Notes: generated by a model not told the origin, from the letters alone. A stretch of DNA of 47,498 nucleotides from Chloroflexota bacterium (GCA_043818215.1 JBDRGC010000459.1:1-47498), one strand, 5' to 3'. Shown: positions 1-47,498, counted from the first letter of the stretch. Numbers and translations: made by a program.

Positions 1-277
1 CCTTCGAAGACCCGGACGAACATCGTTTGTGTGAAGAAATGGTTTTTCACGAGTTTTTGAAAACAGTGGAGCAGAGGGTGGGCTAAAATACTTCCACCGA
101 CGAAGCACCTATCATACTGAGGCGGGTGTACCTGAGTCCCAGAACACGGGTTGGCTGTGGGCTGGTTGTGGTGTGATCCTGGTCGCGGGTGCGGGTGGGT
201 GGCTGGCGCTGCGGTGGAGGCATTAGTACACCACGGCGGAAATCCTTCGTGTGCATAGCATAATAGAGTCTTGCCAA

Positions 278-460
278 ACCACCACCCGCTACCCGCCATT
301 CGCCACCCGCCATCCGCCACCCGCCATCCGCCACTCGTCACCCGCCACTCGCCACTCGCCCCCCGCCATTCGCCACCCGCCATTCGCCACTCCCTGACTC
401 GCCCCCCGCCATCCACCACCCGCCCCGCCTCTCCGCCTTCCCCCCCTCCCCACCCCCCCG
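278..460. repeat. Tandem heptamer array CGCCAYY (about 16 units, 278-392) decaying into a C-rich polypyrimidine tract
   Basis: Read directly (cgccatt cgccacc cgccatc ...). The same unit family recurs at 5753-5787 (opposite orientation), 6078-6152, 26896-26924 and 35532-35603. Confidence 0.9.
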
Positions 461-463
461 GCA

Positions 464-472
464 TGGTATAAT
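464..472 (+). promoter_or_regulatory. Candidate extended -10 promoter (TGgTATAAT) for sucCD
   Basis: tggtataat lies 55 nt upstream of the sucC ATG. AAGGAG RBS at 516-521. No clear -35. Confidence 0.4.
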
Positions 473-526
473 CCATCCACATTTTCCCCCAACCGGGTTT
501 TACGTCTCACATTTCAAGGAGTACGA

Positions 527-1666
527 ATGAAGTTGCATGAGTATCACTCCAAATTAATTTTCGCCGAACACGGCATCCCCATTCCTAAAGGTAGGATCGC
601 GACCACCGCATCCGAGGCCAGACAAATTGCCGAAGAACTAGGTGGCCGCGTTGTGGTTAAATCACAGGTTTTGGTCGGGGGACGCGGCAAAGCCGGAGGC
701 ATCCGGTTGGCCAAAAATCCCCAAGAAGCCGAAGAATTAGCCACCCAAATCCTGGGCATGGAAATCAAAGGGCTGCCGGTGCGCAAGGTATTGATCGACG
801 AAGCCGTCAGCATCGAAAAAGAAATCTACCTGGGTATCACCAACGACAGGATTGCCCACAAGCCGGTCATGATGGCCTCATCTGAAGGCGGCGTCGACAT
901 AGAAGAAGTTGCCCGCACCACGCCAGAGAAGATCATCAAAACACATATCGACCCGCTTTTAGGGCTGCGCGATTACCAGGCCCGCGATATCGCCGCTGGT
1001 ATCGACCTGCCACGCGAACATTGGCGCGCCTTCGGAAAGATTGCCCATGGCCTATGGCAGGCTTACAAAAACAGCGATGCAAGTCTAGCCGAGATCAACC
1101 CTCTCATTATCACCGCGGAGGGCCAATTGATGGCTGTGGACGGCAAAATGGTTTTGGACGACAACGCCATCTTCCGCCATCCAGACCTGGCCGAAAAACG
1201 CGATCTGGATATCGAAGCAGAGGCTGAAACCGAGGCCCGCAAGTATGGCCTGTCCTTCATCAAATTGGATGGCGATATTGGGTGCATGGTCAACGGGGCC
1301 GGGTTGGCAATGACCACAATGGACATCATCAAACTCTTCGGCGGGGAACCGGCCAACTTCCTGGATATTGGGGGCGGGGCCAGCGCCGAAAAGGTTGCCG
1401 TGGCCTTCCGAATCATCCTCTCCGATCCCAATATCAAAGCAGTGCTCATCAATATCTTCGGCGGCATCACGCGCGGAGACATGGTCGCCCGCGGCATTTT
1501 GGCTGCCATTGACGAAGCCAGGCCCAAAGTACCGATGATTGTGCGCCTGGCAGGAACCAATGCCGAAGAAGGCCGCCAACTGCTCGCCAACGCCAACATG
1601 ATCACTGCTGACACCATGGCAGACGCCGCGAAAAAAGCTGTCGCCGCCGCGAAGGGAGAGTTATAA
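527..1666 (+). CDS. sucC: Succinyl-CoA synthetase (ADP-forming) beta subunit
   Basis: 379 aa ORF. N-terminus [16 protein letters not shown] and an ATP-grasp plus ligase-CoA layout typical of SucC. RBS present. Followed 4 nt later by sucD. Confidence 0.95.
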
Positions 1667-1670
1667 TCCC

Positions 1671-2531
1671 ATGAGTATTCTAGTAGATAAAAACACCCGC
1701 CTGCTTGGCCAGGGCATCACCGGACGCGAAGGTATCTTTCATACCCAACAAATGCTCGAGTACGGCACCAATGTAGTAGCCGGTGTAACCCCCGAAAAGG
1801 GCGGCGAGTGGATTCTGGATGGCAAAATCCCCATCTTCGATTCGGTGAAGATCGCCAAAGAAGCTACCGGCGCCAACACCAGCGTGATCTTCGTCCCCGC
1901 ACGTTTTTCTGCTGACGCCATGTTTGAGGCCGCCGATGCGGGCATCGAATTGATCGTCTGCATCACCGAGGGCATCCCCGTGCAGGACATGATGCGGGTG
2001 CGCAGCTACCTCGATCAAAAGGGCGTGCGCTTTGTAGGCCCCAACTGCCCCGGCCTGCTCACCCCTGGCGAGGCCAAAGTTGGCATTATCCCCGGAAACA
2101 TTGCCATCCCCGGAAATATCGGCGTGGTGTCCCGCTCTGGCACATTGACTTACGAAGTGCTCTATGCCCTCAAAGAACTAGGCATGGGCGTCAGCACTTG
2201 CGTGGGCATCGGCGGCGACCCCATCAATGGCACCAATTTTATCGATGTACTGCGCCTGTTCGAAGAAGACCCCCAAACAGATAAAGTCGTCCTGATCGGC
2301 GAAATCGGAGGCACGGACGAAGAGAAAGCTGCCGAGTTCATCGCCAAACACATGACCAAGCCCGTGGTCAGCTTCATCGCCGGGCAGACCGCCCCTCCCG
2401 GCAAACGCATGGGGCACGCCGGAGCCATCGTCGAGGGCGGCGAAGGTCTGGCCGCCGACAAAGTCAAAGCATTGGAGGCCGCCGGGGTGAAAGTTGCCAG
2501 ACACCCGGAGGAGATCCCCAGCTTGTTGTAG
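1671..2531 (+). CDS. sucD: Succinyl-CoA synthetase alpha subunit
   Basis: 286 aa ORF with SRSGTLTYE and the MGHAGAI phosphohistidine loop characteristic of SucD. Confidence 0.95.
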
Positions 2532-2606
2532 CAAGATTAAGAGAACGCCCCCCGCCCCCAACTTTTGGGGGGATGTTCCCCAAATATTGAGTCGACCTGA
2601 TTATAT

Positions 2607-2650
2607 AAACACAAAAAGAGCGCAACAAGTGCTGTGCTCTGTTTGTGTTT
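2607..2650. terminator. Hairpin downstream of sucD (15 bp stem, 1 mismatch, 14 nt loop), possible terminator
   Basis: aaacacaaaaagagc / gctctgtttgtgttt, followed by a T-rich ttttgg. Sits between the convergent sucD and acpP. Confidence 0.35.
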
Positions 2651-2861
2651 TGGTTTGTATTAGCGCACGCAAGTACGCCGGACACTCTCGTGTCCTACCA
2701 TAAACTTCTGCCGACTTTTTGAGTGACTGGTTTGTAGTAGCGCACACAAGTGCGCTGGACACTCTCGTGTCCTACTACAAACTTCTGCCGATATTTTGAG
2801 TGACTGGTTTGTAGTAGCGCACACAAGTGAGCCGGACACTCTCGTGTCCTACTACAAACTT
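2651..2861. repeat. 77-bp tandem repeat, 2.7 copies (starts at 2651, 2728, 2805); each unit predicts a three-way-junction fold
   Basis: Direct reading. In copy 2 an outer stem GTTTGTAGTAG/CTACTACAAAC encloses GCGCAC-acaa-GTGCGC and GGACAC-tctc-GTGTCC. Copies 1 and 3 carry mismatches. Confidence 0.85.
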
Positions 2862-2864
2862 TTG

Positions 2865-3101
2865 TTACATCCTTGTTTCGATATATTTAACGGCCTCTCC
2901 GACCGTTGTGATCAGTTGGGCGTCTTCGTCTGAAATCTCACCGCCAAATCGCTCCTCGAATTCCATAATCAATTCAACCAAATCTAAAGAGTCAGCTTCC
3001 AGTTCCTCACGGAAACGCGCCTCAGGGGTGATCTTATCTTCATCAATATCCAATAATTCGATAATAATATTCTTGATCTGTTCGAACACTTCTTGAGCCA
3101 T
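2865..3101 (-). CDS. acpP: Acyl carrier protein
   Basis: [20 protein letters not shown] contains the phosphopantetheine-attachment DSL motif. I moved the start to the ATG at 3101 (MAQEVFEQ...), which has a GGAGG RBS. The longer tracked ORF (to 3146) begins inside a repeat element. Confidence 0.9.
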
Positions 3102-3134
3102 AGTAACCTCCTCGGTTTTAAAATAAACCTTATC

Positions 3135-3208
3135 GGTGTGTTTCATTTCATTTGAAAGCGCTGATTGAGTGGGCGATATGTCTTACTTCAAATCAAATGA
3201 AACACACC
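3135..3208. mobile_element. 74-bp MITE-like element with 22-nt terminal inverted repeats (21/22 match) and a 6-bp direct duplication CTTATC
   Basis: The ends GGTGTGTTTCATTTCATTTGAA ... TTCAAATCAAATGAAACACACC are flanked immediately by cttatc (3129-3134) and cttatc (3209-3214). A related copy lies at 41942-42231. Confidence 0.65.
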
Positions 3209-3295
3209 CTTATCCACTGGGAATGAATAATCCCAGTAGTGGGTTGTCCATCTTCGGGCAATTTTAACCGGGCCTGCCATTCTGTCAAGCAAATG

Positions 3296-3324
3296 TTGAC
3301 AGTCCCGAATCAGGCTGGTAAGAT
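3296..3324 (+). promoter_or_regulatory. Candidate sigma70-type promoter for fni (TTGACA-17-TAAGAT)
   Basis: ttgaca 3296-3301, 17-nt spacer, taagat 3319-3324. Lies 28 nt upstream of the fni ATG. Confidence 0.45.
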
Positions 3325-3351
3325 AACTTCACCCCACAGGAACACTTTTTC

Positions 3352-4389
3352 ATGTCGAAAGTTACGCTCACAAGCTCACGAAAAGCAGATCACATTAGAA
3401 TTAATCTGCAAGAGGATGTACGTTCCGGCCTGAGTACCGGGCTGGAAGGTTATCGTTTTACGCATCAGGCTCTCCCCGAACTCAACCTCGACGATGTGGA
3501 TGCGACCCTGTCTCTGTTTGAGAGGCGTTTGCAAGCCCCGATACTGATCTCGTCGATGACGGGCGGCACCCCGGAGGCCGGAGCCGTCAACCGCGCCCTG
3601 GCCGCCGCCGCCCAAGAAACAGGTATCGCTATGGGGGTAGGGTCCCAACGGGCCGCCATCGAGCACCCTGAGCTGGCCGCCACGTTTCAAATGCGTCAGG
3701 TTGCCCCGGATGTGCTGTTGTTCGCCAATTTGGGCGCCGTCCAACTCAACTACGGTTACGGCGTTGATCATTGCCGGCGGGCCGTCGAGATGATCGCGGC
3801 CGATGCTCTAATCCTGCACCTGAATCCATTACAAGAAGCTGTGCAACCAGATGGAGATACCCGCTTTGCAGGTTTGCTGCACAAAATAGAAGCTGTATGC
3901 AAAGCACTGCGAGCGCAGGGTATCCCGGTGATCGTCAAAGAAGTTGGCTGGGGAATTTCAGAGCAAGCAGCCCGCCAATTGGTGGATGCCGGTGTCTCCG
4001 CAATCAATGTGGCTGGAGCCGGGGGAACTTCTTGGGCACAGGTAGAAATGCACCGCGCCCAAGATGAAAGCCAGGCCCGATTGGCCGCCGCCTTCCTGAA
4101 TTGGGGAATCCCCACGGCAGAATCCATCCTTCAGGTGCGCCGCGCAGCACCCGAAATCCCGATCTTTGCTTCGGGGGGGCTGCGCACCGGCCTCGATATT
4201 GCCAAATGTGTGGCCTTGGGAGCCACCTTGGGGGGGATGGCTGTCCCCTTTTTGAAAGCCGCGGTGCATTCCATCGAAGTGACCGTCCAGACCATCCATG
4301 AAGTACAGCGCGAGATTCAAGTTGCCATGTTTGCCGCCGGCGCAAAGAATCTGAAAGAACTGCAAAATACACCGTTGGTGAAATTGTAA
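3352..4389 (+). CDS. fni: Isopentenyl-diphosphate delta-isomerase, type 2 (FMN-dependent)
   Basis: 345 aa TIM-barrel flavoprotein pattern: RKADHI near the N-terminus, ISSMTGG, VKEVGWG, ASGG(L)R. Confidence 0.9.
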
Positions 4390-4404
4390 AGGTTGTAGAC
4401 AACA

Positions 4405-5430
4405 ATGGCTCTGGGAAAACTCACCCCAATCTACCTTGCTGGTATCGAAATAGAACTGCGACAGACCGTAGGGCGCGCCAATGGCCCTGACCTCGAAGAA
4501 CTCCACTACATAATAGCCTATCATCTGGGTTGGGAAGGTGAGGAGGCCGGCCCCAAAGCGCGCGGCAAGCGCATCCGGCCACTGTTGGTGCTGCTCACCT
4601 GCGCGGCAGCAAGCGGCGACGCTTCGACAGACTGGCAACGGGCACTCCCGGCTGCGGCTGCGGTGGAATTGGTACACAATTTCTCCCTGCTGCACGACGA
4701 TATCGAAGACAACAGTCCCCTGCGGCGTGGGCGGCCAACGGTGTGGGCCAGGTGGGGAATCCCCCAGGCCATCAACACCGGCGACGCCATGTTTGTGCTT
4801 GCTCACCTGGCTTTATCGCGACTCGCGGAAACCACATCCCCCGGCATCGCGCTGCAAGCTGCCAACGTGCTCCAGAGCGCCTGCCTGCATTTAACCCAGG
4901 GACAATATCTGGACATCTCTTACGAGAACCGCAGCGACCTTTCGCTGGAAGATTACTGGCCGATGATAAACGGCAAGACAGCAGCGCTGCTGGCAGCCTG
5001 CACAGAGCTTGGCGCGCTGGCCGCAGACGTGAAGTCGTCCACCCGCACCGCATACCGTGACTTCGGGCGCGATTTAGGGCTGGCTTTTCAGGTCCTGGAT
5101 GACCTGCTCGGAATTTGGGGGGATGCTGCGAAAATTGGAAAATCGAACGCCAGTGATTTGGTAGAGGGGAAGAAATCGCTGCCGGTGCTGTATGGACTTG
5201 CTCAGAACGGCCCCTTTGCCCAACGCTGGCTTGAAGGTCCCATCACTCCCGCAGATGTGCCGTCCTTGGCAGTACAATTGGAAACCGAGGGAGCACGCGC
5301 CTATTCGCAAGACACTGCCGACCGCCTGACCCGGCAAGCTCTGTATGCTCTGACCGCTACGCAACCCAAAGGGGAAGCGGGGGAGGCGTTGATGGAGTTG
5401 GCGAACCAATTATTGAAACGGCGGGCATGA
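4405..5430 (+). CDS. Polyprenyl diphosphate synthase (GGPP/FPP synthase family)
   Basis: 341 aa with the first and second aspartate-rich motifs (LLHDDIEDNSPLRRGRP and FQVLDDLLG). Confidence 0.9.
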   Translation: MALGKLTPIYLAGIEIELRQTVGRANGPDLEELHYIIAYHLGWEGEEAGPKARGKRIRPLLVLLTCAAASGDASTDWQRALPAAAAVELVHNFSLLHDDIEDNSPLRRGRPTVWARWGIPQAINTGDAMFVLAHLALSRLAETTSPGIALQAANVLQSACLHLTQGQYLDISYENRSDLSLEDYWPMINGKTAALLAACTELGALAADVKSSTRTAYRDFGRDLGLAFQVLDDLLGIWGDAAKIGKSNASDLVEGKKSLPVLYGLAQNGPFAQRWLEGPITPADVPSLAVQLETEGARAYSQDTADRLTRQALYALTATQPKGEAGEALMELANQLLKRRA

Positions 5431-5431
5431 C

Positions 5432-5459
5432 GGACGACCACCAACGGACGATGGACGAC
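5432..5459. repeat. Short heptamer array GGACGAY (4 units)
   Basis: ggacgac caccaac ggacgat ggacgac, starting directly after the polyprenyl synthase stop codon. Confidence 0.7.
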
Positions 5460-5476
5460 CGCGGGCAGCGTTCACC

Positions 5477-6891
5477 TTATACAAACCGCATGAATACTTG
5501 ATTGCCCAGTAAACGACCTTTGGGGGTCAAGCGGAGAGTATCTCCCACCCATTCCAGCAATTCCCAATCAACCAATTCTCCAATCTCTTTTCCGAATACA
5601 TCTTCTAAGGCTCGCTCGAACCGGAAATTGAAGGCCGGCCCGGATACTCCCTCTTGGGTGAGGCGTAAGCCCATCATCATGGTTTCGCGCATTTCAGTCT
5701 CGCGGTCGATGGGGAGAGCGGTGATGGTGGCGGGGGTGCGGGGGAAGTGAATGGCGGATGGCGAACGGCGGATGGCGGATGGCGGATGGGAAGTGACGGA
5801 CCCCGTCGGCTGCGCCTCAGGACTGCGTGGCGAGTGGTGGAGAGCGAGGCGGCGGATATATTCTGCAGGGGCCAGCACATTGGCGGTGCGAATTCCGTTG
5901 GCAAAGCCGTGGGCGCCGGCGCCGAAACCAAGATACGGTAAGTTGCGCCAGTATTGCAGATTGTGGCGGCAAGCAAATGGCGAGTTGCGAATGGCGGACA
6001 CTTGCACCTGCACTGCGCTCCGTCGCAAGTGCAGGTGTGGCGAATTAGGAATGGCAAGTTTCGTATCACCACCCCCCACTCGCCACTCGCCATCCGCCGT
6101 TCGCCACTCGCCATTCGCCACTCGCCACTCGCCACTTGCCACTCGCCGTTCACTATTTGCCATCGCCCAATTGGAGATTTCGTATTGAATATATCCAGCT
6201 TGCTCCAGCTTATCGCTGGCTAACTCGTACATATCGGCGGCCAGGTCGGAGTCAGGCTCGGTAAGCAGGCCGCGGGCCACCCGGCTCTGCATGGGGGTAC
6301 CAGCCTCCAATGTCAGGGCGTAAAGGGAGAAATGCTCGGGGCGAGGCCCAGCGACAGAGTCAGCGATGTCTCCCAGTGCTCCAATGTTTGGGCGGGGAGG
6401 CCGAAGATCAGATCCAGGCTGAGATTGTCGAAACCGGCCTGCCGTGCCCATTTCACGGCCTCTGCTACATCCCAGTATGCGTGCTGGCGGCCCAACAGAG
6501 CCAGTTCAGCCGGGCGGGCAGATTGCATTCCCACGCTGAGGCGATTGACTCCCAGGAAGCGCAAATCTCGCAGATAATCGGGAGAGAGAGTTCCCGGGTT
6601 GGCTTCCAGGGTGATCTCGGTGGAAGAGTCGAGAGCGAAGGTAGTATCCAAAACTCGCAGGATGCGGCTGATTTCATCCTGGGGAAGGAGGGAGGGGGTT
6701 CCGCCTCCAAAGTAGATGGTATGCACCGGGATGGCCTCCTCCACCCCCATTGTCAGGCATTGAATCTCCTGCTCGAGGGCGCGCATATACTCCGGGATGA
6801 GGGTTTCCAATCCCGCAAAGGTGTTAAAATCGCAATAGTTGCAACGTTGTTGGCAAAAGGGGATATGTAAATAGATGCTATAAGGGGTCAT
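5477..6891 (-). pseudogene. hemW: Radical SAM HemW/HemN-like (oxygen-independent coproporphyrinogen oxidase family), apparent frameshift plus in-frame repeat insertions
   Basis: The N-terminal ORF (6313-6891) has the CxxxCxxC motif (CQQRCNYC). The C-terminal ORF (5477-6451) continues the family (HFSLYALTLE, CRHNLQYW, GFGAGAH) in another frame. The frames join at a G4/C4 run at 6338-6341. Confidence 0.7.
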
Positions 6892-6995
6892 CGAGGGGAG
6901 TATACCACTGCGAGGACATGGTGGAATAAATCGGGATGGGAAAGTGTGTATTTCTCTGTTATCTTACCGGCAAAATCGGGAATTATTGGTATTAA

Positions 6996-7020
6996 AGAAA
7001 AAACCGCCCTTTCGGGCGGT
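6996..7020 (-). terminator. Intrinsic terminator of the rrn operon
   Basis: On the minus strand ACCGCCC-gaaa-GGGCGGT is followed by a T-run, immediately downstream of the 5S gene. Confidence 0.8.
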
Positions 7021-7032
7021 TCTGAAAAAGTC

Positions 7033-7150
7033 TCTTGGCAACGACTTACTCTCCCAGGGGGCTGCCCCCCAAGTACCATCAGCGCTGACGGGCTTAACTG
7101 CCGGGTTCGGGATGTAACCGGGTGTACCTCCGCCGCTATAATCACCAAGA
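7033..7150 (-). rRNA. rrf: 5S ribosomal RNA
   Basis: The reverse complement reads TCTTGGTGATTATAGCGGCGGAGG...CCCGAACCCGG...GGGAGAGTAAGTCGTTGCCAAGA, with the terminal helix I pairing. Confidence 0.9.
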
Positions 7151-7289
7151 AACTTTATTCACAATGTTAATTTGTACCATCTCAACAAAATGGGAGAAGA
7201 AGGTAGGTTCAAAGCCACCGCTTCTCCTTTATTAGTTAAGTTATATCAACTAAATAGTGTTTTCGAATAGTTCTGAGTTCTCCGCACCA

Positions 7290-10280
<2,991 letters not shown>

Positions 10281-10561
10281 TTACGTGATGCGGAGAAATC
10301 AAAACTATTCGTTATATTTTTTACGCAATTACACTATTTAGTTGGTAAGGTACTATTCCGGCGGTTAGCTGCCGGTGGGTGCTTCTCACGTATGTCAGAA
10401 GCACCCACCGATTGCCAACTATTTACCTGATAATTTACGCACAGCGACCCGGCAAATCGCCGGGTCGCAAACATCCCAAACGATCATACCTTTTACTTGC
10501 TCAGACGATCAGGCCACTCGTACGCAAACGCTCTTTCCTTTACTCGAAGTCGAAGCTCAAG

Positions 10562-10634
10562 TGGAGATGAGGGGACTCGAACCCCTGGCCTCCGCCTTGC
10601 AAAGGCGGCGCTCTCCCATCTGAGCTACATCCCC
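10562..10634 (-). tRNA. tRNA-Ala (anticodon UGC)
   Basis: The reverse complement is GGGGATGTAGCTCAGATGGGAGAGCGCCGCCTTTGCAAGGCGGAGGCCAGGGGTTCGAGTCCCCTCATCTCCA. G3:U70 is present. CCA is not encoded. Confidence 0.95.
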
Positions 10635-10717
10635 AGGTCAGTTATCATTATCCAGTCGTCAGTGTTCAGTTTTATTTCCACTGATTACCGGTTAGTAAAA
10701 ACTGGTTACTGAGACTG

Positions 10718-10791
<74 letters not shown>

Positions 10792-10970
10792 TTTCTTCAC
10801 AACACTTCAGCAAGTTCAGGGTATGGCTCAAGGCAGGTCTTGACAACTGAGGAGTGACAGAAAGCTACCCATTCCAGGGTTTCCTCGACACCGGTCGAGG
10901 ATAGTTTTAGAAAAGGAGTAGAGCGATAATCCGTACCATAATAGTACCAGATTATTCTCAGGTCTCCATA

Positions 10971-12492
<1,522 letters not shown>

Positions 12493-12596
12493 GCAAAAAA
12501 CGCATCCGAAGATGCGGGATTTACGTTCTAGAATTGGGCTCTAGCTTGCTTTCTGTCACTCTTCAGTTGTCAAGGTTCTATTTGTGAAGCGGGCGG

Positions 12597-12625
12597 ATTT
12601 TACCAGCCGCTTATCAGCTTGTCAA
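12597..12625 (-). promoter_or_regulatory. rrn promoter (TTGACA-17-TAAAAT)
   Basis: Minus strand: ttgaca at 12625-12620, 17-nt spacer, taaaat at 12602-12597. An A/T-rich tract lies upstream. About 100 nt upstream of the mature 16S 5' end. Confidence 0.65.
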
Positions 12626-12640
12626 GATATCTATTGAGAC

Positions 12641-12672
12641 AAAAAAATCCGATATCCGGTTTCGGATATCGG
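12641..12672 (-). terminator. Intrinsic terminator (CCGATATCCG-aaa-CCGGATATCGG + T7)
   Basis: A near-perfect (10-11 bp) hairpin followed by ATTTTTTT on the minus strand. Confidence 0.75.
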
Positions 12673-12775
12673 CACGTCAGACCAACAAGCACAGGCTTTG
12701 GTCTCTGACGCAGAAGCGTCTCTTTAATTGTTAGCGATCTACCCAGGATTGAGAAGGTCGTATCTTGACGTTGTG
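12641..12775 (-). ncRNA. Candidate small non-coding transcript bounded by a consensus promoter and an intrinsic terminator
   Basis: Defined only by the promoter at 12782-12809 and the terminator at 12641-12672. No ATG-initiated ORF seen. Internal hairpins present. Not matched to any RNA family I recognise. Confidence 0.3.
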
Positions 12776-12781
12776 GGAAAG

Positions 12782-12809
12782 ATTATACGCTTAAAAGTCA
12801 GAGTGTCAA
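12782..12809 (-). promoter_or_regulatory. Consensus sigma70 promoter (TTGACA-16-TATAAT)
   Basis: Minus strand: ttgaca at 12809-12804, 16-nt spacer, tataat at 12787-12782. Confidence 0.6.
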
Positions 12810-12882
12810 GGGGGAAACCGAGCAATGTTCGAACTTCTTTTGAAACTCAGCGCAAGAACTGCCACTCCTTGCGCTGGAAGAG

Positions 12883-13488
12883 CTAATCCATTTCCTGACG
12901 CCCCGCCAGAGCACGAAGAAGTGTGCTTTGGTCGGCGTATTCCAGGTCTCCGCCCATGGGTAGGCCACGCGCCAGCCGCGTGACATGCACTCCCAATGGC
13001 TGCAATCGCCGGCGCAAATACATGGCGGTAGCATCCCCTTCCATGCTAGGGTTTGTCGCCAGAATAACTTCGCCAACATCATCAACTTGCACCCGTGCCA
13101 ACAACTCGCGGATTTTTATATCTTCGGGGCCGATTCCCTCGATTGGGGAAAGCACACCATGCAATACATGATAGCGCCCTTGATAGCCCCCTGTCCGTTC
13201 CAAGGCCAGCACATCTAACGGCTCCTCGACAACACAAAGCAAGGAACCATCCCGATCAGGACTGGCACATATCTCGCACTCTGCGCGCCCGGCCTCAGTG
13301 ATATTGAAACAGATCGGGCAAAAATCGGTTCCAGATTTTAGAGTTTGCAGCGCATCCGCCAGGTCTAATGATAAGTTATCCGGGGTACGCAAAAGGTAAA
13401 AGGTCAGCCGCGAGGCGGTCTTGGGACCTACGCCGGGCAGACGGGAAAAGGCATCTATCAGGTCTTGGATGGGTTGAGGAAGGAGCAT
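12883..13488 (-). CDS. recR: Recombination protein RecR
   Basis: 201 aa with the helix-hairpin-helix LPGVGPKTASRL, a C4 zinc finger (CPICFNIT...CEIC) and a Toprim-like C-terminus. Confidence 0.95.
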   Translation of the reverse strand: MLLPQPIQDLIDAFSRLPGVGPKTASRLTFYLLRTPDNLSLDLADALQTLKSGTDFCPICFNITEAGRAECEICASPDRDGSLLCVVEEPLDVLALERTGGYQGRYHVLHGVLSPIEGIGPEDIKIRELLARVQVDDVGEVILATNPSMEGDATAMYLRRRLQPLGVHVTRLARGLPMGGDLEYADQSTLLRALAGRQEMD

Positions 13489-13490
13489 GG

Positions 13491-13538
13491 GAATCAGCGA
13501 ATCAGCGAGTCGGCGAGTCGGCGAGTCGGCGAGTCGGG
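13491..13538. repeat. 8-mer tandem array GAATCAGC/GAGTCGGC (6 units)
   Basis: Read directly. Fills the recR-ybaB spacer. Confidence 0.85.
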
Positions 13539-13544
13539 GGCGGG

Positions 13545-13883
13545 TTAGAAGGGTAGGCCACCGGTTAGAGGCTCGAGGCGCTCGGCGGACAGTTCGCGGG
13601 ATTGATCCAGCGCGCTGTTGACAGCTGTCAGGATAAGGTCTTGCAGCATTTCGACATCGCCATCTTCGAAGATATCGGGGGCGATTTCGATGGATCGCAC
13701 CTGCTGGTCGCCGGTGACGGTTATCGTGACCACGCCGCCGCCAGCGGTAGCAGTCACGGTTTCTTCAGCCAGAGAATCTTGAACAATCGCCATCTGCTCC
13801 TGCAATTGTTGCAATTGCTGCATCATGCCCGCACCCCCCGTCTGAGGGCCTCTCGTCTTCATCCTTTTTGAACGCTTTGCCAT
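13545..13883 (-). CDS. ybaB: YbaB/EbfC family nucleoid-associated protein
   Basis: 112 aa with MMQQLQQLQEQM...GGG.V..TV.G..... typical of the family. GGAGG RBS. Conserved dnaX-ybaB-recR synteny. Confidence 0.9.
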   Translation of the reverse strand: MAKRSKRMKTRGPQTGGAGMMQQLQQLQEQMAIVQDSLAEETVTATAGGGVVTITVTGDQQVRSIEIAPDIFEDGDVEMLQDLILTAVNSALDQSRELSAERLEPLTGGLPF

Positions 13884-13896
13884 AATAACCTCCGGG

Positions 13897-13952
13897 GTTT
13901 CAGTTTTCAGTTTTCAGTATTCAGTATTCAGTATTCAGTATTCAGTGATCAG
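13897..13952. repeat. Heptamer array TTTTCAG/TATTCAG (8 units)
   Basis: Read directly. Fills the ybaB-dnaX spacer. Confidence 0.9.
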
Positions 13953-13977
13953 TCAGTCAATGTCATTAAGTGATCGA

Positions 13978-15546
13978 TCATTGAATATCTACAATTTCTC
14001 CGCCGAGATCGCGCAGGGCTGTGGCAACCATGCCATCCTGGTCAATATCGTCCGGGAGAGCGTCCCCTACAGCCATCACACACCGAATGGGCATAGCCTC
14101 GCCCATCACTTGCTCCATAACCTGGCTTACAATCTCTATATTATCATCCTGCTCCATTTTAGATTTCGCGAACTCGCCGTTGAAGCCTAAAATCAAAGTG
14201 CCATTTTTGACTCCCAGGGGTTTGCAGGAGTTGAGTAAGGCCTGGGTCTGTGGGTTGCGTTGGCGGGCAAGAGAGAGAATCTGCTTCCAGTGCTGGCTGA
14301 TATTTTGAGGCAGCGGATCCGACTCGGGGACAGGGTGGGCAGGTGAGGTCTCGGGGGGAGGCGAAGTCTGCCGAGCGGCACCCACCCTGGAAGTCCCGGT
14401 TTTAATCTTCGGGGCTGCAGCCTCCGTGGGTGGCGAATCTGCCTCCCGGGGCCGGGCATCCGACTCGGGAGGCGTTTTCAAAGATTCAATAAAGGCCAGT
14501 TCGAGAGGCAAGGCTGGCTGCCAGGCGTTACGCGCATCGTTGGCGGCATGGTTGAAAATCCGGATCACCCGCAGAAGCTCATGTACCGGGAAAGCCTGGG
14601 CGTGTTGGGCCATTTGGGAACGGACATCGGCTGTGGCATCAACCTGGTCGGCGTTGCCCATGCGGACAAGGAGCAGGCTGCGCAGATAATCCACAATTTG
14701 GCGGGCAAACTGACGGGGATCGCTACCAGCGTCGAGGGTTTGGTGGATACGGTCGAGGCCGCGGGCGGAATCCTGGGCCAGAATGGCGCTCACTATTTCG
14801 ATTACGGATTGGCTGGCGGCAGTCCCTAATACAGCCTGGGTCACTTTGAGGGTGATCTCTTGCGAGGTGGATGCCAATTGATCAAGTAGAGAGACGGCGT
14901 CCCGCAGGCTACCGGTGGCCTGACGGGCTATCAGGGTGAGGGCCTCAGACTCGACTTGCAGATTTTCGCTCTCGGCCAGTATTTTGAGATGGGAGACGAT
15001 ATCGTTGACAGGTATGCGGCGGAATTCGTGCCGCTGGCAGCGCGAAAGTACGGTGGCCGGGATTTTGTGGATTTCGGTGGTAGCCAGTATAAAGAGAGCG
15101 TGCGGCGGCGGCTCTTCGAGAGTTTTGAGGAGGGCGTTGAAGGCCGCAGTGGAAAGCATGTGAACTTCATCGATTAAGTAGATTTTATAACGCCCCTGGT
15201 TGGGAGAAAAATTGATCTTGTCACGCAGGTCGCGGACATCGTCTACGCTGGTATTGGAGGCGGCGTCGATTTCGATGAGGTCGAGGAAGCGGGCGCGGTT
15301 TACAGCCTGACAGTGGTCGCATTGGTTGCAGGGGCGGGCGGTAGGGTCTTCGTGCAGGCAGTTGACGGCTTTGGCGAGGATGCGGGCGACGCTAGTTTTG
15401 CCGGTGCCGCGCGGGCCAGCGAACAAAAAGGCGTGAGCAAAGCGGTCGGCAGCCACTGCGTTGTGCAGGGAGGTAATGATATGTTCCTGGCCAATGACTT
15501 CGCTCCAGGTTTGGGGTCGGAATTTGAGGTAGAAGGCTTGGGACAT
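13978..15546 (-). CDS. dnaX: DNA polymerase III subunits gamma/tau
   Basis: AAA+ clamp-loader motifs (GPRGTGKTS Walker A, DEVHML Walker B, the zinc module CNQCDHC, SRCQ). I trimmed the start to the ATG at 15546 (MSQAFYLKFRPQ) because the tracked N-terminal 36 aa are translated heptamer repeats. Confidence 0.9.
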   Translation of the reverse strand: MSQAFYLKFRPQTWSEVIGQEHIITSLHNAVAADRFAHAFLFAGPRGTGKTSVARILAKAVNCLHEDPTARPCNQCDHCQAVNRARFLDLIEIDAASNTSVDDVRDLRDKINFSPNQGRYKIYLIDEVHMLSTAAFNALLKTLEEPPPHALFILATTEIHKIPATVLSRCQRHEFRRIPVNDIVSHLKILAESENLQVESEALTLIARQATGSLRDAVSLLDQLASTSQEITLKVTQAVLGTAASQSVIEIVSAILAQDSARGLDRIHQTLDAGSDPRQFARQIVDYLRSLLLVRMGNADQVDATADVRSQMAQHAQAFPVHELLRVIRIFNHAANDARNAWQPALPLELAFIESLKTPPESDARPREADSPPTEAAAPKIKTGTSRVGAARQTSPPPETSPAHPVPESDPLPQNISQHWKQILSLARQRNPQTQALLNSCKPLGVKNGTLILGFNGEFAKSKMEQDDNIEIVSQVMEQVMGEAMPIRCVMAVGDALPDDIDQDGMVATALRDLGGEIVDIQ

Positions 15547-15553
15547 GGGATTG

Positions 15554-15616
15554 AAGACTGGAGACTGGAGACTGGAGACTGGAGACTGGAGACTGGAGAC
15601 TGGAGACTGGAGACTG
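15554..15616. repeat. Heptamer array GGAGACT (9 units)
   Basis: Read directly. Confidence 0.95.
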
Positions 15617-15677
15617 GGAGAAGTGTAACAGACCGTGGGGAGGTGGTCAATCAACTTGGCGGTTTTTCGATTTCCCA

Positions 15678-15840
15678 GCAGTCGGCGGTCGGTGGTCAGT
15701 GGTCGGCGGTCGGCGGTCGGCGGTCGGTGGTCGGCGGTCAGCGGTCGGTGGTCGGCGGTCAGCAGTCGGCGGTCAGCAGTCGGCGGTCGGTGGTCGGCGG
15801 TCGGCAGTCGGCGATCGGTGGTCGGCGGTCGGCTATCGGC
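15678..15840. repeat. Heptamer array GGTCGGY/GGTCAGY (about 23 units, 163 nt)
   Basis: Read directly. Stop-free on both strands, so it generates spurious ORFs (15313-15939, 15635-15856). Confidence 0.95.
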
Positions 15841-16575
15841 TCACGGCACTCGATAAGTAGCACGCTCATTGCCGTCGACATCCAACAGGGTGACAACCTC
15901 GCCCGCTTCCCACACCGCCTCCGGTTCGCTCCAAAATAAGTGCATCACTGTGTCTACGCCAACTTTGGTGTACAGGTTGACAGCCCCATCGGAGAAGAGG
16001 GTTATGTGAGGAAATGTGTAGATATGGCCATCTTCATCTTTAAGCAGCCAGCCTGCGAGGGAGAGCGATCCATCGCCGACTCCTAAAAGCTGCACCCGCT
16101 CCGAGGCCAGGTCGCCCACACCGAACACGGCGACAATTTCAATCTGACCGTCATCCACGGGGGAGGAGGTAGCTTCCGGGGGCAGTTCCTCACCCGTAAC
16201 GGCGGCGGGCGGTTCGGCAGTGGTGGTATCTTCCGGGGCAGGTACAAAGATGATCTCTCCGGTTCCTATGGAATTCGGATCCGTAAAGCCGTTGATTTCC
16301 AGCAACTCATCCACGCTGATGTCAAACATCAAGGCGATTTCACCCAAAGTTTCACCAGGGCTGACCTGATAGGGCTGCAAGGAGATGGTGGGCGTGGGTA
16401 CGGCTTCAACCGGGATCGGAGTCGAGGTTGCCTCAGACGGTAGAACAGACACCGGATCGAGGCTTTCGGTCTCGGAGCTATGTGTCCGGTCCCAAATGCT
16501 CAAAACGAGCAGCGTGGTGCAGACTGACACAATGACGTTAATTAATAAGTAGTAAGCCAGACGTTTCCACTGCAT
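15841..16575 (-). CDS. Membrane-anchored LysM domain protein with a C-terminal lamin-tail-like (LTD) domain
   Basis: N-terminal TM helix. LysM signature (YQVSPGETLGEIALMFDISVDELLEINGF). The C-terminus has the pattern SL.GW.L.D.DGH.YTFP...L..G..V.LYT typical of LTD. GAGG RBS. Confidence 0.7.
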   Translation of the reverse strand: MQWKRLAYYLLINVIVSVCTTLLVLSIWDRTHSSETESLDPVSVLPSEATSTPIPVEAVPTPTISLQPYQVSPGETLGEIALMFDISVDELLEINGFTDPNSIGTGEIIFVPAPEDTTTAEPPAAVTGEELPPEATSSPVDDGQIEIVAVFGVGDLASERVQLLGVGDGSLSLAGWLLKDEDGHIYTFPHITLFSDGAVNLYTKVGVDTVMHLFWSEPEAVWEAGEVVTLLDVDGNERATYRVP

Positions 16576-16645
16576 ATCAACTTTACCTCTTCAGTGAATC
16601 ATAGCACAAAGTGCATTGACGTGCTTAGATTTTGAAACTAGAATC

Positions 16646-16692
16646 TTGAAACGTGAAACGTGAAACGATTTTATCACGCTTCACGCTTCACG
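16646..16692. repeat. Inverted heptamer arrays (TT/GTGAAAC x3 then CGCTTCA x2)
   Basis: Read directly. The arms are near-complementary. Confidence 0.8.
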
Positions 16693-16722
16693 ATGTACAA
16701 GCAGCCTACCGGCTTTTGCTAA

Positions 16723-16980
16723 GGAACCGTGATTAAATAACTTGCCCATTCCCAAACTAGAGAATGGTGCAGGTTGAGTAGCCCCGAAATCTTTTAGAGG
16801 GGCGTACACCTGCACTTGCGTTACGGTGCAAGTGTCGAAACCAAACGGGTCAGCTTTAAGAATTGTTTTTACCTTAAACCGTTTGGTTTCGATACGCTAC
16901 GGCACAAAAAGCGTGTGCCTCCGCTACGCAACCGGCACTAGCATTAGGATACAAATGCGCAAGTTATTTAATTATCATTC
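16723..16980. repeat. About 258-bp imperfect palindromic element (possible non-autonomous mobile element)
   Basis: A 13-bp perfect inverted repeat TTAAATAACTTGC (16733-16745) / GCAAGTTATTTAA (16959-16971) lies within 28-nt arms. An inner inverted repeat is GTCGAAACCAAACGG / CCGTTTGGTTTCGAT. The core is collinear with 41978-42185. Confidence 0.6.
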
Positions 16981-17007
16981 CTAAATTCATATTAAACCCG
17001 TGTACAC

Positions 17008-17496
17008 ATGTCATACTTGATTGACGGCCACAACTTGATTCCCAAGATACCCGGTCTGAGCTTGCAGGCCATAGACGATGAAGTGCAATTGATAAAGCGG
17101 CTGAAAGTGTTCAGCCGCCAGCACAGAAAGCGAGTGGATGTGTATTTCGACAACGCACCTGCGGGGCAATCTCACACTCGCAAATTCGGTTCGGTGACTG
17201 CACACTTTGTTCGACAGGGGAGGACCGCAGACGAGGCCATTTACACTCGCCTCCGCGACCTGGGACGATCAGCCCGCAATTGGGCCGTTGTCAGCTCCGA
17301 CCGGGAGGTGCAGGCCGCCGCGCGGGATGCCCACGCGCAAGTGATTTCATCGGAGGTTTTCGCCCAAGAACTCGAACAGCCTGCCGGGGGGAAAAGAATC
17401 GCCCCATCCGGCCCTGAGTCTGATGCCAATCTCGCTCTTAGCCAGGAAGAGGTCAATGACTGGCTGCGGCTATTTGGGGCAGATGGCGCAGAGTGA
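17008..17496 (+). CDS. YacP/Rae1-like NYN (PIN-like) domain protein
   Basis: 162 aa. YLIDGHNLI at the N-terminus, VYFDN, TADEAI and VVSSD match the layout of Bacillus YacP-type NYN ribonucleases. Confidence 0.75.
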   Translation: MSYLIDGHNLIPKIPGLSLQAIDDEVQLIKRLKVFSRQHRKRVDVYFDNAPAGQSHTRKFGSVTAHFVRQGRTADEAIYTRLRDLGRSARNWAVVSSDREVQAAARDAHAQVISSEVFAQELEQPAGGKRIAPSGPESDANLALSQEEVNDWLRLFGADGAE

Positions 17497-17705
17497 TCTT
17501 TTTTTAACAAAACAGGATTTTCATCCTCTCCCTGTATTGTAATGTCCTATGATATACTCGCTTCGGTTATCCCAACGCTATTAGACAATCAATAGCGCAT
17601 AACTAAAATCACTTTTTGGGGAGACTTCCGAAGTCTTTGTAAAGCTATTGGGAACGAACATCCCCTGACCAGACTTCGGATCCTGCTCCCCGAGCGAGAA
17701 AATCT

Positions 17706-18089
17706 ATGTTTGATTATCTACCAATTGACTATCTACCTATCGCAGTTCTAATTATCTTGGCCATCGGACTAGCAGTTCTGGTGGTCATTTTAGGTCACTC
17801 CTTTGGCCCGAAACGCCCCACCGACGCCAAATCTATGCCCTACGAATCAGGCATGAATCCCTACGGGCCTGGTACGCGTCGGATGCCGATAAAATTCTAT
17901 CTGATTGCTGTCTTGTTCATTCTCTTCGATATTGAAGTGATTTTCTTCCTTCCCTGGGCAGTGATACTTCGCCAGTTCGTTGCCAACAGCCTGGGAATTT
18001 TTGCATTGGTTGAGATGTTCGTTTTCATCGCCATTTTACTGGTGGGCTATGCTTACGCCTGGAAAAAAGGAGCCTTAGAATGGGAATAG
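17706..18089 (+). CDS. nuoA: NADH-quinone oxidoreductase subunit A
   Basis: 127 aa with three TM segments and YESGM..P...R....FY..A..F..FD.E. The N-terminus contains a duplicated DYLPI pentapeptide (15-nt repeat). Confidence 0.9.
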
Positions 18090-18562
18090 AACAAAAACTC
18101 GGCAATCTAGGGATTGTCACTACAACACTCGAACAAGTTGTCAACTGGAGCCGCACCAGGGCTATGTGGCCTTTGCTGTCTGGTTTGGCTTGTTGCGCAA
18201 TCGAGATGATGTGCGCTGAGGCCTCCCACTACGATATGAGCCGCTTCGGAATGGAACTTATGCGCGCCAGCCCACGGCAATCTGATCTACTGATCGTGGC
18301 CGGACGTGTGACCTGCAAGATGGCTCCCGTGATACGGCGTCTTTACGATCAGATGCCTGACCCAAAATGGGTGATTGCAATGGGTGACTGCGCCTCTTGC
18401 GGAGGTGTTTTCAATAACTATGCCATCGTCCAAGGGGCAGATGAAGTTGTCCCTGTGGATGTATATATTGCTGGTTGTCCCCCCCGCCCTGAAGTATTAA
18501 TCCACGGCATTCTCACCCTTTACGAAAAGGTGAAGGCGGAGAAACTTACGAAGTGGCAGTGA
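18080..18562 (+). CDS. nuoB: NADH-quinone oxidoreductase subunit B
   Basis: 160 aa. Cysteines for cluster N2 ([24 protein letters not shown]). Overlaps nuoA by 10 nt. Confidence 0.95.
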
Positions 18563-18563
18563 G

Positions 18564-18755
18564 TTGGTAAATAGGTAGGTTGGTAGGTTGGTATATTAGT
18601 AGGTTGGTAAATTGGTAAATTGGTAAATAGGTATATTGGTAGATTGGTGAATCCCATCTCTCAATACACCAAATCCCAATATACCAATTCCCAATATACC
18701 AATATACCAATCTACCAATCCCCAATATACCAATTCCCAATATACCAATAACCAA
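18564..18755. repeat. Two opposed arrays of TTGGTA-type and TACCAA-type repeats forming a roughly 190-nt imperfect hairpin between nuoB and nuoC
   Basis: The left arm (18564-18650) is rich in TTGGTAAA/TTGGTAGG. The right arm (18663-18755) is rich in the complement CCAATATA/TACCAAT. Confidence 0.85.
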
Positions 18756-18761
18756 ACCATC

Positions 18762-19274
18762 ATGAGCGATAAACTCCAAAACGCCATCCAGGATCTGAAA
18801 GGAAAATTTGGTTGCGATGAGAATATCTACCGCGGGGAACACACACTCTTCGTAGAGCCGCAAGATATTGTCGAGGCCTGCCGCTCCCTGCGGGACGACT
18901 TCGGCTTCGACATGCTCGGCAGTCTGACGGCGGTGGATTACTGGCCCGCAGATGCACCCAGGTTCCACGTGGTGTACCAGTTACATTCCATCGGGCACAA
19001 TATCAGCCTGCGGTTGCGCGTCCCCGTGCCGGGTATAAATCCATCCATACCCACAATCGAGGGGGTCTTTCCCAACGCCAACTGGTACGAACGTGAAATC
19101 TACGATATGTTCGGCCTCACAATCGCAGGCCATTCTGATCTGCGGCGCATTGTGATGCCCCACGATTGGGAAGGCCATCCCCTCCGCAAAGATTATCCCC
19201 TGGGGTACGAAGAAGTCCAATTTAGCTTCAATGCAGACGAAATACATGTAAAAAAACCGTACGTGAAAGAGTGA
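18762..19274 (+). CDS. nuoC: NADH-quinone oxidoreductase subunit C
   Basis: 170 aa with ANWYEREIYDMFG and a HPLRKD-type motif. Confidence 0.95.
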   Translation: MSDKLQNAIQDLKGKFGCDENIYRGEHTLFVEPQDIVEACRSLRDDFGFDMLGSLTAVDYWPADAPRFHVVYQLHSIGHNISLRLRVPVPGINPSIPTIEGVFPNANWYEREIYDMFGLTIAGHSDLRRIVMPHDWEGHPLRKDYPLGYEEVQFSFNADEIHVKKPYVKE

Positions 19275-19328
19275 AACGCATCCCACTCCGCTACGCTTCG
19301 GGGACTACGTCACGCTTCACGCACCACG
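19263..19328. repeat. GTGAAAS / CGCTTCAC repeat pair in the nuoC-nuoD spacer
   Basis: Read directly. The nuoC stop codon lies inside the first unit. Confidence 0.7.
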
Positions 19329-19336
19329 AGGTAAGC

Positions 19337-20566
19337 ATGCCCCAACTCGAAGAAGTCACATTAGATGAAATAAAGCATTTGGTTTCCAATCGAGCCATCA
19401 CAGGCGAGACGATGCTCCTCAATATGGGGCCGCAGCACCCCAGCACCCACGGTGTACTTCGCCTGCTGCTGGAGCTGGACGGCGAGATCATTGTCAACTG
19501 CATCCCTGATATTGGCTACCTGCACACCGGCGTCGAAAAGACAATGGAAGCCAAAACATACCAGCAAGCCGAGGTGCTATCCGACCGGCTGGATTATCTC
19601 AACCCCATCGGCAACAACCTGGCTTACTGTCTGGCTCTCGAAAAGATGCTGGAATTAGATGTGCCGCCTCGGGCACAGGTCATCAGAGTTATCATGACCG
19701 AGTTGCAGCGCATTGCCTCGCACCTGGTATGGCTGGGAACCCAATCCCTCGACCTGGCCGCTCAATCTGTCTTCCTGTTCTGCTTCCGTGAGCGCGAACA
19801 CGTTCTCGATATATTCGAGTTAGTTTCCGGGCAGCGCATGATGACCACTTATATTCGCCCCGGCGGCCTGTGGCGGGACGTGCCAGTGGAATTCGAAGAT
19901 GCGGTGCGCCAATTCATGGACTATTTGCCTGCTCGTATCGAGCAATACGAAGGGCTGCTGACCAAGAACCCCCTCTATATCGACCGCACCAAACGCATCG
20001 GCGTGATCTCTGCTGAAGACGCCCTCGCCTGGGGGCTGACTGGCCCAACCCTGAGAGGGTCTGGTGTCTCCTACGACCTGCGCAAAGCCCACCCTTACTC
20101 CGGCTACGAACAATACGATTTCGAAGTTCCCACCGAAACGAGTGGCGATGTTTTCGGCCGTTATCAGGTGCGCATGGAAGAAATGCGTCAGTCACTGCAT
20201 ATCATCAAGCAGGCTCTCGACAAGCTGCCTTACGGCCCGGTGCGCAGCAACAACCGCAAGTACATCCCTCCGCCCCGCTCTGAGTTGGGCACCAGCATGG
20301 AGGCCCTGATCCATCATTTCAAACTGTGGACCGAAGGTTTCGACGTCCCCAAAGGATACGTTTACTTCCCGGTGGAGTCACCGCGCGGAGAATTGGGTGT
20401 GTACCTCGAAAGTGATGGCGGCAATAAACCCTACCGCGCCCACTGGCGCACGCCATCCTTCATGCACTTGCAGGCCTTACCCATCATGGTCAAGGGACTG
20501 CTAGTGGCCGACTTAGTGGCAATTATCGGCAGTATCGACATCGTTTTGGGAGATGCAGACCGGTGA
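19337..20566 (+). CDS. nuoD: NADH-quinone oxidoreductase subunit D
   Basis: Family motifs (NMGPQHPSTHGVLRL, the C-terminal IGSIDIVLGDADR). I trimmed the start to the ATG at 19337 (GAGG RBS). The tracked 22-aa extension is translated repeat. Confidence 0.95.
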   Translation: MPQLEEVTLDEIKHLVSNRAITGETMLLNMGPQHPSTHGVLRLLLELDGEIIVNCIPDIGYLHTGVEKTMEAKTYQQAEVLSDRLDYLNPIGNNLAYCLALEKMLELDVPPRAQVIRVIMTELQRIASHLVWLGTQSLDLAAQSVFLFCFREREHVLDIFELVSGQRMMTTYIRPGGLWRDVPVEFEDAVRQFMDYLPARIEQYEGLLTKNPLYIDRTKRIGVISAEDALAWGLTGPTLRGSGVSYDLRKAHPYSGYEQYDFEVPTETSGDVFGRYQVRMEEMRQSLHIIKQALDKLPYGPVRSNNRKYIPPPRSELGTSMEALIHHFKLWTEGFDVPKGYVYFPVESPRGELGVYLESDGGNKPYRAHWRTPSFMHLQALPIMVKGLLVADLVAIIGSIDIVLGDADR

Positions 20567-21060
20567 ACAAACTAGCTGAAAAATATTCCGAAAAAATTCA
20601 ATTCATTCTTTCCAAATACCCCCCTGAGCAAAAATGCTCGGCGGTCATGCCGTTACTTTATATCGCCCAAAGAGATGGCGGCTACATCAAAGAAGATGCC
20701 ATCCGTGAAATCGCCGAGATTCTAGAAATGACACCCACCGAGGTAGCCTCGATTGTGGGATTCTACACCCTGTTCCACGACAAACCGGGGGGGCGATACC
20801 GCATTCAGGTTTGCACCGACCTCCCCTGTGCTCTGCGCGGCGCCGACCAATTCCTGACTGAACTCTGTGACCGACTGGGAATCGAGCCGGGCGAAACCAC
20901 CCCCGATGGATTGGTTAGTGTGGAACCAGTAATGTGTCTGGCCGCCTGCGACAAAGCACCTATGTTCCAGGTACAGGCTGGCGATGGTCTAACCTACCTG
21001 GAAAACCAAAGCGTCGAGACTGCCATGGAACTGATCGAATCCTGGAGAGAAGACGTTTAA
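20563..21060 (+). CDS. nuoE: NADH-quinone oxidoreductase subunit E (2Fe-2S)
   Basis: 165 aa. Cysteines C..LPC...C.AAC. GTG start overlapping the nuoD stop (GTGA). Confidence 0.9.
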   Translation: MNKLAEKYSEKIQFILSKYPPEQKCSAVMPLLYIAQRDGGYIKEDAIREIAEILEMTPTEVASIVGFYTLFHDKPGGRYRIQVCTDLPCALRGADQFLTELCDRLGIEPGETTPDGLVSVEPVMCLAACDKAPMFQVQAGDGLTYLENQSVETAMELIESWREDV

Positions 21061-21069
21061 CTTGTCACG

Positions 21070-21366
21070 ATGATTGACATCGAGAAACAAATCACACACT
21101 GGAAGAAGGGAGCCGAAGAGGACTGGGAAGTCGCTCACGACCTGGTCAACCAGGGTCGAATCAGGCATGGATTATTCTTCGCTCACCTAGCCCTGGAAAA
21201 AGTACTCAAGGCTCATTTCTGCAAATACACACGGGATTTAGCACCCAGGATTCATCGCTTACCACGACTTGCAGAATTGGCTTCACTCACGCTTGACCCT
21301 GTTCAACTCGAAATCCTGCTACTGATGAGCACCTTTAATTTTGAAGGCCGCTACTCAGGGATCTAG
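21070..21366 (+). CDS. HEPN domain protein, probably C-terminally truncated
   Basis: 98 aa. A helical HEPN pattern (A..LALEKVLKA) ends at ...NFEGRYSGI*, right at the conserved (s)RYP motif. The expected last roughly 30 aa are missing. GC content is host-like. Confidence 0.6.
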   Translation: MIDIEKQITHWKKGAEEDWEVAHDLVNQGRIRHGLFFAHLALEKVLKAHFCKYTRDLAPRIHRLPRLAELASLTLDPVQLEILLLMSTFNFEGRYSGI

Positions 21367-21395
21367 TGCAATTCAAAAACAGAAGAGGTTTTGTC

Positions 21396-21965
21396 ATGAG
21401 TAGCAAAGTCGATAAAAAAATTTGGTTGATATTCACGATTATTTTAACCGCTTGTAATGTTATTGCAGTACAAACAGTAGAAGTTATAGAGATAGTAACA
21501 ACAAAGGAGATTTTAACTCAGTTGACAACTGCCAGTGAGACTGCCACACCAGAACCTAAAAATTATTCAGAGCAGGAACAGCAATTTATTACAATTGAAG
21601 CACTTAATCAAGGGGCGATCATGCTTGTTCAGTATTACACACTTTTAGATTATGGCTTATATGAAGAAGCGTATCAGTTATTGAGTTCATCCAAACAGCA
21701 ACGAAGTTTGGATGATTACATAGAAATGATGGAAATGGCATTTGTAAATGTTGAAATCATCTCTGTTCAACCATATAAGGACCATCACCCCGCAAATAGT
21801 GTTGATGAAAGAATACTTTATCATGTACAAATAATTGCTGAGGGTGAAGGTGGGATGTCAGGTTCGATCCCAAATGGTGTTTTACAAAATTTGTTTATAA
21901 CAGTAATAAATGAGAATAATGAATGGAAAATATACTCCTTTGCCACACTACCAACACGGCAATAA
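21396..21965 (+). CDS. Hypothetical lipoprotein (low-GC cassette gene 1)
   Basis: Start chosen at the ATG at 21396 (GAAGAGG RBS). Signal peptide with lipobox ILTAC. No family recognised. Confidence 0.6.
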   Translation: MSSKVDKKIWLIFTIILTACNVIAVQTVEVIEIVTTKEILTQLTTASETATPEPKNYSEQEQQFITIEALNQGAIMLVQYYTLLDYGLYEEAYQLLSSSKQQRSLDDYIEMMEMAFVNVEIISVQPYKDHHPANSVDERILYHVQIIAEGEGGMSGSIPNGVLQNLFITVINENNEWKIYSFATLPTRQ

Positions 21966-21988
21966 CAAAATCAATTTTGGAGCAAATC

Positions 21989-23314
21989 ATGCTCAAGACA
22001 AATCGTTTGTATCTGCTATTAGCAATAATCATAATGTCATTGATCTTTGGGGGTTGGGCGGTGCAAGCCAAAACAAATCGCATAGAAACAGAAGAGGAGC
22101 AGATAAAAGAGATTATTGAGATTTATTTCGATATGCGTTATCTATCTCATCACACTCTCTCTTTAGAAGACTTTGGTTCATTAACCGATCCGTCTTCTCA
22201 AGGAAATGATTTTAGTAATTCAGAAATGGAGAAGCTGGAAATCGAACTTTATCACGCGAAAGTGAATCATCTTAGATACTTGGAATACGATTTTTTCTTG
22301 GAATTTACAGACATATCAATAAATATGCAAACCCGCACAGCTGCTATATCTGTTATTGAAGGCCATGATGTGGTTTTTGAAAGTTCGAAAGGAATATATG
22401 ATGATGAACCAATTGTTTCTTCAATGAGGAATCTTGAACATGTGATTGTTTTGCGAAAAGAAAATGATACCTGGATGATCGTTGATGATGATTACGAAGA
22501 TTATCTATGGCATTTACTGAATTCCACAAAGCAAACTAAGGAAGAGATGCTTGATTCAATGGATTATAGCTCGCAGTTATCCAGCGCTACTACAGATGAA
22601 TTGCAAACTGTTAGCGAGCCGCTGAATATTCAACAAGCGAATTTTGTATACCCCTATGATCGTGACGGAGCTATAGCATATGCTCATTATTGGGCGTTAA
22701 AACCCCAACCATATAATTATCCTCCTCCTTATGATGATTTTACGGATATGGGAGGCGATTGCACGAATTTTACTTCTCAGGCTATCCGTGAGGGAGGTGG
22801 AGCTTTTATGTATGTTTCTGACGAACCCCCGGGTGTGGGCAACAAAGGCTGGTATTATCATAGCATGCATGATCGAGGAAAAGCCTGGCCGTATGTTGAC
22901 GAGTTCTACAAATTTACCGTTACAGAACGAAATTCTTATGATGCGGGACCAGAGGGAAGTTTAGTAAGCCTAAGCTATGTGGATTACGGAGATATAATTC
23001 AATATAATTGGGAAAATGATGCAGTATGGGATCATGGCGTCATTGTTGTTGGGTATACAGTAGACCACTCCGGAAATATGATTCCCTTGGTTGACGGACA
23101 TACTCCTGATGTGAAAAGATATGATTATCGTTCCTTTGATTATCACGATGTTCGGTTCATACATATTGAAAGGCTGAAGGCTCCACATGGTACCTATCTG
23201 CCACTAATACTTAATAACGAAGCCCCAACAGGTGATCCATTGTATAGCGATCCTTATCCGGCCCCATTGGAGTATAGAAATACTCAGCCATTGGAACCAT
23301 ATCCAGCGCCATAA
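21989..23314 (+). CDS. Secreted protein with a C-terminal putative amidase domain (Amidase_6-like, cell-wall hydrolase type)
   Basis: Start chosen at the ATG at 21989 (GGAG RBS; signal peptide LLLAIIIMSLIFGGWAVQA). The C-terminus Y.RDGAIAYAHYW...GGDCTNFTSQAIREGG...DHGVIVVG...HTPD matches my recollection of PF12671. Confidence 0.65.
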   Translation: MLKTNRLYLLLAIIIMSLIFGGWAVQAKTNRIETEEEQIKEIIEIYFDMRYLSHHTLSLEDFGSLTDPSSQGNDFSNSEMEKLEIELYHAKVNHLRYLEYDFFLEFTDISINMQTRTAAISVIEGHDVVFESSKGIYDDEPIVSSMRNLEHVIVLRKENDTWMIVDDDYEDYLWHLLNSTKQTKEEMLDSMDYSSQLSSATTDELQTVSEPLNIQQANFVYPYDRDGAIAYAHYWALKPQPYNYPPPYDDFTDMGGDCTNFTSQAIREGGGAFMYVSDEPPGVGNKGWYYHSMHDRGKAWPYVDEFYKFTVTERNSYDAGPEGSLVSLSYVDYGDIIQYNWENDAVWDHGVIVVGYTVDHSGNMIPLVDGHTPDVKRYDYRSFDYHDVRFIHIERLKAPHGTYLPLILNNEAPTGDPLYSDPYPAPLEYRNTQPLEPYPAP

Positions 23315-23546
23315 TACAAATAAAATCATCCAACTTAAGATGGAGCAAACTATATTCTAATAACCCAGGTTGCACATGACTCGGCTTTGCCGAGAGCAAA
23401 GCGGCGCGTTTTTGAGCAATTTAGTTTGAGCAAAGCGAGCTGTCGGACGCAAAACGCCGAGCAGGTGAATAAACCGATATACATACGCCAGAGCCTACTC
23501 AAAACGAAGCACGAGTTTATTTGCGCCGCGCAGAAGATCTCTACCA

Positions 23547-23876
23547 ATGGTTGACGAAGCTGTTGTAAACACTGTAAGAAAATATCTCCGGACACTCGAT
23601 GCTCAAGGCATTCCCGCACCTTTTGGGGTTGTCTATGGCTCTCAAGCACGCGGCACAACGCATGAGTGGAGCGATATAGATTTATTGGTTGTTTCTCCAA
23701 TGTTCGACAAACAACGCAAGAGAGAAGATTGGGTAAATATCTAGCTTATCGCCGCCCGCACCGACAGCCGCATCGAGCCAATCCCGGTCGGCGAGCGGCA
23801 GTACCAGGAAGACGATAGCAGCGCAATTATCGAGATTGCCCGGCGTGAAGGGCAAATCATCCCACTGGCAGAATAA
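23547..23876 (+). pseudogene. Minimal nucleotidyltransferase (MNT, HEPN partner) interrupted by an in-frame TAG
   Basis: GSQARGTTHEWSDIDLLVV (the GSxxRG...DxD motif). The frame continues after TAG (23742-23744) as LIAARTDSRIEPIPV...IIPLAE*, giving about 109 codons in total. Confidence 0.65.
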
Positions 23877-23879
23877 CGT

Positions 23880-25142
23880 ATGGACAATTACAAATACATC
23901 CTACTCCGACATCGCGACATTCCCGAGATCGACAAACTTGCAATCTACCGTACCCACGGTGGATTCGAGGCCTTCGAACAAGTTGTCACATCCATGCAGA
24001 CTAGCGAAGTCACCGGGGTTGTCAAAGCCTCCGGGCTGCGCGGCCGCGGCGGAGCTGGATTCCCCACTGGTCTCAAGTGGGCCTTCATGGACAATAATAA
24101 CTGGCCCCACTACGTGGTCGCCAATGCCGACGAATCCGAGCCGGGCACCTTCAAAGACCGCGAAATCATGGAAAGCAATCCCTTCCAATTTCTCGAAGGT
24201 GTTGCCATCGCATCCTATGCGGTGGGGGCCAACGCGGCTTACATTTATTGCCGCGGCGAATTCTGGCAGGCAGCCCACTATCTCGACGAGAAAATCGCCG
24301 AGCTGGAAGCAGCCGGATTGCTGGGCGACAACTTGTTTGGCACAGACTACTCCCTGAGGATTTACACCCACCTGGGAGCCGGGGCTTACATCTGCGGTGA
24401 GGAAACTGCGCTGCTGGAATCAATGGAAGGCAAACGCGGCCAACCTCGTCTGCGCCCTCCCTTCCCCCCCTCTTATGGATTATTCGGCAAACCCACAGTA
24501 GTCAACAACGTCGAGACTCTCACCAATTTACCGCCTATCATCACCAACGGCGGAGAATGGTACAAGAATTTGGGCACCGAAGATACTGCCGGCGTCAAGA
24601 TATTCAGCCTCTCCGGCTGCGTCAACAAACCTGGGAACTACGAATTGCCCTTCGGCACCACATTCCGCGAGTTGATCTTCGAGCACGGCGGAGGCATTGC
24701 CAACGGCAACAAGATCAAAGCCATCCTGCCCGCGGGAGCATCATCGTCCATCACCGCCGCCACCGAGGAAGTCCTGGACACCCCCATGGATTACGCCTCT
24801 GTGCGCAGCATTGGCGCCGAATTGGGTTCAGCATCCGTGATCATCATCGACGACTCCTTTAGCATCGACTGGGTCATCAACAAAACACTCCGTTTCTTCA
24901 GACACGAATCCTGCGGCAAATGCACCCCCTGCCGCGAGGGTAATTACTGGATGCAGCACATCATCGAGCGCATTCACGACGGCGAAGCTGCTCCAAACGA
25001 TGTGGAACTGCTGCAAAGCGTCGCCCACCAGATTCAAGACAAATGCTTCTGCGCCCTGGGCGAATTTTCAATCCAGGCTGTGCTCACCGGCATCGAGCGC
25101 TTCCCAGAGGATTTCGAAGCGAAAGTGAGACGTGAAACGTAA
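23880..25142 (+). CDS. nuoF: NADH-quinone oxidoreductase subunit F (FMN, 4Fe-4S)
   Basis: 420 aa. GLRGRGGAGFPTG, ESEPGTFKDR, ESCGKCTPCREG. Confidence 0.95.
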   Translation: MDNYKYILLRHRDIPEIDKLAIYRTHGGFEAFEQVVTSMQTSEVTGVVKASGLRGRGGAGFPTGLKWAFMDNNNWPHYVVANADESEPGTFKDREIMESNPFQFLEGVAIASYAVGANAAYIYCRGEFWQAAHYLDEKIAELEAAGLLGDNLFGTDYSLRIYTHLGAGAYICGEETALLESMEGKRGQPRLRPPFPPSYGLFGKPTVVNNVETLTNLPPIITNGGEWYKNLGTEDTAGVKIFSLSGCVNKPGNYELPFGTTFRELIFEHGGGIANGNKIKAILPAGASSSITAATEEVLDTPMDYASVRSIGAELGSASVIIIDDSFSIDWVINKTLRFFRHESCGKCTPCREGNYWMQHIIERIHDGEAAPNDVELLQSVAHQIQDKCFCALGEFSIQAVLTGIERFPEDFEAKVRRET

Positions 25143-25204
25143 AACGTGAATCACGCCTCACGTACACGTTTCACTCATCACTTATCACGTTTCACGCATC
25201 ACGG
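25121..25204. repeat. GTGARAC / CACG-type heptamer repeats in the nuoF-nuoG spacer
   Basis: Read directly. The nuoF stop codon lies within the array. Confidence 0.75.
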
Positions 25205-25211
25205 ACAACCC

Positions 25212-27701
25212 ATGAGCAAACAAATCACCCTCACCATCAACGGCCAACAAGTCACCGTGCCCGCGGGCACATTAATCGTTGACGCCGCCAAAAAGATCGG
25301 CATCGACATCCCCGTATTCTGCTACCACCCAAAAATGGAGCCGGTCGGCATGTGCCGAATGTGTCTGGTCGAAATTGGCCGCCCAGTGCGCGACCGCGCC
25401 ACCGGGGAACTCGTCACCGAGGCAGACGGCACACCAAAAATCCAATTCGGGCCAAAACTCGAAACCGCCTGCACCGTGCCTGTCTCCGAGGGCATGGTTG
25501 TCGATGGCCTGAGCGAGAAAGTCCAGGAAGCCCGCAAAGGCACAGTGGAATTTCTGCTCACATCCCACCCGTTGGATTGTCCCGTCTGCGACAAAGGCGG
25601 CGAGTGCTCCCTCCAAGACCTGGCCCTGGCTTACGGAGCCAGCGAGAGCCGCTTCATTTTCGATGAAAAACAACACGCCGAAAAACACATCCCCCTGGGC
25701 GATCTTATCTTCCTCGACCGGGAGCGCTGCATCCAATGTGCGCGCTGTATCCGCTTCCAACGCGACATCGCCGGCGACGCTGTGCTTGAGTTTTACGAGC
25801 GCGGCCGCCGCACCAACATCGTCACTTTCTCCGAACCCGGCTTCGACTCCTACTGGTCAGGCAACACCACCGACCTGTGTCCCGTGGGCGCCCTCACCAG
25901 CACCGATTTCCGTTTCGGCGCCCGCTCCTGGGAACTCAAACACACCGCCTCGATTTGCTCTCACTGCCCAGTGGGTTGCAACCTGAGTATCGACATCCGG
26001 CGAGAAGCTAAAACTGGCGGCGATTTCGCCATCAAGCGCATAATGCCCCGCCAAAACGAGCAAGTCAACGAGATTTGGATCTGCGACAAAGGCCGCTTTG
26101 CCCACCATTTCACCGACAGCGCAGACCGCCTGACTCAGCCGCTGATCCGCAAAGATGGAAAACTGACTCCTGCCACGTGGGAGGAAGCTCTGGACGTGGT
26201 GGCGAAAAACCTTTCTGGAATTGGGGATGGGTTGCTGACCCTGGTGAGTGGCCGGCTGCCCAACGAAGACTTGTACAATCTCCACAAGCTGACCGATGGT
26301 CTCGGTGGTAAAACGGCACTCTACACCCATACCGCCGGCGGCGACCTGACAGCCCAGTTGGGGCTGAGCGTAGGCAGCAATCTCGCAGACCTGGGCGAAG
26401 GCGACGCCATTTTGGTAGTTGCCAGCGACCTGGAAGAAGAAGCCCCCATGTGGTACCTGCGAGTCAAAGCCGCCGCCGAACGGGGCGCAACCCTGATTGT
26501 CGCCAACCCCCGCGAGACAAAACTTGATCGCTATGCGACGCATAAAGTCCGCTACGCTTATGGCGAAGAAACTGCCATTGTGGGACGAATTGGAAATTCG
26601 TCCTACGGATTTGACGAGGCCAAGAACGCGGTGATCTTCTTCGGCAGCGAGGGAATCGGGCTGGAAGCATCCGCTGCCCTGGTACAAGCCTGCGCTAACT
26701 TGCTGGTCGAGTCCGGTCACACTGGCAGGCCCAATAACGGTCTCGTCGGTGTGTGGCCACGGGCCAACGAACAAGGCGCCTGGGATATGGGCTTCCGACC
26801 CATTGCAGACCTGAAGGCCGCCCTCCACTACGCCAAAGCACGCTACATCGTAGCATCTGATCCCGTCGGAGATGATCCGGCCATGTATGAATTACTCGCC
26901 ACACGCCACTCGCCACTCGCCACTTTCACCGTCGTTCAGGAATTATTTCTCACCGAAACCGCCAGACTGGCCGACGTCGTGCTGCCCGCGCAGGCTATCA
27001 CCGAGCGCGAGGGCAGTTTCACATCCGGCGAGAGGCGCGTGCAACGTTTCTACCTGGCTACCCACCCCAAAGGTGAAACCCGCCCCGATTTCGATATCGC
27101 CGCCCAGATCGGCGCGCGATTGGGCGTGGAACTCAAAGGTCGCTTCCCATCCCGGGTATTTCCACAAATTGCCGCCGAAATCCCCGCTTACGAGGATATC
27201 ACCTACCAGAAGTTGGCCGAAGTCAGCGAGCAATGGCCCATAATCGGGCGCGGTGATCTCCATTACGGCGGCGCATCTTACGAGAACAAACTGGGGTTGG
27301 GCGTGCAGCTTGCGTCACAAGGCAAGGCTAAAGGTCAAATTAGCGGTAAATTGGAAACTGGTAAATTGGAAACTGGTAAATTGGGAATTGGTATACTGGT
27401 AAATGGGAAATTGGTGGCTGTGCCTATCACCCGCCTGTACGACCAGGGCCGGATGGTGCTTACCTCCGAGGTGCTGCATCCCCGATTGCCGAAACCTTAT
27501 ATTGCCGTCAACCCTGGCGATGCCCAAAAACACAAAGTGACCGATGGTATGACGGTTAACCTCAACGTAAACGGCGCGACAGCCACCGCACTCGTCAAAG
27601 TGGACAAGAACGTACCCGCTGGCTTTGCGCTGATTCCCCGCAGCATGGGAATTGCCGTTACCGAGCCAACTGCAATTGAAATTCAGGTTGCTGAGGCGTG
27701 A
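25212..27701 (+). CDS. nuoG: NADH-quinone oxidoreductase subunit G
   Basis: 2Fe-2S and 4Fe-4S cysteine clusters (CYHPKMEPVGMCRMC, HPLDCPVCDKGGEC, CIQCARC) plus a molybdopterin-like domain. I trimmed the start to the ATG at 25212. Contains two in-frame repeat tracts. Confidence 0.95.
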   Translation: MSKQITLTINGQQVTVPAGTLIVDAAKKIGIDIPVFCYHPKMEPVGMCRMCLVEIGRPVRDRATGELVTEADGTPKIQFGPKLETACTVPVSEGMVVDGLSEKVQEARKGTVEFLLTSHPLDCPVCDKGGECSLQDLALAYGASESRFIFDEKQHAEKHIPLGDLIFLDRERCIQCARCIRFQRDIAGDAVLEFYERGRRTNIVTFSEPGFDSYWSGNTTDLCPVGALTSTDFRFGARSWELKHTASICSHCPVGCNLSIDIRREAKTGGDFAIKRIMPRQNEQVNEIWICDKGRFAHHFTDSADRLTQPLIRKDGKLTPATWEEALDVVAKNLSGIGDGLLTLVSGRLPNEDLYNLHKLTDGLGGKTALYTHTAGGDLTAQLGLSVGSNLADLGEGDAILVVASDLEEEAPMWYLRVKAAAERGATLIVANPRETKLDRYATHKVRYAYGEETAIVGRIGNSSYGFDEAKNAVIFFGSEGIGLEASAALVQACANLLVESGHTGRPNNGLVGVWPRANEQGAWDMGFRPIADLKAALHYAKARYIVASDPVGDDPAMYELLATRHSPLATFTVVQELFLTETARLADVVLPAQAITEREGSFTSGERRVQRFYLATHPKGETRPDFDIAAQIGARLGVELKGRFPSRVFPQIAAEIPAYEDITYQKLAEVSEQWPIIGRGDLHYGGASYENKLGLGVQLASQGKAKGQISGKLETGKLETGKLGIGILVNGKLVAVPITRLYDQGRMVLTSEVLHPRLPKPYIAVNPGDAQKHKVTDGMTVNLNVNGATATALVKVDKNVPAGFALIPRSMGIAVTEPTAIEIQVAEA

Positions 27702-27720
27702 AGCACCACGAGGTATCATA

Positions 27721-28725
27721 ATGGACTCTGCCTTAATCATCGAATGGGTAATCAAAGCCGTATTTCTGCTCCTTTTTGGGGCGGGCGGTTTTGCATACCT
27801 CACCTACTATGAACGCCGTGCGCTGGCCCGCATCCAGACACGTATCGGCCCGAACCGCGCTGGCCCCTTTGGCCTCCTCCAACCGGTGGCCGACGGCATC
27901 AAGTTGATCTTCAACGAAGAATTGGTCCCTGCTAAGGCTGACAAATTCATGTTCATCCTGGCCCCCATCGTGACGGTGTTCCCCGCCCTTGTGATCTGGG
28001 CTGTCATCCCCTGGGGTTCCAGCGTTATTATGTTTGGGCGGGAAATCCCGCTGTATCTGGCAGATGTCAATGTCGGCGTGCTTTATCTAACAGCGGTATC
28101 ATCCATCGCGGTGTACGGGATTGTGCTGGCGGGATGGTCGTCCAACAATAAGTATGCCTTGATGGGCGGGCTGCGTTCTTCGGCACAGATGGTCAGCTAT
28201 GAAATTGCCTTAGGGCTATCCTTAATCGGGCCGATCATGCTGGCAGGTTCGATGAGTTTGGTGGATATTGTCAATAAGCAACAAGAACTTGGCTGGTTTG
28301 TTTTTCCCCAATTTTTGGCCTTTATCATCTTTTTCATAGCTGGTCTGGCCGAGATAAACCGCGCTCCCTTCGATATGCCTGAGGCTGAACAAGAGATTGT
28401 GGCAGGTTACCACGTCGAATATTCTGGCATGAAGTTCGCACTGTTTTTCATGGCCGAATATATCAAGATGATTGCCATCAGCGCCATAGCGGTGACAATC
28501 TTTTTGGGCGGTTACAATTTACCCTTTATCGCTGATATCGGCGGCTGGGGACCGCTGGTCTTCCTGATCAAAATTATTCTGGTTTTGTTCATCATTATAT
28601 GGATACGGGCAACCCTGCCCCGCTTCCGCTATGACCGCCTGATGGCATTCGGCTGGAAAATCTTGCTGCCACTAGCGCTGGTGAATGTGTTCATCACAGC
28701 GGTTTGGATTGTTTTTAGAGGTTAG
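27721..28725 (+). CDS. nuoH: NADH-quinone oxidoreductase subunit H
   Basis: A polytopic membrane protein with YYERR..A..Q.R.GPNR.GP.GLLQP..D. I trimmed the start to the ATG at 27721 (GAGG RBS). Confidence 0.95.
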   Translation: MDSALIIEWVIKAVFLLLFGAGGFAYLTYYERRALARIQTRIGPNRAGPFGLLQPVADGIKLIFNEELVPAKADKFMFILAPIVTVFPALVIWAVIPWGSSVIMFGREIPLYLADVNVGVLYLTAVSSIAVYGIVLAGWSSNNKYALMGGLRSSAQMVSYEIALGLSLIGPIMLAGSMSLVDIVNKQQELGWFVFPQFLAFIIFFIAGLAEINRAPFDMPEAEQEIVAGYHVEYSGMKFALFFMAEYIKMIAISAIAVTIFLGGYNLPFIADIGGWGPLVFLIKIILVLFIIIWIRATLPRFRYDRLMAFGWKILLPLALVNVFITAVWIVFRG

Positions 28726-28739
28726 TAGAGGATATCGAC

Positions 28740-29264
28740 ATGCGAGTTCCAGAACTTGCCCGCGTTAACGAAATCGGCAGAGGTATGTGGATCACCTTCA
28801 AATCCATGTTCGAGAAGCCGGTGACTTTCCAATATCCGGAGGTCAAGCGGCCAACCCCGGCGCGCTTCCGCGGCCGTCACGTACTTAATCGCTACGAGAA
28901 CGGCCTCGAAAAGTGCATTGGCTGCTCACTGTGCGCGGCAGCTTGTCCATCTGGGGCTATCTTCGTCGAAGCCAGCGAAAACACCGACTCAGAACGCTAC
29001 TCTCCCGGCGAACGCTACGCCAGCACTTATGAAATAAACTTGCTGCGTTGCATTTACTGCGGTTTCTGTGAGGACGCTTGTCCCACAGAGGCCATCACAC
29101 TCGAGCATGAATACGAACTATCCTTCTCCAACCGGCAAGAAGCGATCTACCCCAAAGAGAAATTGATCGTTCCGGTACCCGAGGGCGGGAAGTCCACCCC
29201 GCAGGAAGTGGAACCGGGTATCTTTGACCGCTCCGTGCCGGTGATGGAAAACACCAGAGATTAG
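28740..29264 (+). CDS. nuoI: NADH-quinone oxidoreductase subunit I (2x 4Fe-4S)
   Basis: CIGCSLCAAACP and CIYCGFCEDACP. Confidence 0.95.
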   Translation: MRVPELARVNEIGRGMWITFKSMFEKPVTFQYPEVKRPTPARFRGRHVLNRYENGLEKCIGCSLCAAACPSGAIFVEASENTDSERYSPGERYASTYEINLLRCIYCGFCEDACPTEAITLEHEYELSFSNRQEAIYPKEKLIVPVPEGGKSTPQEVEPGIFDRSVPVMENTRD

Positions 29265-29342
29265 AGATTAGAGATTAGAGATTGGAGACTGGTTCCTTGT
29301 CCCTAGTTCCTGGTTCCTAGTCCCTGGTCACTAATCACTGAT
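29259..29342. repeat. Heptamer array GATTAGA/GATTGGA followed by CCTAGT/CCTGGT-type repeats
   Basis: Read directly. The nuoI TAG stop is part of the first GATTAGA unit. Confidence 0.85.
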
Positions 29343-29356
29343 AGACGGAAATAATT

Positions 29357-29872
29357 ATGACTCCTGAATTAATCATCTTCATTATCCTCGCCCTGGTCGC
29401 CATTGGTGCGGCGCTGGGGATGCTCTTCAGCAGAAACGCGGTGTACGCAGCCCTTTTTCTGATCCTGAACTTTATCACCGTGGCGATTTTCTACCTGATA
29501 TTGGGTGGAGCATTCATCGCTGTGACACAGGTGGCCGTTTATGCGGGCGCCATCATGGTGCTTTTCCTGTTCGTGATCATGCTCCTGGGCACGGAGAAAC
29601 TGGGGCAGAGTAAAACTTTGGCCTGGCAGCAGCCTGTGGCTATCGTCCTGGCGCTGATATTGATGATCGAAGCTGTCTACGTGATCTTCTTCCGCTTCAC
29701 AGGGCCATCCGCAGCGGCAGCCCTCCCCGAAGGTTTTGGCAGCCCGGCAGCCATCGGAACCTTGCTGTTCAGTCAATACCTGCTGCCCTTCGAGATGACT
29801 TCGGTTCTTCTGCTGGTTGCCATGATCGGCGCGATCGTACTGACACAAAAAGAGAAACGAAATGAAACGTGA
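29357..29872 (+). CDS. nuoJ: NADH-quinone oxidoreductase subunit J
   Basis: 171 aa, five TM segments, typical NuoJ N-terminus. Confidence 0.9.
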   Translation: MTPELIIFIILALVAIGAALGMLFSRNAVYAALFLILNFITVAIFYLILGGAFIAVTQVAVYAGAIMVLFLFVIMLLGTEKLGQSKTLAWQQPVAIVLALILMIEAVYVIFFRFTGPSAAAALPEGFGSPAAIGTLLFSQYLLPFEMTSVLLLVAMIGAIVLTQKEKRNET

Positions 29873-29920
29873 TACATGATACGTGAAGTTGCAAATCACG
29901 TGTCACTCATCACTCATCAC

Positions 29921-30043
29921 TCAATGTCATTAAGTTAAGCCATCGGCGGATTACGAATCCGCCTGGAGCGTGCAAGAACCCCGATTTTGCTCCTGTCGGA
30001 TCCGTGATCCGACAGCCACTGGCTCTTAACTTAATGACATTGA
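29921..30043. mobile_element. 123-bp MITE-like element with perfect 19-bp terminal inverted repeats and an 8-bp flanking direct repeat
   Basis: TCAATGTCATTAAGTTAAG (29921-29939) is the exact reverse complement of 30025-30043. It is flanked by ctcatcac (29913-29920) and ctcatcac (30044-30051). Internal hairpins are GGCGGAT-tacga-ATCCGCC and CTGTCGGATC-cgt-GATCCGACAG. Confidence 0.7.
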
Positions 30044-30076
30044 CTCATCACTCGTCACGCATCACGGAGAAACACC

Positions 30077-30379
30077 ATGCTCCCCATTTCATATTATGTA
30101 GCACTTTCTGCAATTTTATTTAGTCTCGGCGCGTTGGGTGTGTTGATCCGGCGCAACGCAATCATCATCTTCATGTCGATAGAGCTAATGCTCAACGCGG
30201 CTAACCTGGCCTTCGTAGCTTTTGCACGGATGCACGAAGCTCTGAGCGGACAAATATTCGTCTTCTTCGTGATGACCGTGGCAGCGGCGGAAGTAGCGAT
30301 TGGTCTGGCTCTGATCGTCACAATTTTCCGCAGTAAGAAAAGCATTGATGTGGATCAGATGAGTAGTTTGAGAGGATAA
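30077..30379 (+). CDS. nuoK: NADH-quinone oxidoreductase subunit K
   Basis: 100 aa, three TM segments, with the conserved E in LMLNAANL / [10 protein letters not shown]. Confidence 0.95.
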
Positions 30380-30380
30380 T

Positions 30381-30497
30381 TAGGAAACTAGGAAACCAGG
30401 AAATCAGGAACATAACCGATCTACTGATTTACTGATCTACTGATCTACTGATCTACTGATCTACTGGTTTACTAATTTACTGGTTTACTGATTCCTG
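30381..30497. repeat. 8-mer arrays TAGGAAAC-type (4 units) then GATCTACT/GGTTTACT-type (10 units)
   Basis: Read directly. Fills the convergent nuoK / SCP2 spacer. Confidence 0.9.
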
Positions 30498-30506
30498 CTT
30501 CCCCCC

Positions 30507-30836
30507 TCACCCCATCTTGAAGAAACTGGTCAACTTCATCGCCAGATTCAGATCCCCGGCCAGTTTGAGCTTGCCCTGCATAAAGCCCTTCATGCCATCT
30601 TCTTTACCGAGCAGCACATCACCGAAGTAGCGACCATCGGCGGTCAGGGTCATGGTGGGATTCTCGGCCTCGCCCTCTGCGACAGTGCAGGCGCCATCTT
30701 TGATGTTGATAATGTAATCGCCGCCTTCGTCGCCAGTGAGGTGGTATTGGATCACAGCCTCCACCCCGGCAGCTTTATCAACGCGGAAGGCCTTTTCGTG
30801 ATTGAAGATCAATTCTTTTACGGTGTATTCGGACAT
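30507..30836 (-). CDS. SCP2 sterol-carrier-like domain protein
   Basis: 109 aa. The C-terminus GKLKLAGDLNLAMKL is typical of SCP-2 domains. AAGGAG RBS. Confidence 0.8.
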   Translation of the reverse strand: MSEYTVKELIFNHEKAFRVDKAAGVEAVIQYHLTGDEGGDYIINIKDGACTVAEGEAENPTMTLTADGRYFGDVLLGKEDGMKGFMQGKLKLAGDLNLAMKLTSFFKMG

Positions 30837-30849
30837 TTTTTTACTCCTT

Positions 30850-30973
30850 GGTTATTGGTGATTTGGGGTTAGGGGTTAGGGGTTAGGGACTAGGGACTAG
30901 GGACTAGGGATTTGATACCAAGTTACCAGATTCCTAGTCACCTAGTCACTAGTCGCCTAGTACCTAATCACCC
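30850..30973. repeat. Opposed heptamer arrays (GGTTAGG/GACTAGG versus CCTAGTC) forming an imperfect hairpin
   Basis: Read directly. The right arm overlaps the thiolase stop codon. Confidence 0.85.
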
Positions 30974-32170
30974 AAGATTCTCGAAAATTCCTGCCGCGCC
31001 CATACCGCCACCGATACACATGGTGACCAGGCCAAACTTCACATCGCGGCGTTTCATCTCGTAGATCATCTGGGTGGTCAGCTTGGCGCCGGTGCATCCC
31101 AGGGGGTGACCGAGTGCGATGGCGCCGCCGTTGACGTTGGTAATATCACCATCGAGGCCCAGTTCACGCATGACCGCCAATCCTTGAGCCGCAAAGGCCT
31201 CATTGAGTTCGATCAATCCGATATCCTCCAGCGACATGCCAGTCAGTTTCATCACTTTGGGCACTGCCTTCATCGGGCCGATTCCCATGAGTTCGGGCGG
31301 CACACCGGCAACAGCAAAAGCGATGAAGCGCACTAGCGGTGTCAGGCCTAGCGATTCGGCTTTGGCGCGCGACATGATGACCACGCCAGCAGCCCCGTCC
31401 GACATCTGGGAGGAGTTGCCAGCCGTCACCGTGCCGCCATCTTTGAAGGCCGGGCGGAGGCGGGCTAAAGCTTCCAGGCTGGTATCGGCCCGCGGCCCTT
31501 CGTCGCGTGCGAAAGTGAAACTGCGCGTCTTAGGCTTGCCGTTCGCTCCGGGCGTGATGATCTCGACTTCCAGCGGGACAATCTCCGGGTCGAAACGGCC
31601 CGAGGTCACCGCGTCGGAGGCGCGCTGGTTGCTGAGCAGGGCGAAGGCATCCTGATCTGCGCGGCTGATGCCGTATTGCTCGGCCACGTTCTCCGCCGTC
31701 AACCCCATGCTGGTGAAGGCCTCGAGGTAATCCACCGCCAGATGGGGGGTGGGGGAAAATTTGTATCCGGCCATAGGAACCATGCTCATCGATTCGACAC
31801 CTCCGGCAATGATCACCTCGGCCTGCCCGGCCATGATGGCGTGGGCCGCGTGAGCAATGCTTTGCAGCCCAGATGAGCAGAAACGATTGACAGTCTCTGC
31901 GGGCACCGAGACTGGCAGCCCGGCCCGGAAGCCGATCAAGCGGGCCACATTCATGCCCTGCTCTCCCTCGGGGAAAGCGCAGCCGATCACCAAATCATCG
32001 ATATCTTCTAAATCTAAGGGTTCGACTTCTTTCAACAAAGCGCGGATCACCGCCGTAGCCATCTCCTCGGGACGCACTGTCACCAGGCTGCCACGTCTGG
32101 CTTTGCCCACCGCCGTTCGTTTAGCTGCCACAATGACGGGATCGCGGGAGGGATTGAGTTGGTTTGTCAT
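30968..32170 (-). CDS. fadA: Acetyl-CoA C-acyltransferase (thiolase)
   Basis: 400 aa. Active-site context NRFCSSGLQ (Cys), NEAFA and GGAIALGHPLGCTG. Confidence 0.95.
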   Translation of the reverse strand: MTNQLNPSRDPVIVAAKRTAVGKARRGSLVTVRPEEMATAVIRALLKEVEPLDLEDIDDLVIGCAFPEGEQGMNVARLIGFRAGLPVSVPAETVNRFCSSGLQSIAHAAHAIMAGQAEVIIAGGVESMSMVPMAGYKFSPTPHLAVDYLEAFTSMGLTAENVAEQYGISRADQDAFALLSNQRASDAVTSGRFDPEIVPLEVEIITPGANGKPKTRSFTFARDEGPRADTSLEALARLRPAFKDGGTVTAGNSSQMSDGAAGVVIMSRAKAESLGLTPLVRFIAFAVAGVPPELMGIGPMKAVPKVMKLTGMSLEDIGLIELNEAFAAQGLAVMRELGLDGDITNVNGGAIALGHPLGCTGAKLTTQMIYEMKRRDVKFGLVTMCIGGGMGAAGIFENLG

Positions 32171-32189
32171 ATTGGTTTTCTCCTTTTTT

Positions 32190-32342
32190 TGTACACGGAT
32201 AACACGGATTTTACGGATTCTTTTTTTCTATTGTGGTTGTTTGATCCAAGACAATGAACCTTTACGTTCATTATCAAAGACCTTACTATCAAATATACGT
32301 GTTATCCGTGTTATCCGTGTCATCCGTGCAATCCGTGTACTA
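32190..32342. mobile_element. Deletion derivative of the adjacent GxxExxY cassette (both ends plus the last roughly 20 codons only)
   Basis: 32190-32286 is about 94% identical to 32349-32445, and 32287-32342 is near-identical to 32844-32899. The 398 bp from 32446 to 32843 of the full copy are missing. Confidence 0.75.
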
Positions 32343-32348
32343 TTTTTC

Positions 32349-32899
32349 TGTACACGGATAACACGGATTTTACGGATTCTTTTTTTCTATTGCGATTGTT
32401 TGATCCAAGACAATGAACCTTTACGCTCATTGTCAAAGACCTTACGTTCGAATTCGGCTTTAGGGCCAAAGTTGAGTAATAGGCCGACTTCGATTTCAGT
32501 CGCTTTGAGATAGCTAAGTAGTTGAGCTTCGTGTTCTTCGGTCAATTCCCGAATCGCTTTCAGTTCTACCATCACCAGATTATCGATCAAAAGATCGGCA
32601 ATATAATTCCCAACAACCTGACCTTCGAAGTACACAGTAATCGGAATTTGCTGCTGAACAACCAAGCCAAGTTTACGCAACCTGATTGCCAGAGCGTTCT
32701 CACAAACTTTCTCCGAGAAACCATATCCGATTTCATTGTACACATCGAAGAAAGCCCCGATGATCTTCTCAGTCAAATCGCTGTGTTTACCCTGAAACTG
32801 CATCCTGGTTAGTTTTCGGCGATTCATCAAACCGCTCTTCATATATCAAATATCCGTATTATCCGTGTTATCCGTGTTATCCGTGCAATCCGTGTACTA
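32349..32899. mobile_element. GxxExxY gene cassette bracketed by inverted arrays of an ACACGGATA-type 9-mer
   Basis: Left end TGTACACGGATAACACGGATTTTACGGAT. Right end ATCCGTATTATCCGTGTTATCCGTGTTATCCGTGCAATCCGTGTACTA. The terminal GTACACGGAT is inverted exactly. Confidence 0.6.
32387..32842 (-). CDS. GxxExxY family protein (PD-(D/E)XK nuclease superfamily)
   Basis: GYGFSEKVCENAL (GxxExx[Y to C]) and ADLLIDNLVMVELKA (D...ExK). The start is uncertain (alternatives at 32827 and 32803). Confidence 0.8.
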   Translation of the reverse strand: MKSGLMNRRKLTRMQFQGKHSDLTEKIIGAFFDVYNEIGYGFSEKVCENALAIRLRKLGLVVQQQIPITVYFEGQVVGNYIADLLIDNLVMVELKAIRELTEEHEAQLLSYLKATEIEVGLLLNFGPKAEFERKVFDNERKGSLSWIKQSQ

Positions 32900-35332
32900 T
32901 TAATTCCTTAAGACCTTACCCGTCTGCAAGAGGCTCCACATACGCTCCTGAGTCTTCGCCTCGCCGCACAGGGAGAGGAAGGCCTCGCGTTCCATGTCGA
33001 GGATATACTGCTCGGCAACCCAGGTGGGCGCACTCAATTCGCCGCCAGTCATAACGTAGATCATCTTCGCGCCGATCTTGGTTTCGTACTCGGTGATATA
33101 GCCGCCTGCGCTGAACATGGAAAGTCCAGCCCGCAAAGCGGACAGCGTGTCGCGCCCGGCAGCGTAGATCTTCTCCGGCGCGGGGGGGCGATACCCCGAG
33201 GCGGCCATGTGAAGCACTTCACGTTTGGCTTCGGCCATCAAATGAGAACGGTTCATCACAATGCGGTCGGCAGGCCCTAAGAAACCAAATTGACGGGCTT
33301 CCATAGCGCTGGTAGCAACCTTAGCCTGCCCTATCAACTCGAAGACCTTCTGCATGAACGGCAAGACCATAGTGTCCTTAACGAGCATGGGCGGGTTGAC
33401 AATGCGACGCAGAAATTCTTTAGTGCCACCGCCGGCCGGAATTACACCCGCGCCAAGCTCGACCTGACCGATGTACAATTCAGCCGCAGCCACGACCCGG
33501 TTGCCGTGCATAGTGATCTCGCCGCCGCCGCCCAGGGTCAACCCAAAAGGGGCCACTACTGCTGGCTTGGGGAAATAGCGCATACGCATATTGGTATCTT
33601 GCAAATACTTCACCATAGCTTCCAGTTGGTCCCACATGCCACTTTGAGCGGCCATCACCACACCGAAGAGATTGGCCCCGGCGCTGAAAGCCCTTTCATC
33701 ATCATTGCTGATAACCAGGCCTTCGAACTCGCCAGCTTCGGCGCGATCCATGGCCTCGTTCATCATGCTCATGATGTCATCGTCGATGGCGTTCATCTTG
33801 GTGTGAAATTCGACACAGGCCACACCGTCCCCCAAATCCACGAGAGTTGCCCCAGGGTTCTGCGCGACCACCTTCCCGGCGTCTTTTTTCTCTTTGAGAA
33901 TGATGTGGGAGGGGGAGCGTTCAAGTGGCACGTACGCGCCAGTGGAGGTATTGTAGGCCCCCACTTTGCGGTCGCCCTCATACTGATAGAAGGAGGGGCT
34001 GCCACTTTGGAGCATGGTTGCCACCCAGGGAGCGGGCGGGAAACCGGCAGCCTCCATCAACGGGATCATTTCAGCAACTCCGAGAGAATCCCACATTTCG
34101 AAGGGGCCGGCTTCGTTGTTGAAGCCCCATCGCATGGCATCATCGAGCGGCTTGGGGATGTCGGCCACTTCGGGGATCAACTCCGAGGCGTAGGCAAAAC
34201 TCTGGAAGGTAAGCGCCCGCACCAACTGCGCGGCGCGGTCGTCACCCTCGATGAAAGCAGTCAATTTTTCGGGCAGAGATTCCGCTTTGCGTGCCCTGCC
34301 AACCGAGTCAAAGCGGGGTTTATCTCCCGGCTCGACATGTTCCAGAGTTTCTAAATCCAGGGTCCAGAACTGCTTCTCGCCGTCCACCAGTACCATTTTA
34401 TAGAACCCTACTTTGGTCTTGTTGCCCAGCCAGCCCTTCTCCACCATGCTGTGGATCAGGTTGTTGGGCCGCTCGGCATTGAGGTAGCGCAGGGCGTGCT
34501 CATCGTGGGGGATGGCCTGCGCCAAGTTGGTGCCGACGTGCTCCCAAACATCCACGCCGACGAGATCGATCAGGCGGAAGGTGGCTGTTTTGGGGCGTCC
34601 GATGGCTGGGCCAGTGATGGCATCCACTTCGGGGACAGTGTAGCCGTGCTCCAAAATGTAATCGAGGGCAAAAGCCCCGCCGCCAAATCCGAGGCGGTTG
34701 GCAATGAAATTGGGGGTATCTTTGCACATCACGATGCCCTTGCCCAGGCGATATTCGCCGAAGCGGGAGATGAAATCCACCACCCCGGGGAGGGTGTCGG
34801 GCGCTGGGATGATTTCCAGCAGCTTGAGGTAACGCGGGGGATTGAAGAAGTGCGTCCCTAAGAAATGCTGCCGGAAACCTTCGGAGCGGCCTTCAGCGAT
34901 AGACGAGACCGGGATGCCCGAGGTGTTGGTGCTGACGATGCAATGCTCTGGGCGGACTGCGTCGATGCGGGCCATCAGACTTTGTTTGATCTTCAGGTTT
35001 TCGATAATGGCTTCGATCACCCAATCAGCTTCGGCAATTACATCGAAGTTATCTTCCAGGTTGCCGGTGGAAACCAGGTCAGAAACATCTTTGGCATAGA
35101 AGCTGGCCGGCCTGGACTTGAGAGCGCGCTGTAAGCCATCGGTGACGATGCGGTTACGCACCGCGAGGGATTCCAGCGTCAGCCCTTGGGACTCTTCCTT
35201 GGGACTAAGCTCCCATGGGACGATGTCCAACAATGTCACCGGAACGCCGGCGTTAGCCAGGTGAGCAGCCAGGGCTGCCCCCATGGTTCCGGCGCCGATG
35301 ACCACGGCTTTGTGTACTTTGTAACAGGTCAT
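32900..35332 (-). CDS. fadN: Bifunctional 3-hydroxyacyl-CoA dehydrogenase / enoyl-CoA hydratase (FadN-like)
   Basis: 810 aa. The N-terminal Rossmann fold is VIGAGTMGAALA, and the C-terminal crotonase-like region includes FSAGANL. GGAGG RBS. Confidence 0.9.
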   Translation of the reverse strand: MTCYKVHKAVVIGAGTMGAALAAHLANAGVPVTLLDIVPWELSPKEESQGLTLESLAVRNRIVTDGLQRALKSRPASFYAKDVSDLVSTGNLEDNFDVIAEADWVIEAIIENLKIKQSLMARIDAVRPEHCIVSTNTSGIPVSSIAEGRSEGFRQHFLGTHFFNPPRYLKLLEIIPAPDTLPGVVDFISRFGEYRLGKGIVMCKDTPNFIANRLGFGGGAFALDYILEHGYTVPEVDAITGPAIGRPKTATFRLIDLVGVDVWEHVGTNLAQAIPHDEHALRYLNAERPNNLIHSMVEKGWLGNKTKVGFYKMVLVDGEKQFWTLDLETLEHVEPGDKPRFDSVGRARKAESLPEKLTAFIEGDDRAAQLVRALTFQSFAYASELIPEVADIPKPLDDAMRWGFNNEAGPFEMWDSLGVAEMIPLMEAAGFPPAPWVATMLQSGSPSFYQYEGDRKVGAYNTSTGAYVPLERSPSHIILKEKKDAGKVVAQNPGATLVDLGDGVACVEFHTKMNAIDDDIMSMMNEAMDRAEAGEFEGLVISNDDERAFSAGANLFGVVMAAQSGMWDQLEAMVKYLQDTNMRMRYFPKPAVVAPFGLTLGGGGEITMHGNRVVAAAELYIGQVELGAGVIPAGGGTKEFLRRIVNPPMLVKDTMVLPFMQKVFELIGQAKVATSAMEARQFGFLGPADRIVMNRSHLMAEAKREVLHMAASGYRPPAPEKIYAAGRDTLSALRAGLSMFSAGGYITEYETKIGAKMIYVMTGGELSAPTWVAEQYILDMEREAFLSLCGEAKTQERMWSLLQTGKVLRN

Positions 35333-35348
35333 AAGTAGCCTCCGAATG

Positions 35349-35447
35349 GATTAGAGATTAGAGATTGGAGATTAGAGATTGGAGATTGGAGATTGGAGAT
35401 TGGAGATTGGAGATTGGGGGGTAAGGGTTAGAGGTTAGAGGTTAGGG
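35349..35447. repeat. Heptamer arrays GATTAGA/GATTGGA (10 units) then GGTTAGR (4 units)
   Basis: Read directly. Confidence 0.95.
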
Positions 35448-35531
35448 AATCTATCCTGAGTGAAATCAAAGGATAAGTTTTAGTGGGCTGTGAACAGTGT
35501 ACCGGGCGTGTGCGGGGGCGGGGCAGGCTGG

Positions 35532-35603
35532 GCCATTCGTAACTCGCCATTCGCCATTCGCCATCCGCCATTCGCCATTCGCCATTCGCCATTCGCCACT
35601 CGC
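35532..35603. repeat. Heptamer array CGCCATT (10 units)
   Basis: Read directly. Ends 1 nt before the stop codon of the next gene. Confidence 0.95.
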
Positions 35604-35604
35604 T

Positions 35605-36528
35605 TCATTCATCTTGGAGCGGCCCCCAAATTTCCAGATTATCAAAGAAAACGGTTATATTATCCTGATCATACTGGGTGCCTGCCATCATACCGACGAA
35701 ACCAGGCCCTATGCCTTCAACGGTCTGTCGGAAAATAAATTCACCATTAACATACAAAGTCAATTTGCCACCACGACACTCGGCTATGATTTGGTTAACT
35801 TCCTGCTGCCCTGTCAGGATTTTGTCGGAAGAACCTAGAATATTCAAATCGACTTTTCCACCGCGGGTCTCCCCCCAGCCGTACTCACCAGCAGAGGTGA
35901 TAAATATTGTGTAATAAGACCCCGCGGCTGTTTCACGACAAGATATTCCCCAATATCCTTTCCCATTCTGTTTGTAAACATCAGCAATCACGCGGACGTC
36001 CGCCAATTTGAGCCAGGATTTGCTGCTGGTGATTTCTACATTCGGTACTGCAACTGTCATAAAGTATGCCCCACGGGCAATTCCAGTGGCCCAGTTTCCA
36101 CCTTTCTTTTTCAGCCAGAAGGCTTCGGTATCCGAAAAATCTTCTTTTATGATCCAGCCAATATCTTTGGTAGCCGTTGGAGACAAGGTCGGGGAAGGCG
36201 TCCAGGTGGGGCGAAGAGTCTTAGTGGGAAGAGGTGTCCACGTGGGATGGAGAGTCTTAGATGGAAGAGGTGTCCATGTGGGACGTGTGGTGGATGTCAA
36301 GGCCTCGGTAGGAACTGGCGTGTTTGTGGGGGCTAACGTAACAGTGGGGGAGCTTCTTTGGGTTGGGACTTGGGTGTCGGTCACTGCGATCGTAGGTTGA
36401 GAGGCTTCTTCAGGGACATCCTCGCTGCTAGCAGGCAGAAAACTGCAAGCCGAAGCAGTAAATGTCAGCAGAATAAAAATGGCCCCAAGTTGGTAGAGCA
36501 AATTACGTTTTACTAGTATCATTTTCAT
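35605..36528 (-). CDS. Probable lipoprotein with a Pro/Thr-rich linker and a C-terminal roughly 190-aa beta-rich domain (paralog A)
   Basis: Signal peptide ending TASAC. Repeats TWTPLP(S/T)KTL. The C-terminal domain is collinear with that of 36575-37459 (EDFSD...W, G.CR...YY, LT.Y.N, FDN..I..P). Confidence 0.7.
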   Translation of the reverse strand: MKMILVKRNLLYQLGAIFILLTFTASACSFLPASSEDVPEEASQPTIAVTDTQVPTQRSSPTVTLAPTNTPVPTEALTSTTRPTWTPLPSKTLHPTWTPLPTKTLRPTWTPSPTLSPTATKDIGWIIKEDFSDTEAFWLKKKGGNWATGIARGAYFMTVAVPNVEITSSKSWLKLADVRVIADVYKQNGKGYWGISCRETAAGSYYTIFITSAGEYGWGETRGGKVDLNILGSSDKILTGQQEVNQIIAECRGGKLTLYVNGEFIFRQTVEGIGPGFVGMMAGTQYDQDNITVFFDNLEIWGPLQDE

Positions 36529-36574
36529 CGCTGCTCTCTAGTAGTACGAATTTGGAAATTCGTACTATAGATGT

Positions 36575-37459
36575 TCACGGCCGAAATATGGCAAAGTTGT
36601 CGAATAGCACATCAACACCCGCACCGGTCAACTTGTTGCCAGCCACGAGGCCAATATCTCCGCTGCTAAAAGTATCGTCCCAGACTTCGAGCAATTGTTG
36701 GTCGTTAGCGTAGACGGTTAGCAGATCACCCGAACAAACACCGCTGACACGGTTGGTCTCACCTTGCCCGCGCTGAATTATACCGGCATTATCTGTACCC
36801 GATTCGAGAAATTCCAGTTCGCCGTCATCCATTTTGAGGATACCGTAAAATCCATCGTCGCCGATAACCAGGGCATAGTAATCTGTGCCATCACCACTAA
36901 AGCGGCAAACCACCCCAAAGTAGCCGTCCGCAGGGCCAGCTTTGCGGGTCACATCCACATCCAGACGCACATCCGCAAATGCTATTTCGCGCAAACTCCA
37001 AATGGCTCCGTTGAGAATATCATTGGAGATATGGTAACCATTGTCGGCATATTCAAAGCCGTAATCATCCTCCTGAACCGTGTACCACACACTTGTATCA
37101 GAGAAATCATCCTCGAAAATGGCCTCGGGGATGCTGGTAGTGGTAGGCATGGATGTCTCGGTTGGCGCCAGCGTGGATGTGATAGTGGGTTCCAGCGTGG
37201 GAGGGGAAGTCGGTTCTGGGGGATGGGTTGGTTCCACCAATGCAGGAGCGGTCAGGGTGACGGTGGGCGGCTCTATTGCCGGTGGATTTGCGGCTGCGTC
37301 GGCCGTATATTGCGCCACAATAGTCTCCGCTGCAGAGGTGAAGACAGCATCGAGGGACGGCGTATCGGCGGGCTGCTGAGTGGGGAGGCAGCCAGCCAGC
37401 AAAGCGACGACCAACCCTACCAGGACAAACACAATTCGAGAGTGCGTTAGTTTTTTCAT
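36575..37459 (-). CDS. Lipoprotein with a Pro/Thr-rich linker and the same C-terminal domain (paralog B)
   Basis: Classical lipobox LLAGC. The domain shared with 35605-36528 is possibly a concanavalin/LamG-like fold (unverified). Confidence 0.7.
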   Translation of the reverse strand: MKKLTHSRIVFVLVGLVVALLAGCLPTQQPADTPSLDAVFTSAAETIVAQYTADAAANPPAIEPPTVTLTAPALVEPTHPPEPTSPPTLEPTITSTLAPTETSMPTTTSIPEAIFEDDFSDTSVWYTVQEDDYGFEYADNGYHISNDILNGAIWSLREIAFADVRLDVDVTRKAGPADGYFGVVCRFSGDGTDYYALVIGDDGFYGILKMDDGELEFLESGTDNAGIIQRGQGETNRVSGVCSGDLLTVYANDQQLLEVWDDTFSSGDIGLVAGNKLTGAGVDVLFDNFAIFRP

Positions 37460-37479
37460 ATCTTATTTCTTCCTACTGC

Positions 37480-38730
37480 TTACCGCAACTGACTGCCGCG
37501 GTAGCCTAACATGTGTCTGGCTACGACCAGCCGGTTGATCTGGCCGGTACCCTCGTAGAGGTCAGTGATCTTGGCGTCGCGGAACCATTTTTCGAGCAGC
37601 AACTCACGACTATAGCCCAAAGGTCCCAAAAGCTCGACGGCTTTTTGGGTGATCTTGACGACGATATCGCCAGCATACACCTTACACATGGAAGCTTCCT
37701 TGGGGTTGTGGATTTTATTGTCAGCCATCCACAATGCCTTGATGGTCAGCAGCCAGGCTGAACGCAGCATAACTTCCATGTCGATGAATTCACGCTCGAT
37801 ATTGGTCAGCTTCTGCCGGGGCAGTCCGTAGCGGATAGTCACGCCGTTCTTTTCTAGCTCTTCCTTGAGCAATTCTAAGGTAGCCCGGGCGATGCCCACT
37901 GCCTGCGCGGCGATAATAGGGCGGGTAGCGTCGAAGGTAGCCATTGCGCCTCTGAAGCCCGTGGTGGATTTCTTTACCGTGGGGCTGCCCAGGATGTTTT
38001 CGTAGGGGACGCGGCAATCCTGCATAATGATAGAGACGGTATCGCTGGCGCGGATGCCCAGTTTATGCTCCATCTTGGTGACTTTGCAGCCTGGGGTGCC
38101 GTACTCGACCACAAAGGAACGCATCCCGGCGCGACCGGCCTCAGGGTCGATGGTGGCCCAAACGACGATGAAGCCCTCCGATTCGACCAGGGCTTTGTGC
38201 CCGGCGGTGACGAAGATCTTCTCGCCATTCAATATCCACTCTTTGGTTTCCTCATCCAGCACTGCCGAAGCTCGGATAGCTGAAGTGTCGGAACCGGCCT
38301 GGGGTTCGGTCATGGCCATGGCGTCGAAAACGGGTTTATCGCCCATGAAGCGGCTCAAAAAACGCTTCTTTTGCTCCGGTGTTCCGGCGGCAGATACAGC
38401 CGCGGAGCCTAACATGCCACCGGGTGTACACAGATATATACCCGCGTCGCCCCAGGACAGCATCTCGACCATGTGAGCCAGACGTTGATAGCCGATAGGG
38501 GGACGCTTTTCTTTCTTTACGTCGTCTGGCTTCTTTTTGCTCTCATCAGGCGCCATGGATGTGCCGCCCATGGATTTCACTGCTGTATGCATGAAGTTGA
38601 TGAAATTCCAGGGAATCTCGTGTTCGTTTTCGTCCATCTCTCGAGACACAGGGCGCATCATGTTGACGGCCACAGTTTCCAAGACATTATTCATTTGTTC
38701 GATAGGTTTGGGGGTTTCGAAATCAATCAT
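37480..38730 (-). CDS. Acyl-CoA dehydrogenase (catalytic-type subunit)
   Basis: 416 aa. TEPQAGSD and the C-terminal RDAKITDLYEGTGQI, which carries the canonical catalytic Glu. GGAG RBS. Confidence 0.9.
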   Translation of the reverse strand: MIDFETPKPIEQMNNVLETVAVNMMRPVSREMDENEHEIPWNFINFMHTAVKSMGGTSMAPDESKKKPDDVKKEKRPPIGYQRLAHMVEMLSWGDAGIYLCTPGGMLGSAAVSAAGTPEQKKRFLSRFMGDKPVFDAMAMTEPQAGSDTSAIRASAVLDEETKEWILNGEKIFVTAGHKALVESEGFIVVWATIDPEAGRAGMRSFVVEYGTPGCKVTKMEHKLGIRASDTVSIIMQDCRVPYENILGSPTVKKSTTGFRGAMATFDATRPIIAAQAVGIARATLELLKEELEKNGVTIRYGLPRQKLTNIEREFIDMEVMLRSAWLLTIKALWMADNKIHNPKEASMCKVYAGDIVVKITQKAVELLGPLGYSRELLLEKWFRDAKITDLYEGTGQINRLVVARHMLGYRGSQLR

Positions 38731-38752
38731 GGTTCAATCTCCTTTTGGGGGG

Positions 38753-38938
38753 TTGGTATATTGGTATGTTGGTATATTGGTATATTGGTTCGCTGATTCG
38801 GTGATCCGTTGATCCATTGATTCGCCGATTCGCCGATTCGCTGATTCGCCGATTCGTTGATTCGTTGATTCGCTGATTCGCCGATTCGTTGATTCGCTGA
38901 TTCGCCGATTCGTTGATTCGCTGATTCGCCGATTCGCC
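38753..38938. repeat. 8-mer TTGGTATA array (4-5 units) followed by heptamer GATTCGY array (about 21 units)
   Basis: Read directly. Fills the spacer between the two ACAD genes. Confidence 0.95.
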
Positions 38939-38953
38939 AACCTACCCAACTAA

Positions 38954-40048
38954 CTAAACAATAGCCAATCCTGAGAATGTGGCGAAGCCGCGTCCGTTGC
39001 GCATCCACATCTCTACGGGATGCTCGCGGATATAGCCGTGCCCGCCGAGGATTTGCACAGCCCGGTCGGTGACCATCATGCACGTATCCGCGGCGCCGCT
39101 CAAGGCCAGGTAGGCTTGCTTGCTGGCTTCTGCCATGCCTTTGTCCAGCATCCAGGCCGCCTCCCAAGCCAGCAGGCGGATAGCCTCGATTTCGGTACCC
39201 ATCTCAGCAATCATGAAAGCAATGGCCTGCTTTTGGGCCACCTTGACCCCGAAGACGTCGCGATCTTTGGCGTATGCCATAGAGTAGTCCAGGGCAGCTT
39301 TAGATACGCCGATGGCCATAGCCGCCAGCGCCACGTTTGAGGCAGCCAAAATGGGGGCAAATTCGTGCCCCTCCGGGCCGCCCAGGCGGTTCTCTTTGGG
39401 CACGCGCAGCCCTTCGAGTACGAGCGGGGACAGCGGCAAGGCGTTGAGACCCAGCAACTTCTGCCTTTCGCCAACTTCCAACCCTTCGGCATTCCCAGGA
39501 ACGATGAAACCCTGTGTACGCCCGTCCAATTGGGCATAGATAATCATAGCTTCGGCGTTGGGGGCAAATGGCACATAGGATTTTTTGCCGGTGAGCACAT
39601 AATCATCTCCATCGGCCTCGGCTATCGTTTTGAGATCGTTGGGGTCGAAATCGAAGCCAGGCTCCATCAGAGCGGCGGTATAAGGCTTCCACTCCATTTC
39701 GATGACCGGGGGGATGAATTTCTTCTTTTGTACTTCGCTGCCAGCCAGCAAAATGGGGGTGGCGAACAACCCGGGGGTCATCACTGCCAGCGCACCGGAG
39801 AGGTCGCCGTAGGCCATCTCTTCAGCAGCCAGCACTCCCGTCACGGCAGAGCGATCCCCAAAGCCATCATAGGCCTCAGGGGTAGAGGCCTGAAGATAGC
39901 CCAACTCCCAACCTTTCTCGATCAATTCGGGTGGCAATTGGCCTTCTTCGTCGGCGTCACGGGCGGCGGCGCGCAGATCATCCATAGCATAGCGCCTGAT
40001 GGCATCGACTAACATTTTTTGTTCTTCAGATGGTTCGAACGAATACAT
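38954..40048 (-). CDS. Acyl-CoA dehydrogenase family protein lacking the canonical C-terminal catalytic Glu
   Basis: 364 aa with an ACAD fold. The position aligned to YEG reads FSG (…RNGRGFATFSGLAIV*). AAGGAGG RBS. Confidence 0.8.
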   Translation of the reverse strand: MYSFEPSEEQKMLVDAIRRYAMDDLRAAARDADEEGQLPPELIEKGWELGYLQASTPEAYDGFGDRSAVTGVLAAEEMAYGDLSGALAVMTPGLFATPILLAGSEVQKKKFIPPVIEMEWKPYTAALMEPGFDFDPNDLKTIAEADGDDYVLTGKKSYVPFAPNAEAMIIYAQLDGRTQGFIVPGNAEGLEVGERQKLLGLNALPLSPLVLEGLRVPKENRLGGPEGHEFAPILAASNVALAAMAIGVSKAALDYSMAYAKDRDVFGVKVAQKQAIAFMIAEMGTEIEAIRLLAWEAAWMLDKGMAEASKQAYLALSGAADTCMMVTDRAVQILGGHGYIREHPVEMWMRNGRGFATFSGLAIV

Positions 40049-40070
40049 GGGGGGCCTCCTTATTTATAAA

Positions 40071-40215
40071 GCGTGATAAGTGAAACGTGATGCGGGGGTG
40101 CGGGGGTGCGGGGGTGCGGGGGTGCGGGGGTGCGGGGGTGCGGGGGTGCGGGGGTGCGGGAATATGTTATCACGTTTCGCGCTTCACGCTCCACGCTTCA
40201 CGTCTTCACGTTTCA
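40071..40215. repeat. 8-mer array TGCGGGGG (8 units, 40091-40160) flanked by inverted GTGAAAC-type arms
   Basis: Read directly. The left arm is gtgataagtgaaacgtgat and the right arm is atcacgtttcgcgcttcacg... The stop codon of the MBL gene lies in the right arm. Confidence 0.9.
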
Positions 40216-41258
40216 AGGCGATAGTAGCGGATCGGGACTGGCTCATCATCGTTTTTTAGATCGGCCAGGTTCGCGATCCCTATCAAACCACGTTGACATA
40301 AATACTCGATATGTGCGCCGGTTTCTTCCAATGCCAGCAGCACGTTATAACCATGAACTTCTCCAAACAATGACTGAGAGATTTCGGCAATGGTGTGAGG
40401 TTCGGCAAGCAAATCCAACACTTCCTGCAAACGCCGAACATGCGTATCCCGGATTGCATCGATGCGGGATGGCAGGTCAACGATGGGGGCGTTGTGGCCT
40501 CCCAGGGTCAGCCGGATGCCTTCGGCCCAGCCCCGGAGGGATTCCAGGGATGCCAGGTAATGCCCCAATCCGGTGTTCAACACCAATCGTTCGGGAGCCT
40601 GGTGCGGGCTGATGTCGGATAAAACGTGATCTCCACTGAACAACACGTCGTGCAGCCGGATGACGACCTGCCCCGCGCAGTGACCGGGAACGTGCAGCAT
40701 TTCGAACGGGCCGACCCGCATATCAACCGCCTCGTAGGTGAAATCAACCGGTACAGGGGTGTAATCGAGTTTGATCATCTTGTAAAGTTGGAGAAGCTCA
40801 CGCCGCCGCGGTGTCGAAATACCAGCCTCAGCCAAGAAAATTGCAAGCCGGTGGGCGACGATCGTCAAGCGTTCTTCCGCATTGGTCAGAATACGCAAAT
40901 CCAACTCGTGAACACCTACTTTCGCCACGCTGTTGGCCCGCACATGAGGCAAACCGCCAAAATGATCGATATGGCCGTGGGTGATCAACACATGGGTCAG
41001 GTTAGAAAAAGCAAGTGATACACCAAATTGCTCGCTCGCTTCCCGCAATCTAGCTTCCAAATGTTGATTGCTTGCCCCGAAGCCAGAGCCGGTATCAACC
41101 AAAACCTTGTATCCATCAACCAATACCAGATAAGCGTAGGCCCAAAAACCAGGGAAGGCTTCGACGGGTAATTGGAAGATACTCGCTCCACGATCTGTCT
41201 CGAACCGCTGCACACTGTGGTTTGCCGCCGGCTGGCTAACTGAGAGATCAAACCTCAT
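40206..41258 (-). CDS. MBL-fold metallo-hydrolase
   Basis: THGHIDHFGG (HxHxDH). I chose the start at the ATG at 41258 (GGGAGGG RBS). Overlaps the tetR stop. Confidence 0.85.
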   Translation of the reverse strand: MRFDLSVSQPAANHSVQRFETDRGASIFQLPVEAFPGFWAYAYLVLVDGYKVLVDTGSGFGASNQHLEARLREASEQFGVSLAFSNLTHVLITHGHIDHFGGLPHVRANSVAKVGVHELDLRILTNAEERLTIVAHRLAIFLAEAGISTPRRRELLQLYKMIKLDYTPVPVDFTYEAVDMRVGPFEMLHVPGHCAGQVVIRLHDVLFSGDHVLSDISPHQAPERLVLNTGLGHYLASLESLRGWAEGIRLTLGGHNAPIVDLPSRIDAIRDTHVRRLQEVLDLLAEPHTIAEISQSLFGEVHGYNVLLALEETGAHIEYLCQRGLIGIANLADLKNDDEPVPIRYYRLET

Positions 41259-41829
41259 TATCGCCCTCCCGAACCAACAGGCCATTTAAAATCAATTCGG
41301 CAAATTGGTCGGCAATCTCAGCAGCCGACAACGGGCCATCTGGACGATACCAGGTAATCATCCAACTCATCACACCCAATAGAGAGCGGGTCGCCACAGC
41401 TACATCCTGGCAGGTAAACTGCCCGTCATCAACGCCCATTTGAATCAAATCCCGCCACAACTGCTCGAAGCGATCGCGGCGGGGAATATGACGGGCACGT
41501 AGTTCTGGCTCGAGGGAACGATACTCGAATAAGAAGATAGCAGCCAATTCGCGGTCATCGGCCAGGGTCTGCAAGTAAGCGCACATGGCCAAGCGCAGTT
41601 TTTCGTCAGGCGGCGCCGGCAGACTAGAAACTTCGCTTAGTTTTTCGATGACCAAATCCAGGGCCATATCCGACAAAGCCACGAGAATTTCCTGCTTGCT
41701 GGAAACATGATGGTATAGGCTGGCTTTCTGCAAATTAACCGCGCTGGCAATATCTTGCATCGAAGTGGCATGGAACCCCTTTTGACTGAATATTCGAGCC
41801 GCAGCTTCCAGAATTTTCTCACGCGTCAT
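41248..41829 (-). CDS. TetR/AcrR family transcriptional regulator
   Basis: HTH region FSQKGFHATSMQDIASAVNLQKASLYHHV. I chose the start at the ATG at 41829 (AGGAGA RBS). Confidence 0.9.
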   Translation of the reverse strand: MTREKILEAAARIFSQKGFHATSMQDIASAVNLQKASLYHHVSSKQEILVALSDMALDLVIEKLSEVSSLPAPPDEKLRLAMCAYLQTLADDRELAAIFLFEYRSLEPELRARHIPRRDRFEQLWRDLIQMGVDDGQFTCQDVAVATRSLLGVMSWMITWYRPDGPLSAAEIADQFAELILNGLLVREGDNEV

Positions 41830-41847
41830 GCTGTCTCCTTGCACTCC

Positions 41848-41865
41848 CTACCGACCGTTCGGTAG
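41848..41865. promoter_or_regulatory. Candidate TetR operator palindrome CTACCGA-ccgt-TCGGTAG
   Basis: Perfect 7-bp arms, located between the predicted -10 and the tetR RBS. Confidence 0.5.
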
Positions 41866-41869
41866 TTGA

Positions 41870-41898
41870 AGTGTAACAAATTAAGGCGTGCAAGTCAA
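41870..41898 (-). promoter_or_regulatory. Candidate promoter of the tetR / beta-oxidation cluster (TTGACT-17-TACACT)
   Basis: Minus strand: ttgact at 41898-41893, 17-nt spacer, tacact at 41875-41870. Confidence 0.45.
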
Positions 41899-41941
41899 GA
41901 AAATGAGTGTGCTGGAATAGCTTCGTCCAATCATCGAGATG

Positions 41942-42231
41942 GGTGGTTTCATTTGATTTGGAGTAAGGCATTTCGCCGGTTGAGCGGTGTCCTGAGTTCA
42001 TCGAAGGGTAGCCGATGCTTTTCTGGCGTATACGTACCCCAAAGGGACAAGTGTGCAAGCACTGCGCACTTGCGCCGCACTGCAAGTGCAGGTGTCGAAA
42101 CCCAGAAATGTCGCTTTGACCAAGTAATATCGCTTGATTTCGATACTGTACCTGAGTTCGGTGCAGGTATACAGGCGACGAAAAACATATTGCCCACTCA
42201 ATCAGCGCTTTCAACTGAAATGAAACACACC
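41942..42231. mobile_element. Composite element: a copy of the 3135-3208 MITE family carrying a 208-bp insertion of the 16.8-kb element family
   Basis: The ends GGTGGTTTCATTTGATTTGGA ... TCAACTGAAATGAAACACACC align with the reverse complement of 3135-3208. The insert at 41978-42185 is bracketed by catttcgcc / catattgcc. Confidence 0.6.
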
Positions 42232-42244
42232 CAATTGAGATGAT

Positions 42245-42272
42245 ATAAAAGCCCGGCAAAAATCTGCCGGGC
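42245..42272 (-). terminator. Intrinsic terminator after the cyclase / PT-rich gene pair
   Basis: Minus strand: GCCCGGCA-gatttt-TGCCGGGC followed by TTTTAT. Confidence 0.7.
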
Positions 42273-42318
42273 AAAGTGATGTGGGTTTTTGGAAATTTCC
42301 GTGAAGCTGAGGAATCTG

Positions 42319-43053
42319 CTAAGGGTAAGCGGTTGGCGGAGGTGGATAAGGTTTTGTTGTATTTGTGGGATGGGGTATGTTCGTCGGCGGATTGGAGGTG
42401 TTTGTCGGCGGATTGGAGGTGTTTGTCGGCGGGTTTGGGGTATTCGTCGGCGGGTTTGGGGTATTCGTCGGCGGCTTGGGAGTATTCGTCGGTGGCTTGG
42501 GAGTATTCGGCTGCGGCTTGGGAGTATTCGTCAGCGGCTTGGGAGTGTTCGTAGGTTGGGGCACCTTCGTTGAGCCAGACGTACTTGTAGGTTTAGGCGT
42601 TTGCGTCACCGCGCGTGTATTCGTCAAACTGGGAGTTTCCGTCATCACCGTCGTTTGCGGAGTGACTGTGATCAATGGAGATGTAGTTCCTGTAAGAGTT
42701 GGGGGGGACGTCGCGGTGGCTGTAGCGGACTTGCCTGGATGCGTAGACGTTGCCGTAGAAGCCGACGCGGTCGGTGACTCCGGTGAAGGTGTTTCTCGTA
42801 CCTCGCTCCTCTGCCTCTTGATAATCTCGAAATCTGACAGTGCCGCGCGAATAATTCCCCAATCCAGTAGCTGCCGAAAGGCTATAAGGTCAATGCTGTA
42901 ATCCGCAGGTTCCAGGGGAGGTATCGGCTGGAGTGGCCGGTCTAATGGATGCGCAAAGACAAGTGAATATGCCCCCAAAACGATCCCTAAACCCAAAATA
43001 GCGGTTACGGTGATGGTGGCGATCCAAACGACAGTATTACGTATAGGCTTCAC
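42319..43053 (-). CDS. Single-pass membrane protein with a long Pro/Thr/Asn-rich repetitive tail
   Basis: N-terminal TM segment (VVWIATITVTAILGLGIVLGAY). 21-nt coding repeats (PPTNT[PS][KN]). GTG start overlapping the cyclase stop (GTGA). Confidence 0.65.
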   Translation of the reverse strand: MKPIRNTVVWIATITVTAILGLGIVLGAYSLVFAHPLDRPLQPIPPLEPADYSIDLIAFRQLLDWGIIRAALSDFEIIKRQRSEVRETPSPESPTASASTATSTHPGKSATATATSPPTLTGTTSPLITVTPQTTVMTETPSLTNTRAVTQTPKPTSTSGSTKVPQPTNTPKPLTNTPKPQPNTPKPPTNTPKPPTNTPNPPTNTPNPPTNTSNPPTNTSNPPTNIPHPTNTTKPYPPPPTAYP

Positions 43054-45140
43054 GCTGCACTTCTTTTTCCTTCCTGGATGGTGTTTTCGGACGATTCGTC
43101 CAAGGACTCGATTTCAAGTCTGAATATCTTGTCTGGCGAAAGACCAAACCCATCGATCAAAATCTGCCCCACAGCTTGCACATTCTCTGATGCGAACTCA
43201 AGCCAATCGCATACGACCGGAAGTTCGAACTGCAAAGCTTCAGCGATTATCTGAGGAGAGTATGACAAGCAATACAAGTAACCAGCCATCAACACGCTCA
43301 TCTTTGGATACCGCTCTTTATCGAAAATATCTAAATCCGGTGGAATAAATTCAGTTGATCCCAAGATGGCATAAATCGGTACTGATTTTTCCTTACCTTT
43401 TAGAGAAACGTCGCTTATGTATCGAAACTCAACTTCTAACTTATCTTTGACGGCCTCCACCCCACTGACCGGAATTAATAGAGGCGTATGTGGATATTGT
43501 CGAGACACGTTTTGCAAACGGGCAGCAATATTGACAACATCGCCAATCACGGTATACGTAAATCGATCTTCCGAACCAATATTCCCCGCAACAACCGGCC
43601 CCGAATTGATCCCAATTCCAAATCTGATGGGAAATAAACCGCTCTGAATCCGGTGGGCGTTCAATTCGGTCACACCGCGCCAAATATCTATGGCTGCAAG
43701 GATTGCTTGTTGAATGGTCTCTTCCAGCGGGTGTTCAATAGGAGCGCCAAAAACAGCCAAGACACTGTCTCCACCAAAATGATTTACTCCACCGTGATGC
43801 TTGTGTGTGGCTGTTGTAACAATATTGAAAAACTGATTCAAAAGCGCGACTACCTCCTCAGGTGACATTTTCTCCGACATGGAGGTAAATCCACGCACGT
43901 CGGTAAATAAAATCGTCACATCCCGCATTTCTCCACCGAGCACGACCTGGTTCTGCAGCACCGCCTCACGCACATCTTCAGATACCATCCGCCCAAACAT
44001 TTCACGGATGAATTCTCGTTGCTGCAGATCCACAACCATACGATTGAAACCTCTCGTAAGCTGCCCAATTTCATCTTCCGCCTGAACATCCACGTGAACG
44101 TCAAGGTTGCCAGTGCCCACCTGCTGCGAAGCATTCAACAGCCGGAACACGGGGCCGGCAATCAATTGAGCGACCACAACGCCGAGGCCAATCAAAGCTA
44201 AAATACCCACCGCAAAAATGGTGATTAGCTGCCATGTTGTTGGGCCTTGAGACTCACTAACCAGAGATTCAGGAAGGGCTACACCCAGGAACCAGCCAGA
44301 TGGCTGCCCGCGTAAAGATAGGTCTACGACAGCCTCGATATAGCCGCGCTGGTTGATACTCACTTCTCGGGCCAGCAGAGCTTCCTCAGCGTCCGGCAAA
44401 CCACTCCGCAGTTCATCATCCAAACTATCCAGCGCAGCTACATCTAATGTCGAGACGAGTGCTTCGCCTGATGAATTGTATAGCGTTGTATTGGCAATGC
44501 CCAGCTTGGAAAGTTCGAATATCATTTTTGATACGGGAGTTCCGATCAGCAATATGCCCTGTAGGCCTTCTTCTGTTCGAATGGGGCCAACAGTATAGAT
44601 AGCCAATCCCCAGGGCGTCTCAATGATATCGACATACTTGTCTCCCATGTCATCGCTTTCGCCCGCCAACACAGCGCGGACAGAGGGCCACTCGAGATAA
44701 GATGCCGTCTCATTCTCCCTATATTCGGATGTCCCCTCGATCCGATGCCAGGTGGCAAGCGGGGCGCCATCGCTTCCTAAAATATCCACAAAATACAATT
44801 GATCGTTGACAATGTGAGGAAAAACTAACGTTCGCAGTGCATCGATATCTTGATCAACCACTGCATCGGGAACCCCCATCGTAAATGCTATTGTACGGAG
44901 CATATATAAATGCGCAGCTTCTACGTCCACCACCCCTTCGCTCACCCGGATAGAGGCATCTTCTAACTGGCTGCGAAATCTATCTTCCAATGTCGATACA
45001 AAAGAGCGTCCTACAAGGTATGTTGCCAGTCCTGCCAGCAATGAGGCAACAATAAGATATGGTATCGCTATCTTGAAACGCAGAGGCAAGGAAAGCAGAA
45101 AGCTCAGTATCGAGCGCTTTGGTTCGCTTCTTTCATTCAT
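43050..45140 (-). CDS. Membrane-bound class III adenylate/guanylate cyclase with an extracytoplasmic sensor region and a HAMP domain
   Basis: Two TM segments flank about 270 aa. HAMP domain (GPVFRLLNASQQV...EIGQLTRGFNRMV). Cyclase core (VTILFTDVRGFT...GDSVLAVFGAP...GINSGPVVAGNIG). I chose the start at the ATG at 45140 (GAAGGA RBS). Confidence 0.85.
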   Translation of the reverse strand: MNERSEPKRSILSFLLSLPLRFKIAIPYLIVASLLAGLATYLVGRSFVSTLEDRFRSQLEDASIRVSEGVVDVEAAHLYMLRTIAFTMGVPDAVVDQDIDALRTLVFPHIVNDQLYFVDILGSDGAPLATWHRIEGTSEYRENETASYLEWPSVRAVLAGESDDMGDKYVDIIETPWGLAIYTVGPIRTEEGLQGILLIGTPVSKMIFELSKLGIANTTLYNSSGEALVSTLDVAALDSLDDELRSGLPDAEEALLAREVSINQRGYIEAVVDLSLRGQPSGWFLGVALPESLVSESQGPTTWQLITIFAVGILALIGLGVVVAQLIAGPVFRLLNASQQVGTGNLDVHVDVQAEDEIGQLTRGFNRMVVDLQQREFIREMFGRMVSEDVREAVLQNQVVLGGEMRDVTILFTDVRGFTSMSEKMSPEEVVALLNQFFNIVTTATHKHHGGVNHFGGDSVLAVFGAPIEHPLEETIQQAILAAIDIWRGVTELNAHRIQSGLFPIRFGIGINSGPVVAGNIGSEDRFTYTVIGDVVNIAARLQNVSRQYPHTPLLIPVSGVEAVKDKLEVEFRYISDVSLKGKEKSVPIYAILGSTEFIPPDLDIFDKERYPKMSVLMAGYLYCLSYSPQIIAEALQFELPVVCDWLEFASENVQAVGQILIDGFGLSPDKIFRLEIESLDESSENTIQEGKRSAA

Positions 45141-45489
45141 AGTCTGTCCTTCAACTGACGAGCAAACGTATCTTCGCAATAACATGAAGAAAAGGTGGGT
45201 TCATAACAACAATTCCCGGCATGGAGATGCGTTTCATTTTGTGTTAGCATGTAGACGGGATTTTCATATCCCGCAGCATCGAGATATGGAAATCTCGGCT
45301 ACTTTGCCAGTCAAACCGGGAATTGCTGAACAAGCTATGCAATGTTCATACCTATTATAAATGAAACAATCATCCACAAATCCAGCCTTGCATGTTTGAT
45401 AAGTATATTAGGCTATGCGCGACAGAACTGCGCGCTCGGCGTGCAGTTCTATTTCTCATCTCTATCAGAACTCGATTCTAACAGGCAGG

Positions 45490-45825
45490 TTATGAGGCCG
45501 GAGCAAGTTGACGCCGCTGCGTGTTCCGGGTGAAAAACTGAATAACCAGGCCCACAACGCCCACCAAAGAAATCAATCCCCGGATGCCTGTGATGATCAT
45601 CAATAGACCACCAAGTATCCCCCCGGCGACCAGTAGGCCGTTGGAAACTTTTTGGGGAAGGAGAGCCGAGACAAGTTGTATTTCCCTGGTCGCCAACCGG
45701 CTGCGCAGATCACTCACAAATTCCGGGCGAGGTGACACCTGCTGAAAAGTGGCTGCCAATTGTGTTTCCAAAAACTTCAATTCTTGGCCCAAATTATGAT
45801 CGGGTCTTCGTCTAAATAGTTTCAT
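45490..45825 (-). CDS. Small membrane protein, possibly anti-sigma-like
   Basis: 111 aa from the ATG at 45825 (AAGGA RBS). The cytoplasmic N-terminus has SPRPEFVSDLRSRL, wording common in anti-sigma factors. C-terminal TM segments. No zinc-finger motif. Confidence 0.5.
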   Translation of the reverse strand: MKLFRRRPDHNLGQELKFLETQLAATFQQVSPRPEFVSDLRSRLATREIQLVSALLPQKVSNGLLVAGGILGGLLMIITGIRGLISLVGVVGLVIQFFTRNTQRRQLAPAS

Positions 45826-45832
45826 AATGCAC

Positions 45833-46684
45833 CTATCCTTCTGTAACCGGGTAGGCGACAATTCCCACTGTACCTGGCCCCAAGTTAGCAGCAATACCGA
45901 TAGAAAGTTCTGTGAACATCACATGCTTGCAATTCAACACAGTACGCACTCGCTCCAACAATTCCCTTCCCGTTTTGGGATCTCTTGCATGGACGACAGC
46001 TGCGTTCACTAATTGGTCCCCAACACACTCATGTATCGCCTCCAAAATTCGCTTTATGGATCGGCGACGAGTCCGCACCTTTTCCGACATATCCAAAATG
46101 CCATCTCGCAAAACGATGATAGGCTTCACGTTCAAGACCGATGCCAGGGCCGCCTGTAAAGCTTTCACCCGTCCACTCATTCGAGCGTAGTCCAGAGTGT
46201 CCAGAGTTAAAATGATCTCCGTTTTACTGCGAATGAACGACAATCGATCTAGAATCTTATGCAAGGGAGCGCCGTTCTGTTCCATCTCGTTGGCTTCGCG
46301 GCACATGTATCCCTGGATAGCCGAACCTCCCCCGGAGTCAAACGGAATCACGTTGAATTCATCATCCACCTCACGAGCCGCGATTTCTGCCGAGGCATAA
46401 GTCCCGGAAAGTTTTCTGGTTAAGTGGATCGAAAGAATCGTGTCTCCGAGATCGGCAATCCGCCTGTAGAACTCCACAAACTGGTGAGGGGTAGGCTGAG
46501 ATGTTTTTGGAATGGTGCCACTCTCATCTACGAGCCGATAAAAGCCCTCATTGGTCAGGTTTACACCTTGAAGGAACGCTTGCTCTCCAAAGTGGATATT
46601 TATGGGGATCACCTGAATATCAAATTTCTCGATCCAATTTTGGGGCATATCCCCACCGCTATCCGTTGCAATACGTAGCATCAT
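45833..46684 (-). CDS. DegV family fatty-acid-binding protein
   Basis: 283 aa. IATDSGGD at the N-terminus, TSQPTP and the DegV/EDD fold pattern. Starts 5 nt after the sigma stop. Confidence 0.85.
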   Translation of the reverse strand: MMLRIATDSGGDMPQNWIEKFDIQVIPINIHFGEQAFLQGVNLTNEGFYRLVDESGTIPKTSQPTPHQFVEFYRRIADLGDTILSIHLTRKLSGTYASAEIAAREVDDEFNVIPFDSGGGSAIQGYMCREANEMEQNGAPLHKILDRLSFIRSKTEIILTLDTLDYARMSGRVKALQAALASVLNVKPIIVLRDGILDMSEKVRTRRRSIKRILEAIHECVGDQLVNAAVVHARDPKTGRELLERVRTVLNCKHVMFTELSIGIAANLGPGTVGIVAYPVTEG

Positions 46685-46689
46685 TTTCG

Positions 46690-47295
46690 TTATCCTTTAC
46701 CGTTGGATTGTAATGCTTCGGCTTGACACTCTTCACGCAAAGCTAACAGCGTTCGATGATAAAGACTTTTTATTGCGCCTTCCGTACGTCCCATAATACG
46801 ACCAATCTCAGCATTGGGGAGATGTTCGACAAACTTGAGAATCAGCAATTGTTGACGCTCCGGCGGTAACCGGCGGACGACCCGCAAGAGGCTCTCCTGT
46901 TCCTCGGTTTTCAGAATCGCCGATTCAGGCTGCTCACCTGTATATCGGACGATAAAACTATCATCCAGCGGGATTTCGCGCCGGCGGCTGTTATCACGAT
47001 ACCAGTTGGCTACCAGGTTATGAGCAATCCGGTACAACCAGGCAGAGATGGGCAGCCCGCGATTCTGATAATTCCCAATATGCCGCATAGCGCGGTAAAA
47101 AACGCGGGCGGTCAGATCTTCAGCATCATGTTGGTTAGTAGTACGATAGTATATATAATTGAAAATTCGGCCTACATAGCGCTCATAGAGCACCCCAAAG
47201 GCCTCCTGATCCCCTAGTGCAATTCGAGCCAGCACTTCGTCATCCGAGATATTTACGATATTACTCATTTGTTCAAATAGGGGATTACTTGACAT
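46690..47295 (-). CDS. ECF-type RNA polymerase sigma-70 family factor
   Basis: Region 2 (DAEDLTARVFYRA...AWLYRIAHNLV) and region 4 (LPPERQQLLILKFVEHLPNAEIGRIMGRTEGAIKSLYHRTL). Confidence 0.9.
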   Translation of the reverse strand: MSSNPLFEQMSNIVNISDDEVLARIALGDQEAFGVLYERYVGRIFNYIYYRTTNQHDAEDLTARVFYRAMRHIGNYQNRGLPISAWLYRIAHNLVANWYRDNSRRREIPLDDSFIVRYTGEQPESAILKTEEQESLLRVVRRLPPERQQLLILKFVEHLPNAEIGRIMGRTEGAIKSLYHRTLLALREECQAEALQSNGKG

Positions 47296-47498
47296 AACCC
47301 CGTGGGGTTTCGAAAGTTTCTAGCTCCCTGGGAATTGCCGGGGTAAGGGGAGCAAAACTGGGCATGGTTCAAATAAGCCAATATTTCCATTACAGTTTCA
47401 GCGTAGTTCGCCGGTTGAGTAGGCGGCATTTTCGCCGTATCGACATCGTGCCCTTTAGGGTAAACCAAGAACGGGTCTCATAAATGCCGCTACGCCTT

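Follow-up and report, generated by a model that had tools for sequence, protein, structure and literature searches.

The DNA analysed here (the window) is a 47,498-nt stretch of a Chloroflexota bacterium (GCA_043818215.1, JBDRGC010000459.1:1-47498). The genome is a MAG of Anaerolineales from an uncultured groundwater bacterium; the class Anaerolineae is typically filamentous. The window carries sucC, an ORF with a HemN_C domain, an rRNA operon, recR, ybaB, dnaX and an NDH-1 (nuo) operon that includes nuoEFG, followed by SCP2, thiolase, acyl-CoA dehydrogenase and MBL genes. Every one of the 80 best NuoD relatives listed comes from a Chloroflexota record, usually labelled Anaerolineales or Anaerolineae, with a top identity of 85%; the host is thus not a cyanobacterium.

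In the left part of the window, Tandem Repeats Finder (TRF) locates a CGCCAYY heptamer array of about 20 units upstream of sucC (282–459), which runs into a C-rich 8-mer tract and in which pyrimidines predominate on the sucC sense strand. The ORF containing it (3–482, minus strand) has no Pfam match and is not called as a gene. Two stop-free heptamer arrays (5751–5789 and 6076–6167) lie in frame in the minus-strand HemN_C-domain ORF and encode ...GEWRVANGEWRTADGEWRV... An octamer array, GCGAGTCG x5, fills the recR-ybaB spacer (13497–13537), and TTCAGTA x7 occupies the ybaB-dnaX spacer (13899–13953). A perfect AGACTGG x9 array is directly upstream of the likely dnaX start (15555–15617), and a GGTCGGY array of 23 units stands between the LysM gene and dnaX (15681–15840). 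At 16647–16692 is a small hairpin of (TGAAACG)x3, an 8-nt loop and (TCACGCT)x2.7 (z −3.8).

The arrays of the nuo operon lie on the plus strand. A hairpin of about 190 nt (18562–18755; MFE −73 kcal/mol, z −7.0), with a purine arm (TTGGTANN)x11 and a pyrimidine arm (ACCAATNN)x12, fills the nuoB-nuoC spacer. The nuoC-nuoD spacer has two to three GTGAAAC-type and CACGCTT-type units around a 24-nt core (19263–19336), and an RNA contig spans it (19192–19344). GTGAAAC-type and ATCACGT-type arms form the nuoF-nuoG spacer hairpin (25121–25207, z −4.1), whose first arm contains the last codons and stop of nuoF. Inside nuoG, TRF finds an in-frame heptamer array, ACTCGCC x4.4 (26894–26924), a five-residue insertion relative to most homologues, and an in-frame 15-nt array (27345–27414) encoding GKLET repeats in a variable linker; both are insertions in variable loops of NuoG. 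The nuoI-nuoJ spacer hairpin, (AGAGATT)x4.7 then (CTGGTTC-type)x5.7 (29256–29333, z −2.4), holds the nuoI stop in its first arm. In the nuoJ-nuoK spacer (29903–30065, z −8.4) a palindromic insert of some 125 nt interrupts a TCACTCA-type array.

Between nuoK and the convergent SCP2 gene, TRF gives (AGGAAACC)x3.6 followed by (GATCTACT)x9.4 (30382–30492). The next features lie on the minus strand. The SCP2-thiolase spacer hairpin (30865–30972, z −6.8) consists of a GGGGTTA/TAGGGAC arm and a CCTAGTCA arm, and an RNA contig (30884–31105) runs across part of it. A nonamer hairpin module of AATCCGTGT / ACACGGATN follows (32171–32386, z −10.3), with a second nonamer array at 32851–32895. At 35349–35603 (TRF), (GATTGGA)x10 with GGTTAGG-type units, about 85 nt of unique sequence and (GCCATTC)x10 make up two arrays with no mutual complementarity. 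Two acyl-CoA dehydrogenase genes are separated by (TTGGTATA)x4.6 directly followed by (TTCGCTGA)x18.6 (38753–38937, minus strand); the latter, previously read as a heptamer x21 at 38791–38938, is actually the octamer CGAATCRR in 18.6 copies. The last hairpin (40049–40215, minus strand, z −2.4) has GTGAAGC-type and CACGTTT-type arms, a loop holding a perfect (TGCGGGGG)x8.8 array, and the MBL gene stop in its first arm.

The tandem 7–8-base arrays of the window are real. TRF returned 61 rows at a score of at least 30 and 41 at a score of at least 50, compared with 5.7 and 0.0 rows per shuffle in 20 dinucleotide-preserving shuffles. Twenty of the 22 stretches listed in the first-pass annotation are TRF arrays with the units given there, and two were not recovered. 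Three interrupted units are present at 5432–5459, below the TRF threshold, and 19263–19328 is really two mini-arrays of two to three units each, either side of the 24-nt dispersed core. Absent from that listing were arrays at 5751–5789, 6076–6167, 26894–26924, 29289–29333, 29903–29923, 30043–30065, 30382–30410, 30933–30972, 32294–32338, 32851–32895 and 35532–35603. The statement that almost every spacer is occupied was too strong, an array being found in 17 of the 39 window spacers of at least 15 nt. From 13.4 to 40.3 kb, about 15 of 19 protein-gene spacers of at least 40 nt hold one (a manual count from the spacer table), and the rRNA operon spacers of at least 15 nt in the window hold none. 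Direct reading of the sequence bears out that the stops of nuoC, nuoF, nuoI and the MBL gene are within repeat units and that the thiolase stop is within the TRF span of array 30933–30972.

Genome-wide, 4,161 arrays account for 4.4% of the DNA. They cover 15.1% of non-coding and 1.7% of coding DNA, an intergenic enrichment of about 9-fold; about a seventh of the non-coding DNA of the host is 7–8-base tandem repeats. An array is present in about 45% of spacers of at least 21 nt, and 1,646 arrays have at least 4 copies and at least 28 nt. The periods show a sharp peak in which the heptamer class dominates, with 1,086 arrays of at least 4 copies at period 7, 357 at period 8 and 93 at period 9. 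Periods 7 and 8 are 76–79% non-coding and 21–24% coding, and periods 6 and 12 are 82–87% in coding DNA. The unit families reappear at hundreds of unlinked sites across the genome, as had been supposed. The heptamers use 255 unit classes, where about 865 are expected and 1,172 are possible, and the octamers use 201. The GGAGATT unit is common to 158 unlinked arrays and the GGGGATT/AATCCCC family has 53 arrays; TAACTGA is essentially absent (1 array). Slippage alone does not account for the 158 unlinked GGAGATT arrays or for the use of 255 of 1,172 classes. The distribution across relatives is patchy and graded: the host has 338 heptamer arrays per Mb, two genomes of the same family have 225 and 412, and three near-contiguous relatives have 18–45.

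Adjacent arrays are frequently inverted complements, 148 of 492 pairs against 18 expected when at most one mismatch per unit is allowed. The purine arm precedes the pyrimidine arm in a ratio of 397:35, a bias that does not depend on how the flanking genes are oriented or on gene calls. The polarity is kept in convergent spacers, which have no start codon (31:3), and in the pooled relatives (35:3). Slippage alone does not account for this polarity either. Arrays near a stop are purine-rich (188:41) and those near a start pyrimidine-rich (237:38), with SD-like 4-mers present in 30% of units close to stops but in 0.3% of those close to starts. Within 6 nt of a stop lie 38% of first arrays. The claim that arrays usually begin there holds as a modest excess only, 221 observed against 117 expected from sliding, and the expectation rises to 179 if the 20 nt before the start are reserved. 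It is arithmetically true that a stop-containing heptamer array places stops in all three frames, but there is no sign of selection for this: a sense-strand stop occurs in 32% of intergenic heptamer units and 33% of random heptamers, and in 33.5% of units among arrays abutting stops. Stop-containing units are not enriched, and the proposed role in translational insulation is therefore unsupported.

Unit numbers differ between near-identical assemblies, confirming the suspected copy-number polymorphism. Assembly L173 is 99.8% identical to the window over 6.8 kb, gap-free. The 15681–15840 locus has 23 units in the window and 8 in L173, and the 15555–15617 locus has (AGTCTCC)x9 in the window and (AGTCTTC)x8 in L173, where all units are of the variant AGTCTTC. 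This difference is a slippage-type gain or loss of 15 units together with homogenisation of a variant unit; all assemblies of the organism are short-read, so array lengths above the read length could be mis-estimated. For the 15681–15840 locus, contigs of run X1 match the flank and first units of the long allele, most of the long array is covered by a contig from X3, another run of that sample, and X1 also has a contig with the short-allele flank. One 15-nt unit of the nuoG array 27345–27414 is missing in run X6, a population of about 95% identity. The 32171–32386 module, single in the window, is a 159-nt tandem duplicate in the 99.2%-identical assembly L092. A 99.2%-identical assembly also diverges inside the 30382–30492 array, and nuoLMN sit on a separate contig, behind units of that octamer family. 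Over 3.6 kb, a 199-nt spacer among them, a second assembly matches the window exactly, with the nuoB-nuoC hairpin unchanged. The earlier opposition of dispersed families to local slippage is a false choice, since the strain comparison shows slippage-type turnover. In contingency loci the unit number of a tract reversibly switches gene frame or promoter strength; the polymorphism seen here concerns spacers or 15-nt units that leave the frame intact.

CRISPR repeats are 23–50 nt long and separated by unique spacers of similar length; the host units are 7–9 nt and contiguous, with no spacers, and CRISPR was rejected. The STRR of heterocystous cyanobacteria (Calothrix, Nostoc, Anabaena) are likewise dispersed tandem heptamers in non-coding DNA. 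The host differs in being an Anaerolineales bacterium with nuoEFG and in having far more families, with octamers and nonamers too; it is not a heterocystous cyanobacterium with STRR1-3 units. The CCCCAAT-type unit (named in PMC4692102) appears to be the only one shared with the host.

Among the long simple-sequence repeats of bacteria, heptamers form the most frequent class (Mrazek, Guo and Shah 2007, as reported through PMC4679880). That account of repeats with 5–11-nt units describes a scattered phylogenetic distribution, multiples-of-three units favoured in coding DNA, polymerase slippage as the proposed origin, and Burkholderia, cyanobacteria, actinobacteria and Xanthomonas as being among the richest genomes. 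Measured against the class as summarised there, the host arrays exceed chance (41 rows at a score of at least 50 against none in 20 shuffles), heptamers dominate, and multiples-of-three units are favoured in genes. The G-rich heptamers of Xanthomonas (GGGAATC) and Nostoc PCC 7120 (GGGGA(C/T)T) are mainly intergenic, close to ORF ends and at hundreds of loci, and they often form convergent (inverted) pairs that could fold into stem-loops (Rehm et al. 2015, PMC4692102). Downstream of a gene their G-rich strand is the coding one, upstream of a gene it is the non-coding one, and array lengths differ among close relatives (PMC4692102). The host arrays match in intergenic location, ORF-end proximity, number of loci (hundreds), inverted pairs, strand rule and length differences among close relatives, and GGGGATT/AATCCCC is also a family of the host. 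They differ in phylum, in the many unrelated families (255 heptamer and 201 octamer classes), in a several-fold higher density (1,086 arrays against ~186 in Xanthomonas campestris) and in being also in frame within genes. Judged from unit sequence, most host families lack G-tracts capable of forming G-quadruplexes: G3-4 runs occur in just a minority (GGGGATT, TGCGGGGG, GGGGTTA) and the largest families (GGAGATT, ACCATTT, GTGAAAC) are without them. The filamentous marine Beggiatoaceae have abundant intergenic TAACTGA direct repeats near translation starts, one unit family with one indirect repeat among ~170 sets (MacGregor 2015, PMC4679880), whereas the host has many families and frequent pairing. 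A literature search found no paper reporting such arrays in Chloroflexota. The host is an extreme, very dense case of the known heptamer long-simple-sequence-repeat (STRR-like) class. The first-pass annotation was right that the occurrence is outside cyanobacteria, but calling it independent undersells the known bacterial heptamer class, the pairing and the strand rule.

The arrays are heptamer and octamer long simple-sequence repeats of an uncultured Anaerolineales lineage, probably born by slippage and filtered by selection. They would arise and be resized by slipped-strand misalignment in replication or repair, units being won and lost blockwise, and a single variant unit could sweep an array. 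Purifying selection would keep arrays only where a length not divisible by three is harmless, namely between genes or, if free of stops, as insertions in variable loops of proteins. The non-coding excess, the coding bias of periods 6 and 12, the loop insertions of NuoG and the scarcity of SD-like 4-mers near starts speak for such a filter. The orientation would be set by a second filter or bias that makes the purine-rich strand read away from the adjacent gene, so that paired arrays would always present the purine arm and then the pyrimidine arm. In the polycistronic RNA, a spacer with paired arrays would form a long hairpin. Such a hairpin is probably REP-like only incidentally, an exonuclease obstacle or mild attenuator and not a dedicated regulator.

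A less likely reading is that the purine/pyrimidine hairpins are functional RNA or DNA elements selected as operon punctuation: REP-like mRNA stabilisers, factor-independent attenuators, bidirectional terminators or translational-coupling devices (a stop beside the next start). Strong hairpins do occur in 9 of 16 window spacers (z −2.4 to −10), RNA contigs pass through arrays, and the polarity is seen in co-directional, divergent and convergent spacers as well as in relatives. The Shine-Dalgarno region is left free: spacers whose last array comes within 6 nt of the start number 89, where 117 are expected. Relatives have arrays at the same nuo junctions, 16 of ~62–78 loci each at nuoB-C and nuoI-J; however, those with ordinary 20–50-nt nuo spacers do without arrays. 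Comparisons of pairing, folding and terminators found no sign of selected mRNA structure: sense-strand G.U pairs are not above A.C (31 against 42), the antisense RNA is more stable than the sense RNA (320 against 148 spacers), and canonical terminators show no enrichment, with 16 found where 20 are expected. Many arrays lack a partner and are unstructured as RNA, such as 15681–15840 (z +3.7), and lengths differ between near-identical strains.

It is doubtful that the arrays are parts of mobile MITE- or REP-like miniature elements that transposed and then decayed, recurrence being copying and not independent birth. Part of the dispersal is element-like, because two sub-families sit on conserved cores: the 24-nt core CCCACTCCGCTACGCTTCGGGGAC (19282–19305) within TCACGNT arrays has 75 genome copies (reversed control 0), and a conserved 21-nt core of about 20 copies lies between the arms of the AAATGGT family (116 arrays). 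The 30 nt beyond array ends, however, carry only 0.00–0.08 bits in six of the eight large families tested, so most families are not transposons, and copy number changes by whole units within arrays. The genome has five Y1_Tnp matches, near which are just scattered short arrays of unrelated units, but neither core nor the 17-nt inverted end described below is within 1.5 kb of any of them. MITEs have terminal inverted repeats, a conserved body and a target-site duplication; the arrays in general do not fit this pattern. The insert of about 125 nt at 29920–30045, with 17-nt inverted ends (AATGTCATTAAGTTAAG, 105 genome matches), is an element separate from the arrays that has split one of them. 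REPs are conserved 20–40-nt palindromes mobilised by RAYT transposases. The REP/BIME of enterobacteria are similarly intergenic, often intra-operon, hairpin-forming and co-transcribed with the operon, and offer a likely functional parallel if the arrays act at the mRNA level. Membership in that group was rejected: the host arms are arrays of many families, flanks and loops are unconserved in most, and Y1 transposases are not adjacent.

That short-read assemblers made or inflated the arrays is scarcely credible, and as to their existence largely refuted: 16% of contig ends lie in arrays, compared with 6% for random windows, arrays are points where Logan contigs break, and the nuoK-SCP2 junction at ~30.4 kb could be either a mis-join or a genuine rearrangement via the shared octamer family, but the arrays are imperfect with variant units in fixed order, the 199-nt spacer recurs unchanged in the second assembly, in-frame arrays keep NuoG open, and independent raw-run contigs cover 15614–15725 and 15731–15900 with zero mismatches. 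An order-level relative, whose chromosome is assumed to be long-read because its record is a single complete chromosome, has arrays of up to ~100 nt.

The tandem arrays listed by the first-pass annotation exist. TRF recovered 20 of the 22 stretches with the units given for them, and the sequences were also inspected directly. The window yields 61 TRF rows scoring at least 30, against 5.7 per shuffle in 20 dinucleotide shuffles, and 41 rows scoring at least 50, against 0.0 per shuffle. The array at 38791–38938 is real, with an octamer as its unit, so that the heptamer call was wrong, and the signal at 5432–5459 is too weak to count as an array. The stretch 19263–19328 is a dispersed core of 24 nt with two or three heptamer units on either side. 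Arrays had been placed in almost every spacer; this holds between 13.4 and 40.3 kb, but over the whole window 17 of the 39 spacers contain one, and the survey found none in the spacers of the rRNA operon. As described, nuoC, nuoF, nuoI and the MBL gene have their stop codons inside repeat units; the stop of the thiolase gene is located within the TRF span of its array.

The host draft genome comprises 4.69 Mb in 529 contigs (N50 12.6 kb, 53% G+C), among them the contig of the window, C459. TRF identifies 4,161 merged arrays in it, or 4.4% of the genome. The 1,646 arrays with at least 4 copies and at least 28 nt include 1,086 heptamers, 357 octamers and 93 nonamers, with a median length of 56 nt and a maximum of 407 nt. 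With gene calls self-trained on the genome (4,144 genes, 80% coding), arrays occupy 15.1% of the non-coding and 1.7% of the coding DNA, which demonstrates the intergenic enrichment; about 45% of the spacers of at least 21 nt hold an array. Periods 6 and 12 are located in coding DNA, periods 7 and 8 outside it. Contig ends lie in arrays in 16% of cases, 2.7 times the random-window rate. Therefore the arrays fragment the assembly, and given this excess they are probably under-counted. Among the long simple-sequence repeats of bacteria, heptamer arrays are the most common, yet neither their origin nor their function is agreed. The present finding is an extreme, many-family case of this known class in Chloroflexota, with more than 1,000 heptamer arrays in hundreds of unit families in one Anaerolineales genome. 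Literature searches on heptamer arrays in Chloroflexi or Anaerolineae found no paper describing such arrays.

Pfam and Rfam identify in the window sucCD, an rRNA operon on the minus strand (7033–12497), recR-ybaB-dnaX, nuoABCDE and nuoFGHIJK, and a beta-oxidation cluster. The first reading was right that the host is not a cyanobacterium: the best 80 NuoD relatives listed from the species-genome collection are without exception Chloroflexota records, nearly all of them MAGs, and most carry the label Anaerolineales or Anaerolineae. The closest NuoD among the matches listed displays 85% identity, and the relatives searched include no second member of the genus. Exact-protein look-ups for YbaB, NuoI, acyl-CoA dehydrogenase and a hypothetical protein matched no contigs.

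Gene order in the nuo operon is conserved across 80 relatives, and most spacers there measure 20–60 nt. At the nuoB–C and nuoI–J junctions, 16 relatives each have short heptamer or octamer arrays built from other units. Heptamer arrays number 18–45 per Mb in three near-contiguous relatives (G011, G008 and G030), 62 per Mb in G034, an order-level relative with a complete chromosome and arrays up to ~100 nt, 225 and 412 per Mb in G016 and G002 of the same family, and 338 per Mb in the host. Of 28 heptamer arrays, 15 have unit families common to G002 and the host, where chance predicts 5%. This graded, patchy distribution is what a lineage-specific mutational regime would be expected to produce, rather than an ancient conserved system. 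The nuoE–nuoF gap of the host holds a low-G+C stretch (21061–23700, 43–47%) with a HEPN-like small ORF, a hypothetical gene and an Amidase_6 gene. A ~95%-identical population in the raw sequencing run X6 lacks the stretch (depth 0), and so do all 80 relatives, in which the gap has a median of 29 nt.

The unit families recur beyond the window as proposed, the families of the window being those of the genome. Across 1,568 heptamer arrays there are 255 canonical units, against ~865 expected from an even draw, and in independent metagenomes the array bins stand out by a 10- to 60-fold rise in word depth. Prominent units are GGAGATT (158 arrays), ACCATTT (116), GTGAAAC (63), CGGCGGT (54) and GGGGATT (53), the last being a Nostoc heptamer unit (Rehm et al. 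2015, PMC4692102). The 30 nt flanking each array are uninformative in 6 of 8 large families tested, and these families are therefore not transposon copies. Conserved cores underlie two sub-families. The 24-nt core CCCACTCCGCTACGCTTCGGGGAC has 75 genome copies (window 19282–19305 and 74 other sites; reversed control 0), nearly always within TCACGNT heptamer arrays and in some cases doubled in tandem.

A palindromic element of ~125 nt with 17-nt inverted ends (AATGTCATTAAGTTAAG) splits a heptamer array in the nuoJ–nuoK spacer (29920–30045). The 17-nt end has 105 genome matches with at most 2 mismatches, and the element looks MITE-like and separate from the arrays. A partial copy lies near 13950–13965. 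PDDEXK_3 genes do not qualify as carriers of the nonamer arrays, with one of five copies flanked by that nonamer family and another near an unrelated 9-mer array, and no association of the arrays with RAYT was found. Separately, Y1-transposase (IS200/RAYT-like) hits on contigs C303 (~6.0–6.8 kb), C430 (~13.8–14.7 kb) and C270 (~41.1–41.5 kb) adjoin long-period tandem repeats of 81, 131 and 94 nt; they may represent a true REP/RAYT-type system distinct from the heptamer arrays.

Near-identical sequence was found in three other data sets. One assembly is identical to the window over 18180–21775, arrays included. L173, an assembly 99.8% identical over 6.8 kb without gaps, has 8 GCCGACC units against 23 in the window; the window's run of nine AGTCTCC units and one final AGTCTTC corresponds in L173 to eight AGTCTTC units. 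Near-identical strains thus differ by whole units, which bears out the suspected copy-number polymorphism. Judged from these alignments, whole-unit gain or loss with homogenisation is the signature of slipped-strand turnover. Setting dispersal against slippage was a false choice. Raw-run contigs match the long allele without mismatch, and one run also holds the short-allele flank; a look-up listed no long-read runs for the organism. The ~95%-identical population has one 15-nt unit fewer in nuoG. The arrays can serve as strain-level length markers.

L092, an assembly 99.2% identical to the window, carries a tandem duplication of a nonamer hairpin module (159 nt) and departs from it within the octamer array that follows nuoK (30380–30506). 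The neighbor of nuoK in the window is a convergent SCP2 gene instead of nuoL; nuoLMN come directly behind the nuoK-side octamer family on a different contig, C227 (region around 11840–11990). Therefore the ~30.4-kb junction reflects either a real rearrangement through arrays or a mis-join of the assembly, an example of the ambiguous joins that arrays can create as they break short-read assemblies.

Besides inflating spacers in essential operons, arrays insert peptides into enzymes. Two arrays lengthen NuoG, a heptamer array by 5 residues and a 15-nt array by ~10, both in loops variable among homologues. An ORF with a HemN_C domain contains two in-frame stop-free arrays. This HemN/HemW-like gene (5477–6891, minus strand) appears as two overlapping ORFs, 6313–6891 and 5477–6451, with only the C-terminal domain recognised, and may have suffered a frameshift or be in decay. 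ORF calls that read through stop-free arrays also come out artificially long, as in dnaX from 15654, nuoD from 19271, nuoG from 25146 and the minus-strand ORF 3–482; such 5′ extensions and long ORFs are not trustworthy in annotation.

Among 492 pairs of adjacent arrays, 148 are inverted complements where chance would give 18; the loop between their arms has a median of 14 nt. Nine of 16 array-bearing spacers in the window fold with z-scores of −2.4 to −10, the nuoB–nuoC spacer forming a 199-nt hairpin of −73 kcal/mol. Others are unpaired and unstructured, for example 15681–15840 (z +3.7).

Polarity is the most regular feature of the arrays: whichever strand is read, the purine-rich array precedes the pyrimidine-rich one. 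The ratio of purine-first to pyrimidine-first is 397:35 for all adjacent pairs without gene calls, 222:21 in co-directional, 59:9 in divergent and 31:3 in convergent spacers, and 35:3 in the pooled relatives. It also holds across unrelated unit families. On the mRNA, stop-adjacent arrays are purine-rich (188:41) and start-adjacent arrays pyrimidine-rich (237:38). The mRNA-side and strand-side descriptions are mathematically one rule, so gene orientation cannot separate an mRNA-level from a DNA-level cause. Rehm et al. (PMC4692102) reported the identical strand rule for Xanthomonas and Nostoc heptamers; that this genome follows it too shows that the rule depends neither on G-quadruplex sequences nor on one phylum.

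Given its independence from flanking-gene orientation and its occurrence in unrelated families and in relatives, the polarity might stem from a general, undescribed constraint on any transcribed or replicated inverted repeat, a reading that we nevertheless regard as improbable. Under it, a hairpin whose 3′ arm forms a weak pyrimidine-RNA:purine-DNA hybrid could act as a bidirectional attenuator free of a U-tract, or a dedicated array-making activity with built-in strand asymmetry could be at work. If either possibility is true, this genome, with more than 400 oriented pairs, would be among the best natural data sets to define it. Avoidance of Rho is a weak candidate: rho is present, yet 90 unpaired C-rich arrays adjoin starts, and spacer-filling arrays are unbiased (23:21). 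Cyanobacteria follow the rule too and are not known to possess Rho. Avoidance of Shine-Dalgarno mimics, to which the 0.3% of SD-like 4-mers in units near starts versus 30% near stops would correspond, cannot be the whole cause, because convergent spacers without a start codon give 31:3.

A selected mRNA hairpin receives no support from folding: arm mismatches in the sense RNA do not favor G·U (31, against 42 A·C), and the antisense folds better than the sense (320 versus 148 spacers). Canonical intrinsic terminators are not enriched at arrays. The first-pass interpretation was sound on the kind of repeat and the host, but wrong in opposing dispersal and slippage and on translational insulation by stops. 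The latter is rejected because units containing a stop show no enrichment, making up 32% on the sense strand, 33.5% in stop-abutting arrays and 33% among random heptamers. Arrays do adjoin stop codons more often than uniform sliding predicts (221 versus 117); reserving 20 nt before the start raises the expectation to 179, and most of the excess vanishes.

Metatranscriptome contigs span nuoC-array-nuoD (19192–19344) and the thiolase 3′ end with its array (30884–31105). The arrays are probably transcribed with their operons, DNA carry-over being the alternative source of these contigs. The RNA runs X26 and X13 also contain short contigs solely of the GATCTACT-type octamer array (30420–30466) with word depth up to 486, against near 3 for host genes; possible sources are stable fragments of array RNA, the added signal of many loci, or other organisms.

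Two longer-period repeats also occur in the window. Between sucD and a small minus-strand ORF, a 77-nt unit with an internal hairpin (GTTTGTAGTAG...CTACTACAAAC) is present in 2.7 tandem copies (2651–2861), and similar CTACTACAAAC motifs occur on other contigs. At 42380–42552, 8.2 copies of a 21-nt repeat encode TNTPKPP-type heptapeptides in a Pro/Thr-rich hypothetical protein beside a HAMP-cyclase gene, an ordinary coding repeat separate from the heptamer phenomenon.
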